Assembly: GCA_963708175.1 (NCBI GenBank)
Contig: CAVPSD010000006.1
Coordinates: 128,031-192,030, forward strand
Direction of reading: 5' to 3'
Origin: an uncultured Acidimicrobiales bacterium
Lineage (GTDB): Bacteria > Actinomycetota > Acidimicrobiia > Acidimicrobiales > DATKAS01
DNA: 64,000 nucleotides
Position numbers and translations under genes: made by a program. Below are positions 1 through 64,000 of the stretch, in pieces (positions within the stretch are counted from its first letter, which is position 1; every line of letters begins with the position of its first letter). The notes beneath the pieces are model-generated. The model saw only the letters and a list, made by a program, of their open reading frames with translations, made no database searches and was not told where the DNA came from.

Positions 1-2
1 TG

Positions 3-811
3 ATCGCCCTCCCCGCGCTGCGATTGCAGGGCCTCTACTTCGCGCTCGCCTCCGTCGCGTTCGCACGCGCGATGGAGCTCGATTTTCTTCGCCCAGCCCG
101 ACGTGCTCGGCAGTCGCTTCGAGGTCGTGCAACGGCCCGAGGTGTTCGGCATCTCGTTCAAGTCGCCGCTCGCGTTCCTCGTCCTCTGCGCGATCGTCTT
201 CTCGATGATGATGGTCGGGCTCGTCGCGCTCAGACGCAGCCGTCACGGACGTCGCCTCGTCGCGATGCGCGACAGCTCGGCGGCGTGCACGACGATCGGC
301 CTCGACATCCGCAAGCTGAAGCTCGAGGTCTTCTGCCTGTCGGCCGCGCTCGGTGCCGTCGCCGGCGGCCTGCTCGCGATGCAGCGCGGCACGCCATCTG
401 CTGCGGACTTCGGGATGTTCCCCGGGATCTCGATGGTGCTTTTCCTTGTCATGGGGGGTGTCACGCTCCTGGCCGGCGCGCTCTTCGCGGGATGGGCGAA
501 CTTCCTCTTCGCGTGGTTCGGCGCCGTGTGGACCGGCGGGATCTTCACTGCCGTCAGCCGCGTCGGCCCGGGGGGCCTTGCCGGTGGCGTGAGCCAGAAC
601 CCGAACGGGATCGCGGGCGAGATGAGCAAGGGCTTTTCGCAGGCGCTTCCGTGGCGACCGGACGCGCGTGCAGTCCGCGGCGGCGCAAGCGCGCCTCAAG
701 CGCGGCGTCGACCCGGCGCGCCTCGGCATCGACGAGCCGTTCACCGAAGGTGAGCTTCGGCGCATCAACGACCGGCTCGGTGTGCCCGCCGACCTCCGGA
801 CCACCGGCTGA
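3..811 (+). pseudogene. livM: Branched-chain amino acid ABC transporter permease (LivM-like), 5' end outside the window, reading frame broken twice
   Basis: Frame 3 from nt 3 reads IALPALRLQGLYFALASVAFARAME. The protein continues in frame 1 (IFFAQPDVLG..., hydrophobic TM segments, NPNGIAGEM). The last ~50 codons (VQSAAAQARLKRGVDPARLGIDEPFTEGELRRINDRLGVPADLRTTG) are in frame 2 and end at a TGA overlapping the next ATG (cTGATGg, 809-813). The shifts lie near 80-95 and 626-668. Confidence 0.6.
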
Positions 812-2289
812 TGGCCGTGCTCGAGGTCGCCGGCGTCACAGTCCGGTTCGGCGGGCTCATGGCGCTCAACGACGTCACGATGCCGGCCGAAGTGGGGCAG
901 ATCACGGGGCTCATCGGCCCGAACGGCGCCGGGAAGACGACGCTCTTCAACGTGATCACGGGCTTGCAGGTGCCGCAGTCGGGGCGCGTCGTGCTCGACG
1001 GTCGAGACCTCACCCAGACGTCGGCCTACAAGCGGGCGCGTCTCGGTCTCGCCCGTACATTCCAGCGGCTCGAAGTTTTCGACTCGCTGACGGTGCGGGA
1101 CAACATCCTGGTGGCCGCGGAGTCGACCGGTGACGCTGCGGAGGTCGATCGCGTGATCGACGTCGTCGGCCTGCGCCACGTCGTCGATGCACCCGTCGAC
1201 ACACTGCCCACGGGGATGGCTCGCCTCGTCGAGCTCTGCCGCGCAGTCGCGACGAAGCCGAAGGTGCTGCTCTGTGACGAGTGCTCGTCGGGCCTCACCG
1301 ACCAGGAGACCGGCGTCGTCGGCGACGTCATCCGCCGCGTCGCCGCCGAGGGCGTGGCGGTCCTTCTCGTCGAGCACGACATGTCCTTCGTCATGGGCAC
1401 GTGCGACATCATCCACGTGCTCAACCTCGGCGTGAAGATCGCAGCGGGGACGCCGGCCGAGATCCAGGGCAACACCGAGGTGCGAGTCGCCTACCTCGGC
1501 GAGGCCAAGGACGAAGCCGCTCCGCGCACGCTCGCGGTCGAGCACCTGCGTGCCCTGGAGGCCCAGCCGCGTGCGCCGATCGTCGAGCTGCGCGACGTGC
1601 ACGCGGGCTACGGGACGATCGACGTGCTGCACGGCGTCTCCCTCGCCATCGCCCCGGGCGAAGTGTTCGCGCTGCTCGGCCCCAACGGCGCGGGCAAGTC
1701 GACGACGCTCAAGGTGCTCAACGGTGAGGTGCAACCCTCGAGTGGCGACGTGCTTCTCTGCGGGGAGTCGGTGAGGGGAGTGCCCGTCGACGCCCTGGCG
1801 CGCGCCGGGCTGTGCACCATCCCCGAAGGGCGTGGCATCTTCCCGAACCTGACGATCGACGACAACCTGCGGATGTCGACGTTCACGGGCGTGTCGCTCG
1901 CAGACATTCGGGAGCGCGCTTTCACGCAGTTCCCGAGGCTCGCCGAACGGCGCAAGCAGCTCGCCGGCACGTTGTCGGGGGGTGAGCAACAGATGCTCGC
2001 GCTCGCGCGGGCGCTCGTCGTCGACCCCGCAGTCCTCGTGATCGACGAGCTGTCCATGGGCCTCGCGCCGATCATCGTCGAGCGGCTCTACGAGATCGTC
2101 GCCGAAGTCGCCGAGAGCGAGGCGATCGCGATCCTCATCATCGAGCAGTTCGCGCACGACGTGCTCGGCGTCGCGACGAAGGCGGGCGTGATGCTGCACG
2201 GCCGGCTCGTGACCGTCGGCAGCCCTGACCAGATCGCGCTGACGATCTCCGACGCCTATCTGGCGTCGACCGCGGAAGAGCTCGCGTGA
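811..2289 (+). CDS. Fused ABC transporter ATP-binding protein (LivG-like N half plus LivF-like C half)
   Basis: 492-aa ORF with two Walker A motifs (GPNGAGKTT, GPNGAGKST), an LSGGEQQ signature in the C half, and a ~26-aa linker between the halves. Its start overlaps the livM stop. Confidence 0.85.
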   Translation: MAVLEVAGVTVRFGGLMALNDVTMPAEVGQITGLIGPNGAGKTTLFNVITGLQVPQSGRVVLDGRDLTQTSAYKRARLGLARTFQRLEVFDSLTVRDNILVAAESTGDAAEVDRVIDVVGLRHVVDAPVDTLPTGMARLVELCRAVATKPKVLLCDECSSGLTDQETGVVGDVIRRVAAEGVAVLLVEHDMSFVMGTCDIIHVLNLGVKIAAGTPAEIQGNTEVRVAYLGEAKDEAAPRTLAVEHLRALEAQPRAPIVELRDVHAGYGTIDVLHGVSLAIAPGEVFALLGPNGAGKSTTLKVLNGEVQPSSGDVLLCGESVRGVPVDALARAGLCTIPEGRGIFPNLTIDDNLRMSTFTGVSLADIRERAFTQFPRLAERRKQLAGTLSGGEQQMLALARALVVDPAVLVIDELSMGLAPIIVERLYEIVAEVAESEAIAILIIEQFAHDVLGVATKAGVMLHGRLVTVGSPDQIALTISDAYLASTAEELA

Positions 2290-3480
2290 CCGAACCCCAT
2301 CCCGTGATCGTCGTCGGGGCTGGGCCGGTGGGCATGACGGCCGCGCTCGCACTCCGCGCACTGGGCCACCCCGTCACCGTGCTCGAGGCCGAACCGGAGG
2401 ACCGAACCCGCCCGGGCAGCCGGGCGATCTTCCTCCACCGTGAGTCGCTCGAGCATCTCGAGTCGGTGAGCGAGGGCCTCGGCTGGGAGATCGCTCGTCA
2501 CGGCATCGTCTGGACGACGAAGAAGACGTACTACCGGGAAGACCTCGTCTACGAGCGCACCTATCCCCCGCCCGACCCGACCCGGCTGCCCCACTCGACG
2601 AACCTGTCGCAAGTCGTGATCGAGCAGCTGCTTCTCGACGCATGCAAGAGCGCCGGCGTCGAGATGGTGTGGGAGCAGGAGCTCGTGGCGTCCACGACAT
2701 CAGCCGAGGGCGTGGTGCTGCGGACGGCCACAGGGGACGAGTGGCGAGCCTCGTATGTCATCGGCGCCGACGGCGCTCGGTCGGTCCTCCGGTCGTCCGC
2801 CGGCATCGAGCTCGAAGGACCTCGCATCGAGGACTCGTTCGTGATCGTCGACGTGGCCGAGGACGAATCGTCACCAATGCTGCCGGAGCGCGTCTTCTAC
2901 TACGAGCACCCGGCTGTCCACGGCCGGAACGTGTTGCTGGTGCCGTTCGCGGGCGGCATCCGCGCCGACCTGCAGCTGCGGCCCGACGACGATCCGGAGC
3001 AGTTCAACGATCCAGAGGGCGTGAACCGCTGGATCGCGCGGGTGCTTCCCCCGAAGTACGCGGACCGTGTCACCTGGGTGTCGACGTACCGCTTCTACCA
3101 AGTCGTCGCGTCCGCCTTCACGGATTCATACCGCCGCGTCGCGCTGGTCGGCGAGGCAGCGCACCTCTTCGCACCCTTCGGCGCTCGAGGGCTCAACTCG
3201 GGCATCCCCGACGCGCTCGTCGCCGCACGCGCGATCACCGAGGGGACACCCGCCGCGGTCGATCACTTCGCGTCCGACCCGCCGCGAAGCCGCTCTCTAC
3301 AACCGAGACGCGTCGAGCCTCGCGCTCCGGCACATGCAAGCCAACGGTTGGTCGATCCGTGCGAAGCGTCGGCTGAAGGCCGCGATCGCGAAGCGCGGGA
3401 TCGCCGCGGGCACGTGGCTCGACTCGTCACCCTTCGGCCCTCGCGCCGCAGAGCACAAGACCGAGACCGGCTCGTACTGA
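2286..3480 (+). pseudogene. FAD-dependent monooxygenase (PHBH/UbiH-like), frame broken once near the 3' end
   Basis: N terminus VIVVGAGPVGMTAALAL (GxGxxG), then ADGARSVLR and GEAAHLFAPFGARGLNSGI motifs. After ...DHFASD (about 3275-3285) the plausible C terminus (AALYNRDASSLALRHMQANGWSIRAKRRLKAAIAKRG...) continues in the frame of ORF 3067..3480. The rest of ORF 2286..4508 is an Arg/Pro-rich shadow of paaX. Confidence 0.7.
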
Positions 3481-3500
3481 CCTCACCCAGCGGTCGGGAC

Positions 3501-4436
3501 TCAGCGCCGGCGGGTCGGGGTGGACGCGGCCTTCGTCGTGAGATAGTGCGCCTGCTTCGCGAGCTCGGGCTCGTATTCGGCGAGGATCTGCTGGAAGCGC
3601 ATCTCGGCGAGGGGGCCGAGCGCGTCGTAGACCCGAGCGAAGATCGCTTGCGCTTTGCGACGTGGCCATCCCGACGGCAGCACGTCCTCCGGCAGCTCGG
3701 GATCGAGGTTGGGGAACTGCCGCCACACGTCCATCACGCGCGTGCGGGCGACCATCGCCTCGGCTGCGCCGACGTCGCCTTCGTCGACGCGGTCGAGCAG
3801 CGGACCAAACTCCTCGACGAACTCCTCGTAGCTCGCGCGCAGCTCGTCGAGGTCCCATGCGCTCAACGGATCGCCTCCGTTGATGGCGTGCTCCACGCGG
3901 CCGACGAAGATCGTCGCACTCGCGACGCCGAGCTCCTCGAGGAGCGCTGTCGTCTCGCCGCCGTCGGCCCTGGGCGAGACCCATGCGCCGTCATACAGCG
4001 GGGCGAAGCCGAGCCAGCGCAGGCGGGTGCGCAGCACATGGCGCACGTCGCGCTGGTCTTCGGGCACCGAGAAGATCACCACCGACCACGACCCGTCCCA
4101 CGGCCGGTCGTCGAGACCGAACTGGACGATGCGCGCGAAGCCCTCGTTCAGCACGCGCTCGGCCCGCGCCGTGAGCCCGTAGAACGTGCGCCGCCCGTCG
4201 CGGGAGGAATCGAGCAGGTTCCTTCGGGCCAGCCGGCTGAGTGCGGCACGCGCGCTCGTCGAGGTGATCTCGAACTCGTTGGCCAGCGCCACCAGCGCGG
4301 CGGACGGAAGGTGGTCTTTGCGACCCGACCAGTAGTCGCCGAGGAGCGTGACGATCAGATGCTGGGGATTGGCGCCCGTCTGGATCCGCGGCAAGTCGAC
4401 GCGATCAGCGACTTGGGGCACAACCATCGGCGCCAC
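3501..4436 (-). CDS. PaaX-family transcriptional regulator
   Basis: 311-aa ORF. The N-terminal winged-helix segment (LIVTLLGDYW...SAALVALANEFEITSTSARAALSRLARRNLL) and the C-terminal PaaX_C-like part (GSWSVVIFSVPEDQRDVRHVLRTRLRWLGFAPLYDGAWVSP) match the family pattern from memory. Confidence 0.8.
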   Translation of the reverse strand: MAPMVVPQVADRVDLPRIQTGANPQHLIVTLLGDYWSGRKDHLPSAALVALANEFEITSTSARAALSRLARRNLLDSSRDGRRTFYGLTARAERVLNEGFARIVQFGLDDRPWDGSWSVVIFSVPEDQRDVRHVLRTRLRWLGFAPLYDGAWVSPRADGGETTALLEELGVASATIFVGRVEHAINGGDPLSAWDLDELRASYEEFVEEFGPLLDRVDEGDVGAAEAMVARTRVMDVWRQFPNLDPELPEDVLPSGWPRRKAQAIFARVYDALGPLAEMRFQQILAEYEPELAKQAHYLTTKAASTPTRRR

Positions 4437-4437
4437 C

Positions 4438-4611
4438 CTAGTGATGCAGGGCGTAGTGCTGGCGGAGCAGGTCCTTGCCGTAGTCGTTGCCGTGACCGGA
4501 CGTCATGATCGCGGGCGGCGGGCCGGTCGCCACGGACAGATCGAAGAGCCCGGCCCGCAACGGGATGCCTGGACGACCGCTGAACTGCATCAGGCAGACG
4601 ACCTCGTCCAT
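4438..4611 (-). CDS. 57-aa ORF carrying a DUF3500 C-terminal-like motif (possible gene remnant or small protein)
   Basis: Sequence MDEVVCLMQFSGRPGIPLRAGLFDLSVATGPPPAIMTSGHGNDYGKDLLRQHYALHH. Its ATG shares one base with the TGA of the upstream LLM gene. The GNDYGKDLLRQH motif parallels GGDYGRDLLREH at the end of the DUF3500 gene at 12390..13617. Confidence 0.4.
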   Translation of the reverse strand: MDEVVCLMQFSGRPGIPLRAGLFDLSVATGPPPAIMTSGHGNDYGKDLLRQHYALHH

Positions 4612-5798
4612 CACACGCTCGCGTTCACAGGAAGATCGATGTCGCGAAGCTGCTCGGCCCGCCACTTCTGGTGCAGCTCGTCACGGTCGCGGAACTCAGG
4701 CAACACCTCGCTGGCCAGGAGCTCGAGCGACTCCATGATGTGCTCGTGGCGGGTGTCGCCGTTCTGCATCGCGAAGCCCGCGAAGTCGACGTTCGTGTCC
4801 TCGATGACGCGGAGCTTGGCCCTCACGGTCTCCGGGCTTCCGATCAGGTTCGCCTCGGGATTGTTCGGGAACCCCGGCACCGGAGCACCCGGCTCGAGGT
4901 CGCGCTTGACGACCGCCAGCTCGCGGCTGAGGTGGTTGCCCTCGTGCCCGACGAGCTGTCCGGACCGAAAGATCGAGTACGAGAAGAAGTCGACTCCGTC
5001 CGCAGCTCGGGCCTCGGCCTCGGCATCACTCGGTGCCACCAACGTGGTCGAGAACGCGCCGACCGCGGGGTTCACCGCCTTGCCAATCGGCGTGATGCCT
5101 CCTCGTGCGCCGTCCCAATACTGCTCGACGCACGCGCGCACGAGGTCGGGGCCGAACAGGGCCAGGATCAGACAGCCCACGCCCGTGGACCCGAGCTCGT
5201 GACAGAGGTCGACGCGCGTCGTCGAGCGCCAGATCGGCGGATGGGGTCGTTGCACCGGCCTCGGCACGGTCGTCACTGCCGGCATCTGGAGGTACTCCCC
5301 CTCGTAGCCGGGATACGGATCCTCACTCAGCATCCGCAGGCACTCGCGCGTGCACTCCCGCCACATGTCATGACCATGTGCGAGGAGCTTCTCCGTCTCG
5401 CCGTCGAGCCCGTAGAGGATCGGGGGATGCTCGTTCGGGTTGCCGGCTCCGGTGCCCAGCTCGTAGCGACCCCGTGACAGCACGTCGATCGTGGCCGCCC
5501 GCTCCGCGACACGCGCGGGATGGTTGTGCCGCGTGACCATCTGCGTGATGCCACTGCCGATGCGGATCTGCTTCGTGCGCTGGCTGATCGCGCCCATGAT
5601 CACCTCGGGGGCGGACACTTGTGTGTACTCGCCGAGGAAGTGGTGCTCACCGATCCACACGTAATCGAAGCCGAGGCGATCGGCGAGCTCGATCTGGTCG
5701 AGGATCTCGTGGAAGCGCGCGACTTGCTGTTCCTCGTCCCAGTCGTCGTTGTCGAGCGGCTTCGGAAGATGGCCGAGGTAGAAGAGGCCGAACTTCAT
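4611..5798 (-). CDS. LLM-class (luciferase-like) flavin-dependent oxidoreductase
   Basis: Starts at MKFGLFYLGH... (ATG at 5798). Motifs LGFDYVWIGEHHF, IRIGSGI and RYELGTGAG are present. The upstream 111 codons of ORF 4611..6131 are Arg/Gly-rich shadow. Confidence 0.85.
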   Translation of the reverse strand: MKFGLFYLGHLPKPLDNDDWDEEQQVARFHEILDQIELADRLGFDYVWIGEHHFLGEYTQVSAPEVIMGAISQRTKQIRIGSGITQMVTRHNHPARVAERAATIDVLSRGRYELGTGAGNPNEHPPILYGLDGETEKLLAHGHDMWRECTRECLRMLSEDPYPGYEGEYLQMPAVTTVPRPVQRPHPPIWRSTTRVDLCHELGSTGVGCLILALFGPDLVRACVEQYWDGARGGITPIGKAVNPAVGAFSTTLVAPSDAEAEARAADGVDFFSYSIFRSGQLVGHEGNHLSRELAVVKRDLEPGAPVPGFPNNPEANLIGSPETVRAKLRVIEDTNVDFAGFAMQNGDTRHEHIMESLELLASEVLPEFRDRDELHQKWRAEQLRDIDLPVNASV

Positions 5799-6616
5799 GG
5801 CCGTTCGCGACGGCACACGTTGCGGCACTCGCCGAGCCCGGCGATGCGAGTGACCATCACGTCGCGGTCGTCGAGGAAGGTGCCCGACGCCATGCCCACC
5901 CCCCCGGGCGTGCCCGTCGCGATGACGTCGCCCGGCTGAAGTGTGTGGATGATCGACGCGTACGCGACGAGAGCGGCGGAGTCGAACACCAGGTCGGCGG
6001 TGTCGGCCTTCTGCTTCTGCTCCCCGTTCACTTCGCACGCGATCTCCCGACTTGGTCCAGGCGTCTCGTCGCTCGTGACGAGCCACGGACCCAGGGGCGA
6101 CGACCTTTCCCACGACTTGCCCTGCAACCACTGCGACGTGCGCATCTGGAAGTCGCGCACCGAGACGTCATTCATGATCGTGTAGCCGGCGATGTGGTCG
6201 GCGGCCTGCTCGAGGGGGATGCGCCGGCCCCGCTTGCCGATCACGATTGTGAGCTCGGCCTCCCAGTCGACCTTCTGCGACTCGACGGGAAGGATCACGT
6301 CGTCGTTTGCACCGATCAGCGCGGAGCTGAACTTCGAGAACAGCGTGGGATGGGTCGGAAGCTCGTTGCCGGTCTCGAGGATGTGCGAGCGGTAATTGAG
6401 GCCGACACAGAGCACTTTGTCTGGACGAGGGATCAGCGGCGCGTAGTCCAGACCGTCGACCGGTCGACGCGACCCGACGGCCGAGGCCGCCCAGTCCTGC
6501 CAGCCGTCGCGCTCGAGCACGGCGCGCACATCGGCCACCCCGAGATCGACCGCGCCGTCATCGTCGATGCGGACGGCGAGAGTGGAGCCTCCGTCACGGA
6601 TCGTCGCGAGCTTCAC
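5795..6616 (-). CDS. Fumarylacetoacetate hydrolase (FAH) family protein
   Basis: 273 aa with KVLCVGLNYRSH, DWEAELTIVIGK, MNDVSVRDFQ and PGDVIATGTPGGVG. There is a 4-nt overlap with the downstream LLM start. Confidence 0.85.
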   Translation of the reverse strand: MKLATIRDGGSTLAVRIDDDGAVDLGVADVRAVLERDGWQDWAASAVGSRRPVDGLDYAPLIPRPDKVLCVGLNYRSHILETGNELPTHPTLFSKFSSALIGANDDVILPVESQKVDWEAELTIVIGKRGRRIPLEQAADHIAGYTIMNDVSVRDFQMRTSQWLQGKSWERSSPLGPWLVTSDETPGPSREIACEVNGEQKQKADTADLVFDSAALVAYASIIHTLQPGDVIATGTPGGVGMASGTFLDDRDVMVTRIAGLGECRNVCRRERP

Positions 6617-6618
6617 GA

Positions 6619-7677
6619 TCAGTCCTCCGCTCGGGACGTGACGGGTTCGCGACCGAGCGTCTTCAGCACGGGCAGGATCTCCTTGGCGAACAGCTCGATG
6701 CCCGGACGCACGACCTCGTCAGGCATGCCGCCGCCGCTCGCGCGGAACGCGAACGAGAAGTGGGTGCACTGTGCGCCTTCGAGCATCGGCACGAGCGCAG
6801 CGAGGATGTCGTCGGGCGTGCCCAGCAGCGGTGCCATGAACCCGTCCGGCGGTTGGTCGAGCTGCTCGAGCGGCGTGAGCGGAGGCACCGCCTTCATCGG
6901 GCTGTCGAGCATCGCGATCCACGTGCGCTTGCGGTACTCGTTCTGCCAGTTCCACCAGCCGACCTTGCACTCTTCCCAGGCCTGCTCCTTCGTCGCGGCG
7001 AGATGGCCGCTGACGAACATCGCGAGGTTGCAGGTCATCGGGTCGATGCCCGCTTCCTTCAAGCCCTCGAGGTACTCGGGACGGAACACGGGACCGCCCT
7101 GCGAGTGGAAGCCGTGCTTTCCCGAGTTGTACTGCAGTTTCGAGCCGAGTCCGCCGACCCACAGCGGGAACGGATCCTGGACGGGCTTGGTCGTCTGGCG
7201 AATCGGCTTCGGGATCGTGAAGTGCTTGCCTTCGAACGTGAACGGCTCGCCCGTGAACGACATGCGGAGGATCTCCATCTCCTCCCAGAAGCGACCCCAC
7301 CTCGTCTTCGGGTCGATCCCCAGCGCGACGAACTCCTCCTCCACCGATCCGGTGCCGCAGATCAGGTCGAGGCGACCGTTCGACAGCAAGTCGACGGTCG
7401 CCGCGTCCTCGGACACGCGAAGCGGGTGGTGCAACGGGAGCAGGAACACGTTCGTGTGCAGCCGAATGCGCGAGGTGCGGCCGGCGATGTTGGCGAGGAT
7501 CGGCAGCTGCGAGGGCGACCACGCGTCGTCCTCGAAGTGATGCTCACTCGTGGAGATGAAGTCGAACCCGAGGTCTTCAGCGAGCACGGCCTCGTCGGTG
7601 AACGACTGGTAGACCTCGCGAAGGGGCTGGAACTCGTCGGCCAGCGTCTTGATGGCGAGTGCCATCCCCACCTGCAT
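6619..7677 (-). CDS. LLM-class flavin-dependent oxidoreductase
   Basis: 352 aa with LGFDFISTSEHHF, IRLHTNVFLLPLHHPLRVSEDAATVDLLSNGRLDL and PLWVGG. Confidence 0.85.
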   Translation of the reverse strand: MQVGMALAIKTLADEFQPLREVYQSFTDEAVLAEDLGFDFISTSEHHFEDDAWSPSQLPILANIAGRTSRIRLHTNVFLLPLHHPLRVSEDAATVDLLSNGRLDLICGTGSVEEEFVALGIDPKTRWGRFWEEMEILRMSFTGEPFTFEGKHFTIPKPIRQTTKPVQDPFPLWVGGLGSKLQYNSGKHGFHSQGGPVFRPEYLEGLKEAGIDPMTCNLAMFVSGHLAATKEQAWEECKVGWWNWQNEYRKRTWIAMLDSPMKAVPPLTPLEQLDQPPDGFMAPLLGTPDDILAALVPMLEGAQCTHFSFAFRASGGGMPDEVVRPGIELFAKEILPVLKTLGREPVTSRAED

Positions 7678-8429
7678 CAGGCGACTGCCTTCTCGAAGAT
7701 CTCGAGCGCCTTCTCATATGAGCGATCGGCGGCGGCCTCGTGGTAGGCGGGTCCGGGCACGGCGAAGCCGTGGTCGGCACCGTCATGGATCTCGGCCAGG
7801 CCCCGACCGTCCATCGCCGTGTTCACCGCGTCGATGAACGGCTTGTTGGCGTCGGCCGACTGCATCTTGTCCTCCGAGCCGAAGCCCACGTAGAGGAGCC
7901 CGTCGTAGCCCGCCACGCCGAGATGCGGGGAATCCGCGTCTTCCGTCGTGCAGAAAGACGGATGCAGAGCGACACCTGCCGTGAAGATGTCGGGATGCGC
8001 GGCGACCGTGCGCATCACCGAGCGAGCGCCGATGCAGAAGCCGATGACCCCCATCGGAGCCTTCCGAGCCGCGGGCTCCTCGTCGAGCGCCGCCAGTAGC
8101 GCCTGCAGGTCGCTCTCGACCATCTCATCGGTCGTCGCCATCAGGATGCCGAACATGCGCTGCATCGCCTTCTCGGACTCGGGTCCGCCAGCGCGCAGCG
8201 TCGCTATGTCGAACACGAGCCAGGGCTGCTCGCGGTGATAGCGATCGGGTGAGACGACGTAATAGCCCGCGTCCGCGAGCAGCTGCATCGACTCCTTCGA
8301 ACCGTCGTCGAGGCCCGGACCGTGATGGAAGTACACGATCACCGGGAACGGACCGTCGCCGTCGGGGCGGCGCACGTATGCACCCATGTCGCCGTCGGGC
8401 GTCTTGATCGAAAGCATCTGGTCAGTCAT
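7677..8429 (-). CDS. Dienelactone hydrolase family protein
   Basis: 250 aa with PFPVIVYFHHGPGLDD, a nucleophile-elbow-like GVIGFCIGAR, and a C-terminal DGADHGF. Confidence 0.8.
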   Translation of the reverse strand: MTDQMLSIKTPDGDMGAYVRRPDGDGPFPVIVYFHHGPGLDDGSKESMQLLADAGYYVVSPDRYHREQPWLVFDIATLRAGGPESEKAMQRMFGILMATTDEMVESDLQALLAALDEEPAARKAPMGVIGFCIGARSVMRTVAAHPDIFTAGVALHPSFCTTEDADSPHLGVAGYDGLLYVGFGSEDKMQSADANKPFIDAVNTAMDGRGLAEIHDGADHGFAVPGPAYHEAAADRSYEKALEIFEKAVA

Positions 8430-8462
8430 CGAAACCCCCTGGGGTCAGAGTCGGTTGGAGAT

Positions 8463-9650
8463 TCACGAGTCGACGCGAACAACGACGGCGCCGCCGGTGT
8501 CGCCCGCGGCGCATCCGGTGAAGAGACCGACGCCTCCGCCTCTCGCCTCGAGCTGGGCGATCAGCTCGACGATCGCGCGGGCGCCCGTCGGACCTTGCGG
8601 GTGGCCGTAGATGAGGCTGCAGCCGAATGCGTTCGTGCGGCTGACCGGGAAGCCGGTCTGACGCGCGAAGAACACGTCGTTCACAGCGAACGGGTTGTGT
8701 GACTTCACCGCGTCGACGTCGTCGATCGAGAGCCCAGCGGCGGCCAGCGCCGCCATCGCAGCAGGCACCGGTGCCTTCGGCATCCGGGCCTTCTCGACTC
8801 GGGCGAACCCACTGCCGAGGATTCGAGCGACACCCCGTCCGCCGCTCAGCTCACGGGCGATTTCAGTCGGAGCAACGACCATGCCAGCGGTGCCGTCAGC
8901 GGGATGGGTCTGCGTGCCGAAGGTGACCACGCCGTCGGGCGCCTGAGGCGCGAGCTTCGCGAGCCCCTCGGCCGTGGTCGCGTAGATGCCCTCGTCGCTC
9001 TCGACGATGAGCGGGTCGCGCCCGCGCCGCGGCACGGTGACCGGGATCATCCACCCGCGCTGGAAGGCTCGATCGTCAGCCAGCGCAGCCTCGTACTGCG
9101 CGAAGCGCTGGAGGGTGAGCTCGTCGAGCTCGGCCCGTTCGATTCCGGCCTCCGCGGCAACCGCCTCGGCCGTGTCGACCATCGCCTGGCCCGCCCACGG
9201 GTCCTTCTTGAAGTTGTCGAGGATCCAGTGCTCGATCGTCGGAGACCCGCCTGGACCCGAGCTCGACGGGTAGGTGAGCAGTGGCCCGTTGCTGGTGCGA
9301 TCGGTCGTGATCACGGCCACCACTTCGCCGCCGTCGGCGGCGGCAGCCGCTGCCTGCACGCACTTGGCCGACGTCGCGCAGGCCTGCGCGATCATCGGGC
9401 CCGTGATGTCGGGGGCTCCGAGCTTTGCCGCGAGCGTCGGCCCGCCGAAGAACGACTCCTTCTGCGGCACCGTGATGCCGAGCACGAGAGAGTCGAGCCG
9501 GCCCGGATCGACGTTGGCACGTTGCAGAGCGTCGCGAGCGACCTGAGCGGCGAGCTCGATGCTGTTGACGTCTGCAAGCGAGCCCTGCCACCGGACGAAG
9601 GGCGATGACCACGTCGCTCCGAGCGGGATCGCAGCGTCGCGATGGTTCAC
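8463..9650 (-). CDS. Thiolase-family acetyl-CoA acetyltransferase-like protein
   Basis: 395 aa. Active-site-like AQACATSAKC, then GCSLIYGHPQGPTGAR, and a C-terminal GCAAGDTGGAVVV. Confidence 0.8.
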   Translation of the reverse strand: MNHRDAAIPLGATWSSPFVRWQGSLADVNSIELAAQVARDALQRANVDPGRLDSLVLGITVPQKESFFGGPTLAAKLGAPDITGPMIAQACATSAKCVQAAAAAADGGEVVAVITTDRTSNGPLLTYPSSSGPGGSPTIEHWILDNFKKDPWAGQAMVDTAEAVAAEAGIERAELDELTLQRFAQYEAALADDRAFQRGWMIPVTVPRRGRDPLIVESDEGIYATTAEGLAKLAPQAPDGVVTFGTQTHPADGTAGMVVAPTEIARELSGGRGVARILGSGFARVEKARMPKAPVPAAMAALAAAGLSIDDVDAVKSHNPFAVNDVFFARQTGFPVSRTNAFGCSLIYGHPQGPTGARAIVELIAQLEARGGGVGLFTGCAAGDTGGAVVVRVDS

Positions 9651-10105
9651 GTCGGCGACTGCTTCTCGATGGCCTCCACGATGCGGTCGGTGGAGGCCCG
9701 CTGCTCGTACAGCTCACGCACCAGCCAGTAGCGCAAGTACCGCGAGAGCGAGTGACGAGCCCAGACGATGGCCCCCACGACCGCGATGCCGACCCCGAGG
9801 ATCGTGAGCGCGAGCGAGTCGCCCTGCTCGAGCGCGTCACCTGCATTCCGGACCCCCGTGAGACCGACGACGGCCACGACGAAACCACCGATCAGGGCGA
9901 GGATCCCGAGGATCAGGAGTATTCGCTCCGGCTCGGAGCGGCTGCCCTTCACCTTGAGCTTGCGGATCTCCTCCTCGAACTGCTCGAGGCGGGGACCGGC
10001 GAGCACGCCCGGCGACGCGGGCGACGCGGGCGACGCGGCGATGGCGCTGGACGTCTCGACGACGTCGGTCACGGCGTCTTCCTCCCCCGCGGTCGCGATG
10101 CGCAA
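9647..10105 (-). CDS. Hypothetical membrane protein (two predicted TM helices)
   Basis: 152 aa. Hydrophobic stretches ILLILGILALIGGFVVAVVGL and LALTILGVGIAVVGAIVWA. The stop overlaps the thiolase start (ATGA). Contains an in-frame 9-nt x3 repeat (10021-10047, SPASPASPG). Confidence 0.55.
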   Translation of the reverse strand: MRIATAGEEDAVTDVVETSSAIAASPASPASPGVLAGPRLEQFEEEIRKLKVKGSRSEPERILLILGILALIGGFVVAVVGLTGVRNAGDALEQGDSLALTILGVGIAVVGAIVWARHSLSRYLRYWLVRELYEQRASTDRIVEAIEKQSPT

Positions 10106-10203
10106 ACGGTAGCGATCCGACCTGGTCCGTCAAACTAGCGATCAGGCGTGCCGAGCGTCAACAGATGTGTAGGGTATTGGCGCTGTCGACCAAGGGGGAT
10201 CCG

Positions 10204-11220
10204 ATGGAGTTCTCGCTACTGAACGCGGTGCGCAACCACCCGCAGTCGGCCTACGCCGAGAAGGACGTGTACTCCGACTACATCAGCGACGCCGTGCTCG
10301 CGGAGGAGATGGGGTTCGTCCGCTCGTGGTACGGCGAGCACCACTTCCGCGAGTGCCAGTGGTCGGGATCGCCGATCCAGATCTGCACTGCGGTCGCAGC
10401 TCGAACCGAGCGGCTGCGAGTCGGCACCGCGGTCGCGCTGCTTCCGTTCCACGACCCGATCCGCATGGCCGAGGACGTCGCGACGTGCGACATCCTCTCG
10501 GGCGGCCGGTTCGAGTTCGGCATCGGCCCGGGCTCGCAGTACGAGGAGTTCCGTTCGTTCGGCATCGATCCGAAGACGATGAACGGCCGCACGTGGGAGT
10601 CGATCGACTGGATCCTGCGGGCCTTCCAGGAGAAGGACGAGTTCAGCCACAAGGGTCGCTACTACGACATCCCGAACATGACGTTCACGACCAAGCCGGT
10701 GCAGAACCCGGTGCCGGTGTGGTCGAGCGCAATGGGCCCGCAGAATCTGGCCAAGGCCGCCGAGCGCGGGTTCAACTTCATCGCTCCGATCTTGTTCGGG
10801 TGCGACGCCGCGCTCGAAGCCGCCGGACGCAACCCGCGCGACCACAAGATGGCGTCGATGCAGGTGATCCACGTGGCCGACTCGACCGACCGGGCCTGGG
10901 AAGACGCCGGCGCCGGCATCGAGTACTTCGTCAACTTCTACAACCTGCGCAAGAACCTCGATGGGTCCTCGCAGGGGAACGAGCCGATCACTCAAGAGAT
11001 GCTCCGGGCCGGCAACGCCGGGTTCTGGCACGCATCGGTCGGCACGCCCGACGACGTGATCGCCTCCCTCACACCGATCGTGCAGGGCGCGCTCGGACGC
11101 ATCACCGAGGTCGCGTGCGGGTTCCGGCACGCGGGGATGCGTACGGACGTCGTCCACCACTCGATGCGGCTGTTCCACGAGCACGTCATGCCCGCGCTGC
11201 AAGAGCTCGCAGCGCCCTGA
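10204..11220 (+). CDS. LLM-class flavin-dependent oxidoreductase
   Basis: MEFSLLNAV..., MGFVRSWYGEHHF, LRVGTAVALLPFHDPIRMAEDVATCDILSGGRFEFGIG. The ATG at 10204 is preceded by GGGGGA. The GTG at 10165 in the ORF track is less likely. Confidence 0.85.
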   Translation: MEFSLLNAVRNHPQSAYAEKDVYSDYISDAVLAEEMGFVRSWYGEHHFRECQWSGSPIQICTAVAARTERLRVGTAVALLPFHDPIRMAEDVATCDILSGGRFEFGIGPGSQYEEFRSFGIDPKTMNGRTWESIDWILRAFQEKDEFSHKGRYYDIPNMTFTTKPVQNPVPVWSSAMGPQNLAKAAERGFNFIAPILFGCDAALEAAGRNPRDHKMASMQVIHVADSTDRAWEDAGAGIEYFVNFYNLRKNLDGSSQGNEPITQEMLRAGNAGFWHASVGTPDDVIASLTPIVQGALGRITEVACGFRHAGMRTDVVHHSMRLFHEHVMPALQELAAP

Positions 11221-11223
11221 TCG

Positions 11224-11514
11224 TCAGAGGTCGATGGACCGAACCTTCGATACGAGATCGCCCGTCACCACATTGGGATTCGTCGCGAACGCCTCGGCGC
11301 GTTCGGGCGATGCCAGGTAGGCGGCTTCCGCCGCATCGAAGTCGCCGTCGTGCGCCACCGCCCACACGAACTGGTCGTGCTCGTCGTCGGCGTAAGCGAA
11401 CACGATGCGGAACCCGTGCTCCGCGCGGGGCCCGACGATCGAGCGCCACCACCCGATGAAGTCGTCCATCCGGCCCGACTCGATCGTGTAGCGCCGCAGC
11501 TGGATCGTCGTCAT
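11224..11514 (-). CDS. Small NIPSNAP/ABM-like alpha+beta barrel protein
   Basis: 96 aa, MTTIQLRRYTIESGRMDDFIGWWRSIVGPRAEHGF..., which resembles NIPSNAP-type proteins. The family assignment is tentative. Confidence 0.5.
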   Translation of the reverse strand: MTTIQLRRYTIESGRMDDFIGWWRSIVGPRAEHGFRIVFAYADDEHDQFVWAVAHDGDFDAAEAAYLASPERAEAFATNPNVVTGDLVSKVRSIDL

Positions 11515-11515
11515 C

Positions 11516-12301
11516 TCACGCGATCCCTGTGTAGGTGCCGCCCTCGAGGTGCAGGTTGGTGCCCGACATGTAGCCGGCGTGGTCGCTGCACACGAACGCG
11601 CACGTCTTGCCGAACTCCGTGGGCGTGCCGAACCTCTTCGCCGCGACAGACGACACCTGCCGCGCCCATGCCTCCTCGAACGAGACGCCTCGCTTCTCGG
11701 CTTCGTGCTGGACGACGTCGCGTTGGCGCTGCGACACGATGCCCCGGGGCTGCAGAAAGTTGATGGTGACCCCGTGCGCCGCAGCGTCGAACGACGCTGC
11801 TTTCATCAGCGCCGTCTGTGCCGCCCGCGCGCTCGCGCTCGCGACCTGCACCTCCTCGGGCGCGGTGACCATCGCCGACGTGATGCACACGATCCGACCC
11901 CAGCCCCGTTCCTTCATGCCTGGCAGCACGGCCATGAGCAGTGCGAGCGGGGTGCGGAAGTGCAGCGTCAGGGCCTCCTCGAAGTTCTCGGCGGTCTGGT
12001 CGGCGAGGATTCCCGGCTTCGGCCCGCGGTTGTTGAGAACGAGGATGTCGGGCTCGGGGCAGGCCGCGAGAAGCGCCGCTCGCCCCGCGTCGGTGGTGAT
12101 GTCGGCGGCGACCGCGACGACCTCGCGGTCGATGCCCGGCAGGTTGCGGAGCTCGGTGGCCGTCTTCTCGAGCTTCTCCTCGTCGCGGCCGTTGATTACG
12201 AGGTGGACGCCTTCTTCAGCGAGGGCTTCGGCGCACGCGCGACCGAGCCCCTGACTCGATGCACACACGATTCCCCGACGCCCAGCGATGCCGAGGTCCA
12301 T
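11516..12301 (-). CDS. SDR-family oxidoreductase
   Basis: MDLGIAGRRGIVCASSQGLGRACAEALAEEG (TGxxxGxG-like) and a later ...ITSAMV... segment. I prefer the ATG at 12301 to the GTG at 12319 given in the track. Confidence 0.8.
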   Translation of the reverse strand: MDLGIAGRRGIVCASSQGLGRACAEALAEEGVHLVINGRDEEKLEKTATELRNLPGIDREVVAVAADITTDAGRAALLAACPEPDILVLNNRGPKPGILADQTAENFEEALTLHFRTPLALLMAVLPGMKERGWGRIVCITSAMVTAPEEVQVASASARAAQTALMKAASFDAAAHGVTINFLQPRGIVSQRQRDVVQHEAEKRGVSFEEAWARQVSSVAAKRFGTPTEFGKTCAFVCSDHAGYMSGTNLHLEGGTYTGIA

Positions 12302-12389
12302 CAGTCGCACGGTAGACACTCCCAGTGTCGGCCGTCAACCAAAGGTGTTACCGTCGCCCCGGGGTCGACTACGAAACGGGGGATGACTG

Positions 12390-13617
12390 ATGGCACACGA
12401 TCACGACGGATGGCGCTCCCTCGGGTTCCGTGGCCTGCCACCGATGTCGGGCAAGGTGAACCACCCCGTCGCGGGTGAGTTCGCGCCCCTCATCGACCCG
12501 CGCGTCGAGGGGCAGCACGCGCCGTTCGTCGGCATCACGACCGACGGCGTGGTGCAGACCGGCCTTCGCTCGCTCGACGATGCGCCGAAGGTGTCGACTG
12601 CACCGATCGTCGACGCCGCGCTCGCGTTCGTCCAAGCACTTTCGCCGCAGCAGCGGACCCAGGCCTGCCTGTCGATGGACTCGCCCGAGTGGCGCACATG
12701 GACCAACGTGCACGTGGCGTTCTGGCGACACGGAGTGTTGCTCGACGAGCTGTCGTCAGCGCAGCGCGACCTCGCTCTCGGGATCGTGCGAGCAACGTTG
12801 TCGGCGCGCGGCTACGACTACGCCCTGGGGATCATGGAGCTCAACGAGCTGGTCGCGCAGCTCAAGGAAGACCACGACTCGTACGGCCAATGGCTGTACT
12901 TCGTGTCGATCTTCGGCAACCCGGGCGGCGACGAGCCGTGGGGCTGGCAGATCGACGGCCATCACCTCGTCATCAGCACGGTCGTGTTCGACGGTCGCAT
13001 CGTGACCACGCCGGCCTTCATGGGCTCCGAGCCGCGCTCGATCGGGGACCGGTCGTGGTTCGACCTCGAGGAGGAGGCCGGCCTGGTCTTGATGCGGTCG
13101 CTCGACGACGCGCAGCGCGCCAAAGCGCAGATCTACTCGTCGATCACGAAGGTCGACATGCCGGATCCGGACCTGCAGAACCCGTTCGACGGGAGGCAGG
13201 TGGGCGGCATGGGTCAGGACAACCGCGTCGTCCCCTACCAGGGTGTCCGGGCCAGTGACCTGTCGGACGCGCAGCGCCGGCTACTGCTCGAGGTCGCCCG
13301 CTGCTACGCCGCGTGGATCAGTCGACGCGCACGCCGCAGTGTCGATGGCCGAGATCGAGTCGCATCTCGACGACACGTGGTTCTCGTGGTACGGCGGCTA
13401 CGGCGAGAGCGATGCCTTCTACTACCGGGTGCACAGCCCGGTGAGGCTGATCGAGTTCGACCACCACGACGGCGTCGTGTTCGACAACATCGATCCGTCT
13501 CGCCACCACATCCACATGCTGGTACGCACGCCGAACGGGGGCGACTACGGGCGAGACCTGCTGAGGGAGCACCACGAGCGCTTCGCCCACGTCGGCGGGC
13601 GCCACGTGCCTCGCTGA
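12390..13617 (+). pseudogene. DUF3500 domain protein, frame broken once
   Basis: The N part comes from ORF 12390..14069 up to ...VARCYAAWI (about 13314-13326). The C part (VDAHAAVSMAEIESHLDDTWFSWYGGYGESDAFYYRVHSPVRLIEFDHHDG...GGDYGRDLLREHHERFAH) is in the frame of ORF 13243..13617. Confidence 0.65.
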
Positions 13618-13652
13618 AGATCACCCCGGGCCCGAACCGCACGGCCTGTCGC

Positions 13653-14432
13653 TCACGCGATCGGCGCCCCGACTTCCCACGTCACCGCGGTGTCGAACGG
13701 CCGCTCGGTGGGCGCCGGCACGAGGAACGCAAGGTGGCGCTCGACGCCGGGGCCGGGGTTCGAGTTGCGGTGCGGCACGCCAGCGGGGAGCACGACGAGG
13801 TGGCCGGGCTCTACATCATGGACCTGGTCGGCGACCTCGACGTGCAGGGTGCCCTCGAGCACCCAGTACAGCTGATCGAACGCGTGGATGTGCCAAGACG
13901 TCCCGGGGGACTCGGGCAAGACGCGTGCCGCGTTCACGATGATCCTCGAGCAGCCGCGCTCGGCCGAAGCCAGCCGAGCAAGCTCGAACCCGCGCACGTG
14001 GCTCGACTCGTAGGGCACTTCGTCGAGCGCGCGCACCCAGCCGGTGCCCGGCCCACGTTCGTCGTCTGACGCGGGAGTACTGCCCGGCTTGAACCGATTC
14101 GGCGCCGGCACGAGTAGGTCGAGGTGCAGCTCGGGAACCGCGCCGTCGTTGCGGTTCTTGTGGACCACACCGGCCGGGATGCACACAAGCGAATTCGGCC
14201 CCGCGACGTGCTCCACGCCGTCGAGAACGACGGTGAGCTCCCCTTCGATGATCCAGTAGAGCTGGTCGCTCTCGTGCACGTGCGGAAGCGGGCGCACCCA
14301 CGCCGGCGGCACGCCGACGGCGACCACCCAGGCGGTCTCGTTGTCGACGAGGTTGACCGCGTCGAAGTCGTCGACGCTCAGCGCAGAACGGTCGAGGGGG
14401 CGGACGTACTCCACTACGATGACGTTAGACAC
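13653..14432 (-). CDS. Bicupin (two cupin domains) protein
   Basis: 259 aa with two cupin-like units (PHVHESDQLYWIIEGELTV...IPAGVVHKNRN and WHIHAFDQLYWVLEGTLHV...LPAGVPHRNSN). Confidence 0.75.
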   Translation of the reverse strand: MSNVIVVEYVRPLDRSALSVDDFDAVNLVDNETAWVVAVGVPPAWVRPLPHVHESDQLYWIIEGELTVVLDGVEHVAGPNSLVCIPAGVVHKNRNDGAVPELHLDLLVPAPNRFKPGSTPASDDERGPGTGWVRALDEVPYESSHVRGFELARLASAERGCSRIIVNAARVLPESPGTSWHIHAFDQLYWVLEGTLHVEVADQVHDVEPGHLVVLPAGVPHRNSNPGPGVERHLAFLVPAPTERPFDTAVTWEVGAPIA

Positions 14433-14447
14433 TCTCTGTGTCGCACG

Positions 14448-17058
14448 TCAACGAAGTAGTAGGGCCCCCGACTGCAGCTCCTCGACCCGCCGCGCGGCCT
14501 CGCGACGGCTGCTCACTCCGAGCTTCGAGAGCACCGATGACACGTGATGGTCGACGGTCTTCGGTGAGATGTAGAGCCGTGCCGCGATCTCGTCGTTCGT
14601 GAGGTGCTCGGCGAGGCACGACGCCACCTCGAGCTCGCGAGCCGTCAGCCCACCAAGGTTCGCCTTGGTCGAGGCGCGAGTGGATCTCGGGAGGTTGCGC
14701 ACACCGAGATCGCGCAGCTTCTGCAGCACCATCAGCTGGCGCGGCCGCGCACCCAACGCGTCGAGGATCGTGAAGGCAGTCCGCAGATCATCCTCGTCGT
14801 CGCTGTCGCCCAGCGACGTCGGCTTCCTCGTACGGGCAACCGTGCTCTCGCCCAGAAGGCTGCGGCGCGCTCGACCTCGCCGTCCATCTGCCACAGGTAC
14901 GGGTCGGCCACCCAATCTCGAGGCCAACGAGTGCCATCCGAGCGGAACAGCCGCAGGGCCAGCTCGCCGCGCCACCACGTGTCACCGACGTCGCCCAGAC
15001 AATCGAGACCGGTCCTGGCCTCGGCCGCCGCTCGCGGCAGGTCACCCCAGAGCCAGACCGCCTCAGACAACGCCAAGCTCACGAACGCATAGATCCATGG
15101 GTCGTCCCACCGTCGCGCCCTCGCGACGATGTCATCGAACATCTCGCGAGCGGCGGGCTCTCCGCGTCGAGCCGCCACTTGCGCAAGCGCGAGCAACGGC
15201 CGGACGACGAACGGATCTGACGGATCGGTTTCGGCGGCAAGCGAGCGAGCACTCTCGATCGCTTCGTCGTAGCGGCCCGCATCGATGAGTGCCGCGCCAG
15301 CCAAGAACCGTACATAGCGGTGGTGCGACTCGAGCCCTCTGCTCGCCGTGAAGTCGAGGACGTCCTTCGCGAGCGTGAGCGCAGCGCGGGATGGTGGTCG
15401 TTGGTGTGGTAGGCCACCATGTAGCTCAGCGCACGGCCCGCTGGTTCGTCGAAGCCGGCCGCCCGTGCACGGCGCAGGCTCGCGGTGAGAGAGTCCCACC
15501 CGGTTTCGTCGCAGATGCAGAGCTGGATGCGTCCGAGTGTCGCGAGCAGATGGATGGTTGTCTCTTCGGTGCCGACCCTTTCGGCCATGTCGAGACCGAC
15601 CCGCGCCGCCGCGATGCACTCGTTGCGCTCCTCCCGCATCAGGTAGACCCACGCCAGCGTGGCGTGCGCCCACGCGAGCGCTGAGCTCTCCCCGTGTTGT
15701 TCGAGGAGCTCGACAGCGGTCCACGCGGCAGCGAGGGCGGCGTCCGGGTCGGACAGCGCTTCGAGCACCCGCACTCTGTGGCACAGCGACGCACCCAGCC
15801 CCGCCGTGTCCCCCGCGGCTCGCCACGACGACAGGGCGTCGGCGCTCACTTCCAGCGCATCGGCGAATCGGTTCACGACGAGCAGCTCCGCGGTGAACTC
15901 GTCGAGAAGTGCGGCACGCTCCGCCGGGGGGATGCCGCCGGCGACGCGCACGGCGCGCTCGTACTGCGCGACCGCCTCGCGGTGCGCGCCCAGCGTGGCT
16001 GCACGTCGAGCGGCGATCGGTGCGAACTGCAGCACCGCGCTCGGGTCGCCGGCCAGCTCGGCGTGGTGCGCGCAGACCGCCGGATCGATCCCGCCGGCGT
16101 CGAGCAGGCCACCGAGAATCGCGTGGTGCAGACGGGTGCGACGAGTCGGAGCGATGGCGCCGTCGACGACCTGGCGTGCGAGCTCGTGGCGGAAGGCAAC
16201 GGTCTGTCCGTCGTGCACGAGTAGGCCGGCATCGACACATGCGTCGATGCCGCGCTCGCTCTCTCCGAAGGCGTCGAGGAGCACGGACATGGGCGCGCCG
16301 TCGGACAGCAGCGCGGCGGCGTCGAGCACCTCCCGTGCGTCTTGATCAAGGCGACCGGCGCGCGCGAGCACGCTGTCGTGGACCGATGTGAGTGCGCCCG
16401 GCTCGGCCGTCAGCAGCTCGGTCACCACGAACGGGACACCCGCACTCAGGCGGTGGAGCTCTCGGGCGTCCCAATCGGTGGATGCCGCGAGCTGGGCCAC
16501 GGCCGACTCGCTGAGCGGCGCGAGTCGGAGGCGACGAAGCGCGGGAGCCGTGACCAGATCACCGAGCACCCCGCGCAGCGGGTGGTCGCGTGCGACCTCG
16601 TCGCGATGGGTGACGACGAGCAGGCAGCGGGTGAGATCGAGGCGCCGTCCGGCGAACGCAATGAAGTCGAGCGTGGCCGCGTCGGCCCACTGCAGATCGT
16701 CGATGACCGCGACGACCGTCGAGTCGGCATCGGTCCACGAGGCCACGAACTCGGCGAACAGGCGGTGACGATCGTCGGTGTCGGCAAGCTTGGCGAGATC
16801 GCCGCCTGCGGCACGGGCGATGTCGAGCACCGGCCCGAGGGCCCGAGGCGTCTCCAGCGGATCGCACTGGCCCCACAGGATCTGGGCTGATCCTTCCTGG
16901 CTCGCGCACAGCATCTTCGCAAGAGCCGTCTTGCCGACACCCGCCTCGCCCGAGATCACGACCAAGCGACCCTCACCCGCCGCTGCCGAAGCCAGGCAGT
17001 CGTCGAGTGCCGCGAGCTCGGACTGACGCTCGAGCAGACGCGCCGCTTGAGCAGTCAT
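14448..17058 (-). pseudogene. LAL-type (large ATP-binding LuxR family) regulator, paralog 1, frame broken three times
   Basis: N-terminal P-loop GEAGVGKTAL (ORF 15079..17058). The middle TPR-like part is in the frame of ORF 14732..16240. A short GCPYEEADV segment is in a third frame. The C-terminal LuxR HTH (LTARELEVASCLAEHLTNDEIAARLYISPKTVDHHVSSVLSKLGV) is in ORF 14448..14978. Breaks lie near 15385-15393, 14848-14858 and 14808-14816, placed by alignment to paralog 2. Confidence 0.75.
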
Positions 17059-19644
17059 CGCGCGGCCTCTGCGAGGCCGAGCTCGTCGAAGCGTCGCGCC
17101 GCCTCACGGCGCGTGCTCACGCCGAGCTTCGACAGCACCGACGACACATGGTGGTCGACCGTCTTCGGGGAGATGAACAGGCGCGCGGCGATCTCGTCGT
17201 TGGTGAGATGGGCCGCAAGGCACGACGCCACCTCGATCTCGCGATTCGTGAGGCCCATGGGGTTCGCCTTCGTCGATGCTCGTGTGAGGCGAGGCAGCGT
17301 GCGCGCACCTAGGTCCTTGAGCCGCTGCATCACCATCGCGAGGCGCGGACGAGCGTCAAGCTGATCGAGGATCGTGAACGCGCGACGAAGGTCCTCTTCG
17401 TCGTCGCTGTCCGCGAGGGCGTCGGCCTCGTAGTACGGGCAGCCCCGGTCACCCCAGGCATCGGCGGCAAGCCGGTGCTCAGCCGCCATGACTAGGAGAA
17501 ACGGATCGGCGATCCAATCGCTTGCCCACCGGACCCCTTCGGACCGCCACAAGGTGAGCGCCAGGTCACCTCGGCTCCAGGCCGCTCCCGGTTCCGGAAG
17601 GAGCTCGAGGCCGGCGCGGGCTTCGAGCGCGGCGAGCCTCAGATCACCCGAGAGCCACGCCGCCTCGGCGCGCGCCGCCCGCACGGGGCACACCATCTGC
17701 GGCTCGTCCGCACTCAACGCGAGCTCCAACGCCTCGTCGAGCAGATCCCAGACTCCGGGCTCTCCCCGCAGGCTCCGCACACGGCCGACCGCGGTGATGG
17801 CCACGAGCCGGTGGACGGAGCTCGTACCCAGATAGGCGAGCACCGATGTCGCGGTCTCGACGGCTTCGTCGAAGCTGCCGCCGTCGACCAGCGACTGAGC
17901 CACCATCCCCTCGATGCATTGAGTGTGCGTGCTCAGGTCGTGCGCGTACGCAAAGCCGAGCGCCTCCTCCGCGCGGCCGCAGCACATCGGGTTGACGAGA
18001 GGTCGCGTAGTGGTCGATCAGGTTGTTCCACGCGCGGCCCGCCGGCTCGTCGAGACCGGCCGCCTGCGCTCGCCGCAGGCTCTCCTCGAGCACGGGGTAT
18101 CCCGCCGGATCCCCGAGGCAGAGCTGCGCGGTGCCGTAGGTCGTGAGCAGGTGGACGTTCGTCTCCTCGTCGCCGAAGAGCTCCGCGACCTCGAGGCCCC
18201 GCCGCGCCACCTCGAAGCACTGGTCGTGCTCGCTGCGCAGCATGTGGCCCTGGGCGACGACCGCATAGGCGCGCGCGAGCTCGAGGCTGTCACCTTCGGG
18301 TTCGAGCACCGCGATCGCCTGACGACCAGCGGCGAGGGCGGACTCGCCTTGTCCGGCGAGGCGCAGCACCTCCATCCGGCGACGCAAGGAGCCGCCGAGA
18401 CCCTGCCGGTCCCCCGCCTCGCGCCAGCACGACAGTGCGTCCGTGCTGGCCTCGAGCGCGTCGGCCGGTCGGTCGATCACGAGCAGCTCTGACACGTAGG
18501 CGTCGAGCAGGCACGCCCGTTCGCTCGCCGGGAGCCCGCCGGCGAAGCGCAGCGCGCGCTCGTACTGCTCGGCCGCCTCCCGATGTGCGCCGAACGCTGC
18601 GGCGCGACGCGCCGCGAGGGGCGCGAACCGCAGCACGGCACCCGGATCGCCGGCGAGCTCGGCGTGATGCGCGCACACCGCCGCATCGGCGACGCCCATC
18701 TCGAGCATGCCGGCGAGGATCCGACGATGGAGGCGGGAGCGCCGTGTCGGCGTGAGCGTGCCGTCGACCACCTGGCGCGCGAGCTCATGGCGAAAGGACA
18801 CGCGCTTGGAGTCGTGCACCAGCAGCCCCGCGTCCACACACGCGTCGACCGCGCCCTCGGGCTCGTCGAGCGCAGCGGCGAGCATCGCGGTGTCGGCACC
18901 CTCCGGAAGCAGCGCGACAGTGTCGAGGAGCTCGCGCGCTCCCGGGTTCAGCTGGGCCGCTCTCGCGACGACGGTGTCATGCACGGATGTCAGATCACCC
19001 GGCTCGGCTGCGAGGAGCTCGGCCACGACGAACGGCACGCCGCCACTCAGCCGATGCACCTCCACCGGGTCCCAGCTCGTCGCCGCCGCGAGGGTCGCGA
19101 CGGCGCTTCGGCTGAGCGGGTCGAGACGGAACCGGCGCAACGCGCTCACCGTCGCGAGATCGCCGAGCGCCGCTCGCAACGGATGGTCGCGGCGCAAGTC
19201 GTCACGATGCGTCGCGATCAAGACGCACCGCGTCTGCTCGATGCGCCGCCCCGCGAACGCGAGGAAGTCGAGCGTCGCCGCGTCGGCCCACTGCATGTCT
19301 TCGAGCACCGCGAGCGTCACCGCGGTGCCGTCCGCGCAGGCCGCGAGGAACTCGGTGAAGAGGCGATGGCGATCATCGCTGTCAGCGAGCTTCGCGAGGT
19401 CCCCTCCCGCGGCACGCGCGATGTCGAGTACCGGGCCGAGCGCGCGAGGGGTCTGGAGCGGATCGCACTGGCCCCACAGCACCCTGGCTGTCGGCCGCTG
19501 CCGTGCGCAGAGCTCCTTCGTGAGGGCGGTCTTGCCGACACCGGCTTCGCCCGAGATCACGACGAGGCGACCCTCACCTCCGCTTGCCGACACGACGCAC
19601 TCGTCGAGGGCCGCGCGCTCAGCCTCCCGCTCGAGGAGCCGCAT
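17055..19644 (-). pseudogene. LAL-type LuxR family regulator, paralog 2, frame broken once
   Basis: Starts MRLLEREAERAALDEC...GEAGVGKTAL (ATG 19644, by alignment to paralog 1). The break is near 17985-18000. The C-terminal part, including the HTH (LTNREIEVASCLAAHLTNDEIAARLFISPKTVDHHVSSVLSKLGV), is in ORF 17055..17987. The stop overlaps the paralog 1 start (ATGA). Confidence 0.75.
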
Positions 19645-19753
19645 GGACGAAGCGTAGGCGGGGCTGGCCGAAGCCAACCCCGCCTGTTTGCTGCTCAACG
19701 TCCGCACAGGCGAGGGGAGTCGCCGGATTCGTTGAGCAACGAGGTCTCGGGAC

Positions 19754-19978
19754 TCAGCACGGGTGACCGACGCCACACGCGATGTCGGCCGACGAGTGCG
19801 ACACGTGGCTCTGGCTCACCGGTGCGACGCTGCGAGTCGGCGACGACGAAGCGCCGCTGTCGTTGTTCGTCAGGATCAACAGCGACACGAGCACTGCCAC
19901 TGCGATCACCAGGGCGGCGAGCAATGCGCGGGCCCCGTTCCAGGTCCTGCGCTGGATGGTCATGACTGCTGCACTCAT
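19754..19978 (-). CDS. Small membrane-anchored hypothetical protein (74 aa)
   Basis: MSAAVMTIQRRTWNGARALLAALVIAVAVLVSLLILTNND... The ATG at 19978 is preceded by GAGGAGGGA. It has one TM helix. Confidence 0.5.
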   Translation of the reverse strand: MSAAVMTIQRRTWNGARALLAALVIAVAVLVSLLILTNNDSGASSSPTRSVAPVSQSHVSHSSADIACGVGHPC

Positions 19979-20079
19979 TGGTGTCCCTCCTCGATGGCAC
20001 CGGACCACACCGGCGACATTGACGAGAGTGCGCCTTCCCGCTCCCGGCGCCATCGGGAGCGATTCCCCATTTGTCGAAG

Positions 20080-20829
20080 TCAGCCCGCGTAGTTCCTGAG
20101 GACTCGGAGGGCAGCTTTCGCGTAGGGACCTGTCGTGACCAGGCCGGATTCCTCGGGTGACAACCGCTGCGCGCCGACCCGGCAGAAGGCCGCGGCCGGG
20201 CCGGCAATCGTGGAACCTGCGTCGGGCGGCCCGTACCGCCAGGGAGTCACGCCGTCGGGAGCGACGAGGTCGGCGAACACCTCGTGTGCCTCTTGGCCGT
20301 TGAACTCGAAGCCGTACGGCAGCGTGCTGTGACCGAGCCACGCGATGTGGCGGAGCCGGTCCGTGTCGGGTAGTGGGATGTCGAAGGGCACCGTGACGTC
20401 AAGCGCGTGCGCCCAGTGCTCGGCGAGTCGAGTGGTCGCCAGCGTCCGCGGCTTGAGCGGCGTGTGCGCCCACGCGTATCGCGCGTCGGGATCCGCGGCG
20501 CGCAACGCATCCACCGATGCTCGACGCGCCGCCTTCCAGCGAGCGAACACCAGGCCCGGCGCGTCACTCTCGGCCGCCACCTGCTTGGCCACCCACTCGT
20601 CGAGGGTGCCACCGTCGCGGCTCAGCCGGTTCGGCTCGTCCGGCCTCGTCGTCGTCGCGACGACTGCCTCTTCGGTCTGCGCGAGGTGGATCATCACATC
20701 GGTGACGGTCCAGCGCGGCGCGCCGGACTCGGTGAGCCATTGCGCTTCGCTGAGGGACTCGAGGATCGACTCCAGACGGTCGTACTCCGCGACGAGGTCT
20801 TCGAGGACGTCTTCGATCGATGTGCTCAC
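20080..20829 (-). CDS. Maleylpyruvate isomerase family mycothiol-dependent enzyme (DinB/MDMPI-like)
   Basis: The GTG at 20829 overlaps the upstream stop (GTGA). Sequence VSTSIEDVLEDLVAEYDRLESILESLSEAQWLTESGAPRWTVTDVMIHLAQTEE... The upstream part of ORF 20080..21108 is Arg-rich shadow. Confidence 0.7.
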   Translation of the reverse strand: MSTSIEDVLEDLVAEYDRLESILESLSEAQWLTESGAPRWTVTDVMIHLAQTEEAVVATTTRPDEPNRLSRDGGTLDEWVAKQVAAESDAPGLVFARWKAARRASVDALRAADPDARYAWAHTPLKPRTLATTRLAEHWAHALDVTVPFDIPLPDTDRLRHIAWLGHSTLPYGFEFNGQEAHEVFADLVAPDGVTPWRYGPPDAGSTIAGPAAAFCRVGAQRLSPEESGLVTTGPYAKAALRVLRNYAG

Positions 20830-21599
20830 TTCTTCCTCACCCGTTCGAGATACGCCTTCGCGCTCGCGCGCGACTCGGGGTCGCGGAGCGCGGTCACGAG
20901 GCTGTCGGCGTCGGCCCAGCTGCGATCGAGGCCGACCATCTGGCGTGTCACGGCGTCGACGTGTCGTTTTGTGGCGCGCAACGTGAGCGACGACTTCGTG
21001 AGTAGGTGCGCCACGAGATCCTCGACCGACTCGTCGAGATCGGCCGCGGGGACTACGCGGTTCAGGAACCCAGCGGACGCAGCCTCTGCCGACGTGAACG
21101 GTCGGCAAGTCATGACGAGCTCCTTCGTGAGCGCGGGTCCGATCTCACGCACGAGCCGCGGGATGCCTCCCCACGCGAGCGGGATGCCGAGATCGACCTC
21201 GGGAATGGAGAAGTAGGCGTCGCTGGCGGCGACCCGGAGATCACACGCCGCGGCGAGCACGAGCCCCCCGCCGATGCAGTGCCCGTGGATGCGGGCGACG
21301 GTCACCGCGTTCATCGACTCGACGGCGTCGGCCATCAGGCGGCCGAGGTCCGCATTGTCACGCGGCGAGCCCTCGGCTGGTGAGTCGAACGCGCTGATGT
21401 CCGCGCCGGCCGAGAACGAACGCCCCTGGCCCGAGACGACCACGACCTTCACGAGGGGATGCCGATCGAACCAGTGCGCCGCCTCCGCGATCTCCCGCAA
21501 AGTGTGCGACGACAGTGGATTGAGCTTCTCCGGCCGGTTGAGCGTGAGCGATCCCCGCTCTCCCGCGGCGAAGACGTCGATCGTCTCGAACTCAGGCAC
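20826..21599 (-). CDS. Enoyl-CoA hydratase/isomerase (crotonase) family protein
   Basis: LTLNRPEKLNPL, VVVVSGQGRSFSAGADI, ARIHGHCIGGGLVLAAACDLRVA. I prefer the GTG at 21599 (8-nt overlap with the upstream stop) to the ATG at 21662, which would overlap the ligase by 70 nt. Confidence 0.8.
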   Translation of the reverse strand: MPEFETIDVFAAGERGSLTLNRPEKLNPLSSHTLREIAEAAHWFDRHPLVKVVVVSGQGRSFSAGADISAFDSPAEGSPRDNADLGRLMADAVESMNAVTVARIHGHCIGGGLVLAAACDLRVAASDAYFSIPEVDLGIPLAWGGIPRLVREIGPALTKELVMTCRPFTSAEAASAGFLNRVVPAADLDESVEDLVAHLLTKSSLTLRATKRHVDAVTRQMVGLDRSWADADSLVTALRDPESRASAKAYLERVRKK

Positions 21600-23058
21600 G
21601 GCGCAATCTCTCGGCCGCTGCGTCCCGCACTGCAGACCGGCGAGCTTTGCCGGCGTCGTCACGGAGCGGCTCGGCGACGAACTCGAACGAGCGGGGGATC
21701 TTGTACCGCACCAGTCGATCCTGGAGATGGACGAGGAGGTCGTCGACCGTGAGCTCGCCGTCGGGTTGGACGATGGCGTGCACTCTCTGGCCGAGATCCT
21801 CGTCGGGGATGCCGACGACGAGCGACGACAGGACGCGGGGATGCTCGTCGATCGCAGCCTCCACCTCCGCGGGGTAGATGTTCGCTCCGCCGGAGAGGAT
21901 CAGATCGGTGCGCCGATCCGAGAGGTAGACGTAGCCCTCTTCGTCCATCCATCCGAGGTCGCCGAGCGACTCCCACCCGTCGAGCACTCGGGCCTCGTCG
22001 CCGATGTAGTGGTACGTCGGTGCCATCCCCTCGAACGGTCGCATGTAGATCTCGCCGATCTCGCCGGGTGGAACGGGGTTGCCCTCCGCGTCGAGCACCT
22101 TCATCTGTCCCGTCAACGGCTTCCCCACCGAACCTCGGTGGGCGAGCCACTCGGTGCCGGTGATGATCGTGGCCGCCTGACCCTCGGTGCCTCCGTAGAG
22201 CTCCATCAGCGTCTCGGGGCCGACGAGCTCGATCCACGCCTCCTTCAGCCACTCGGGACACGGAGCGGCCATGTGCCACACGACGCGGAGCGACGACAGG
22301 TCGTAGCGGGCGGGGTCCGCCTGGACCGCACGGTGCATGCGCAACATCATCGTGGGCACGAGGTTCATCCACTGCACGCGGTGTTCGTGGATGGCAGCGA
22401 GCGCCGACTCGGCATCGAACTTCGGAAGCACCACAAGGTGGTGACCCATGAACAAGCCGACGGTCGAAACGCTGAATGGGGCGTTGTGGTACAGCGGACC
22501 GGGCACGAGGTGCGTGTCCCCGCGCTCCATGCGGAACACGAGCGAGAGGAGATCGGGATCGAACTTGCCCTCCTGTCCCGCGACGATCAGCTTCGGCCGT
22601 CCTGTGCTGCCGCCCGACGTCGGCGCCTTCCATGACGGAGCGATCGCGTCGGGCAGCGGACCGTCGTCCAGACCGGCGTCGGGGGTGAATCCCGTCGGAA
22701 TGCACACGTGGTTCGGATGGTCGGCCTGATCGGCACCAACGACTATCGCTGGGTTCGCCAGCTCGACGATCGCCTGACGTTCTCGCGCGGGGAGGCGCGA
22801 CGAGACCGGCTGGGGCACGGCTCCGAGCTTCCAGGTCGCGACCGTGGCTTCGTAGAACTCGATCGAGTTGGGCAAGCCGATGGTGACGAAGTCGCCCTGC
22901 TTCACCCCGAGCTCGGCGTATGCCCGCGCAAGGCGATTCGCGCGCGTCTCGAGCTCGAGCCTCGTGATGGTCTCCCCGGCGCAAGTGATGGAGGGACGAT
23001 CGGGCTCGTCCTCGGCCAGCGCCGTGAAGATACGTCCGATCGGCATCGGGTCAGCCAT
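21592..23058 (-). CDS. AMP-dependent acyl-CoA synthetase/ligase
   Basis: About 488 aa with AMP-binding motifs (TSGGSTGRPKLI, YGGTEG, GDLGWMDEEGYVYLSDRRTDLI, YKIPRSFEF). Start is the ATG at 23058 or the GTG at 23061. Confidence 0.85.
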   Translation of the reverse strand: MADPMPIGRIFTALAEDEPDRPSITCAGETITRLELETRANRLARAYAELGVKQGDFVTIGLPNSIEFYEATVATWKLGAVPQPVSSRLPARERQAIVELANPAIVVGADQADHPNHVCIPTGFTPDAGLDDGPLPDAIAPSWKAPTSGGSTGRPKLIVAGQEGKFDPDLLSLVFRMERGDTHLVPGPLYHNAPFSVSTVGLFMGHHLVVLPKFDAESALAAIHEHRVQWMNLVPTMMLRMHRAVQADPARYDLSSLRVVWHMAAPCPEWLKEAWIELVGPETLMELYGGTEGQAATIITGTEWLAHRGSVGKPLTGQMKVLDAEGNPVPPGEIGEIYMRPFEGMAPTYHYIGDEARVLDGWESLGDLGWMDEEGYVYLSDRRTDLILSGGANIYPAEVEAAIDEHPRVLSSLVVGIPDEDLGQRVHAIVQPDGELTVDDLLVHLQDRLVRYKIPRSFEFVAEPLRDDAGKARRSAVRDAAAERLRRA

Positions 23059-23080
23059 CACCCGATGATGGCACCCCGCG

Positions 23081-23086
23081 TAAGGT
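23081..23086 (+). promoter_or_regulatory. Candidate -10 hexamer (TAAGGT) for a leaderless transcript of the hydrolase gene
   Basis: A TANNNT hexamer ends 6 nt before the GTG at 23093, and no Shine-Dalgarno is present. This geometry is typical of actinobacterial leaderless mRNAs. Confidence 0.4.
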
Positions 23087-23092
23087 GCGGCC

Positions 23093-23890
23093 GTGCCGAT
23101 CGCTCACGTCAACGGCGTCGACCTGTACTTCGAGCGGGACGGCGTCGGCCCTCGAGTGCTGTACCTGAACGGTTCGGGCGCCACCCTGGCCACGGCCGCA
23201 CCGATCCTCGCCCGCGTGCGAGCGCACCTCGACGTCCTGGCGTTCGACGCCCGCGGGCTCGGTCAGAGCAGCGCCGTCGATCAGCCGTATGCGATGGCCG
23301 ACCTGGCAAGCGACGCGCTCGCACTGCTCGACCACGTCCGATGGCCGACATGCCGGGTGTTCGGCATCAGCTTCGGCGGGATGGTGGCCCAAGAGCTCGC
23401 GGTGACTGCCCCCGAGCGCGTCGAGCGGTTGGCGCTGCTCTGCACGTCCGCGGGCGGAGCCGGCGGCTCGTCCTATCCCCTCCATGAGCTCGCGACGCTT
23501 TCCCCCGAGGAGCGGACCGCGCAGACGATGCAGATCGTCGACACCCGTTTCTCCCCCAAGTGGTTGGCCAACCATCCGCTCGACGACGCCATCGTGCGCG
23601 CCAGGGCGACGGCCGCGACCACAGATCGATCCAACGAACAGATCACCGGCGAGCGCTTGCAGCGCGAGGCCCGGGCACATCACGACGTCTCGGATCGCCT
23701 CGGCCGCATTTCATGCCCGACGCTGGTCGCGTGCGGGCGCTATGACGGCATCGCCCCGCCCGCCAACGGCGAGTGGATCGCGGCGCACATCCCCGACGCG
23801 AAGGTCGAGGTGTTCGAGGGCGGCCACCTGTTCTTCATCCAGGACGAGGCGGCGTTCCCCCGCGTCGTCGAGTTCCTGACCGAGCGCTGA
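23093..23890 (+). CDS. Alpha/beta hydrolase fold protein
   Basis: 265 aa with the nucleophile motif GISFGGMVAQ and a C-terminal FEGGHLFFIQD. Confidence 0.8.
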   Translation: MPIAHVNGVDLYFERDGVGPRVLYLNGSGATLATAAPILARVRAHLDVLAFDARGLGQSSAVDQPYAMADLASDALALLDHVRWPTCRVFGISFGGMVAQELAVTAPERVERLALLCTSAGGAGGSSYPLHELATLSPEERTAQTMQIVDTRFSPKWLANHPLDDAIVRARATAATTDRSNEQITGERLQREARAHHDVSDRLGRISCPTLVACGRYDGIAPPANGEWIAAHIPDAKVEVFEGGHLFFIQDEAAFPRVVEFLTER

Positions 23891-23907
23891 GGCGCGAGAC
23901 TCCCGCG

Positions 23908-24903
23908 ATGCAGGTCACCGTCCTCGGCGCCGGATCGTGGGGCACGACCGTCGCGTCCTTGACGGCAACGCGCAACCCGACAGTGCTGTGGGCGCGCGAC
24001 TCGTCGGTCGCAGAGGAGATCACGAGAGAACACACGAACAAGAGCTATCTCCCCGGGTTCCCTCTCCCCGACAAGCTGCGCTCCACGGCCGATCTCGAGG
24101 AAGCGGTGACCCACGCCGAGCTGCTCATCGTCGGCGTGCCCACCCGCGGGTTCCGCGGCGTGCTCGAGCAGGCCAAGCCATACGTGCACCCTTGGATCCC
24201 AGTGATCAGCCTCAGCAAGGGGTTCGAGTCGGGCTCATTGCTGCGCATGACCCAAGTGATCGGGGAGGTCCTTCCCGGGCGTCCTGCTGTCGCGCTCAGC
24301 GGGCCGAACCTCGCGCGCGAGATCATGTCCGGACAAGCCGCGGCGAGCGTCGTCGCGACCGAGGACATCTCGGTAGCGACCGCGATCCAGAGTGCGCTCG
24401 CACGCGGTGTCTTCCGCCTCTACACGAACCACGACGTGATCGGCGCGGAGGTGGGCGGCGCGCTGAAGAACGTCATCGCGTTGGCGACCGGCATGGCGCA
24501 GGGCCTCGGCGTCGGTGACAACACGCGAGCGACGGTCATCGCGCGCGGGCTCGCCGAGATCACGCGCCTCGGAGTCGCGATGGGAGGTGAGCCGGCGACG
24601 TTCGCGGGCCTCGCTGGCCTCGGCGATCTCGTCGCGACGTGCGTGAGCCCGTTCTCGCGCAACCGCACCGTGGGCGAGGAGCTCGGCAAGGGCCGCGCGC
24701 TCGACGAGATCCTGTCCAGCATGAACATGGTGGCCGAGGGCGTGCGCACTGCGAGCACCGCGGTGGAGCTCGCCGAGCGGTATGAAATCGAGATGCCCAT
24801 CGCCGCTGCCATCCAGAAGGTGGTCGACGGGGAGGCCACACCGATGGACGCCTACCGCGGCCTCATGCGCCGGCGCCCCGGCCAAGAGAGCGACCCCGAG
24901 TAG
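23908..24903 (+). CDS. gpsA: NAD(P)H-dependent glycerol-3-phosphate dehydrogenase
   Basis: MQVTVLGAGSWGTTVA..., ISLSKGFE, GALKNVIALATGMAQGLGVGDNT, VAEGVRT. The ATG is at 23908; upstream track codons are shadow. Confidence 0.9.
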   Translation: MQVTVLGAGSWGTTVASLTATRNPTVLWARDSSVAEEITREHTNKSYLPGFPLPDKLRSTADLEEAVTHAELLIVGVPTRGFRGVLEQAKPYVHPWIPVISLSKGFESGSLLRMTQVIGEVLPGRPAVALSGPNLAREIMSGQAAASVVATEDISVATAIQSALARGVFRLYTNHDVIGAEVGGALKNVIALATGMAQGLGVGDNTRATVIARGLAEITRLGVAMGGEPATFAGLAGLGDLVATCVSPFSRNRTVGEELGKGRALDEILSSMNMVAEGVRTASTAVELAERYEIEMPIAAAIQKVVDGEATPMDAYRGLMRRRPGQESDPE

Positions 24904-24909
24904 CTCGAA

Positions 24910-24952
24910 TTCTTGGTGTTTCTCACTCGCTGCGCGTGAGAAACACCAAGAA
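24910..24952. terminator. Perfect 17-bp-stem hairpin between convergent gpsA and tauD-like genes
   Basis: ttcttggtgtttctcac / loop tcgctgcgc / gtgagaaacaccaagaa. It is relatively AT-rich for this sequence, sits 7 nt after the gpsA stop and 11 nt after the TauD stop, and has no clear U tract. Confidence 0.6.
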
Positions 24953-24962
24953 AACCAGTGGG

Positions 24963-25808
24963 TCAGCGGGGGCGGTCGCCCTCGACGGTGACGCGCTCCA
25001 TGCGCCGGTGCTGGCCCGCGAAGTCGGGCACCGCGTAGTGCTGCGTGCAGCGGTTGTCCCACTGGGCGACGCTGCCGGGCTGCCACCGGAAGCGGCACTG
25101 GTACTGCGGCACTGACGCCTGCCGATACAGGAGCTCGAGGAGCCGCTCGGACTCCGCGGGATCCATGTCCTCGATGTGCATCGTGAACGGCTGGTTCACG
25201 TACAGCGACTTCCGCCCGGTCTCAGGATGCGTGCGCACCACTGGGTGCAGCTGATCGGGGAACTCCGCGCGCTTCTGCTCGCGCTCCTCATCGCTGAGGC
25301 GCATGCCGAACACCTTGACGAACGAGTGCACCGCGACCTTGCCGTCGATCTGTTCCTTCACCCGGTCGGGCAGCTGTTCGTACGCGAGCTCCATGTTCGC
25401 CCAGCAGGTGTCGCCGCCGACTGGCGGGATGATGACGCCGCGCAGGATCGAACCGAGAGACGGACACTCCCTCCACGTCACGTCGGAGTGCCACGCCTCG
25501 GCCGCGTAGAACTTCTCGGGCGTCGACTCGAGCACGACGATCTCGGGATGCTCGGCCTCGTTCTTGGTGAACGGATGCTGCTCGAGCGGGCCCCACAGTC
25601 GCCCGTACGCAACGTGCTCGTCGCGTGTGAGCTCTTGGTCGCGAAAGAACAGGACGTGGTGCTCGAGGAAGGCGTCGTGCAGCTCGGCCATCGTCTCGTC
25701 GTCGACATCCCGGACCTGCACTCCCGACACCTCAGCGCCCAGCGCTCCCGTGAGCGGCGCGACCTGGATGCGGGCGTACTGCTTGGCTTCGGTTGCGACG
25801 ACCGGCAT
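24963..25808 (-). CDS. TauD/TfdA family Fe(II)/2-oxoglutarate dioxygenase
   Basis: 281 aa with WHSDVTW (HxD), VRTHPETGRKSLYVN and WDNRCTQHYAV. Confidence 0.85.
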   Translation of the reverse strand: MPVVATEAKQYARIQVAPLTGALGAEVSGVQVRDVDDETMAELHDAFLEHHVLFFRDQELTRDEHVAYGRLWGPLEQHPFTKNEAEHPEIVVLESTPEKFYAAEAWHSDVTWRECPSLGSILRGVIIPPVGGDTCWANMELAYEQLPDRVKEQIDGKVAVHSFVKVFGMRLSDEEREQKRAEFPDQLHPVVRTHPETGRKSLYVNQPFTMHIEDMDPAESERLLELLYRQASVPQYQCRFRWQPGSVAQWDNRCTQHYAVPDFAGQHRRMERVTVEGDRPR

Positions 25809-25825
25809 GTGCCGACGGTACCTGC

Positions 25826-27367
25826 CTACGCCCGTTCGATCACCCGCACGGCGCCAGCCGTCGGGTCCACTTCGACGATGTCGCCGTCCGCGATTGACGC
25901 CAGCAGCCCAGGCGCGCCGACGACGGCGGGGATCCCGAGCTCGCGCGAGAGCAGCGCGGTGTGGCTGAACAGTCCGCCCTCCTCGGTCGCGACGCCCGCG
26001 AGGAGTGGGAACACCGCATTGAGGGTGCAGGTGGTCGTGATAGCGATGAGGACGTCGCCTGGCTCGATGCGATCGACAGCGCCGTCGTCACTCAGGACAC
26101 GAGCCGGGCCCCGGACAGCATCCCGCCCGATCCCTAGCCCGTGCATCGCGCCGCGCGACCGGTTGCCGCACGCGGCGAAATAGGCGTTGCGGATCGCGTC
26201 GAGCTCGGCCACGTGGGGCGGCAGGTCCACGGAACGTTCGGGCTCGAGGTCGCCGAGCTGCGCGGGAGGGTCTGCATCGCGCGCGGCGAGTCGGGTCTCC
26301 CGCCGTGTCCCGAGATCATCGGCGTCCGGCGCGTCGCCGCCGGTCAGCAGCGCGTCGATCTCGTCGGGCGTCGCTTCGAAGAGGTCGTCGCCGTCGTGCA
26401 GAGCGCCGCTCGCGACGAGGCGGCGCCCGGCCTCGAGCGCCCCCCGCCGAATCAGACCCAAAGGCCACACGAAGCACAGGCCGTTGTCGTCGTCACGCAA
26501 CGCGTAGAGGTCGCGGGCATCGGCGAGGAGCTCGTCGAAGCGCGAGCGCTCGTCCGCGGGCACACGGTCGCGCACCGTCGAGGGGTCGCTCTCGACCACG
26601 CCTGACGGCGCCGGCACTCGCGACCGAATCGCCGCGAGGACGAGGTTCGGACGTTCGCCGAGTGTCGGCCCAGCGAGGTCGTTGCCGTCGATGACGCGCC
26701 AGCCATGCTGGACGAGGAAGCCATCGAGCCGGTTCGCGACCTCCTCACCAGCGTTGCGCACCTCGTCGAGCGTTTCGGGCACGGCATCGAGGTGGCGGGC
26801 GATCTCGTCGATCTGCGCGGTCACCGCCGCGGTCGCGGGCGACGCGCCGGCGAGCAGCGCCGCGACATCCGCTGCGTCGATGCCCCATGCTGATGTCGCC
26901 TGGAAGAGCAGACCAGCCGCGATGTCGAAGCCGGCGTGCTCGAAGTGCAACGGAGCCACCTCGCGGAAGTGTCCGATCGCACGGTCAATGTGATCGGCCA
27001 GCCCGACGTCGCCGAGCGCGGCGAGGTTCTCGTCCTGCAGCACGAGGTTCTTCGTCAGCACGGAGGGCCGCTCGACATCGCGCCACCGCGCGACCTCCTC
27101 CCGCCACGTCTTGCGGGCCAGGGTGCGCTCGGCGACCGCCTCCATCGAGAGCGTCGCGTCCCAGTCGGTCGTCCCCGGCGAGTAGTACAGCCAGCCGTTC
27201 ACGGCGGCGAAGGTCGTCGACTGAATCGGCCACCCGTAATGTGCCGCCGCGCGTTGCCAACCGATCACGGTCGGCGGGAAGAGCACGGTGAACAACCCCG
27301 ACACGGGTACCGGGAAGTGCTCGCGTGTGAACCACCACACTCCGGGCCCGGGCGGGACCCATTTCAT
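25826..27367 (-). CDS. PEP-utilising enzyme mobile-domain protein
   Basis: The C terminus DVLIAITTTCTLNAVFPLLAGVATEEGGLFSHTALLSRELGIPAVVG is the swivelling phosphohistidine domain. The long N-terminal region has no fold I can recognise. Start is the ATG at 27367 (MKWVPPGPG...) or 27433. Confidence 0.7.
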   Translation of the reverse strand: MKWVPPGPGVWWFTREHFPVPVSGLFTVLFPPTVIGWQRAAAHYGWPIQSTTFAAVNGWLYYSPGTTDWDATLSMEAVAERTLARKTWREEVARWRDVERPSVLTKNLVLQDENLAALGDVGLADHIDRAIGHFREVAPLHFEHAGFDIAAGLLFQATSAWGIDAADVAALLAGASPATAAVTAQIDEIARHLDAVPETLDEVRNAGEEVANRLDGFLVQHGWRVIDGNDLAGPTLGERPNLVLAAIRSRVPAPSGVVESDPSTVRDRVPADERSRFDELLADARDLYALRDDDNGLCFVWPLGLIRRGALEAGRRLVASGALHDGDDLFEATPDEIDALLTGGDAPDADDLGTRRETRLAARDADPPAQLGDLEPERSVDLPPHVAELDAIRNAYFAACGNRSRGAMHGLGIGRDAVRGPARVLSDDGAVDRIEPGDVLIAITTTCTLNAVFPLLAGVATEEGGLFSHTALLSRELGIPAVVGAPGLLASIADGDIVEVDPTAGAVRVIERA

Positions 27368-27464
27368 CCTCGTCGCCGCTCTCCGCTTCGCTTCGATCGG
27401 CTTCCTGCTCGCTTTGCTCGACAATCGGTGCATCGCGCACCCGGCGGCGCACTGCGCCGCCCCA

Positions 27465-27936
27465 TCAGGCGTGCACCTGCTGCGCGAGGTAGTGCGCTTC
27501 ACCGATCTGGCGGATGAGCTCGAGCTGGGTCTCGAGCCAATCGGCGTGCTCCTCTTCACCCTTCAAGATGTGCTCGAGCAGCTCGCGGCTGCCGGCCTCT
27601 TCCTTCGACAGGCACAAGCCGATGCCGTTGTTGAGCCGCTCGATCGCCTCGCGCTCGAGATCGAGCGCGAGCGAGAGCTGCTCGGGCACGGTCTCGCCGA
27701 CGCGCACGACGCCGAGGCGCTGCAGGTTGGGGAGGCCCTCCAGGTAGAGGATCCGCTCGATCGAGCGCGTCCGCATCCTTCATCTCGTCGATCGACTCTT
27801 CGCGGAAGTGCGACGCGAGGCGCTCGTACCCCCAGTTCGCGCACATCTTGGCGTCGACGAAGTACTGGTTGATCGCGGTGAGCTCCGCGGTGAGAACGTC
27901 GTTCAGCAGCTCGATGATCTCGTCATCGCCGGTCAT
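27465..27936 (-). pseudogene. bfr: Bacterioferritin, frame broken once
   Basis: [58 protein letters not shown] (ORF 27556..27936) joins [47 protein letters not shown]...[19 protein letters not shown] (ORF 27465..27776). The break is near 27757-27765. Confidence 0.8.
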
Positions 27937-27954
27937 GCGGGCCGACCCTATCGG

Positions 27955-28143
27955 TCAGGCCGCGACCATGACCTCGGGGGCCGCAGAGCGGACCGCGAGG
28001 GCGACCTCGATGTAGGGGTGGCAGCCCCCGCACCGGATGCCGGCGCCACAGTGGAGGCCGACCTCCTCGATCGTGTCGGCACCCGACGCGATCGCGGCTT
28101 CGACCGTGCGATCGCAGACCCGCTTGCAGGCGCAGACGAACAT
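27955..28143 (-). CDS. bfd: Bacterioferritin-associated ferredoxin, (2Fe-2S)-binding
   Basis: 62 aa, MFVCACKRVCDRTVEAAIASGADTIEEVGLHCGAGIRCGGCHPYI, with the CxC...CxxC cysteine pattern. It lies immediately upstream of bfr. Confidence 0.8.
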   Translation of the reverse strand: MFVCACKRVCDRTVEAAIASGADTIEEVGLHCGAGIRCGGCHPYIEVALAVRSAAPEVMVAA

Positions 28144-28148
28144 TGAGG

Positions 28149-28167
28149 AGATGTTAAGCCACCCTAA
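28149..28167 (-). promoter_or_regulatory. Weak candidate DtxR/IdeR-type iron box upstream of bfd
   Basis: The minus strand reads TTAGGGTGGCTTAACATCT, against the remembered consensus TTAGGTTAGGCTAACCTAA (12 of 19 by my alignment). It is in an AT-richer patch 6 nt upstream of the bfd ATG. Confidence 0.3.
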
Positions 28168-28199
28168 GACTCCTGTAAAGGGATGCCTGTCACCGCAGG

Positions 28200-29165
28200 T
28201 CAGGCGACCAGGGCGTACTCCGTCGTGCGCCTCGGAGGCCCGTCGCAGCCCACCCGGGCCTCGTCGACGAGCATCAGGAGATGGGCGTAGGTCGATGCCG
28301 CGGCAGGCCGCCAGAGCCCCTTGCTCACGTCGGCGTAGATCTCGGGCACGAGCTGCGCGATCGTCGCCGGACCCCGCCGAAGCCGCGTGAGGATCTGCTC
28401 GGTGCGCTCGGCCCGATGAGCAAGGAATGCACGGACAAGCGCGTGAGGGTGCGTCACCTGCGGCCCGTGGGTCGGCCAGTACGCCGAGTCGTCCCGATCG
28501 AGGAGCAGGCGGAGGCTGTCGAGGTACGGGCCGAGCTGACCGTCGGGGGGGCCGATCACACTCGTCGACCAACCCATCACATGGTCGCCCGTGAACACCG
28601 CGGACTCCTCTCGCAGTGCGAAGCAGAGGTGGTTGGACGTGTGCCCGGGAGTGTGGATCGCCTCGAGCGTCCATCCCTTCCCTGCGACGACGTCGCCGTG
28701 CCCGATGCGAGTATCCGGATCGAAGTCGATGTCCGCGGCCTCGCGAAGGATGTCGCCGTCCTTCGGCGCGTCCGAACGATCGGCCTCCTCGTCGCCGAAG
28801 ACGACACGATCGTCGGGATCGTCGACCGGCACCTCGCCGTGAGGCCCGAACCCCCACGACACGGGCGTCAGTGCGCTCCGCGAGCGCCGGAGTGGCCGGC
28901 GAATGATCGGAGTGGGTGTGGGTGATGAGGATCTTCGCGACGCGCTCCCCCGGCTCGAGCGCATTCACGATCGCGTCGACGTGCGCGTCGATGTCAGGTC
29001 CGGGATCGATCACCGCGACGTCGCCGTGGCCGACGACATAGGTGCCGGTGCCGAGGTAGGTGAACTTGCTCGGGTTCTCGCGCGACCACGCGCCGGATCG
29101 AACGGCGAGACCTGATCGACTCGGCCGTATTCGATGTCGAGGTCTCGTACGAACGGGATCGGTGA
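28200..29165 (-). pseudogene. MBL-fold metallo-hydrolase (glyoxalase II-like), frame broken three times, no clear start codon
   Basis: The segments DIEYGRVDQVSP / IRRVVAR / NPSKFTYLGTGTYVVGHGDVAVIDPGPD...ILITHTHSDHSPATPALAERT / VVGFGPHGE...TLEAIHTPGHTSNHLCFAL...FTGDHVMGW... lie in different frames. Breaks are near 29086-29093, 29066-29074 and in the C5 run at 28850-28854. Confidence 0.7.
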
Positions 29166-29167
29166 GG

Positions 29168-29737
29168 TCAGACCTTCCTCCCGAGGAACGCCATCAGCTG
29201 AGTCTGCTCGTCCGCGCCTTCGGGGGGCTCCACCTTGGCCGCGTACAACAATGGCTGGCGGAGCATCGCGTCGAACGGCTTCACGCCGTCGAGCAACGCG
29301 TGCACGAGCTCGGGATCGAGCTGCACGTCGTATCCGATCGCTTGGCTCAGATCCCAGGTGTGCACGGACACGTCGAGGATGCAGGCAGGGAGGAACTGGT
29401 CGAGCGGTACCCGGCCGGTCGGGCCGTCCACGACCTTGGCGAGGTTCTCTGGCGTGAGGTCGCGTGCGGTCGTCTCGAGAGCAGTCGCGAACACGGCCTT
29501 GGGGTCATCGCCCGCGAGCACGCGACTCGAAGGCCACTCGCTGTACTGCATCGCGAGCTTGCCGGTGGTCGCGAGCGTCGAGACCATGCGGAGGCTTCCC
29601 ACCGAGTGGCCAACGACATCGACCGCCTTCCACTCCTCACACGGTGACTGCGCCTCCCACTGGTCGCCCTCGACCATCTCGACAACGGCCTGGAGATCAC
29701 GCAGCGCGCGGAGGTAGCGGTCGCTGGTCTCGCTCAT
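29168..29737 (-). CDS. TIGR03086-like mycothiol-dependent / DinB-type metal-binding protein, paralog A
   Basis: 189 aa, DQWEAQSPCEEWKAVDVVGH...HTWDLSQAIG...KVEPPEGADEQTQLMAFLGRKV. Confidence 0.7.
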   Translation of the reverse strand: MSETSDRYLRALRDLQAVVEMVEGDQWEAQSPCEEWKAVDVVGHSVGSLRMVSTLATTGKLAMQYSEWPSSRVLAGDDPKAVFATALETTARDLTPENLAKVVDGPTGRVPLDQFLPACILDVSVHTWDLSQAIGYDVQLDPELVHALLDGVKPFDAMLRQPLLYAAKVEPPEGADEQTQLMAFLGRKV

Positions 29738-29755
29738 CCGCGCGGCCCGGTCGCG

Positions 29756-30319
29756 TCAGACCTTCCGTCCGAGGAACGCCATCAGCTGGGTCTGCTCGTC
29801 GGCGCCTTCCGGGGGCTCGACCTTCGGACCGAAGAGGTTCGGCTGCCGCAACATCGCGTCCATCGGTCTCACGTTGTCGAAGCACTGGTGGACGAGCTCG
29901 GGATCGAGCGTGACCTCGTGACCGATGGCCTTGCTCAAGTCCCAGGTGTGAGCGATCACGTCGAGCGTGATGATGCCGAGGAAGTTGTCGAGCGGCATCG
30001 AGCCAAAGGGGCTGTTCACCACCTTCACGAGGTTGTCGGGCGTGAGGTCGGCCTCGGCCTGCTTCCGCGCCGCGGCGAACCCCTCCTGTGGATCGGCGCC
30101 CGCCAACGTGCGCCCGTCAGGGAACCCGCTCAGTCCCGACTCACTCGTGTTGGCGAGGGACGAAACCATCTTGAGGCCACCGACCAGGTGGCCGACGACA
30201 TCGACCGCCTTCCACTCCTCGCAGGGTGACTGGGCCTCCCACTGGTCGTCCTTGACCATCAAGATGACGGTCTCAGCACCGTCGAGAGCCCGGATGTACT
30301 TCTCTTGACCTTCGCTCAT
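29756..30319 (-). CDS. TIGR03086-like mycothiol-dependent / DinB-type metal-binding protein, paralog B
   Basis: ATG at 30319 (MSEGQEKYIRAL...). It shares DQWEAQSPCEEWKAVDVVGH and an identical 22-aa C terminus with paralog A. Confidence 0.7.
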   Translation of the reverse strand: MSEGQEKYIRALDGAETVILMVKDDQWEAQSPCEEWKAVDVVGHLVGGLKMVSSLANTSESGLSGFPDGRTLAGADPQEGFAAARKQAEADLTPDNLVKVVNSPFGSMPLDNFLGIITLDVIAHTWDLSKAIGHEVTLDPELVHQCFDNVRPMDAMLRQPNLFGPKVEPPEGADEQTQLMAFLGRKV

Positions 30320-30345
30320 GCGCGGAACGTTATGCCCCTGAGCGC

Positions 30346-30564
30346 TCACACGCCGAGGGCGACCTCGCGCGCCCGCTCGGGCTCCACTCCTGCTCGGGCG
30401 GCCAGCCAGCATGCGACCGGCGCGGACTGGCGTTGCGAAGCGTGCGCCGCGATGCCAGCGAGGTCGAGCAGCGTCACGATCTCGTCCGGGGTCGGTGGCG
30501 CCGTGCCCAGCGCGGTCGCGAAACGGGTGCACCACTCGGTGACCTCTGCAGGTACATCACTCAT
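30346..30564 (-). CDS. Small DUF6457-like protein
   Basis: 72 aa, MSDVPAEVTEWCTRFATALGTAPPTPDEIVTLLDLAGIAAHASQRQSAPVACWLAARAG... The pattern resembles DUF6457 proteins as I remember them. Confidence 0.5.
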   Translation of the reverse strand: MSDVPAEVTEWCTRFATALGTAPPTPDEIVTLLDLAGIAAHASQRQSAPVACWLAARAGVEPERAREVALGV

Positions 30565-30598
30565 GTTGCTGTCTCCTCGGTCGCGGCGAAGCCGCTCC

Positions 30599-30604
30599 TA
30601 GGAT
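30599..30604 (+). promoter_or_regulatory. Candidate -10 hexamer (TAGGAT) for a leaderless transcript
   Basis: A TANNNT hexamer ends 7 nt before the ATG at 30612, with no SD. Confidence 0.4.
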
Positions 30605-30611
30605 CGCCGCG

Positions 30612-30863
30612 ATGGGGGCCATCGACCACCTCATGTGGGTCGTGCCCGATCTCGACGCCGGGATCCTCTGGGGGACGTCGCCGCACCCATCCGCCGACCT
30701 GCCGACCGATTGCGCGCTCGAGCGGCTCGAGGTGTTCGACCCCGATCCTGGAGAGCTGACGCGGCTCATCCGCACACTCGACGTCGACGGAGTCGAGGTG
30801 CAACAGGGCGCAGCTGGCGCGCGTGCGACACTGCGCACGCGGTCGGGCACCGTGGAGCTCTGA
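30612..30863 (+). CDS. Unusually short VOC/glyoxalase-like protein (possible internally deleted remnant)
   Basis: 83 aa. The N terminus MGAIDHLMWVVPDLDAGI and the C terminus LEVFDPDPGELTRLIRTLDVDGVEVQQG...ATLRTRSGTVEL look like the two ends of a glyoxalase-like-domain protein with the middle missing. Confidence 0.4.
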   Translation: MGAIDHLMWVVPDLDAGILWGTSPHPSADLPTDCALERLEVFDPDPGELTRLIRTLDVDGVEVQQGAAGARATLRTRSGTVEL

Positions 30864-30886
30864 CCGTCCACCCAAAGGGGAGGCAG

Positions 30887-31090
30887 ATGCGTCAGATCCG
30901 ACATCCTCTCAGCGGAGCGCTGTACGACCTCAACGAGGACGGCACCGTCACCGTGACGAAGGACGGACGCGAAGGACGCTTCACCGCCCAGGGACGCTGG
31001 CTGGCCGGCGACCTCCGGTCGGCCGACCCGCAGCTCTGTGGGTGGATCGCGGGCCCCGCGCTCCCCTCTCGACGGACGGCGAGCGCGTGA
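30887..31090 (+). CDS. 67-aa hypothetical protein translationally coupled to the Rieske oxygenase
   Basis: MRQIRHPLSGALYDLNEDGTVTVTKDGREGRFTAQGRWLAGDLRSADPQLCGWIAG... There is a strong SD (AAAGGGGAGG) 4 nt upstream of the ATG. The stop overlaps the GTG of the next gene (GTGA). Confidence 0.55.
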   Translation: MRQIRHPLSGALYDLNEDGTVTVTKDGREGRFTAQGRWLAGDLRSADPQLCGWIAGPALPSRRTASA

Positions 31091-32436
31091 CCCGCTCCGC
31101 CGGCCTCTCCTATCAAGAGCTCCTCGACACTGACAGCCGCAAGGTGCCTGACGTCCTCCGGCTCGAGGCGCGCGCCCATCTCGGCGACGACGACAAGCCG
31201 GTGTCGCGTTACACGACGCGCGAGTTCCACGACCTCGAAGTCGAGCGGCTGTGGAAGAAGGTCTGGCAGATGGCGTGTCGGGAGGAGGACATCCCGGACG
31301 TCGGCGACACCACCGTCTACACGATCGCCCACCTGTCGATCCTCATCGTGCGATCCGCACCCGACACGATCAAGGCGTTCTACAACGCGTGCCTGCACCG
31401 CGGCCGATTGCTTCGCGAGGAGGACGGCTTCACCCACGAGCTGCGGTGCCCTTTCCACGGCTACTGCTGGAACCTCGACGGCTCGCTCAAGCAGATCCCG
31501 GCCGAGTGGGACTTCCCCCAGGTCGATCGCGACGAGTTCCACCTCCCCGAGGTCAAGGTGGGCACGTGGGGCGGGTTCGTGTTCGTGAACATGGACCCGA
31601 ACTGCGAACCGCTCCACGAATTCCTCGGTGACCTCACGAGCCACTTCGAGCGGTGGCCGCTCGAGCAGCGCTACAAGGAAGCGCACGTGGCCAAGGTGCT
31701 GCGCTGCAACTGGAAGGTCGCGCAGGAAGCGTTCATGGAGGCGTTCCACGTCGTTGCCACGCACCCACAGCTCCTCGCGGGCATCGGTGACGAGAACTCG
31801 CAGTACGACGTCTTCGGCAACTTCAGCCGGGCGATCACCGCGAACGGCACGCCGAGCCCGCACCTCACGTGGGAGCCGACACAGCAAGAACGGTTCGACG
31901 CGATGACCGATCGGCGGCTCGACGAACCTCCCGCGTTCGAGCTACCCGAGGGTGTCGGCGCCCGTGAGGCCGCGGCGATGGGCGCCCGCGTCGGCCTCGC
32001 GCCGATCCTCGGCCAGGACGCGGTCGAAGCGTTGTGTGACGCGGAGCTCGTCGACAGCTTCTATTACACCGTGTTCCCGAACTTCCACCCGTGGGGCGCG
32101 TACAACCGGATCGTGTATCGGTTCCGACCGAACGGCGACCGCCACGACGAGTCGATCATGGAGTGCATGTATCTCTCGCCCTTCGCGGGCGACCGCCCGC
32201 CACCGGCTCCAGTGCACTGGCTCGGCCCCGACGACGACTGGACGCTCGCACCCGAGCTGGGCTTCCTGGCGCGAGTGTTCAACCAGGACACGTTCAACCT
32301 GCCGAAGCTGCAGCTCGGGCTCAAGACGATGGCCAAGCCCGGCGTGACGCTCTCGCTCTACCAAGAGACGAAGATCCGCCACTTCCATCGACTCCTCGAG
32401 CGCCAGCTCGAGCTCGCTGACGGGAAACACAACTAG
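31087..32436 (+). CDS. Rieske (2Fe-2S) aromatic ring-hydroxylating oxygenase, alpha subunit-like
   Basis: Rieske motif CLHRG...CPFHGYCW, then NWKVAQEAFMEAFHVVATHPQ (mononuclear iron region). GTG start at 31087. Confidence 0.85.
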   Translation: MTRSAGLSYQELLDTDSRKVPDVLRLEARAHLGDDDKPVSRYTTREFHDLEVERLWKKVWQMACREEDIPDVGDTTVYTIAHLSILIVRSAPDTIKAFYNACLHRGRLLREEDGFTHELRCPFHGYCWNLDGSLKQIPAEWDFPQVDRDEFHLPEVKVGTWGGFVFVNMDPNCEPLHEFLGDLTSHFERWPLEQRYKEAHVAKVLRCNWKVAQEAFMEAFHVVATHPQLLAGIGDENSQYDVFGNFSRAITANGTPSPHLTWEPTQQERFDAMTDRRLDEPPAFELPEGVGAREAAAMGARVGLAPILGQDAVEALCDAELVDSFYYTVFPNFHPWGAYNRIVYRFRPNGDRHDESIMECMYLSPFAGDRPPPAPVHWLGPDDDWTLAPELGFLARVFNQDTFNLPKLQLGLKTMAKPGVTLSLYQETKIRHFHRLLERQLELADGKHN

Positions 32437-32648
32437 GTGTACTCGGCCGCGGCCGCTGCCTTCTTCCCGCGGGTCGGCCCGAAGAGGCCGACGAGGACGC
32501 CGAGCCCCGCGAACGCTCCGATGACCGCGAGAAACGGCCACGACGAGCTCACGACGAGCTTGCCGTAGATCAGGAGCATGGTCGCCACACCGAGACCGAG
32601 CAGCGCGCCGGCGAAGAACCCGCGAATCGGATGCCGCTTGCGGCTCAC
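32433..32648 (-). CDS. 71-aa two-TM hypothetical membrane protein
   Basis: (V)SRKRHPIRGFFAGALLGLGVATMLLIYGKLVVSSSWPFLAVIGAFAGLGVLVGLFGP... The GTG overlaps the upstream stop (GTGA). Confidence 0.5.
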   Translation of the reverse strand: MSRKRHPIRGFFAGALLGLGVATMLLIYGKLVVSSSWPFLAVIGAFAGLGVLVGLFGPTRGKKAAAAAEYT

Positions 32649-33382
32649 GGAGTGCTCCCCTCTGGAGGTGGTGGTGGAGGCGGCGGCGTGGGCGGCTGTT
32701 CCACCGTCGGCTCGGGCCCCGCGAACGGTGCGTGCTCGCCGGTCGTGAGCGGTTCCGCGATCGCGGGACCCTGCGACGGACCAGGAGCGGGACCAGCGGG
32801 TGGAGCCTGCGGAGGGAGAGACGATGGCGCGGCGCCTGTCGCTGCGAGCTTCGCCTTCGGCAACGACGCGTAGCCCAGCGCGACGCCACCCGCGATGAGG
32901 GCGATCGCGACGATCCACGGGATCGTCCCGATCGGCGAGCCGACGAGCTTCACGTACGCGTTGCCACTGCACGCGCCGCCTTCGCCCGAGATGCTTCCCG
33001 ACACGTAGTAGACGCCGGTGACCTTGAACGGCAAGTACTCGCTGACATCGGCGACGCCGATCGTCGAGGTCTGCCGCGAGCCGTTGGCCGAGCCTCCGGA
33101 CTTCACGGTGGCGCCGAAGACCTTGACTTCCCAATGGTGGTTCACCATGAGCGGGCCGGTTCCGGCGTACTCGACGGTGCCGTCGTAGTCGACGAGGACA
33201 GGGTTGTCGCTCGTGCCGGGTTCGGGGCTCGGCGCAGTCACGGCCATCACCTGGTTGTGGTCGGCGTCGAACGAGGTGCCTTGGCCCTCGCAGCCGCCGG
33301 TGAGGTTGACTGCTCCCGCAGGTGCGGCCGTCAGCGCGAGCCCAGCGGCAACGAGCGCGGTGATGCACAGCAGACGACGCAT
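32645..33382 (-). CDS. Secreted/membrane-anchored hypothetical protein with a Pro-rich tail
   Basis: Signal peptide MRRLLCITALVAAGLALTAAPAGA, a globular ~150-aa domain with two Cys, the TM helix IPWIVAIALIAGGVALGYA, and a C-terminal PPQAPPAGPAPGP...PPTPPPPPPPP. Confidence 0.6.
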   Translation of the reverse strand: MRRLLCITALVAAGLALTAAPAGAVNLTGGCEGQGTSFDADHNQVMAVTAPSPEPGTSDNPVLVDYDGTVEYAGTGPLMVNHHWEVKVFGATVKSGGSANGSRQTSTIGVADVSEYLPFKVTGVYYVSGSISGEGGACSGNAYVKLVGSPIGTIPWIVAIALIAGGVALGYASLPKAKLAATGAAPSSLPPQAPPAGPAPGPSQGPAIAEPLTTGEHAPFAGPEPTVEQPPTPPPPPPPPEGSTP

Positions 33383-33407
33383 CTGACCCCCTCCGTCGGC
33401 CCGGACC

Positions 33408-34271
33408 CTATCCCGGCGGTGCTCCTGTCTGACGGGCCTGAGGCCGGGCTGGCTGCTGTCGCGGGGTCGACTCGTCTCGATCGGTGAGGGCCCACTTGAA
33501 GAACAGCACTGCCATCACCGTCCAGACGATGGGGATGTTGCCGATCTTCATGATGGCCCCGGCGAGCTGTTGGTCGTTCAGCGCGCCAAAGTTGTGGATG
33601 CGGGGTGCCAGCTCGTACGTGCGATAGAGCGGGAAGCTCGAGAAGGTCAGAAAACCGCCGGGGATCATCGCGAACACGCCCGCGGCGATGAAGATGTACA
33701 CCATGCGCACCGGGTAGGACGGATGCACCAGCTCGGGCAGCGGGCTGATCAGCGGCAGCCAGAGCACGAGGCCACCAGCGAGCCAGACCAAGTCGAGCAC
33801 GAACCCGCCCATCTGGGTGGTGCGAACGTTGTCGACGACGATCGGCGTGTGCGTGATGAGCAGGACCGCGTTGACGGTGATCACTGCAGCGATCGGACGC
33901 GACAGGAATCGCAGCACACGGTAGATGCGGAGCTTCCCGGTGATGCGTCGCGCCATCCACTCGGGAGTGCCGAGAAGGAGCAACGGCGACGCGACGAGCG
34001 TGTAGAGCATGTACTGGACCATGTGCGCCGACGCCAGGTAGCCCGCGCCGAGCGTCGCGAGCGGCCAGTCGGTCGCGAGCCACAGCACGACCCAACCGAA
34101 CAGGAACCACAGCACGCGGCGCCGGTCGATCGGTGCGCCGGTGCGGCGATGGCGGCGGTAGATCGCCCGGAAGTAGCCGAAGGCGAGGAGACCGACCATC
34201 AGCCACACGCCCGGGTAGGCGCGGAACTGCCAGTGCCACGGGACCTTCAGGGCCTGGCACCAGAAGCTCAC
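33408..34271 (-). CDS. Cytochrome c oxidase assembly protein (CtaG/Caa3_CtaG family)
   Basis: 287-aa polytopic membrane protein. The features ...HMVQYMLYTLVASPLLLLGTPEW... and NDQQLAGAIMKIGNIP are typical of the family. Confidence 0.7.
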   Translation of the reverse strand: MSFWCQALKVPWHWQFRAYPGVWLMVGLLAFGYFRAIYRRHRRTGAPIDRRRVLWFLFGWVVLWLATDWPLATLGAGYLASAHMVQYMLYTLVASPLLLLGTPEWMARRITGKLRIYRVLRFLSRPIAAVITVNAVLLITHTPIVVDNVRTTQMGGFVLDLVWLAGGLVLWLPLISPLPELVHPSYPVRMVYIFIAAGVFAMIPGGFLTFSSFPLYRTYELAPRIHNFGALNDQQLAGAIMKIGNIPIVWTVMAVLFFKWALTDRDESTPRQQPARPQARQTGAPPG

Positions 34272-34732
34272 GGGTTCACCTTCGCGAGCACGTCGTCATA
34301 CGACAGGACGGGGACCGTGAGGTCGATGGGCGCAGCGTGCTCGAACCGCAGCTGCACGCGAACCTCGTCGCCGGGCTGCAACGGTGCGCGCAGGTTTTCC
34401 AGCATGATGTGCGACCCACCGGGCTCGAGTCTGGTGTCGGCGCCGGCCTTCATGCGCAGATCACCGCTCGGGGCCATGTCCGGACCGTGCAGCGTGACCC
34501 TGGCTGCGGCGTCGCTCGACACGGCGATGAGCTCATCGGCGCCACCGTCGTTGTGGAGCGTCACGTATACCGCGGCCGCATCCGACGTCGACTCCGACGC
34601 GTATGCATCGACGACTGACAGATCCGCGGGTCCCGCGTTCGACGAGGTGCGAGCGAAGAACGCGATCGCGAGCCCGGCGGCCACGCCGACGAGGACCGCG
34701 CGCGTCTTCGCTTGCGACGTCATGAGGGCCAC
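34268..34732 (-). CDS. Copper chaperone PCu(A)C (DUF461)
   Basis: 154 aa with a signal/TM segment, AAVYVTLHNDGGADELIAVSS and GGSHIMLENLRAPLQPGDEV (H(M)x10Mx21HxM-like region). Confidence 0.75.
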   Translation of the reverse strand: MALMTSQAKTRAVLVGVAAGLAIAFFARTSSNAGPADLSVVDAYASESTSDAAAVYVTLHNDGGADELIAVSSDAAARVTLHGPDMAPSGDLRMKAGADTRLEPGGSHIMLENLRAPLQPGDEVRVQLRFEHAAPIDLTVPVLSYDDVLAKVNP

Positions 34733-35430
34733 TCTGTCGTCGTGACGAGTCGAGGCAGGTCACGCGCCCAGTCCGCTTGCCGGATGCCGAAGGGGTAGAC
34801 GACATGCGCCTCGTCGTCGAGCGAGTACGCGATGACCTGGCTGGCATGACCGACCTTGTACTTGCCATCAGCGGCGGGCTGCTCGAGGACCGCTTCGGGC
34901 ACTCGCGCCGCTTGCTCGGCCGCGGTGATCTCGGCAGACGTGCCGGTGAGCCCGACGAACGTCACGTCGAAGTTGTCGAGCCACTTGCGGATCACGGCGG
35001 GCGTGTCACGAGCCGGATCGGTCGTCACGAACACCACCTTGATCTTCGAGTTGACCTCTCCAGAGACCTCTTGCAGCACCGCGGCGAGGTTGGCCATGTG
35101 GAGGGGGCACACGTCCGGGCAGCTCGTGTATCCGAAGTACAGGAGCGTGACGGAACCCGCGGTCTCCTTGCGGAAGTCGTAAGGGGCGCCATCCGTGTCG
35201 GTCAGGGTGAAGTCGGGCTTCGCGAGCGGCTCCCCGAGCAGCGTGCCCGCCCACCCGTCGTTGTCGTCCGTCTCGCCCGACTCGGACCGCATCGCCAAGA
35301 ACGCGAGGACACCGAGCACGACGATTCCCAGAGCGACCGCGATGGCCACGAGCCGAACGTTCGGCGGCGTCCCCGTCGGCTCGGGAGCATCGCGGGAGGG
35401 CTCTGAAGTGGTCACGCTCATCGCGGCCAC
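34720..35430 (-). CDS. SCO1/SenC family copper-binding thioredoxin-like protein
   Basis: TM anchor, then LLYFGYTSCPDVCP (CxxxC) and ...YKVGHASQVIAY. Start is the GTG at 35430 or the ATG at 35421. Confidence 0.85.
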   Translation of the reverse strand: MAAMSVTTSEPSRDAPEPTGTPPNVRLVAIAVALGIVVLGVLAFLAMRSESGETDDNDGWAGTLLGEPLAKPDFTLTDTDGAPYDFRKETAGSVTLLYFGYTSCPDVCPLHMANLAAVLQEVSGEVNSKIKVVFVTTDPARDTPAVIRKWLDNFDVTFVGLTGTSAEITAAEQAARVPEAVLEQPAADGKYKVGHASQVIAYSLDDEAHVVYPFGIRQADWARDLPRLVTTTEWPS

Positions 35431-35459
35431 CAGTCTCGCACCGGCCCCGCCTCACCTCC

Positions 35460-35546
35460 CATTCGCCCGAGGTCTGGCCATTCGCCCGAGGTCTGGCCAT
35501 TCGCCCGAGGTCTGGCCATTCGCCCGAGGTCTGGCCATTCGCCCGA
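35460..35546. repeat. Perfect 19-bp tandem direct repeat, 4 full copies plus an 11-nt partial copy
   Basis: The unit cattcgcccgaggtctggc occurs at 35460, 35479, 35498 and 35517, with a partial copy at 35536-35546. It is intergenic, between the sco operon start and the divergent SnoaL-like gene. The period is not a multiple of 3. Confidence 0.95.
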
Positions 35547-35552
35547 TAGCGT
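35547..35552 (+). promoter_or_regulatory. Candidate -10 hexamer (TAGCGT) for a leaderless SnoaL-like gene
   Basis: A TANNNT hexamer directly abuts the end of the 19-bp array and ends 6 nt before the GTG at 35559. No SD is present. Confidence 0.4.
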
Positions 35553-35558
35553 CCGCAC

Positions 35559-35960
35559 GTGCCCGATCCGACCGCTGATGTCGAGAACGTCGCCGCCCGC
35601 TTCTTCGCCGCGATCGAGGCGGGCGACACCGCCGCCCTGCGCTCCCTGTACGCACCCGACGCGGTCGTGTGGCACAACACCGACCAGGTCGAGCAGTCCG
35701 TCGACCAGAACCTCGTCGTGTTGCACTGGGTGGTCGACCACGTGAAGGGCTGGCACTACGAGGACGTCCGGCGCACGGCCTACGACGGTGGCTTCGTCCA
35801 GCAACACATCGGCAAGGGCGTCGCGCCGAGCGGGCTGCCGTTCGCGATGCCCGCCTGCATCGTCGGCACCGTGGAGGGCGGGAGGGTCACCCGTATCGAG
35901 GAGTACATCGACTCCGCGGCCGTCGAGGCGCTGCGCGTCAGACCAGATCGCCCTGACTGA
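35559..35960 (+). CDS. SnoaL-like / NTF2-fold protein
   Basis: 133 aa, VENVAARFFAAIEAGDTAALRSLYAPDAVVWHN..., typical of NTF2-like ketosteroid-isomerase-fold proteins. Confidence 0.65.
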   Translation: MPDPTADVENVAARFFAAIEAGDTAALRSLYAPDAVVWHNTDQVEQSVDQNLVVLHWVVDHVKGWHYEDVRRTAYDGGFVQQHIGKGVAPSGLPFAMPACIVGTVEGGRVTRIEEYIDSAAVEALRVRPDRPD

Positions 35961-36684
35961 TCGGCGTCTGCTCGGTCACGGGCACACCGCCCTGGACCTC
36001 GTCGGTGATCATGATCGTCTGCACGAGCGGATCGGTGTGGAACGCCGACACAGACGGATCGTTGCCGAGCACGCCGAGTGAGATGACCTCTGAGCCGATG
36101 ACGCCCCACATCTGGTAGGTGCGATCCGACGCGAGCGTCGGCATCGAGCGCGGGACGAGGTAGCCCTGGCCGTCGAGCTGCACGATGACGTCCGCCATCG
36201 TGGTCCCCGCGTCGGTCGTCAGCGCGGTCAGTCGCGAGTCGGGATCGGTCATCGCGCTCGCAGCCGCAGCCACGACCGCATCCGCCGAGGAGGCCGCCTC
36301 GAGGTCGTCGATGCGCTGACCCTGGTGCACGACGGTGAGGCCGAGCATCGCGATCGCCGCCGCGGCGACCGCACCGAGTGCGACGGGCCACCACCGTCGC
36401 TTGGGCTTCTCGTCCGCCGCCACGAGCCGCAGTTGTGGGACGGGATGTTCGGCGGCGTCGGTCGCGATCTCCTCCGAGATCCGATCCCAGACGCCATCGG
36501 GAGCTTGGCCGCCGACGAGGGACATCATCGCCGCCACCTCGCGGTGCTCGGTGACCTCCGCGCGGGCCCGCGGGTTCTGCTCCAGGTACTGCTCGATCTG
36601 CTCGCGCTCGTCCGGATCGACGGCGTCGAGCGCATAGGCACCGAGCAGTTCGTCCATCTCAGCAGGCGTCAACCGCCGGTTCAT
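35938..36684 (-). CDS. Anti-sigma factor (RskA-like, zf-HC2-less N domain plus TM plus extracytoplasmic domain)
   Basis: 248 aa, ELLGAYALDAVDPDEREQIEQYLEQNPRARAEV, the TM helix WWPVALGAVAAAAIAMLGLTV, and a C-terminal YQMWGV motif typical of RskA. It overlaps the sigma gene stop. Confidence 0.75.
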   Translation of the reverse strand: MNRRLTPAEMDELLGAYALDAVDPDEREQIEQYLEQNPRARAEVTEHREVAAMMSLVGGQAPDGVWDRISEEIATDAAEHPVPQLRLVAADEKPKRRWWPVALGAVAAAAIAMLGLTVVHQGQRIDDLEAASSADAVVAAAASAMTDPDSRLTALTTDAGTTMADVIVQLDGQGYLVPRSMPTLASDRTYQMWGVIGSEVISLGVLGNDPSVSAFHTDPLVQTIMITDEVQGGVPVTEQTPISQGDLV

Positions 36685-37268
36685 GACGGCCCTCCCGCGC
36701 CGATGTCGACGAGTGTCGTCCGCATCCGCTTGAGACCCGACCGAATGCGGCTCTTCACTGTGCCCTCAGGTTCCCGCAAGAGCGCTGCGACCTCCCGATA
36801 GGTGTGGCCACCGAAGTACGCGAGCTCGATTGCGCGGCGCTCGCCCTCGGGCAAGGACGACACCGCTTGACGCACCTTCTCCGCCATCGCCAGGTCCCAC
36901 ACCTCGTGCTCCAGGTCATATCCGCCTTCCGCCGTGGCCCGCGCCTCCCGCTCCTCGCGACGCCGCCTCGAGCCCTCGGAACGCAACAGGTCGACCGACC
37001 GGCCATGGGTCTGCGCGAGGAGGTACGAGCGCAGCGAGCCGCGACTCGGCTCGAAGCGATCCGGATGGTTCCAGAGCCGGAGGAACACCTCCTGGGTGAC
37101 CTCCTCCGCGAGCGTCTCGTTCGCGAGCAGCCGGCGAGCGAGGCCGTAGACCGCACCGGCGTGCCGGCGGTACGCCTCGGCAAGGGCGTCCTGGCGGTAG
37201 CGAGCAACTGCCACGACGAGCGCGGCATCGCTGACGTCGCGCAGCGGCTCGGCGTTCACGGGAGGCAT
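36681..37268 (-). CDS. ECF RNA polymerase sigma factor (SigK-like)
   Basis: 195 aa with region 2 (EVTQEVFLRLWNHPDRFEP) and region 4 (LPEGERRAIELAYFGGHTYREVAALLREPEGTVKSRIRSGLKRM). Confidence 0.85.
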   Translation of the reverse strand: MPPVNAEPLRDVSDAALVVAVARYRQDALAEAYRRHAGAVYGLARRLLANETLAEEVTQEVFLRLWNHPDRFEPSRGSLRSYLLAQTHGRSVDLLRSEGSRRRREEREARATAEGGYDLEHEVWDLAMAEKVRQAVSSLPEGERRAIELAYFGGHTYREVAALLREPEGTVKSRIRSGLKRMRTTLVDIGAGGPS

Positions 37269-37284
37269 ACGGATCCGATGTCCT

Positions 37285-37352
37285 GTTCGGATCAGGCGGC
37301 TGTTCGGATCACACCGTCGTTCGGATCACACTGTCGTTCGGATCACCCCGGC
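37285..37352. repeat. 17-bp-period tandem array, 4 copies of the core GTTCGGATCA (TGATCCGAAC on the sigma-gene strand)
   Basis: The cores start at 37285, 37302, 37319 and 37336, exactly 17 bp apart, with 7-nt variable spacers. The array fills the whole 74-nt gap between the RumA-like stop (37343-37345, inside copy 4) and the ECF sigma ATG (37268). Confidence 0.9.
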
Positions 37353-38524
37353 CGATCGAACCTGGTCACGACCTCGACATGGGGCGTGTGCGGGAAGAGA
37401 TCGACGAGCGTCGAGCGCCGATGGGAGAAGCCGAGGCCGCTGAGCACAGCGACGTCACGACCGAGCGACGCCGGATCACAGCTCACGAGGACAAGCCGGG
37501 TCGCCCCGGTCGCGGCGAGCCGGGCCGCCGCCTTCCCGCCGAGGCCTGGCCGCGCCGGGTCGGCCACCACGACCCGGGCCGGCACCGGGTTCCACGTCGC
37601 CACCTCGGAGCGCACCACCTGCGCGGCGGTGCCGAGGTTGTCGCGGGCATCGCGCACGGCCGGGCCGTGACGCTCGACGGCCACCACCTTGCGGTCGCCG
37701 CCGAGGAGGCCCGCGAACAAGCCCACGCCGCAGTAGGCGTCGACGAAGGTGCCCCGCTCGGCGCCGTCGACGAACTCGTCACGGACGGCAGCGACGAGAG
37801 CCGCGGCGCCGTCGGCTCGCGCTTGGAAGAACGAAGTCGCCGAGACCGCGAAGCGCCGCCCCTCCACGATCTCGTGGAAGCGCGCCGTTCGCCCTCGCTT
37901 CACCTCGTTCTCGCCGATCACCACGACGTCGTCGGGGACCTCGACGTTCCTGGCGGTGGGCGAGCCGAGCACGAGGCGTTCCCCTGTCGCGGCTCCGCAA
38001 CGCAGCGTCACCTCGCGTGCATCGCCGAAGCGGCCGATCCGGATGAGCTCGTCGATCCGCGGGTGGGCGACGAGGCACGTGCCGATGTCGACGATGTCGT
38101 GACTGCGGTGAGCCCGGAACCCGGCGCTCCCCTCCCGAACACCCATGCGCACGGTCGTCCGGTAACCGGACGCGGGGAGGGCAGGGCCCGTCGCGACGTC
38201 GGCGTGCGTCAGCCGCCCGATCCTTCGCAGCGCGTCGACGACGATGTCTCGCTTCAGCTCGACTTGCACGGCGGGGTCGATGTGCTGCCATCCGCACCCC
38301 CCGCATCCCGCGGCGACGAACGGGCACGGCGGCCCGGCCCGACCCGCGGCCGGCTCCTCCACCGTGACCACGACGGCCCGCGCGTAGTCGACGTGCTCGT
38401 CGAACACATCGACGTCCACGAGCTCACCCGGCAGAGCGCCCTCCACGAACACGACTCGGCCATCCTCGTCGCGGGCGAGGGCTGCGCCACCAGCAGCCAT
38501 CGCGGTCGGTCGGAGGCGGAGCAT
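37343..38524 (-). CDS. Class I SAM-dependent RNA (uracil-5-)-methyltransferase, RumA/TrmA family
   Basis: ATG at 38524 (MLRLRPTAMAAGG...). TRAM-like N terminus, Cys cluster CPFVAAGCGGCGWQH, FFQ, SAM motif DAYCGVGLF, and VSCDPASL. The upstream 310 codons of ORF 37343..39454 are the antisense shadow of rpe. Confidence 0.8.
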   Translation of the reverse strand: MLRLRPTAMAAGGAALARDEDGRVVFVEGALPGELVDVDVFDEHVDYARAVVVTVEEPAAGRAGPPCPFVAAGCGGCGWQHIDPAVQVELKRDIVVDALRRIGRLTHADVATGPALPASGYRTTVRMGVREGSAGFRAHRSHDIVDIGTCLVAHPRIDELIRIGRFGDAREVTLRCGAATGERLVLGSPTARNVEVPDDVVVIGENEVKRGRTARFHEIVEGRRFAVSATSFFQARADGAAALVAAVRDEFVDGAERGTFVDAYCGVGLFAGLLGGDRKVVAVERHGPAVRDARDNLGTAAQVVRSEVATWNPVPARVVVADPARPGLGGKAAARLAATGATRLVLVSCDPASLGRDVAVLSGLGFSHRRSTLVDLFPHTPHVEVVTRFDRPG

Positions 38525-38530
38525 CAGTCG

Positions 38531-38536
38531 AGCGTA
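38531..38536 (-). promoter_or_regulatory. Candidate -10 hexamer (TACGCT) for a leaderless RumA-like gene
   Basis: A TANNNT hexamer on the minus strand ends 6 nt before the ATG at 38524. Confidence 0.4.
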
Positions 38537-38554
38537 CGGCGTGGCGGGGCGGCG

Positions 38555-38560
38555 TAACGT
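38555..38560 (+). promoter_or_regulatory. Candidate -10 hexamer (TAACGT) for leaderless rpe
   Basis: A TANNNT hexamer ends 7 nt before the in-frame GTG at 38568 (VQPIAIIPSVL...). This favours 38568 over 38541 as the rpe start. Confidence 0.4.
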
Positions 38561-38567
38561 CGGGTTC

Positions 38568-39254
38568 GTGCAGCCGATCGCGATCATCCCGTCCGTGCTC
38601 CCGATCGACCAGGGACGACTCACCGAAGGAGTGATCGAGCTCGAGAAGGCCGGCTGCGACCGCGTGCAGTTCGACGTGATGGATGGCCAGTTCGTACCGG
38701 TGATCACCTTCGGGGCCGATGTGATCGGCGCGATCCGCTCCGAGGTGAGCGTGCCGTTCGAGGCGCACCTCATGATCGAAGCTCCCGAGCAGATGCTCGC
38801 GCCGATGTTCGCCGCCGGCTGCGAGACGCTCATCGTGCACGCCGAGACGACGCGGCATCTCCACCGCACCCTCGGCGCCGTGCGGGATCTCGGCGCACGC
38901 GCGGCCGTGGCGATCAATCCGGCGACCCCCGCATCAGCTGTCCAGAACGTCCTCGACGTCGTCGACCATGTGCTCGTCATGACGGTCAACCCGGGCTGGG
39001 GCGGCCAGAAGTACATCTCGACGATGGAGGCCAAGATCGCCGAGGTCGCGCGGATGATCGAGGCCAGCGGCTTCGAGGTCGGCATCGAGGTCGACGGCGG
39101 CATCGGTCGAGACACGGTCGCCGGTGCGGTCACTGCAGGTGCGAACCTGCTCGTCGCCGGCAGCGCGCTCTTCCGCGATCCCGAAGGCCTCGGCCACGCG
39201 GTGTCAGACCTGCGGGCCCGCGGCGTCGCCGCGGAACAGGCCCGGTCAGCCTGA
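38568..39254 (+). CDS. rpe: Ribulose-phosphate 3-epimerase
   Basis: IIPSVLPIDQGRL, DVMDGQFVP, HLMI, VMTVNPGWGGQKYI, EVDGGI. The start is the GTG at 38568 (preferred) or 38541. Confidence 0.9.
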   Translation: MQPIAIIPSVLPIDQGRLTEGVIELEKAGCDRVQFDVMDGQFVPVITFGADVIGAIRSEVSVPFEAHLMIEAPEQMLAPMFAAGCETLIVHAETTRHLHRTLGAVRDLGARAAVAINPATPASAVQNVLDVVDHVLVMTVNPGWGGQKYISTMEAKIAEVARMIEASGFEVGIEVDGGIGRDTVAGAVTAGANLLVAGSALFRDPEGLGHAVSDLRARGVAAEQARSA

Positions 39255-42200
39255 GACCAGCGCCTCGACCTCCGCACACGCAGCCTCGAGATCGGTGAGG
39301 TCTCGTTCGAGACACCGCGCCGGACCCGCGAAGAGGAACGCACATCGCTCGACCGAGCGTCCGAGCGAACGCCGCACTGCCAACGTGTACGCAGCCGCCT
39401 GCAGCCGGTAGCGGCCGATCGCCTCGTCAGCGTCGGCCTCGCTGCGCACGCCATCGGTCTTGTAGTCGACGACGATCAGCCCACCCGCTTCGGTCTCGTA
39501 CAGCAGGTCGATGAAGCCCTCGAGCACACGGTCACCGATCGGCACGGCGACGAAGACCTCACGCCAGTAGCGATCACTCGCGACTGCCGCTCGCACGCTG
39601 GGGGACTCGAGCACACCGCGGGCGCGACGGGCGATGTCGCCGGCCAGGTCGTGCACACCTTCGGCCGCTGCCTGCGCAGCCGCGAGGTCGTCGACACCCG
39701 CACCTGTCGCCAGATCGACGGTTTGGAGCACCGCGTGCACGGCGCGACCGATGGCGGTGCCTGCCCGGCCGCGCCGCCACGGCGGTTCGTCTTCGGCTCG
39801 CTCATCCGCTTCGTCCGGCGTGGCGTCGACGATGTCGTCGGCGACCCCGTCGTCCGTCGGCGCCCTCGTCGGCGCCCTCGTCGGCCGTCTCGACGAGTTG
39901 ACGAGCCAGATGCTCGAGGCGCGTCGCCGCCACCGCGGGTGAACGTCCGAGCCGCTCGATTGCGGCAGCACGCGCGACGACCCAGGCTTCGCGCTCGTTC
40001 GGCGCGTCGGGTGACGGGACGAGCTCGATGGGCAAATCGGTGCCCTTCGCCAGGAGAGGCGTCGCTTCGAGCTTCGGCACCACGGGACAACGAGGCGCGA
40101 TCTCCCTCGCCAGCGTGTCGAGGCTCGGAGACGGTCGGAAGAGGCTCAGCACGAGGCGGTCGCGCGCTCTGGTCATCGCGACATACGCGAGCCGCACTCG
40201 TTCCGCTCTGAACGCGGCGCTCTCGTCGGTCCAGAGGTCCTTGTACTTGGCCGTCTCGAAGAGATCTCCCTTCTGGGCGCCCGCCTTCACCTCGGGGCCG
40301 TCCGGGCCCCAGAGCACCGGCGGCCCGAGGGCCCGATAGCGCGAGTTGAGACCCATCAGCACCACGATCGGGAACTCGAGACCCTTCGACGCGTGCACCG
40401 TGAGGATGCGGACGGCGTCGTCGTCTGGGTCGGGGGCGATCGCGTCGTTGACCCATACGTCTCGCTCGGCCTGCTCCCGTGCCCACGCCACGAACTCTTC
40501 GATCGATGTGCCGCCCGCGGCCTCGAACGCCCGCGCCTGCGCGAGGAAGAACTCGACGCGGCGCCAGCGGTCACGAGGGCGGGCGTGGGCGAAAGCGAGC
40601 TCGCGCAGGTGGCAGACGTCGATGACCCGCCGCACCATCTCACCGATCGACAGCCAGTGACGGTCGCGATGAAGGCCATTGAGCACCGCCATCGCCGCGG
40701 CAACCGGATGGCTCGGGTCGATGGAAACGTGCTCAGCTGACAGGTAGCTCCAGCGACCGTCGTGCCATCTCCACGTGGCGAGATCGACGTCCGAGCACGC
40801 GAGACCGGGTGAGCGGAGGGCCGCGACGACCGCCACGTGGTCGTTCGGATCGCTGATCGCACTGAGCACCGCCAGCAGGTCTCGGACCTCTGCGGTGTTC
40901 CAGATGAGCATGCGACTCTCGACGCGAGCAGGGATGCCGGCGGCGTCGAGACCGTGATCGAGCGCGGGCAGCGTCGCCCGAGTCGGCATCAGTACCGCGA
41001 TGTCGGAGTAACGCGCCGGACGAAACTCGTCCTTCCCGACCCGGACCCTCCACCCTTCGCGCTTGGCTTGCGCGACGACGCGCACCACCTCTTCGGCCTC
41101 GCGGGCGCGCACCTCGGCGGTCGGGAGGTCAGCGAGCTCCACGCCGATCGTGACCACCGCGGGACTCGAGTCGTGGTCCGCCACGTGCGCGGTCAGCGGC
41201 ACATACTCCGGTTGGGCGGCGGTGTCTGGCTCGTTCATCCACTCGGAGAACAACCCGTTGACGAAATCGACGATCGAGGCGACGGTCCGGAAGTTCTCAG
41301 TGAGGTGGAGCGCGGGGTGGGCGAACACCTTCTGAGCGCGGCGATAGAGCTCGACGTCGGCCCGGCGGAACCGGTAGATCGACTGCTTCGGGTCGCCGAC
41401 GAAGAAGAGCCGACCCGCGTCTGCAGGCGTGAGCGGGTCGTCCCACCATGCGCGCGAAGCGATGTCCGGCCGAGACGACGCCAGCAGCACTGCGATCTCG
41501 ATCTGCAGCGGGTCAGTGTCCTGAAACTCATCGATCAGGATCCGCTCGTACGCGACGCGGGACGCCGCGCGCACGTCGTCGTGACGCAGCGCGTCGCGCG
41601 CGAGCACGAGCAGGTCGTGAAACAGCAGCTGCCCCTCGCTCATGCGCTCGTCTGCCCACTCGAGCACCGAAGCCGCAAACGCAGGGACGAGGGCAGTGAT
41701 GGCGTCACGGCGAAGGTCGAACAGCAGGCCCTTGAGGGCCTTCTTCGCGGCAGATGCGCCCTTCTTCGGCAGGACCCCCTCGGTTCGCAGAACGTCGATG
41801 CGCGTCTCGTCGCTGTCGGCCTTCTGCGCTCGGGCGATGTACTCGTCGAGCACCGGCTCGCCGTCGGTCTTCAACACCGAGAGCGGCTGCACGAACGACG
41901 AGATGTCGACCGGTGGCAGCTCGACCCTCTGCGCCGGCCATGCCCACGAGACGTCGGACTCGCGGAGGCGGTCGTAGCTCTGGTGGAGCGCGTAGAGGAT
42001 CTCTCGGATGCGGCCGGGCGTGAGGCCGAGCTCGACCGCGTGGACGACAACGGGGGCGAGCTCGCCCTTCGGATCGAACAGCCGCGCCGCGAGCTCGCGC
42101 CATCTCTGTTCGAGGTGTATCGCCTCGCCCACCTCGTCGAGCACCTCGAAGCGAGGGGGCACGCCGACCGCCAGTCCGTGCTGGGTGAGCAGCCTGCGAG

Positions 42201-42509
42201 CAAATGCATGCAACGTCGACATCGGCGCCTCGCCCAAGACCGCGAGCGCCGCATCACCTGCGGGGGTGCGACGACCTTCGAGCTCTTCGCGCACGCGTAC
42301 CCGCAGCTCGGCCGCCGCCTTCTCCGTGAAGGTGATGGCCGCGATCCTGCGGACGTCGATGCCCGATTCGACGAGCGCACACACCCGATTGACGAGGACG
42401 GTCGTCTTCCCGGACCCCGCGCCCGCCTCGACAAAGAGCGTGTGCACAAGGTCGTCCGCGACTGTGGCGCGGACGACCTTGTCCTCGGCGCGCGCTCGAC
42501 GTCAGTCAT
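39246..42509 (-). pseudogene. AddA/RecB-like UvrD-family helicase with C-terminal PD-(D/E)XK nuclease, frame broken twice
   Basis: The ATG at 42509 overlaps the addB-like stop (ATGACTGA), but the frame breaks about 20 nt later (42486-42497) before ...DDLVHTLFVEAGAGSGKTT. The helicase body is ORF 39802..42447. The second break is near 39849-39861, inside an ADEGADEGAD repeat. The nuclease domain (GFIDLLYE...VVDYKTD...YRLQAAAY) is in ORF 39246..39971. Confidence 0.75.
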
Positions 42510-45500
42510 CCTCGGGCTCTTCCTCGACCTCGGCGGGCTTGCTCAGCTCACGGAAGGTGGCGAGCTCGTCTGCGTGCTGGAGGCGATCCCAGGCCCGATC
42601 GCGGTCGGCCGGACAGATCCGGTCGTACTCGCACCATTTGCAGTTCTCGAACGAGAACCACTCCTCCTTGCCCGGGTGGGCTGGGAAGACACCGTCGCCG
42701 ATGCCCACCGAGATGGTGTCGAGCGTCTGAAGAAAACGTTCTCGGATCGGTTCGTCGATGGGGATGATCACGTCTTTCCATCCGCCCTTCGACGAGACGT
42801 ACCAGTAACCCGCGTCGACGGCGACCGACGGCTCGAACTCGGCCTGCGCGGCGAGACCGTAGATCGGCAGCTGCAGGAGGGTGCCGGATGCGATGCCAGC
42901 GCGGACCTCGCGTTCGTTCGAGTTCGTGCCGGTCTTGTAGTCGATGACACGTAGACGGTCGTGGAGCCGATCGACCCGGTCGATCTTCCCCTTGAATCGC
43001 AGCGTCTGCCCGCTCGGGAGCTCGATCGTGAACGGCTTCTCGACCTTGTCTCCGAACTCGTGCTCGACGGCGACGAGCTCGACGTCGGCCGCGTCGGTGT
43101 CGAGCGTGCGCAGCACGTCGCGAAGGATGCGGTTCTTCTCGACGTCCCAGAGGATCTTGTAGGGAGCGCTCCCGCGTCGCTCGAACTCGTCGAGCACGTC
43201 GCGAGTCACGTCCTCGACGACCTCTCGCGCCGTGGCTGTCCAGGAGAGCTCGTCCAGCGGGAGCTGCATCTGATCGGCCTTGGTGAGATAACGCTTGAGG
43301 TGCTCACGGCCGAGCCGTTCGAGGATCTCGTGCACGAGAGTTCCGCGGTGGCGCGCTTCGAGCTCGTCGACGTCATCGATGTCGTCTTGCTCGCGAACGT
43401 GGAGGACGTTCTTGAACAAGTAGTGCGCCGGGCAGCCGGCCCACGTTTGGAGGGCCGTCGCAGACAGCTCGGTGTCGTCGATCGCGAGCTCGGCGTGTGG
43501 CCCGACGTTGCCCTCCCATTCAGTGAAGGCGTCGCTCAGCCGCGCTGCGATCGCGGCAAAGCCGCGTGCGAGCCTCGGGTCTGCCTCGAGGAGCCGAGAG
43601 CAAGCGAGTGCCTCGGTCGGAAGCTGCCGCAGCTCGCGGAGATCACGCTCGTGCAGTGATGCCGGCGGGCCAATCGGACTCGAGAGCTCGGCATCGAACG
43701 ACTCGATGGTCGCGACGTGGTCACGCGGCTCGGACGCCAGCCATGGCGCCTGGTGGGCGGCCTGGCCCCCTGCGGCCCGGGGGGTGAGCAACCACCGGAC
43801 CGGGGCCGACGCCGTCGCCGCCAGATACGTGCGGCGCTCGTCTCGCGCCCGCGCCTGCGGAGCGAACGGCGATGCGATCGCGTCGCGTTCGGCCGGTGAG
43901 AGGACGGCGCTTTCGAGGCCGGTTGGCGGGAAGTCACCCTCGGCCATGCCGAGGACGACGACAACGTCGAGGTCGACACCGACCGTGTGCCGCAAGGGAC
44001 CACAGAGGACGCCGTGACCGAAGAGGCCTCGGCGACCCGCCGGCCCCGCCAGCATCGCGGTGAGATGCGATGCGGCGGCCGCGCGGCTGATCGGCCCCGG
44101 TTCGACGTCGACCAACGATCGGAGGCCCTCGACCGCACGCTCGACGGCGTCGTACGCAGTGAGCTCTGCCTCAGGCCAACGCCGGCGCGCCGCCGATGAC
44201 CCCAGCGTCCTGGCGAGGAACCTCCCCGCCCAATCGGCCCAGGCCGCCCACGATTCGCGCTCGTCGACACCGCACTCCGCGACGAGCCATGCGACGTACT
44301 CGGCGAGGAGGGGCGCATCCTCGTCGAGCTCGGTGACGCGCTGGCCGAGGCGATCCGTCCACTGGTCAGGACCGCGGACGACTCCTGCCCGCAAGGCCGT
44401 GCGCGCCCACCGCGCCGACTTGAGGCGCCCTCCGTTGGCCCTCAGCGGCGCCGCGCTCATCCATCGCATGACCGACGCGCGGCTGAAGTCGTCGGCGGCG
44501 AGCACGAGCGCGCCGAGCAACGTGCGCCCGGCGACCGACTGGGCGAGCGTGGGCACCGACGGCCCGTGCATCGGGATGCCGGCCGCTCCGAGCTCTTCGT
44601 CGAGCAGCCGGGCATATGGCTCGCGCTGGCGGTAGATCACGCCGATTCGGTGCAACGGCCGACCGGCCTCGAGCTCGGCCGCGATGACCCGCATCGCCTC
44701 GCGCACCTCGCCGGGGGCGTCGGGCGCGCTCACGACTGTCGTCGTCGACTGCGTGATCGCCGCGAGCGCAGTCACCCCTCCCAACCGAGCCGACAGCCGC
44801 TCGACGAGCTGCCGTGCGTCGGCGTCGGCATGATCCTCCCCCGTGACACCGATGACGGCCCACAGCCGGTCGATCACCGCGAGCGCCTCGACGAGCGCGA
44901 GCTGGCCATGCGTGAGCCGGTGCGGGAGATGGAGGATCACCTGGCCGACGTCACGCAGATCGGTGGTGCCATGTGCGACTGCGTGCGCGGCCGCAAGCGC
45001 GACGTCGTGCTCGTCGTAGAACGACCCGACGGCGAGAACGCGAAAGCGCTCCGCCATCGAGGCGAGCTCGTACCCGCGGCGACTGAAGCCGCGGAGATCG
45101 CCGATGGCGTCGGGGCCTGACGCTTGGAGCTCGTCGAGGAACTCGACGACGGCGCGTTCGGTGTTCTCGGCCGCGGCAACGCGCTCGAGCGGCGCAGGCC
45201 GCCCGGCCAGAACCTGCCGCACGAGCGCGGCCTTCACCGCGTCGTCGAGTGGTCGCCGCCCCTGCGCAGCGAGCGCGCCCGCACCGAGCAGCTCGGCCAG
45301 CCGATCGAGCACGAAGAAGCGGACGTTCACGAGACCGCGCCCACGCGCTCCGAGCCGACGCCGCAGCGCGAGCCCGGTGAGGTTGCCGGGCACGATCACC
45401 GTGACGGGGCTGAGGGGATCGCCGCCCTTGGCGGCCGCGATGGTGTCGGCGAGTGCGGCGGTGGCCGCGGCCCCGAAGGGCACGCTCAGCAAGCGCGTCT

Positions 45501-45519
45501 GCACTCTCGACGGCCCCAC
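42502..45519 (-). CDS. AddB-like PD-(D/E)XK nuclease subunit (inactive-helicase scaffold plus Fe-S nuclease)
   Basis: An intact 1005-aa ORF with no Walker A at the N terminus. The C-terminal nuclease has RVIDYKTG and the Cys cluster FENCKWCEYDRICP. Confidence 0.75.
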   Translation of the reverse strand: MGPSRVQTRLLSVPFGAAATAALADTIAAAKGGDPLSPVTVIVPGNLTGLALRRRLGARGRGLVNVRFFVLDRLAELLGAGALAAQGRRPLDDAVKAALVRQVLAGRPAPLERVAAAENTERAVVEFLDELQASGPDAIGDLRGFSRRGYELASMAERFRVLAVGSFYDEHDVALAAAHAVAHGTTDLRDVGQVILHLPHRLTHGQLALVEALAVIDRLWAVIGVTGEDHADADARQLVERLSARLGGVTALAAITQSTTTVVSAPDAPGEVREAMRVIAAELEAGRPLHRIGVIYRQREPYARLLDEELGAAGIPMHGPSVPTLAQSVAGRTLLGALVLAADDFSRASVMRWMSAAPLRANGGRLKSARWARTALRAGVVRGPDQWTDRLGQRVTELDEDAPLLAEYVAWLVAECGVDERESWAAWADWAGRFLARTLGSSAARRRWPEAELTAYDAVERAVEGLRSLVDVEPGPISRAAAASHLTAMLAGPAGRRGLFGHGVLCGPLRHTVGVDLDVVVVLGMAEGDFPPTGLESAVLSPAERDAIASPFAPQARARDERRTYLAATASAPVRWLLTPRAAGGQAAHQAPWLASEPRDHVATIESFDAELSSPIGPPASLHERDLRELRQLPTEALACSRLLEADPRLARGFAAIAARLSDAFTEWEGNVGPHAELAIDDTELSATALQTWAGCPAHYLFKNVLHVREQDDIDDVDELEARHRGTLVHEILERLGREHLKRYLTKADQMQLPLDELSWTATAREVVEDVTRDVLDEFERRGSAPYKILWDVEKNRILRDVLRTLDTDAADVELVAVEHEFGDKVEKPFTIELPSGQTLRFKGKIDRVDRLHDRLRVIDYKTGTNSNEREVRAGIASGTLLQLPIYGLAAQAEFEPSVAVDAGYWYVSSKGGWKDVIIPIDEPIRERFLQTLDTISVGIGDGVFPAHPGKEEWFSFENCKWCEYDRICPADRDRAWDRLQHADELATFRELSKPAEVEEEPEDD

Positions 45520-45583
45520 CCGGCTCCATGACGCAAAGGTAGCGAGGGGGTGTGACAGCCACGATGGACGGGGCCGTGACCAG

Positions 45584-45785
45584 CCTCAGCCGACATCGAC
45601 GCGAGCAGCGAGCCGATCAGAAAGCCCACGAGGCCGAGCTGCAGGGTTCCCCTGCGCCCGAAACGGTCGCCGATCGCGCCAGCGGTGAAGAAGAGCCCGG
45701 CGAAGACCAGTGAGTAGGAGGCGATCGACCACTGCAGCTGCGACGTCGTCGCGTGCAGCTCGCGGGAGAGGGTCGGGATAAGGCT
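45584..45785 (-). pseudogene. Remnant of an MFS (DHA2-like) transporter, about 67 codons of the TM1-TM3 region only
   Basis: LIPTLSRELHATTSQLQWSIASYSLVFAGLFFTAGAIGDRFGRRGTLQLGLVGFLIGSLLASMS matches the conserved N-terminal MFS motif (GxLxDRxGRR). There is no upstream TM1/start and no downstream body, because the addB-like start follows. Confidence 0.6.
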
Positions 45786-45895
45786 CGTCCTACTCTTGCG
45801 CCTCGTGCCGTATGACACAACCTGACAAATTTCACAGAGCGTCAGAAGGTGAGGTGCCGCGGCCAGGGATTCGGGCTGTGCCACCCTCTCGACAC

Positions 45896-46315
45896 ATGCG
45901 TCGCGTCATGGTCGCCGGGTTGCTCGTCGCCAGCTTCGGGCTGCTCTCGGCCTGCGGAGGAGACGACAGCGCCGCGCCGAGCGACAGCACCCAGTACTGC
46001 GACGCCGTCCGGGCCGGGCAGGGATCCCTGTCGGGCGACGTCCAAGATCCGACCGCCGCCCAGGCAGCCGTCGCCGCGTTCGACGACCTCGTGGCGACCG
46101 CTCCAGCCACGATCCGAGACGACGTCCGGACCGTCGCCGGGCTCATCGACAAGATCGCCGCCGCGGATCCGACCGACAAGGACGGCGTCGCCAGCCTCTT
46201 CGCCGCCGCGCTCGACCCATCGTTCCTGGCGGCGAGCAAGCGGATGCAGCAGTTCACTCAGGAGCAGTGCGGCATCGACCTCAGTGGCGCGGCTCCGTCG
46301 CTGACGACGCCTTAG
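45896..46315 (+). CDS. Lipoprotein, function unknown
   Basis: MRRVMVAGLLVASFGLLSAC|GG lipobox. 139 aa, Ala/Asp-rich, with two further Cys. Confidence 0.65.
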   Translation: MRRVMVAGLLVASFGLLSACGGDDSAAPSDSTQYCDAVRAGQGSLSGDVQDPTAAQAAVAAFDDLVATAPATIRDDVRTVAGLIDKIAAADPTDKDGVASLFAAALDPSFLAASKRMQQFTQEQCGIDLSGAAPSLTTP

Positions 46316-46324
46316 GGCGCAGCG

Positions 46325-46927
46325 TCAGATCACTTCCCCGCGCTTCAGGATCACGTGGTCGATGAGGCCGTAGTCCTTGGCCTGCTCGGCGGTGAACCAC
46401 CGGTCGCGCTCGGAGTCGAGCTCGATCTGCTCGACAGTCTGGCCCGTGTGGAACGCGATGCGCTCGGCCATCAGCCGCTTGATGTAGGCGAGCTGCTCGG
46501 CCTGGATCGCGATGTCGGACGCCGGACCCCGGATCCCGCCGGAGGGCTGGTGCATCATGATCCGCGCGTGCGGCAGCGCATAACGCTTGCCCGCAGCACC
46601 GGCTGAGAGCAGGAACTGACCCATCGACGCGCCGAGACCCATGCAGATGGTGGCGACGTCGCTGCGGATGAACTGCATCGTGTCGTAGATCGCCATGCCA
46701 GCGGTGATCGAGCCGCCGGGCGAGTTGATGTACAGCCAGATGTCCTTCTCGGGATCCTGGCCCTCGAGATACAGGAGCTGCGCGGTGACGAGGTTCGCCA
46801 TGTCGTCGTTCACGTCCGTGCCGAGGAAGACGATGCGCTCCTTCAACAGGCGGTTGTAGATGTCCATCCGCTCGAGGGCGGTTCCCTCCTGCTGCGCGGC
46901 AGGAGTGAAGAGGTCGCGCTGATCCAT
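46325..46927 (-). CDS. clpP: ATP-dependent Clp protease proteolytic subunit
   Basis: [57 protein letters not shown] (Ser), IMMHQP (His). ATG at 46927. Confidence 0.9.
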
Positions 46928-46975
46928 GCGTCGCAGGCTACCGGGGATGGTCGCGGGTACCGTCCTCACGACGCC

Positions 46976-47057
46976 GCGGGCGTGGCGGAACTGGCAGACG
47001 CGCCGGGTTTAGGTCCCGGTGGAGTGATCCGTGAGGGTTCGAGTCCCTCCGCCCGCA
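46976..47057 (+). tRNA. tRNA-Leu, anticodon TAG (class II, long variable arm)
   Basis: Acceptor gcgggcg/cgcccgc, anticodon stem ccggg/cccgg with loop ttTAGgt, variable arm tggagtgatccgt, T arm gaggg-ttcgagt-ccctc, discriminator A. CCA is not fully encoded. Confidence 0.85.
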
Positions 47058-47067
47058 CCCGCCTTGC

Positions 47068-47946
47068 TCAAGTTCGCGGCAGTGCCGAAGGCTCGATGAT
47101 CTTCGAAGCGGCGATGGGGCCGCCGATCTGGAGCGGCACGGCCGGCAGCGGCGGGATCGGCTCACCCGCGGGGCGCGGCCACGCGATGGGCGTCGCGTCG
47201 CTGTCGATGACCTCGCCGACCGCGATCGACGCCTCGGTCCACGCTGAAGTGAGGGAACGGGTACCCGCGGGTGCTGCCGTCGGGGAAGTAGATGATCGTG
47301 TGGACGGCGCGGTCGCGGTCGGTCGTGTTCGGCTTCGCGAGGTGCACGGTCAGCCCGTGGTGGAACGCACACCGATCCGGCGCGGCACCTCGACGAACAC
47401 CGGCTCGATGCCGCGCGATCTCGGGGTCGGCAAGGATGTCCTCCGGTTCGCCGAAGAAGATGTTGACGAACTTGCGCATGCCGATGAGGTGGCTGCCGGG
47501 CACGTAGCCCATCGCACCCGATGCGAGCGTCGAACCGACGAGCGGGATCCACGCTGTGACCGAGGCAGTCTCGGCGATCGGCCAGTAGGGGTGGTCCTGG
47601 TGCGCGTCGGTCTCGCGGCCGCCCGCCTCCTTGTAGAGCGCCTGGTCGTGCCAAAGGCGGATCGCGTCGACCTCGAGCAGCTCGGCGGCCGCCTGACCGA
47701 TGCGCTGATGGAAGGTCAGCCGCCGCGACTTCGGCGTCGTCCTCCCAGAGGTTCATGCACTGGATGAACGACTGCTGGTAGCGGCTCCGCTCCGCCAACG
47801 GCGCGATGTCGATGCCCTCCCGCCGGCGATGCACGGCACCCGTCACGGCGGCCTCGAAGAACTCGAGCTCTTGAGCCGACGAGCAGGTCGGGGACCACCA
47901 CGTAGCCGTCGCGCTGGAAGGTCTCGACGATGTCAGGTGTGAGCAT
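47068..47946 (-). pseudogene. Phytanoyl-CoA dioxygenase (PhyH) family protein, heavily frameshifted (at least 3, probably 5 breaks)
   Basis: The pieces MLTPDIVETFQRDGYVVVPDLL / SAQELEFFEAAVTGAVHRRREGIDIAPLAERSRYQQSFIQCMNLWEDDAEV / RRLTFHQRIGQAAAELLEVDAIRLWHDQALYKEAGGRETDAHQDHPYWPI...GYVPGSHL... / IEPVFVEVP / CAFHHGLTVHLAKPN...HFSVDR / ASIAVGEVIDSDATPIAWP... lie in alternating frames. Breaks are near 47878-47882, 47720-47730, 47405-47418, 47378-47388 and 47230-47238. Confidence 0.7.
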
Positions 47947-49090
47947 GGGTCGTCGCCTCGTCGATGTCAGCACCGCTCATCATGTCGATGATCAGTCGGT
48001 AGAAGTGCGTGAGCAGCAGCTCGTTCTGCGGGAGCAGCGTTCCCGGTGGAGCGATGTCGGCGGCGTGCGAGCGTTGCACCCGGGCGCAGATGTCGACGTC
48101 CTGGCGGATCGTCGGATCGGCATCGAGACGTCGCTTGCCCTTGGCTCGCGTCGCGTCATCGAGGTCGGCCGGGAGGAAGCAGAGGTGCCGGAATCGAATG
48201 CGGTCGACGTCGAGCACCTGGACCGTGCCGACGTCGAAGCCGCGGCCAGAGTGCTGTAGGTAGGTCGTCGGGAAGACCCAGTTGTAGAAGTAGTACCACT
48301 GCCCCTCGGGCGGCGGTGCGTAGGTGATGCCCGCCTCGACGCCGTCGCGGAACGGGATGCGATGGTGGATCCAGTAACGCCCACCCACGGCGAGGTCGTG
48401 CTTACGAGGGTCCATCACGACCGCACGGCTGAACTCAGGGTGCGCCGTCGGACAGTGGTAGCACTCGATCGTGTTGTCCTGGAACACCTTCCAGTTCGAT
48501 GCGATCTCCCACGCGTTCTCGAACCCGAGCACGAAGTCGGCGGGAACGCACCCGCGCTCCGCCATCAGCTCGGGAAGACCTGAGGTCCACTCGGCGAACG
48601 AAGGCGCCGTCACGTCGACGTTGACCCAGACCATCGGTCCCCACACCGCGACCTGCACCGGCAGCAGGCAGATCCCCGTGGTGTCGAACGAAGGCTCCAT
48701 CTCGGCGCGTGGAGCCCTTCGAAGCGAGCCGTCGAGGTCGTAGCTCCACCCGTGGTACCCGCACCGGAGCATCGAGTGGTTGGCCGCCTCGACGACGACG
48801 GGGTAACCACGATGCCGGCAAATGTTGACGAAGCCGCGGATCTGGTCAGCTCGATCGCGCACGAGCAGTATCGGCACACCGGCGATCTCCCACACGAACT
48901 GGTCTCCCGGCGCGGCGAGCTTCGTGGTGTCGGTGACGAAGTGCCACGAGCGTCGCAAGATGCGCTCGGTCTCGCCGCGAAAGATGTCCGGGTCGGTGTA
49001 CCAAGACGACGGCAAAGACGATCCGGCGTCAACGGCCGCTCGCAGCGCGCCGGCGCCCGCCTCGTCGAGCAGCCCACTCGCGCTCGTCAT
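47933..49090 (-). CDS. Rieske (2Fe-2S) aromatic ring-hydroxylating oxygenase, alpha subunit-like
   Basis: 385 aa with CRHRGYPV...CGYHGWSY, then NWKVFQDNTIECYHCPTAHPEF. Confidence 0.85.
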   Translation of the reverse strand: MTSASGLLDEAGAGALRAAVDAGSSLPSSWYTDPDIFRGETERILRRSWHFVTDTTKLAAPGDQFVWEIAGVPILLVRDRADQIRGFVNICRHRGYPVVVEAANHSMLRCGYHGWSYDLDGSLRRAPRAEMEPSFDTTGICLLPVQVAVWGPMVWVNVDVTAPSFAEWTSGLPELMAERGCVPADFVLGFENAWEIASNWKVFQDNTIECYHCPTAHPEFSRAVVMDPRKHDLAVGGRYWIHHRIPFRDGVEAGITYAPPPEGQWYYFYNWVFPTTYLQHSGRGFDVGTVQVLDVDRIRFRHLCFLPADLDDATRAKGKRRLDADPTIRQDVDICARVQRSHAADIAPPGTLLPQNELLLTHFYRLIIDMMSGADIDEATTHAHT

Positions 49091-50034
49091 CGTTCGCCAC
49101 CGCCAGCCAACACCTCGTCGATTCGCGCGAGCGTTGCGTCGTCGAGCTTCACGCCAGACGCGGCAGCCGTCTCGTCCAACTGGTTGGGATGCGACGCGCC
49201 GACGATCGCCGATGTGACGTCGGACCTGCGAAGGATCCAGGCGAGTGCGAGCTGCGCGAGCGACAGACCGAGGTCATCAGCGATGGGTCGGAGCTCCTGC
49301 ACAGTCGTCAGCATGGCGTCGGTCGTGAACGCCCCGATGAACCCGCCCATCTCTTCGCTCGCGGCGCGAGATCCCGGCGGTGGTGGCTCGCCAGGCGCGT
49401 ACTTGCCCGTGAGCACACCTTGCGCAAGCGGGGAGAAGACGATCTGACCGATGCCGTTGTCCGCGGACAGCCCGAACAGCTCCTTTTCGGGGCGGCGCCA
49501 CAACATCGAGTACATCGGCTGGCTCGACACGAAGCGCTCGACACCGGTGAGCTCGAGCGCGGCTCTGATCTGCTTCGGCGACCACTCGCTGAACCCGATG
49601 TAGCGAGCCTTGCCGGCATGGACCGCGGCGGTGAGAGCCTCCATCGTCTCCTCGAGCGGCGTCTCCGGGTCGTACCGGTGGCACTGGTACAGATCGACGT
49701 GATCGGTGCGCAGCCGCTGCAACGAGGCATCGAGCTGCTTGCGGATCTGCGGAGCGCTGAGGCCCTTGTCGGTCGCGGACATCGGGAAGAACACCTTCGT
49801 CGCGAGCACGTAGGAATCGCGGTCGACGCTCTGGAGGGTGCTGCCGAGGAAGGTCTCCGCGGCTCCTCGTCCGTATGCGTTGGCGGTGTCGATGAAGGTG
49901 ATCCCGAGATCGAGGGCGCGGTGCACGCACGCCTCGGAGGTCGCCGCATCGACACCGACGGCGAACGTGAGCCACGATCCCAAAGCGATCTCCGAGACGC
50001 GGAGGTCGCTGTTCCCCAGGGTGCGGAGCTGCAT
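49087..50034 (-). CDS. Aldo/keto reductase
   Basis: 315 aa with LGITFIDTANAYGRGAAE, DLYQCHRYD, ARYIGFSEW and LAWILR. Confidence 0.85.
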   Translation of the reverse strand: MQLRTLGNSDLRVSEIALGSWLTFAVGVDAATSEACVHRALDLGITFIDTANAYGRGAAETFLGSTLQSVDRDSYVLATKVFFPMSATDKGLSAPQIRKQLDASLQRLRTDHVDLYQCHRYDPETPLEETMEALTAAVHAGKARYIGFSEWSPKQIRAALELTGVERFVSSQPMYSMLWRRPEKELFGLSADNGIGQIVFSPLAQGVLTGKYAPGEPPPPGSRAASEEMGGFIGAFTTDAMLTTVQELRPIADDLGLSLAQLALAWILRRSDVTSAIVGASHPNQLDETAAASGVKLDDATLARIDEVLAGGGER

Positions 50035-50042
50035 CGCCCGCC

Positions 50043-50052
50043 AAGTTACCGT
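50043..50052. promoter_or_regulatory. Overlapping back-to-back -10 boxes (AAGTTACCGT) in a 26-bp divergent intergenic region
   Basis: Plus-strand TACCGT (50047-50052) ends 8 nt before the ATG at 50061. Minus-strand TAACTT (50048-50043) ends 8 nt before the ATG at 50034. The two hexamers share the central TA. No SD is present on either side. Confidence 0.4.
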
Positions 50053-50060
50053 CGCGGTCG

Positions 50061-52469
<2,409 letters not shown>

Positions 52470-52487
52470 CACCTCGACCGAGCCCGG

Positions 52488-52531
52488 GATTGGTAGCTCG
52501 GGGATCAAATGAGTGCCCCGAACTACCAATC
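52488..52531. terminator. 16-bp-stem hairpin (one mismatch) downstream of the HerA-like gene
   Basis: gattggtagctcgggg / loop atcaaatgagtg / ccccgaactaccaatc. It starts 19 nt after the stop and has no U tract. Confidence 0.5.
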
Positions 52532-52627
52532 TCGACCGGAACACCCCTCGGTACGCTGAGGGCCGCCCAATGCTCCCGACGAGTCGCTGATCGCGTCGCC
52601 GGTCGCCGCGGATTAGCGTCGGCGGTC

Positions 52628-53639
52628 GTGCGCCTCTCCGATCTTCCGACTCCAGCGCTCATCGTCGACGCCGCCGACCTTCAGCACAACCTCACGACGA
52701 TGGCCGCGGCACTTCCCGGCAGTCGTTGCCGTCCCCACGTCAAGGCGCACAAGTGCACCTCGCTCGCGGGCGAGCAGCTCGCCGTCGGTCATCGGTCGTT
52801 CACCTGCGCGACGCCACTCGAGGTCGTCGGGATGGCGAAGGCGGGCCTCGGCGAGGACCTCCTCCTCGCGAACGAGTGCGTTGACGCCGAGCGACTCCGA
52901 GACATGGCCTCGCTGGGCGATGCTCGGGTCACGGTGGCGGTCGACAGCGAGGCGACGATCGACGCCGCGGCGAACGCGGGCATCCGTGAGGTGCTGATCG
53001 ACGTGAACGTCGGCCTCCCCCGATGCGGTTGTTCGCCCGAGGACGCTGGCCGGCTCGCCGACCTCGCACGGGCCAAAGGCATCGGGGTCCGCGGCGTCAT
53101 GGGCTACGAGGGTCATGTGATGCCCGTCGTCGATCGGGCGGATCGCGCCGCCCAGGTCCAGGAGTGCATGGCCAAGCTCGAGGCCGCGGCACGATCTCGT
53201 GGGCGGCGACGTGACGTCGGCTGGCGGCACCGGCACCTACGACCTCCACCGGTGGGCGAATGAGATCCAGGCCGGGTCGTACGCGCTGATGGACACTTAC
53301 TACGGACGGCTCGGCCTGCCGTTCCGCCAAGCCTTGTCCGTGTGGACAACGGTCATCTCGGCGTCCCCGAAGTGGATGGTGTGCGACGCGGGCCTGAAGT
53401 CACTCGGGATGGATCACGGGGACCCCTCGATCGACGGGGCGAAGGTGTGGTTCTGCTCGGACGAGCACGTGACGTTCGCACCGGAGGACGGCAGCCCGCT
53501 CCGCCACCTCCGCGTCGGCGATCACGTGAAGGTGCTTCCCGCTCATGTGGACCCGACAATGGCGCTCCACGAGCGTGTGCACATCGTCAGTGGCGAGGAC
53601 GTGCTCGACACGTGGGCGATCGATCTGCGCGGTTGGTAG
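52628..53639 (+). pseudogene. DSD1-family PLP enzyme (D-serine dehydratase / D-threonine aldolase-like), frame broken once
   Basis: The N part (V)RLSDLPTPALIVDAADLQHNL...RPHVKAHKC...VMGYEGH...KLEAAA is in the frame of ORF 50444..53263. The C part HDLVGGDVTSAGGTGTYDL...AGSYALMD...LPAHVDPT is in ORF 53199..53639. The break is near 53186-53191. Confidence 0.7.
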
Positions 53640-53640
53640 C

Positions 53641-54231
53641 TCAAAGCAGCTTCGCGGCAAGGGCCCGGAGCGCGCGACCGCGATGCGACATGTCGTGCTT
53701 CTCGGAATCCGACATCTCTGCGAAGGTGCGACCGTCGCCCTCATCGGGAATGAACACGGGGTCGTAACCGAAGCCGCGATCACCGAGAGGCTCGACGGCG
53801 ATGTGGCCCCGCACGATCCCTTCGGCGGCCACCTCCCGCCCATCCGGCCAGCACACCATCGCGACCGTGATGAACCGGGCCGTTCGCTGCACAGGTGGCA
53901 CACCCCGCAGCGACTCGAGCAGCAGCGCGACGTTGTCGGCATAGGTCGAGTCGACCCCGGCGTACCGAGCGGTATGGACACCGGGGGCTCGGCCGAGGAA
54001 GTCCACCTCCAGGCCGGTGTCGTCGGCGAGCGCGGGCTCGCCGACCACGGCCGCGATCGCAGCCGCCTTCAGGCGAGCATTGCCTTCGAGCGTGTCCGCG
54101 GTCTCCGCGACATCGGGAACCGACGCCGGACGCGGCACGGCCTCGATGCCGAGCGGGCCGACGATGTCGAGGATCTCCTTCGCCTTGTCGGGGTTCGCAC
54201 TCGCCAACACGACTCGCACAGCCGACCTCAC
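53641..54231 (-). CDS. rdgB: Non-canonical purine NTP pyrophosphatase (RdgB/HAM1)
   Basis: [36 protein letters not shown]. Confidence 0.9.
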
Positions 54232-54962
54232 CGAGGCGCCGGCGACTCGGCGAGCAACTCGTCCTGGAGGGCGAAGACCTCGCGTATGCCCTTCTCCGCC
54301 AGGCCGAGCAGAACGTCGAGCTCGTTGCGCGAGAAGGCGATTCCCTCTGCCGTGCCTTGCACCTCGACGAAGCGACCTGAGGAGAGCATCACGACGTTCA
54401 TGTCGACCTCAGCCATCGAGTCCTCGATGTAGGGGAGGTCGAGCGCGGCCTCGCCGCTCACGATGCCGACCGAGATCGCCCCGCAGCGCTCGGCGATCGC
54501 GTGCTGCTTGATGGTGCCCGTCTGCACCAGCCGGCTGATGGCGTCGTGCAACGCGAGGTAGCCGCCACAGATCGAGGCGGTGCGGGTCCCACCGTCGGCT
54601 TGCAGCACATCGCAATCCACGATCACCTGACGCTCGCCGAGGATCCGCATGTCAGTGACCGCCCGCAGCGATCGCCCGATGAGCCTCTGGATCTCTTGGG
54701 TGCGCCCCGACACGCGGCCTTTTGCCGCCTCGCGCTCGATGCGCTCGGGCGACGAACCCGGAAGCATCGAGTACTCCGCGGTGACCCAGCCCTTGCCGCT
54801 CCCCCGCATCCACCGCGGCGTGTCTTCGTCGACCGATGCCGTGCAGAGCACCCGGGTGCGACCGAACGAGACGAGTGCCGATCCCGCTGCCATCTCGGTG
54901 TAGTCGCGCTCGAAGGTGATCGGCCGCAGCTCGTCCGCGGCGCGGCCATCAGGTCTGGGCAT
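54228..54962 (-). CDS. rph: Ribonuclease PH
   Basis: [55 protein letters not shown]. Confidence 0.95.
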
Positions 54963-54986
54963 GTGCGCTCCTCACTGCACCACCGC

Positions 54987-55721
54987 TCACGCGGTGAACG
55001 TCTTGCCGGGGACCGCGACACCGACGCCGCGGCCAAACGCTTCGGCGGCTTCGCCCTCGTGACGACGGGGATCGGACGTCGGCCAGAAGTGGGTCACGAC
55101 GAGCTGACGCACCTTCGCGTCTGCCGCGGAGCGTCCCGCTTGGCGCGCCGACAGATGCGGTGCCGTGCCCTCGGTCTCGGCGAGCAACGTGGCTTCGCAG
55201 ATCGCGAGATCGGCGGCGAGACCGAGCGCCTCGAGCGACCACTCCGGCCCGGTGTCGGCCGAGTAGAGCAGCGACTTGCCGTCGCTGTCGATCCGCATGC
55301 CGAGCGTCTCCACCGGATGATCGGTGCGACTGAACGAGAACGTCATGTCGCCGATCGTGACCCGGTCGCCGTCGGCGACGATCCCCCAGCGGAACGTCGG
55401 CTCGGACGAGTCGCCGCACACGATGTCGACGAGCTGGCGCACGGCCGAGGTGGAGTAGACGGGCATCCCTTCGACCTGGAAGCCGTACTTCAGCGCGTTG
55501 CGCAACACGCCCAGCTCGCCCCAGTGATCGGGATGGCTGTGGCTCACGACCACGGCGTCGAGCGCGGTGACCTCGATGTGCTCTTGCAGGTTGCCGAGCG
55601 TGCCCGGCCCGGTGTCGACCCAGACGTTCGTGCTCGCGCTGCGCACGAGGTATCCGCTGCACGCACCACCCGGCCCGGCGTAGGTGCCCGAGCAGCCGAG
55701 GACCGTGACGCTCAGGCCCAC
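54987..55721 (-). CDS. MBL-fold metallo-hydrolase (position and sequence resemble mycobacterial Rv1339-type proteins)
   Basis: The GTG at 55721 overlaps the murI stop. Sequence VTVLGCSGTYAGPGGACSGYLV, VVVSHSHPDHWGEL, SADTGP. It sits between murI and rph, as in mycobacteria. Confidence 0.75.
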   Translation of the reverse strand: MGLSVTVLGCSGTYAGPGGACSGYLVRSASTNVWVDTGPGTLGNLQEHIEVTALDAVVVSHSHPDHWGELGVLRNALKYGFQVEGMPVYSTSAVRQLVDIVCGDSSEPTFRWGIVADGDRVTIGDMTFSFSRTDHPVETLGMRIDSDGKSLLYSADTGPEWSLEALGLAADLAICEATLLAETEGTAPHLSARQAGRSAADAKVRQLVVTHFWPTSDPRRHEGEAAEAFGRGVGVAVPGKTFTA

Positions 55722-56521
55722 GAGAGCGCCTCGGCATGATCGAGCTCGGGCCCGAGCAACCGGCGGCCGAGCTCCTCGAACCAGCGCACGTCGCCCGACG
55801 AGAGGAAGCGGTGGGTCGCCGGCACGCAACCCGCCGGCCGCGCGAGCTGCGTCGCGTCGAGCACCGACCGCACCTCGAACGCCGTCTCGTCTGCCGACGA
55901 CACGAGCACGACGTCGCGGCCCATCACGTCGCTGATCGTACGGGCGAGGTACGGATAGTGAGTGCAGCCGAGCAGCAACGAGTCGACCTCGTCTTCGCTC
56001 ATCGGCGCGAGCAGACGTTCGGCCAGCACGGTGACCTGATCGCCGGTCGTCTCGCCGCGCTCGACGAACTCGACGAATCCCGGGCAGGCCGCGCACGTGA
56101 GCTCGACCGGAGCCTCGGTCGCCGCGACCGCGCGTTGGTACGCGCCCGAGCCGATCGTCCCCACTGTTCCGATGACGCCGACGCGCCTGTTGCGGGTCGC
56201 GGCGATGAGCGCGCGGACCCCGGGCTCGATGACACCGATGACAGGCACGGGTAGCTCGACGGAGAGCCCGTCGAGCGCGGCGGCCGCCGCGGTGTTGCAG
56301 GCGACGACGACCACCTTGACGCCGAACTCGTCGACGAGGGTGTGCCCGATCTCGAGCGCGAAGTCCTTCACCTCGGGCTGCGGCCTGGGCCCGTAGGGGT
56401 AGCGGCCAGTGTCCCCGATGTACACAAGGTGCTCGTCGGGAAGGAGGTCCATGACCGCTCGCGCGACCGTGAGGCCGCCGAAGCCGCTGTCGAACATCCC
56501 GATCGGGCGGTCGTCGGCCAC
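55712..56521 (-). CDS. murI: Glutamate racemase
   Basis: IGMFDSGFGGLTV, YIGDTGRYPYG, VVVACNTA, LGCTHYP. Confidence 0.95.
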   Translation of the reverse strand: MADDRPIGMFDSGFGGLTVARAVMDLLPDEHLVYIGDTGRYPYGPRPQPEVKDFALEIGHTLVDEFGVKVVVVACNTAAAAALDGLSVELPVPVIGVIEPGVRALIAATRNRRVGVIGTVGTIGSGAYQRAVAATEAPVELTCAACPGFVEFVERGETTGDQVTVLAERLLAPMSEDEVDSLLLGCTHYPYLARTISDVMGRDVVLVSSADETAFEVRSVLDATQLARPAGCVPATHRFLSSGDVRWFEELGRRLLGPELDHAEALSWA

Positions 56522-56558
56522 CCGAAGAGGCTACGGGCGAAACTGAGGCCTTCCGGGG

Positions 56559-57509
56559 TCAGAAGTAGATGATCTTCTTCGCCCGCTCCTCGACCACGTC
56601 GAGGTCGTCGGTCCAGGCGCCGGTCGACAGGTACTTCCACCCGCCGTCGCACACGATGTACACGATCACGCCCTCGTCGATGCGCTCGGCGACGCGCGCC
56701 GCGCCCGCGAGCGCGGCGCCCGCGGAGATGCCGGAGAACACGCCGACGTCGGCCATGCGCCGCGTCCACTCGAGCGACTCGCGCGGCCGCACGATGCGCT
56801 TCCCGTCGAGCAGCTCGGTGCCGTGCCACGCCTCGTAGACCGGCGGGATGAACCCTTCGTCGAGGTTGCGGAGACCCTCGACCGCCTCACCGACAGGCGG
56901 CTCGACCGCGAGCACCTTGATGGCGGGGTTCTGCTCCTTGAGGTAGCGCCCGACGCCCATGAGGGTGCCGCTCGTGCCGAGCCCGGCGACGAAGTGCGTG
57001 ATCTCGGGGCAGTCGCGCCAGATCTCGGGGCCGGTGCCCTCGTAGTGCGCACGCGGGTTGGCGTCGTTGGCGTACTGATAGAGGAAGCACCACTCGGGAT
57101 GCTCCTCGGCCATCGCCCGCGCGCGGCGCACCGCGCCGTTCGAGCCCTCCCCGCCGGGCGTCGACACGATCTCCGCGCTGAACACCTCGAGCAGCTGGCG
57201 GCGCTCGATCGATACGTTCTCGGGCAGCACGATCGTGATCGGATAGCCCTTGATCCGCGCGATCCCCGCGAGTGCGATGCCGGTGTTCCCAGACGATGGC
57301 TCGAGGATGCGCTGGCCGGGACTGAGCGAGCCGTCCTTCTCGGCCGCCTCGATCATCGCGAGGGCGATGCGATCCTTCACGGAGCCGAACGGGTTCTGGC
57401 TCTCCATCTTGGCGAGGATCCGCACGCGCGGGTTCGGGCTGAGCGCGCTCACGTCGACGAGCGGGGTGTTGCCGATCATGTCGAGGACCGAGGCGAAGAC
57501 TGCTGCCAT
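56559..57509 (-). CDS. cysM: PLP-dependent cysteine synthase (CysM/CysK family)
   Basis: IGNTPLV, ESQNPFGSVKDR (PLP Lys), SSGNTGIALA, GLGTSGTLMG. Confidence 0.85.
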   Translation of the reverse strand: MAAVFASVLDMIGNTPLVDVSALSPNPRVRILAKMESQNPFGSVKDRIALAMIEAAEKDGSLSPGQRILEPSSGNTGIALAGIARIKGYPITIVLPENVSIERRQLLEVFSAEIVSTPGGEGSNGAVRRARAMAEEHPEWCFLYQYANDANPRAHYEGTGPEIWRDCPEITHFVAGLGTSGTLMGVGRYLKEQNPAIKVLAVEPPVGEAVEGLRNLDEGFIPPVYEAWHGTELLDGKRIVRPRESLEWTRRMADVGVFSGISAGAALAGAARVAERIDEGVIVYIVCDGGWKYLSTGAWTDDLDVVEERAKKIIYF

Positions 57510-57572
57510 CGAGCGAAATGTTACCGGGACGGTCGGCTTTTGCCGGCCGCCCCGGCTGGGATTTGCCCGGCC

Positions 57573-58106
57573 TCAGATTCGCTCGATCGCGAACGGAACT
57601 GATGTCGGGTGGGCCGAGAAGCGGCCGAGGAAGACCCGGATGGGGCTCGCCTGCGATCCGTCGATCTTGGCGTTCACGGTGATGCCCGGGCCACAGTGGA
57701 CGCGGAAGTCCACACCGTCGAGAGCTCCGTAGTTCGAGAACCGCATCAAGAGCGTGGTGCCGTCGTTGATGAGCACGTCGCCTCGTTCCGTCAGGCGCTC
57801 GACGCCGTACAGCCCGCTCGGGGCCGTGATCTTCACCTCGAAGACCTGCCGCGCGGTGCCGCGGTGCGTCACCCGCAGGTGCCACCCGTAGGAGTCGTGC
57901 CAGAGGTAGACGCCCTGCGCGCCCTGCGCGTGCACGCCCGCGGGACGACCGTCCACCCAGCCGGGCCAGTGGCCGGCTTCACACGTCGCGTTGTCCGCGG
58001 CTGCCTCGGTGCTCGTGTCGGCTCCGGCGGGGCTGGCCGCGAACGCCAGGGTGCCGAGCGAGAGTGAACCCGCCACGGCCATCCCGATCAATCGTGCGAG
58101 CTTCAT
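57573..58106 (-). CDS. Secreted hypothetical protein
   Basis: The ATG at 58106 is preceded by CAGGAGG. Signal peptide MKLARLIGMAVAGSLSLGTLAFA. 177 aa, with no family I recognise. Confidence 0.6.
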   Translation of the reverse strand: MKLARLIGMAVAGSLSLGTLAFAASPAGADTSTEAAADNATCEAGHWPGWVDGRPAGVHAQGAQGVYLWHDSYGWHLRVTHRGTARQVFEVKITAPSGLYGVERLTERGDVLINDGTTLLMRFSNYGALDGVDFRVHCGPGITVNAKIDGSQASPIRVFLGRFSAHPTSVPFAIERI

Positions 58107-58205
58107 GGTGACCTCCTGAGAAGAGCTGTCGCCATGAAGGTGACCGTCACCTGTGGGCCGGACGCGAGGGACTGATGAGGAATCTGTGAGCAGTAGCGTC
58201 GCCCC

Positions 58206-59426
58206 ATGACGAGGACGGTGCTCCACGGCGGGATGGTCTTCGACGGCACCGGCGCGGCAGCCGCGTCCGGCGATGTGCTCATCGAGGACGGCAGGATCCT
58301 CGGCGTCGCGTCACAGCTGGATGGCGACGAGGGCATCGACGTCAGCGGCAAATGGGTGCTCCCCGGCTTCTTCGACTGCCATACGCACGTGATGTTCGGC
58401 CCCGAGCTCATGGACGTCAGTCGCCGCGTGAACACCCCGTTCTCGACGCGCTTCTACGACGCGGTGCACAACCTCGAGGCGACGCTCCGCCAAGGTGTCA
58501 CGACGATCCGCGATGCCGCCGGCGCGGACCTCGGGGTCAAGACGGCGGTCGATCGCGGGCGCATCCCCGGGCCCCGGATGCAGATCTCGATCACGATGCT
58601 GAGCCAGACCGGTGGCCACGGCGACGGATGGACGCTGTGCGGCGCGGACCTCGCCCTCGGTGGGGAGTACCCCGGCATGCCCCGCGCGGTCGTCGACGGC
58701 CCCGAGGCGATGCGCCACAAGGTGCGCGAGCTCATTCGTGCAGGCGCTGACGTTCTGAAGGTGGCGACCTCGGGCGGCGTGCTCTCACCCCGCGACGATC
58801 CAAGGCACGGCCACTTCCGCGACGACGAGCTCGAGGTGCTCGTCGCCGAAGCGACCGCTGCCGGCAAGTACGTCATGGCGCACGCCCAGGCTACCGACGG
58901 CATCAAGGCCGCGATCCGCACCGGCATCCGCTCGATCGAGCACGGCATCTATCTCGACGACGAGGCCATCCAGATGATGCTCGATCGCGGCACCTTCCTC
59001 GTCCCCACGCTCTCTGCTCCCCGCGGTGTCTTCGCCGCACGCGACGCGGGCATCCCCGTCCCGGAGGTGTTCATCAAGAAGTGCGAGATGGTGATCGACA
59101 TCCACATGGAGTCGATCCGCCGAGCGATCGCGGCGGGCGTGAAGGTGGCGATGGGCACCGACTCGGGCGTCTGCCCGCACGGTCAGAACGCGCGTGAGCT
59201 CGCGTTGATGGCCGAGTGCGGCATGTCACCCACCGACGCGCTCGTCGCGACGACGCGTACCTCCGCGGACCTGCTCGGCGTGGCCGACGATCTCGGCACG
59301 ATCGCGGAAGGCAAGCGCGCCGACCTCGTGGTCGTCGACGGTGATCCGTTGGACCTCGAGAAGCTGCCCGATCGCATCAGCCAGGTCTGGAAGGACGGCG
59401 TGCGCGTCGTCGACACCGCCGCCTAG
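58206..59426 (+). CDS. Amidohydrolase family metal-dependent hydrolase
   Basis: 406 aa with VLPGFFDCHTHV (HxH), MAHAQ, IEHG and GTDSG. Confidence 0.85.
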   Translation: MTRTVLHGGMVFDGTGAAAASGDVLIEDGRILGVASQLDGDEGIDVSGKWVLPGFFDCHTHVMFGPELMDVSRRVNTPFSTRFYDAVHNLEATLRQGVTTIRDAAGADLGVKTAVDRGRIPGPRMQISITMLSQTGGHGDGWTLCGADLALGGEYPGMPRAVVDGPEAMRHKVRELIRAGADVLKVATSGGVLSPRDDPRHGHFRDDELEVLVAEATAAGKYVMAHAQATDGIKAAIRTGIRSIEHGIYLDDEAIQMMLDRGTFLVPTLSAPRGVFAARDAGIPVPEVFIKKCEMVIDIHMESIRRAIAAGVKVAMGTDSGVCPHGQNARELALMAECGMSPTDALVATTRTSADLLGVADDLGTIAEGKRADLVVVDGDPLDLEKLPDRISQVWKDGVRVVDTAA

Positions 59427-59836
59427 CCCCACCCCTCCAAAGCCACGGGCTCTTCGGTGATCTGACCGTCGACGATGCGATACGAGCGCAGCACGGGCTC
59501 GGCCTGCTTGAGGGACACGATCACGTAGTGCCACTCCGGATCCGGTGCCTGCTCGACATCCGTCGGCGACGGGTATGCGTCGGTGTGGGTGTGGCTGTGC
59601 ATCACGCCGATGATCTGGAGCCCGCGCTTGTCGGCATCGCGGTCCGCGAGCAGGTGATCCTTCGGATCGACCGTGTAGACGCGGGACGACTCCGCCACGT
59701 TGCGACACGGATAGAAGACGACGACGTGCCCACCCGACGCCGGCTCGCCCACGAACAGGCCACACGCCTCGTTCGGCAGGCCGTCGTACGCGTGACCGAC
59801 CATCTGCAGATACGGGCCGCGAGTGAGGCGGAGCAC
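59423..59836 (-). CDS. mec: JAMM/MPN+ metalloprotease (Mec-like)
   Basis: 137 aa with NEACGLFVG (E), GVMHSHTHTDAYPSPTD (HxHx7Sx2D JAMM motif). GTG start at 59836. Confidence 0.8.
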   Translation of the reverse strand: MLRLTRGPYLQMVGHAYDGLPNEACGLFVGEPASGGHVVVFYPCRNVAESSRVYTVDPKDHLLADRDADKRGLQIIGVMHSHTHTDAYPSPTDVEQAPDPEWHYVIVSLKQAEPVLRSYRIVDGQITEEPVALEGWG

Positions 59837-59843
59837 GAGGCCG

Positions 59844-59853
59844 AGAGTACCCT
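59844..59853. promoter_or_regulatory. Overlapping back-to-back -10 boxes (AGAGTACCCT) in a 26-bp divergent intergenic region
   Basis: Plus-strand TACCCT (59848-59853) ends 9 nt before the smpB ATG at 59863. Minus-strand TACTCT (59849-59844) ends 7 nt before the mec GTG at 59836. The geometry matches 50043-50052. Confidence 0.4.
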
Positions 59854-59862
59854 CGACCCCCC

Positions 59863-60336
59863 ATGGCTCCGAAGGGCGTGAAGGTCATCGCGTCGAACCG
59901 ACGCGCGCGCCACGACTACCTCGTGCTCGACACGATCGAGTGCGGCCTCGTGCTGGTGGGCAGCGAGGTGAAGTCGCTCCGGGACGCCAAGGTGCAGCTC
60001 GGCGATGCCTACGCGCGTGTCGAGCGCGGTGAGCTGTGGCTTCACAGCATGCACATCGCGTCCTACGAGCACGCCTCGGGGTTCGGGGCACACACCGCCG
60101 ATCGTCCTCGCAAGCTGCTCGCCCATCGGGGTGAGATCGAGCGTCTCGGGGCGAGGGTCGCGCAGGACCACCTGACGCTCGTGCCACTGTCGCTCTACTT
60201 CAAGGAAGGCCGGGCCAAGGTCGAGCTCGCGCTGGCGAAGGGCCGCAAGAGCCACGACCGCCGACAGGACATCGCGAAGCGGGACTCCGACCGCGAGATG
60301 CAACGCGCCCTCGCCGACAACCGACGGGGCAAATGA
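59863..60336 (+). CDS. smpB: SsrA-binding protein
   Basis: IASNRRARHDYLVLDTIECGLVLVGSEVKSLR, PRKLLAHRGEI, LVPLSLYFKEGRAKVELALAKGRK. Confidence 0.95.
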   Translation: MAPKGVKVIASNRRARHDYLVLDTIECGLVLVGSEVKSLRDAKVQLGDAYARVERGELWLHSMHIASYEHASGFGAHTADRPRKLLAHRGEIERLGARVAQDHLTLVPLSLYFKEGRAKVELALAKGRKSHDRRQDIAKRDSDREMQRALADNRRGK

Positions 60337-60409
60337 CCGCTGCTTCGCGGCGGGGCCCGAGGTACCATTCTCGAGAAGTCCGATCGAGCACGAAGGGAGG
60401 ACGATTCCG

Positions 60410-60466
60410 ATGAGTGTCAGATCCGCTGCCGCCACGTCCTCGTTCCGCGTGCTCTCGGCCGCCTGA
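60410..60466 (+). CDS. Candidate 18-codon upstream ORF ahead of rsgA
   Basis: ATG preceded by AAGGGAGGA (9-nt spacing). It encodes MSVRSAAATSSFRVLSAA. It may be noise. Confidence 0.2.
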   Translation: MSVRSAAATSSFRVLSAA

Positions 60467-60509
60467 CCGTTCATCTCGGTCGGGAGCACCTCCACCGGAG
60501 GTTCTTTCG

Positions 60510-61559
60510 TTGCTCGACGCTGTCCCGCACGTGCTCGTCCCCTACGGCTGGGACGACCGCGTCGCTGCCCTGTTCTCATACGAAGCAAGCCCTGATGCGA
60601 TCCCCGGGCGTGTGACGCGCGTCGATCGCGACCGCGTCACCGTCGTCACCGCGTCCAACGAGCACCGAACCGCTCGCGGCGACCCGTTGCCGAGCGTCGG
60701 CGATTGGGTCGGGTTGACCGAGGGAGGACCCGACGGCGATCTCGTCGTCACGACGGTGCTCACGCGCCGTTCGGTCCTCGGCCGCCGCAGTGTCGGCAAG
60801 GCGCCCGATGGGCAAGTCATGGCCGCCAACATCGACTTCGTCTTCATCGTCGTCGGGGTCGACCGAGTCGTGCCCAACCGCGTCGAGCGCGAGCTCGTGG
60901 CCGCGTGGGACTCGGGCGCGACACCGGTCGTGGTGCTCACCAAAGCCGACCTCGTCGACGATCCTGTCGAGATCGCGACCGAGGTCGCTGCCCGCTCGAA
61001 CGGTGTCGCCGTGATCCTGACGTCGACTGTCACCGGCCTCGGCATCGAGGACGTGGTCACCATTCCGCAGCCGAACCGCACGGTCGTGCTCCTCGGTGCG
61101 TCCGGAGTCGGCAAGTCCACGCTCGCCAACGCGCTACTCGGTGAGCAGCTCCTCGACACCGGGCCAGTCCGGTACAACGACAGCCGCGGCCGCCACACGA
61201 CGACGGCTCGCAGCATCGTCACGCTGCCCCGCGGCGGGGTGCTCATCGACACACCCGGCATCCGCAGCCTCGGCCTCTTGGAGTTCGAGGAGGGGCTGTC
61301 TCTTGCCTTCCCGGACATCGACGAGCTGGCCGTGCAATGCAAGTTCCGGGACTGCACCCACGCGACCGAGCCCGGGTGTGCGGTCCGCGCGGCCGTCGCC
61401 GCTGGTGAGATCGATCCGGCGCGCATGCGCTCGTACGAGAAGCTGCAACGAGAGCTGGCCCACTCGGATCGGGTCGGCGATCCGATCGCCTTGAGAGCCG
61501 AGATGCGCAAGTGGCGGGCGATCAACAAGTCGTTGCGCCAGGTCGGCAAGAAGCACTGA
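60510..61559 (+). CDS. rsgA: Ribosome small-subunit-dependent GTPase A
   Basis: The TTG at 60510 is 8 nt after GGAGG. Sequence PYGWDDRVAALF, ANIDFVFIV, VVLTKADL (NKxD-like), LLGASGVGKSTL, GRHTTT, DTPGIRS, and the zinc motif CKFRDCTHATEPGC. The upstream 32 track codons are Pro/Arg-rich shadow. Confidence 0.85.
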   Translation: MLDAVPHVLVPYGWDDRVAALFSYEASPDAIPGRVTRVDRDRVTVVTASNEHRTARGDPLPSVGDWVGLTEGGPDGDLVVTTVLTRRSVLGRRSVGKAPDGQVMAANIDFVFIVVGVDRVVPNRVERELVAAWDSGATPVVVLTKADLVDDPVEIATEVAARSNGVAVILTSTVTGLGIEDVVTIPQPNRTVVLLGASGVGKSTLANALLGEQLLDTGPVRYNDSRGRHTTTARSIVTLPRGGVLIDTPGIRSLGLLEFEEGLSLAFPDIDELAVQCKFRDCTHATEPGCAVRAAVAAGEIDPARMRSYEKLQRELAHSDRVGDPIALRAEMRKWRAINKSLRQVGKKH

Positions 61560-61601
61560 CAGGAGCTGTCACAACCGCCCCTCCGAATTCGTCGGATAGG
61601 C

Positions 61602-62876
61602 ATGAACGCGAACGCAGACATCGTCATCATCGGTGGTGGCCTCGCGGGCCTGGTCGCCGCGGCAACCGCCGCCGAACCCACCAACGGCTCGTCCCGCGTC
61701 GTCCTCCTCGAGGGCACGCAGCCAGGGGGTCGAGCTCGCACCGACGACCGCAACGGCTACAAGTTCAATCAGGGCGCGCACGCCGTGTACCTCCAGGGCG
61801 CTGGTCGCCAGGTCATGCTCGGCCTCGGCATCGATCCCCATGGAGGCCCGCCGGCGCTCAAGCACACGTACGTGTGGCAGGACGGCCAGCTCTTTCCGAT
61901 GCCGGCATCGCCCACGAAGCTGATGGCGAGCAAGCTCCTCGGCACCCGGGCCAAGGCTCAGGTCGCGAAGCTCTTCCCCGCTATCGGGAAGGTCGACGCC
62001 ACACAGCTGACGACGATCAGCGCGGCGGAGTGGCTCGACAGCCTCGACTTGCAACCCGAAGCGCGTCAGCTGCTCTCGATGCTCGTCCGCACCGCGACCT
62101 ATGTCGATCCGGACGCGATGCCCATCTCGGCAGATGCGGCCGTTCGCCAGCTGCAGATGGCGATCGCTGAGGGTGTGCGCTACATCGACGGCGGTTGGCA
62201 GACGATGGTCGACGCGCTGCTCGCCGTGTGTCGGGAGCGCGGTGTCGAGATCGAGAAGTCGACGGTGCTGTCGGTGCAGGAGGTCGGCGACCGCGTCGCG
62301 GTCACGACGGCGGCCAGCACGTGGAACGCGGGCGCCGCGATCATCGCGAGTGGCGGACCCGCTGCCGCCATCGGGCTCCTCGGCAGCGACCCGGGTTGGG
62401 GAGACCTCGGAGAACCAGTGACTGCGGCATGCCTCGACCTCGGCCTGACGCGCCCCCCTGAGCGCCCGGTCGTCTTCGGCTTCGCCGAGCCCCTCTACCT
62501 GTCGACGCACTGCCCGCCTGCGGACCTCGCTCCCGAGGGCGGGGCCGTCGTGCAGCTGATGCGGTACGGCGCTCGTGACGCTGCGACCGATCGGGCGACG
62601 CTCGCCGAGCTCGCCGCCGGTGCCGGGATCGGGTCCGACACGATCGTCGAGCAACGGTTCCTCGCCCACATGCACGTCGCATGGACGGTTCCAACGGCCT
62701 CGCGTGGCGGCCTGCGAGGCCGGCCCGAGGCACTCGTTCCGCGGCACGACCGCGTGTTCGTCGCCGGTGACTGGGTCGGCCCGGTCGGCTTGCTCGGCGA
62801 CGCCGCGATCGTGAGCGGCGCAGCAGCAGCAACCGCGGCCCGCTCGTGCGTGACTCCCCTCGTTGCGGCACGCTGA
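61602..62876 (+). CDS. NAD(P)/FAD-dependent oxidoreductase (amine-oxidase/phytoene-desaturase-like fold)
   Basis: DIVIIGGGLAGLVAA, GGRARTD, and a C-terminal VFVAGDW. Confidence 0.75.
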   Translation: MNANADIVIIGGGLAGLVAAATAAEPTNGSSRVVLLEGTQPGGRARTDDRNGYKFNQGAHAVYLQGAGRQVMLGLGIDPHGGPPALKHTYVWQDGQLFPMPASPTKLMASKLLGTRAKAQVAKLFPAIGKVDATQLTTISAAEWLDSLDLQPEARQLLSMLVRTATYVDPDAMPISADAAVRQLQMAIAEGVRYIDGGWQTMVDALLAVCRERGVEIEKSTVLSVQEVGDRVAVTTAASTWNAGAAIIASGGPAAAIGLLGSDPGWGDLGEPVTAACLDLGLTRPPERPVVFGFAEPLYLSTHCPPADLAPEGGAVVQLMRYGARDAATDRATLAELAAGAGIGSDTIVEQRFLAHMHVAWTVPTASRGGLRGRPEALVPRHDRVFVAGDWVGPVGLLGDAAIVSGAAAATAARSCVTPLVAAR

Positions 62877-62881
62877 GGCGA

Positions 62882-63757
62882 GTGGATCCGGACGTGGAAG
62901 CCGTCGACATCTTCGAGGCGGAACGACCCCGACTGCTCGGTCTCGCGTATCGCATCCTCGGTTCGGCGGTCGATGCCGAAGACGTCGTGCAGGAGGCATG
63001 GGTTCGCTGGCAGGCCGCGGCGAACATCGAGCGCCCAGCGGCATGGCTCACCACGGTCGTGAGTCGGCTCGCTCTGGACGCCTGGCGAGCGCAGCAGCGC
63101 AAGCGCGAGGACTACGTGGGCCCGTGGCTACCGGAGCCGGTCGCGACCGAGCCCGATCCGGCGGAGCGGGCGGAGATGGCCGATTCGCTCACATTCGGGT
63201 TCCTCGTCCTGCTCGACGAGCTCAGTCCGTTGGAACGCGTCGTCTTCCTGCTTGCCGACGTCTTCGGCGAGTCGTTCGCCGACATCTCGACGACCGTCGG
63301 GAAGACCGAGGGCGCGTGCAGACAGATCGCGTCACGGGCGCGGCGGAAGCTCCAGCAATCGAGGCCGCACAGAACGGTGAGCGCGTCTCCCTCCCTCGCC
63401 GTCGCGCTGTTGACAGCGGTCTCGCAAGGCGACGTCGCTGGGACGATGGCGCTGCTCGATCCGGATGTGGTGCTCACAAGCGACGGCGGCCCGCACCGTC
63501 ACGCCGCGCGGCGGCCGGTGATCGGCGCCGATCGCGTCACCCGTCTGCTCGTGAACATCATGGGCCGAGGGTTCGACCAAGGCGCCGAGATGCAGTTCGT
63601 CGAGGTCAATCGCACGCCGTCGCTCGTGGTCTCGCGGAGAGGACGCCCACAGCTCGTCGTGGCGATCGAGACCACCGACGACCGGGTGCAGGCGATCAGA
63701 ATCGTCGTGAACCCCGACAAGCTCGGCCACCTCGCCGAACCGGTCCGCCTGATCTGA
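62882..63757 (+). CDS. ECF sigma factor with C-terminal SnoaL-like extension (ECF41/SigJ-like)
   Basis: GTG at 62882 after GAGG. Sequence FEAERPRLLGLAYRILGSAVDAEDVVQEAWVRW, LSPLERVVFLLADVFGESFADISTTVGKTEGACRQIASRARRKL, then a ~120-aa extension ending VNPDKL. Confidence 0.8.
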   Translation: MDPDVEAVDIFEAERPRLLGLAYRILGSAVDAEDVVQEAWVRWQAAANIERPAAWLTTVVSRLALDAWRAQQRKREDYVGPWLPEPVATEPDPAERAEMADSLTFGFLVLLDELSPLERVVFLLADVFGESFADISTTVGKTEGACRQIASRARRKLQQSRPHRTVSASPSLAVALLTAVSQGDVAGTMALLDPDVVLTSDGGPHRHAARRPVIGADRVTRLLVNIMGRGFDQGAEMQFVEVNRTPSLVVSRRGRPQLVVAIETTDDRVQAIRIVVNPDKLGHLAEPVRLI

Positions 63758-63767
63758 TCGAGCCTCA

Positions 63768-64000
63768 TCAGGGGTTGCGCCGAGCGAGCAGCCATGCGCC
63801 GAGGCCCACCACCGCGAGGATCCCGATTGCCACGACGGCGATCACGGCGGCGGTGTTGTCGGATCCCTCGTCCGCCGATGTCGCCGTCGTTGTCGGCGCG
63901 GCCGCCGTCGTCGGAGCCGCAGACGTCGACCCCGCCGCGGTCGTCGATGCGGCAGCCGCAGTGGTGGCGGCCGACGACGTTGCCGTCGTCGAGGTGACCT
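63768..64000 (-). CDS. C-terminal end of a Thr/Ala-rich surface protein with a C-terminal membrane anchor (5' end outside the window)
   Basis: The minus strand reads ...TSTTATSSAATTAAAASTTAAGSTSAAPTTAAAPTTTATSADEGSDNTAAVIAVVAIGILAVVGLGAWLLARRNP, with the stop at 63768-63770. It is not in the ORF track because no start lies in the window. Confidence 0.45.
   Translation of the reverse strand, partial: VTSTTATSSAATTAAAASTTAAGSTSAAPTTAAAPTTTATSADEGSDNTAAVIAVVAIGILAVVGLGAWLLARRNP

Follow-up and report, generated by a model that had tools for sequence, protein, structure and literature searches.

The 64,000 nucleotides of Acidimicrobiales DNA analysed here (the window) contain 22 frame breaks in 11 genes and, judged from sequence comparison, these breaks are very probably errors in the consensus of a metagenome assembly built from long reads, most likely Nanopore reads alone. 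The breaks were pinned by frameshift-aware protein-to-DNA alignment, for which single-frame orthologs on a short-read scaffold served as the reference, and DNA multiple alignments of the window with two to four relatives were used to place them. At this level of comparison the breaks are demonstrably present, private to the assembly and one nucleotide in size, their removal restores conserved proteins, and their signature is common to the errors of sister assemblies; we infer the window's sequencing technology and the cause of the segments in which breaks are concentrated. The original prediction of 19 to 21 breaks in about ten genes was right that such breaks exist and fell short in its count, as the PhyH-family gene carries six rather than three to five and a break in an AdnB-like nuclease gene had been missed. 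Single-base insertions account for 18 of the 22 breaks and the remaining four are deletion-like (-1 at 15388, -1 at 42485, and the net -2/+1 events in LAL regulator 2 and the livM tail). The sites are as follows.

78..84, about 80, plus strand: livM (fused LivH/LivM-type permease, 5' end outside the window; two breaks in the gene), +1 in GAGCT[C]GAT, frame +2 to +0.
665..716, plus strand: livM C-terminal tail, net -2/+1 (frame +0 to +1), produced by a single insertion or by a pair of 1-nt deletions.
3272, plus strand: FAD-dependent monooxygenase, one inserted G (+1) on the 3' side of GDAAH, a motif of the protein.
13317..13320, plus strand: DUF3500 gene, one +1 insertion.
14460..17058, minus strand: LAL (AAA_16-TPR-GerE) regulator 1, three breaks, at 15388 (-1), 14849 (+1) and 14814 (+1).
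17058..19644, minus strand: LAL regulator 2, a single break at about 17979-17985, net -2/+1.
27762..27763, minus strand: bacterioferritin (bfr), one +1 insertion, GATC[G]AGC on the plus strand.
28859..29100, minus strand: MBL-fold hydrolase, three +1 insertions, at 28859, 29079 and 29099/29100, the last within the TTG start codon.
39249..42509, minus strand: AdnA/AddA-like helicase-nuclease, two breaks, at 42485 (-1, codon 9) and about 39856 (+1, codon ~887).
45498, minus strand: AdnB-like nuclease, one +1 insertion at codon 10, hidden by an in-frame alternative GTG start at 45519.
47063..47946, minus strand: PhyH-family dioxygenase, six +1 insertions, at 47230, 47369, 47383, 47416, 47723 and 47881 (a hot segment).
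53188..53189, plus strand: DSD1-type D-serine dehydratase, one +1 insertion (G).

Whether orthologs of the broken genes are single-frame in relatives, a question raised with the original prediction, has a clear answer. On scaffold ERZ1823576 (L002/L004), the only short-read relative, which is syntenic over 43 kb at about 80% DNA identity, every ortholog runs in one frame, including those of LAL regulator 1 (866 aa), LAL regulator 2 (863 aa) and the AdnA-like protein (1090 aa), and private indels of a length not divisible by three number zero to one per region. In the window, matches to Pfam models are divided between frames in the DUF3500 gene (3-230 / 226-297), bfr (ferritin model, 1-51 / 51-142), the MBL, AdnA and DSD1 genes, both LAL regulators and PhyH; the UvrD and PDDEXK domains of the AdnA-like protein sit in separate frames, as do the Ala_racemase_N and D-ser_dehydrat domains of DSD1.

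The inserted bases are private to the window in comparison with two relatives for the FAD-dependent monooxygenase (L007 and L008; a GC3 hidden Markov model loses the frame at 3285), four for DUF3500, two for bfr (L004 and L005), three for the AdnB-like gene (L001, L002 and L003, with frameshift-aware alignment also placing the insertion), two for all six PhyH insertions (L001 and L003) and three for DSD1. For livM, the frame stays the same in four distant short-read relatives through position 80 or so, where the window switches frame, and a re-reading of the L007 alignment found the extra C to be private to the window, in agreement with mismatch phase and the GC3 model. This re-reading replaced an earlier candidate, an ancestral livM frameshift common to the window and L007, with a window-private C and separate L007 insertions within a mismatch run. 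In the livM tail, L007 is single-frame (LPWRPD...RLGIDEPF...TTG*) and 2 nt longer, and the phase of third-position mismatches changes in the window. A scan of JGI metagenomes for livGF returned relatives of at most 61% identity, which informed the livM frame but not base-level calls. Other apparent frameshifts were rejected: the one at the C-terminus of hyp253 is an in-frame indel of 18 nt, the one at 42521 is an in-frame indel of 3 nt, and an apparent window deletion at 3028 reflects an extra base in L007 and L008, the window's frame being unbroken through GDAAH.

Deleting the insertions yields full-length, stop-free proteins with 85-95% identity to their orthologs. The corrected products are 408 aa for DUF3500, 156 aa for Bfr (147 of 156 residues equal to the ortholog), 299 aa for the MBL-fold hydrolase after removal of its three insertions (collinear with the L004 ortholog), 290 aa for PhyH (270 of 292 residues matching L003 PhyH in frameshift-aware alignment) and 336 aa for DSD1, each free of stops. 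The remaining breaks are all bridged in the frameshift-aware alignments. Neither an exact match to the corrected proteins nor a second assembly of the species was found in the collection, in which the nearest relatives are 78-90% identical.

Five of the related contigs (L001, L003, L005, L006 and L007) have names of the contig_N style. L001 is a confirmed Nanopore metagenome-assembled genome (MAG) from MFD, and the other four are presumably long-read as well, judging from their names. These contigs contain 0.24-4.3 internal frameshifts per kb, which are private and lie at sites other than those of the window. Their private 1-nt events comprise about 133 insertions and about 16 deletions, the deletions making up about 10% of the total, and are strongly over-dispersed, falling in hot segments; in L001, the AdnA and AdnB genes together hold 66 internal frameshifts (68 with terminal events) and adjoin clean genes.

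Breaks in the window are likewise clustered beyond chance (overall P about 1e-4). Four adjacent gaps are shorter than 50 nt, where 0.36 such gaps would be expected (P=2e-4); 1-kb bins give a variance/mean ratio of 2.3 (P=1e-5). The clustering is driven mainly by PhyH, with six insertions in 650 nt, and by two tight pairs; counting PhyH as a single event raises P to 0.07, and among the 37 genes with short-read references no departure from a uniform break rate over genes was seen (P=0.67). It is therefore formally correct, through the PhyH hot segment, that such clustering is not expected of uniform error, but this fails as a pointer to biology, given that sister assemblies show far stronger clustering of these 1-nt insertions, and do so in genes clearly under selection. 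The long regions described as free of breaks are indeed so, with complete Pfam domains and no frameshift relative to orthologs. The break density is about 0.34 per kb, at which the chance that a gene of 3 kb escapes is about 0.36, so unbroken long neighbours are unsurprising. Separately, three large deletion scars were observed in the window, affecting two MFS transporters and a glyoxalase, genes other than the frame-broken ones; these scars are probably genuine gene loss.

The inserted bases have a character of their own. In the window, 16 of 18 are unlike both neighbours and two equal a neighbour; among sister-contig insertions, 108 of 142 are unlike both neighbours, against 55% in a simulated null, and 24% equal a neighbour, against 45%. 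Homopolymer indels are the classical Nanopore and 454 error mode, but an association with homopolymers was not found here, as only about one of 22 sites adjoins a run of at least three (15388, G3). An earlier appeal to homopolymers as a sign of error is thus weak, and the C5 run at 28850-28854 that it invoked aligns as a substitution, the extra base being at 28859. The error type differs from textbook homopolymer indels, and causes linked to GATC and to codon position failed their tests. GATC (Dam-type methylation) lies within 8 nt of nine of 21 window breaks (P=0.008, post hoc), at a GATC density of 9.9 per kb in the window, but GATC is not enriched in the independent set of sister-contig insertions (17 of 133 against 18%). 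Insertions appeared to favour third codon positions, as double-calling of strain SNPs would predict (raw chi-square P=0.007), but this link fails against a null of simulated insertions passed through the same aligner (P=0.11). Enrichment of CGCG/GCGC beside insertions was dropped as circular, since the motif arises from inserting C or G.

Taken as assembly errors, most of the breaks would be spurious single-base insertions that survived polishing, spread as a low background of about 0.25 per kb with a few hot segments (PhyH, the MBL 5' end and the LAL1 3' end). The hot segments would be places of poor local consensus, for which either a locally low depth or the collapse of strain variants could be responsible; the variable block adjoining a tRNA-Leu gene, where PhyH sits, may be an example of the latter. 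The window's source contig, as recorded at NCBI and ENA, shares the style of long-read MAG contigs. MFD MAGs were assembled with Flye from Nanopore reads only, at a read-coverage cut-off of 8, and were polished once with Medaka (PMC12313526), and about 40x coverage is needed for a near-finished consensus with R10.4 (PMC9262707). The non-homopolymer, insertion-only, neighbour-avoiding mode may come from a consensus that writes both alleles at polymorphic sites of collapsed strains.

Among the alternatives, the one that fares best is a mixture in which most breaks are errors and one or a few isolated ones are real mutations, for example those in livM, in the fast-evolving LAL regulators or at the AdnA N-terminus. 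Four events lack the insertion signature (the 1-nt deletions at 15388 and 42485, and the net -2 shifts in LAL2 and the livM tail), constraint within the gene set is lowest in the LAL genes, and real gene loss lies nearby. We nonetheless consider this mixture unlikely, since sister contigs also contain a minority of 1-nt deletions, which places deletions within the same error process, and no site is singled out by positive evidence. A more specific version has PhyH decaying on the variable block by tRNA-Leu, or takes the four non-insertion events as real; either would be in keeping with a soil Acidimicrobiia lineage that is shedding genes, as the three deletion scars suggest, and is less probable still.

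Recent genuine pseudogenisation, with the lineage losing some 11 genes through real frameshift mutations, could draw on the intact orthologs of relatives, which make the breaks derived, on the real-looking deletion scars and on the clustering. The coding sequences, however, give no sign of decay. The ratio of mismatches at first and second codon positions to those at third positions is 0.29 in broken and 0.25 in intact genes, and 0.20 in PhyH despite its six breaks; the broken genes thus have the same purifying-selection pattern as their intact neighbours. In-frame nonsense codons number zero in 12,157 aligned codons, and the mixed lesion spectrum typical of decay (nonsense, varied deletions, deletional bias) was not found in the broken genes. 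A deletional bias is established for bacterial pseudogenes, and the 18:4 excess of insertions opposes it. Six independent insertions in PhyH would require long neutral evolution, of which its substitutions show none, and the same signature reaches 4.3 per kb in the sister long-read contigs, where it cannot be biological. We therefore regard pseudogenisation as very improbable; of the two causes first proposed, gene decay and local problem regions, the evidence favours the second for the great majority of sites. Programmed or tolerated frameshifting, by ribosomal slippage or working split genes, is scarcely credible, in that its sole point in favour is that the fragments stay open in their own frames, whereas every clean relative has single-frame orthologs, the shift sites lack conservation and are all private to the window, one insertion wrecks a start codon (the MBL TTG), PhyH would require six slips, and recoding is not known from any of the affected families.

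If the breaks are consensus errors, as we favour, then bfr, AdnAB, DSD1, the LAL regulators and the other broken genes should be treated as intact, their interruption being a data-quality artefact with no biological import. Long-read MAG contigs of this lineage hold up to four frameshifts per kb in hot segments, and these contigs include L001, which serves as a species representative in GTDB. Gene fragments from such contigs are already present in protein catalogues (P0008, P0009, P0272 and P0303), so that pseudogene counts, gene-length statistics and pangenome presence/absence calls would be inflated, an outcome avoidable by frameshift-aware annotation or short-read polishing. Should consensus writing of both alleles prove correct, it would amount to a systematic flaw in public long-read MAG catalogues.

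The closest known counterpart is the residual indels of Nanopore-only MAGs (Sereika et al. 2022, PMC9262707; MFD, PMC12313526), whose effects are broken-up gene calls and reduced IDEEL scores. There, too, single-base indels split conserved genes; as in that setting, the window's breaks are absent from the short-read assembly of its relative, their density varies between and along contigs, and the closest public relatives are of the contig_N style, L001 being a named MFD MAG. Unlike classical Nanopore indels, those of the window, whose platform is itself presumed, are not linked to homopolymers, are dominated by insertions and mostly add a base that differs from its neighbours. Genome decay of the Mycobacterium leprae or host-restricted type likewise leaves many conserved genes interrupted beside intact neighbours, but the window departs from it in having neither relaxed selection nor nonsense codons, in its bias towards insertions and in the multiple breaks within a highly conserved gene.

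The window has a G+C content of 68% and zero N, and its gene content and nearest relatives place it among the uncultured soil Acidimicrobiia/Acidimicrobiales. Two of its proteins, an AMP-ligase and a glycerol-3-phosphate dehydrogenase, have identical counterparts on one and the same 832,004-bp contig in NCBI and ENA. From 11.2 to 54.3 kb it is syntenic, at ~80% DNA identity, with the short-read ERZ1823576 Scaff1810918 from a farmland metagenome (loci L002 and L004), on which the genes for DUF3500, bacterioferritin (bfr), an MBL-fold hydrolase (MBL), the AddA-like helicase-nuclease AdnA, the D-serine dehydratase type protein DSD1 and two AAA_16-TPR-GerE regulators (LAL1 and LAL2) each occupy a single frame. 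Five other relatives, 78-90% identical, were also compared (contig_N records, ENA ERZ25039490, -542, -555, -591 and -602, and CAVUAV010000005.1); CAVUAV010000005.1, our locus L001, is the Microflora Danica (MFD) MAG MFD02199.bin.2.7, a GTDB representative MAG.

The original prediction had listed reading-frame breaks in conserved genes, and a GC3-based frame HMM run across the window found same-strand frame switches at the listed places. Using a frameshift-aware protein-to-DNA aligner written for this analysis, with ERZ1823576 scaffold proteins as references, and checking each break again by DNA multiple alignment with two to four relatives, we arrived at a total of 22 breaks in 11 genes. Domains of seven of these genes lie in separate frames as follows:

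DUF3500: Pfam model positions 3-230 and 226-297
bfr: ferritin Pfam model positions 1-51 and 51-142
MBL: Lactamase_B Pfam model positions 10-88 and 83-196
AdnA: UvrD and PDDEXK domains
DSD1: Ala_racemase_N and D-ser_dehydrat domains
LAL1 and LAL2: AAA_16 and GerE domains, in both genes

The breaks are real features of the assembled sequence, slightly undercounted in the prediction: its counts were correct for DUF3500, LAL1, LAL2, bfr, MBL, AdnA, DSD1, the FAD monooxygenase and the permease gene livM, but the PhyH-family dioxygenase gene, given three to five breaks, has six in both the frameshift-aware and the DNA alignments. All genes listed are broken, but the AdnB-like nuclease gene was missed; it has one break, at codon 10, which an alternative start conceals. 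For the stretches described as intact, the aligner and domain searches agree with the prediction.

Insertions of +1 account for 18 of the 22 breaks. None of the 18 extends a homopolymer of at least three bases, and the inserted base is the same as a flanking base in two. When the inserted bases are removed, Bfr, DSD1, DUF3500, PhyH and MBL become stop-free full-length proteins collinear with their orthologs, PhyH requiring six deletions and MBL three, one of them within its TTG start codon. Where the window differs from its relatives, substitutions cluster at third codon positions to an equal extent in broken genes ((pos1+pos2)/pos3 mismatch ratio 0.29) and intact ones (0.25), with 0.20 for PhyH. 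There are no in-frame stops in 12,157 aligned codons, and the set shows no sign of relaxed selection.

The same signature is found in the sister contigs. Compared with the same short-read references, five contig_N relatives carry 0.24 to 4.3 internal frameshifts/kb, and their private frame-shifting indels comprise ~133 1-nt insertions versus ~16 deletions. All events are private, at differing sites and in differing genes, with strong over-dispersion: L001 has 35 frameshifts in AdnB and 33 in AdnA at 9968-16356 (68 in 6.4 kb; 66 internal) with clean genes alongside, L003 has 12 within a single MFS gene, the counts for L006 are 8-9 in a LAL gene and 5 in DUF3500, and L007 has ~25 extra bases over a 4.5-kb stretch that is clean in the window. 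The inserted base equals a neighbouring base in 24% of the private 1-nt insertions of these contigs versus 45% in a simulated null (P=2e-7). Once the frameshifts are bridged, ~75% of the residues of L001 AdnA and AdnB match the short-read orthologs, with other genes higher; these sister-contig frameshifts cannot be biological. Over the window and L001-L007 together, the private 1-nt insertion:deletion ratio is roughly 8:1, which, with the avoidance of neighbouring bases, departs from the classical homopolymer error mode. In the alignment column at window position 3028, where the window frame is continuous, the loci L007 and L008, from two error-prone relatives, both have an extra base (one an A, the other a G), either by coincidence or perhaps as a sign that certain sites attract insertions repeatedly. 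Fragments of frameshifted sister-contig genes are present in public protein catalogues (P0008, P0009, P0272 and P0303).

The breaks in the window cluster by position beyond chance, as originally claimed: four gaps between adjacent breaks are <50 nt versus 0.36 expected (P=2e-4), and one 1-kb bin holds six breaks (P=3e-5). This signal comes mainly from PhyH, together with the pairs 14814/14849 and 29079/29099, and collapsing PhyH leaves P = 0.07. A uniform rate accounts for how the breaks are distributed among the 37 genes that have short-read references (P=0.67; 7 genes affected versus 7.6 expected), so that the accompanying claim, about 10 broken genes beside intact long neighbours, describes the expected outcome of ~0.3 events/kb. 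The true anomaly is a hot segment.

This six-insertion segment falls inside a block of PhyH, aldo-keto reductase and Rieske oxygenase genes (47063-50034) that is variable among relatives; the whole block is absent in the short-read relative L002, and the Rieske gene (47933-49090) is absent in L001 and L003. The MBL triple break adjoins a window-specific MDMPI duplicate, which is 62% identical to the ortholog of the neighbouring copy and which L004 and L005 lack. Deletion junctions lie close to the breaks in AdnB and DSD1.

46976-47059, plus strand: tRNA-Leu(TAG), at the edge of the variable PhyH block
29171-29737, minus strand: second MDMPI_N paralog, directly upstream of the three-insertion MBL gene

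These settings would fit a poor consensus at places of strain difference, although with ~12 independent clusters this fit is statistically insecure. The window hinted at a GATC/methylation link, which the independent sister-contig set did not bear out; a link to third codon positions, as expected if strain SNPs had been written twice, was not significant after simulation of aligner bias.

Three deletions, judged against three or four relatives, are of another kind:

45585-45842, minus strand: MFS transporter of which an N-terminal remnant is left, matching residues 16-99 of the 544-aa ortholog and positions 14-81 of the 347 in Pfam MFS_1
52569-52613, within 52470-52627, plus strand: MFS_3 remnant, last 15 codons left, 87% identical
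30621-30860, plus strand: glyoxalase-family gene that has lost ~120 internal residues in frame

The MFS remnant abuts the AdnB upstream region and is probably the product of a real ~1.3 kb deletion, the gene being entire in L001, L002 and L003. Three relatives carry the MFS_3 transporter gene between HerA and DSD1, and the glyoxalase ORF of ~80 aa joins residues 4-18 to 139-204 of a 204-aa ortholog. All three are probably real and represent ordinary gene loss by deletion, specific to this lineage and unrelated to the frameshifts.

For the MFD MAGs, Nanopore reads alone were assembled with Flye at a read-coverage cut-off of 8, followed by a single Medaka round (PMC12313526), and the same group found R10.4 consensus to be near-finished only from ~40x coverage, with indels fragmenting gene calls (PMC9262707). 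We infer, judging by its relatives and the size of its contig, that the window is a product of the same assembly type. Assembly error very probably lies behind essentially all of the break sites, with a slim chance that a few real mutations stand among otherwise erroneous breaks. Of the two interpretations first offered, artefact is the one that holds; the sister-contig signature, the unrelaxed selection and the lack of in-frame stops argue against pseudogenisation. The break pattern is no biological feature, and the value of the finding is as a warning on long-read MAG quality. The sister contig_N contigs share with the window the insertion excess, the avoidance of neighbouring bases and the hot segments, the density being lower in the window. 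Bacterial pseudogenes, by contrast, have more deletions than insertions and accumulate nonsense and nonsynonymous changes, whereas the window shows the opposite spectrum, with an excess of insertions and no in-frame stop.

Follow-up and report, generated by a model that had tools for sequence, protein, structure and literature searches.

In the classical contingency loci of Neisseria and Haemophilus, units of 1-8 nt lie between the -35 and -10 boxes, and their copy number sets the length of the spacer. The operators of copper regulators of the CsoR, CopY and CueR/MerR types are dyad-symmetric single sites, and the regulator gene is usually found nearby. Promoter tandem repeats (PTRs/VNTRs) have been described in M. 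tuberculosis at dop, lpdA (VNTR 3690) and cysG-efpA (Modlin et al. 2025, PMC12817950). Their units measure 54-58 bp and are located upstream of the leaderless genes lpdA and cysG and of dop, and copy number differs between clinical lineages and also within isogenic cultures; they are described as repeated promoter sequences, and 12 bp separate the end of the lpdA repeat from its gene (PMC12817950).

The M. tuberculosis PTRs are the closest described phenomenon to a tandem array that we report here from the intergenic region between sco and a SnoaL-like gene, on a 64-kb stretch of DNA from an uncultured bacterium (the window, in what follows). Both are actinobacterial, both consist of head-to-tail copies that are identical or nearly so and immediately precede leaderless genes, for both an origin by slippage is presumed, and the array ends 12 bp before the GTG of the SnoaL-like gene, just as the lpdA repeat does before its own gene. 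Unlike the M. tuberculosis PTRs, the array has a unit of only 19 bp, which lacks a -10 box and covers part of a -35-region element only; it sits between two divergent promoters and is known from one contig of the species. The array thus shares with promoter tandem repeats the head-to-tail arrangement of at least two copies of high identity and the location directly upstream of a leaderless gene, the promoters being deduced from conservation, but its 19-nt unit does not contain the whole promoter that characterises the M. tuberculosis type. Like a contingency locus, the array is a promoter-region repeat prone to slipped-strand mispairing, yet the bases beside both -10 boxes stay constant at any copy number of at least two; copy number alters neither a spacer length nor a reading frame. 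Like the operators of copper regulators it lies upstream of copper-handling genes, but it is a dyad-free direct repeat, and no gene for such a regulator occurs in the conserved neighbourhood.

We consider it likely that the array is a genuine, recent and lineage-specific promoter tandem repeat in the bidirectional sco/SnoaL promoter, most likely generated by slippage or unequal recombination. All promoter assignments rest on conservation combined with general knowledge of actinobacterial promoters. If the array were both variable and functional, it would bring uncultured, free-living actinobacteria, and the supply of copper for respiration, into the range of the PTR phase variation recently shown in M. 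tuberculosis; it would represent a variant that amplifies the upstream recognition element alone and not the whole promoter, and a case in which a shared bidirectional promoter has been split into two independent ones. If it were neutral, it would be an ordinary minisatellite. The comparison also yields two concrete cis-elements, GGCGAATGGGAG at the putative -35 region of sco and TGATCC-N17-CGTAT at an ECF sigma factor gene, and the recurrence of duplications at two promoters of one gene module is the most interesting lead.

The array and its genomic setting

Tandem Repeats Finder places the array at 35459-35546, with a period of 19, 4.6 copies, 100% matches, no indels and a score of 176, the highest in the 64-kb window. 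Direct reading agrees, and both bear out the initial annotation, which had described a perfect array of four identical copies followed by an 11-nt partial one (Table 1). The left flank reads ...CCTCACCTCC; the partial copy is directly followed on its right by TAGCGT (35547-52), CCGCAC and the GTG at 35559. Each unit is made up of a core, CCATTCGCC, and an 8-nt linker, GGTCTGGC. The array does not multiply whole promoters, because the unit has no -10 box: by direct reading, TANNNT occurs on neither of its strands. The 19-bp period corresponds to 1.8 helical turns, and successive copies are therefore not on one face of the DNA helix. Neither inverted repeats nor dyad symmetry was found inside the array, and its folding does not exceed that of shuffled sequence (z = 0.83).

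A dispersed or mobile repeat of the REP/MITE kind, which would have severed the link between the 19-mer and this promoter, was discarded. With up to three mismatches, the 19-mer has four sites in the window, all in the array, against a chance expectation of 0.06. Across 185,579 species-representative genomes (596 Gb) it has 12 single, non-tandem matches, which include homologous pairs, lie in unrelated contexts and are about as many as expected by chance, and a junction-spanning 21-mer has no match in viral contigs. Two further candidates were rejected: a known RNA, given that Rfam at the gathering threshold returns only a tRNA elsewhere in the window and that the array does not fold beyond shuffled sequence, and plasmid iterons, given that there is no rep gene and that relatives keep the same chromosomal gene order.

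The gene order sigma factor, anti-sigma factor, SnoaL and then, divergently, sco-PCuAC-ctaG is kept in relatives, and this conserved neighbourhood holds no regulator gene besides the ECF sigma/anti-sigma pair. What had been annotated as a copper operon does contain copper genes by Pfam, but it is better called a cytochrome-oxidase copper-delivery and assembly operon. Its first gene was initially called at 34720-35430, from a GTG at 35430; however, the N-terminus MS[VLI]VTSEPS is kept from the ATG at 35421 in 11 relatives, the 9 nt upstream of this ATG vary freely, and the GTG is not conserved. Since sco starts at the ATG, the intergenic region measures 137 bp and the array lies 39 bp from the sco start, which corrects the earlier figures of 128 and 30 bp.

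Table 1. Coordinates of genes, repeats and putative promoter elements in the window
Feature	Position	Strand	Evidence and remarks
Caa3_CtaG-like gene	33408-34271	-	Pfam; operon sco-PCuAC-CtaG-like
PCu(A)C gene	34268-34732	-	Pfam; operon sco-PCuAC-CtaG-like
sco (SCO1/SenC, 233 aa from ATG at 35421)	34720..35421	-	Pfam; first gene of operon
Block B, CAGTCTCGCACCG (minus strand CGGTGCGAGACTG)	35431..35443	-	near-invariant in orthologues
Block A, CTCCCATTCGCC (minus strand GGCGAATGGGAG)	35456..35467	-	near-invariant, spacing fixed, 11 orthologous loci
Tandem array	35460..35546	.	four identical CATTCGCCCGAGGTCTGGC units (35460-35535) and 11-nt partial CATTCGCCCGA (35536-35546)
TAGCGT, putative -10 box (TANNNT) of SnoaL	35547..35552	+	6 nt before GTG; conserved in orthologues
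SnoaL_2-domain gene (133 aa, GTG start)	35559..35960	+	Pfam; converges on anti-sigma gene
RskA-type anti-sigma gene	35938-36684	-	Pfam; operon with ECF sigma
SigK-like ECF sigma gene	36681-37268	-	Pfam; operon with anti-sigma, 35938..37268
Putative ECF sigma promoter	37257..37294	-	TGATCC (37294-89), N17, CGTATG (37271-66), N6, GTG (37259-57)
Second array, 4 x TGATCCGAAC, 17-bp period	37285..37350	-	Tandem Repeats Finder; copies 37345-36, 37328-19, 37311-02, 37294-85

A conserved layout in related genomes

Orthologous loci were obtained by exact-protein look-up and one metagenome scan. The exact Sco protein occurs on a single contig, of 832 kb, in a collection of 15 billion proteins, and exact-protein look-ups for Sco and SnoaL returned no second contig of the species. 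The next relative is 85% identical in Sco; among the relatives, all at or below this value, one at 72% is labelled Acidimicrobiales, which points to an uncultured actinobacterium, probably a soil-dwelling member of the Acidimicrobiia, as the source. The intergenic regions of 11 loci (L013-L022 and L029; Sco 60-85% identical) were compared with a regular expression and share one fixed layout, CAT-N9-CAGTCTCGCACCG-N12-CTCCCATTCGCC-N3-TANNNT-N6-8-GTG/ATG(SnoaL), where CAT is the reverse complement of the sco ATG. In these 11 loci CAGTCTCGCACCG (block B), CTCCCATTCGCC (block A) and TANNNT are nearly invariant, and the N9 and N12 stretches are free in sequence and never change in length: block B is always separated from the sco ATG by 9 variable nt and from block A by 12.

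In ten of the 11 relatives the CATTCGCC element is present exactly once. Collapsing the array of the window reproduces the fixed layout exactly, and because it does so, the net insertion of 76 bp (4 x 19) relative to the orthologues appears specific to the window's lineage; the array is absent from all relatives examined. The earlier statements that the array is non-coding and that it occupies a divergent promoter region are both in keeping with the comparison, as 76 bp is not a multiple of three, no relative has the insertion, and the orthologous loci place it between the two promoters. The exception to the single copy is L018, the closest relative (Sco 85% identical), which has a tandem duplication of the block A element of its own, CTCCCATTCGCgg followed by CTCCCATTCGCC. 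Tandem Repeats Finder reports it at 1443-1470 with 2.2 copies of 13 bp at 93%, a period that differs from that of the window, and the element duplicated is the conserved CTCCCATTCGC of the sco/SnoaL promoter. This duplication is independent of the array of the window, so that between species the copy count is one in 10 relatives and two, independently acquired, in L018.

On the SnoaL side, the proposal that TAGCGT is the TANNNT box of a leaderless gene has held up well. In 12 of 12 orthologues a TANNNT box, in the variants TAGCGT, TATGGT, TAGTTT, TATCGT or TACCGT, lies 6-8 nt before the GTG or ATG, the protein is conserved from this codon onward ([VM]PDQPADVE...), and between box and start codon there is no space for a ribosome-binding site. 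Leaderless actinobacterial genes typically have TANNNT just before the start codon, and a leaderless start of the SnoaL-like gene is strongly backed by the comparison of orthologues. On the sco side, the minus strand of block B reads CGG-TGc-GAGACT-G and offers a candidate extended -10 box (TGcGAGACT, 35440-35432) 10 nt before the ATG, a distance at which the leader would be very short or absent. A scan for E. coli-type sigma-70 promoters found nothing, as expected for a G+C-rich genome, and is uninformative.

The first copy of block A is at its native position, about -42 to -31 with respect to sco and -27 to -16 with respect to the ancestral SnoaL promoter. Block A is probably part of the -35 region of the sco promoter and travels with sco, because it is also present upstream of sco in L030, a more distant locus (Sco 58% identical) without a SnoaL neighbour, where GGCGAATGGG is found 19 nt upstream of TAGTGT-N6-GTG(sco). 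The element is missing at more distant sco loci, and searches of the 64-kb window and the fetched loci turned up no other gene preceded by it. The SigH/SigR-type consensus is GGAAT-N17-18-GTT and the SigC-type consensus is SSSAAT-N16-20-CGTSSS. L030 fits CGAAT-N17-GTT; a SigH/SigR- or SigC-type reading of GGCGAAT... is nevertheless not supported, as the corresponding triplet in the main clade is GGT, AGT or GGC and hence not conserved. L030 also contains a 95-bp x 1.9 tandem repeat of 94% identity (2251-2432, Tandem Repeats Finder score 327), which is intergenic and precedes a YjgF-like gene transcribed divergently from sco.

Promoter geometry and origin of the array

What the array repeats is the core of block A, CCATTCGCC. 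The unit carries nine of the 12 positions of CTCCCATTCGCC, and the inner copies differ from block A at the remaining three, where TGG replaces CTC. Because the change is a tandem repeat, both promoters retain a native junction: at the sco end, the first copy preserves the spacing between a complete block A and the sco -10 box, and at the SnoaL end, the partial copy that closes the array preserves that between CATTCGCCCGA and TAGCGT. The sco promoter is consequently unchanged out to about -46, upstream of which the array has its sco-side limit, and the SnoaL promoter out to -23, the other end of the array lying at the conserved TANNNT box. At whatever copy number, the spacing of the SnoaL -10 box and of the 11 bases before it is native, which means that gain or loss of copies alters only the distance between the two promoters and cannot switch the length of a -35/-10 spacer. 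The initial annotation had expected each copy gained or lost to shift or duplicate the -35 and upstream regions of both promoters. This stands insofar as the upstream cores are multiplied, whereas the proximal spacing of sco and SnoaL is native.

In the relatives, the back-to-back -10 boxes are 33 bp apart and the inferred start sites about 58 bp; in the window these distances are 109 bp and about 134 bp, respectively. The footprint of RNA polymerase spans roughly -55 to +20. At about 58 bp the ancestral promoters should therefore exclude each other, and those of the window, at about 134 bp, need not do so.

The ancestral state would have been a compact bidirectional promoter with one 12-nt element, GGCGAATGGGAG, between the -10 boxes and in the -35 region of sco. 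The 19-bp unit of core and 8-nt linker would then have been amplified, most likely by slippage during replication or by unequal recombination; the promoters thereby moved 76 bp further apart, each with a core at native spacing, and three or four extra cores came to lie between them. As a consequence, two RNA polymerases could occupy both promoters at once, which would remove the occlusion expected at 58 bp, and a reader of the conserved element, be it a sigma factor or an activator, might gain extra sites. With perfect copies the locus would also be prone to further changes in copy number. The perfect identity of the copies is the reason to consider the array recent, as had been proposed at the outset. 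The unit is not explained by a plain duplication of ancestral sequence, since the linker GGTCTGGC occurs in none of the relatives and the window contains no donor for it. The reverse complement of the linker matches the left flank at eight of 10 positions (GCCAGACCTC vs GCCTCACCTC), an imperfect palindrome around the core that could hint at a template-switch origin, although the match is only marginally beyond chance.

A second array at the sigma factor promoter

A second array is located 1.8 kb from the first and fills the gap between the stop codon of an rlmD-like gene and the ECF sigma gene. On the strand of the sigma gene it reads TGATCCGAAC-GACAGTG-TGATCCGAAC-GACGGTG-TGATCCGAAC-AGCCGCC-TGATCCGAAC-AGGACATCGGATC-CGTATG-CCTCCC-GTG, and as an array it is partly diverged. 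The motif T[GC]ATCC-N17-CGTAT[GC]-N6-GTG is present in five of five loci (the window, L013, L014, L015 and L029), but the number of -35 boxes varies: one in L014, L015 and L029, two in L013 and four in the window, where only the TGATCCGAAC copy nearest to the gene has the -35/-10 spacing of the conserved promoter. With a conserved -35/-10 pair at a fixed 17-nt spacing directly upstream of the sigma operon in all five loci, the region resembles the autoregulatory promoters of SigK/ECF19-like sigma factors, and the putative promoter is built like an autoregulatory one of the ECF type, with a leaderless GTG start. The sigma factor itself has SigK as its best NCBIfam match but remains under the family threshold (157 bits vs a cut-off of 226), and the anti-sigma factor carries RskA domains. 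We know of no described SigK promoter in which the -35 box is repeated four times. The annotated ATG of the sigma gene (37268) overlaps the CGTATG -10-like box, and the conserved GTG at 37259, 9 nt downstream, is more likely the leaderless start in all five loci.

Two promoters of one gene module thus appear to have undergone tandem amplification of -35-region elements, with precursor or parallel duplications in the two nearest relatives (L018 at sco/SnoaL, L013 at the sigma gene). The arrays bracket the sigma/anti-sigma operon (35938..37268) and lie upstream of two facing promoters, P-sigK and P-snoaL, since the SnoaL-like gene and this operon converge and overlap by 23 bp. In this clade, tandem amplification of -35-region elements may be a recurrent and selected means of tuning or phase-varying the gene module; as the transcripts of P-sigK and P-snoaL overlap, array copy number at either end could set the balance of an antisense toggle, and it could also uncouple the expression of sco from this toggle. 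We put this forward as a speculative and rather improbable reading. The convergent overlap of the SnoaL-like gene (+) and the RskA-type anti-sigma gene (-) at 35938-35960 is itself conserved in relatives and leaves no space for a terminator, and because of this, SnoaL transcription may continue antisense into the anti-sigma/sigma operon. A direct role of the ECF sigma factor at the first array was rejected by the criterion of its own promoter motif: the sole match to GATCC-N15-19-CGTAT in the window is at the sigma gene itself, and sco/SnoaL has none.

Alternative explanations

The array could instead have been selected as a set of iterated sites, such that a regulator of the core CCATTCGCC, possibly responsive to copper or redox state, gains four sites and with them gain or cooperativity in the control of sco and SnoaL. 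No other non-coding sequence of the locus is as conserved as the repeated core, the block A element has been duplicated independently in L018, and the second array likewise repeats a recognition element, the ECF -35 box. Against this, the unit has neither dyad symmetry nor predicted structure, its 1.8 turns do not bring the copies onto one helix face, the inner copies lack three of the 12 conserved positions, and no other gene in the window or the fetched loci was found with the element upstream of it. The ECF pair contributes the only regulator genes of the conserved neighbourhood, and the ECF promoter motif does not occur between sco and SnoaL. An operator array would show dyads or in-phase repeats along with a nearby regulator gene, none of which is found here, and the notion of a copper-sensing operator set, raised in the initial annotation, is for the same reasons not favoured (no dyad, no copper-regulator gene nearby, 19 bp off one helix face). 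We regard iterated regulator sites as an unlikely explanation overall.

Likewise unlikely is a neutral array, a slippage product without regulatory effect that is tolerated since both proximal promoters stay intact. In favour of it, both -10 boxes and the adjacent conserved bases have kept their native spacing, the unit contains no promoter box, and the N12 stretch upstream of the SnoaL core promoter is free in relatives, which suggests that SnoaL has no need of a specific -35 sequence. What makes strict neutrality doubtful is the invariant spacing in 10 of the 11 relatives over a range of 60-85% identity in Sco, which argues that the distance between the promoters is under constraint, together with the recurrence of duplications at two promoters of one gene module.

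Finally, an artefact introduced when a metagenome-assembled genome was assembled or polished might be suspected, as the contig comes from an uncultured organism and is the only one in the 15-billion-protein collection to carry the exact Sco protein, but it is very improbable: the 87-bp array is perfectly periodic and shorter than a typical sequencing read, which makes assembly alone an unlikely source, assembly errors usually collapse repeats instead of creating them, a separate assembly (L018, a JGI metagenome) duplicates the same element, and the second array of the window is partly diverged and has a two-copy form in L013. This leaves a genuine promoter tandem repeat as the preferred reading.

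Two minor observations concern other parts of the data set. In L014, a long-read assembly, the sigma factor is called as a 97-aa fragment and ctaG is shortened (2200-2519, 5169-5326); these short gene calls suggest frameshift errors or pseudogenes in the assembly. The window has a further repeat at 39824-39889, in which 2.1 copies of 31 bp contain a nested repeat of 2.6 copies of 12 bp (Tandem Repeats Finder scores 83 and 62), and which probably lies within the coding region of a UvrD-like helicase.
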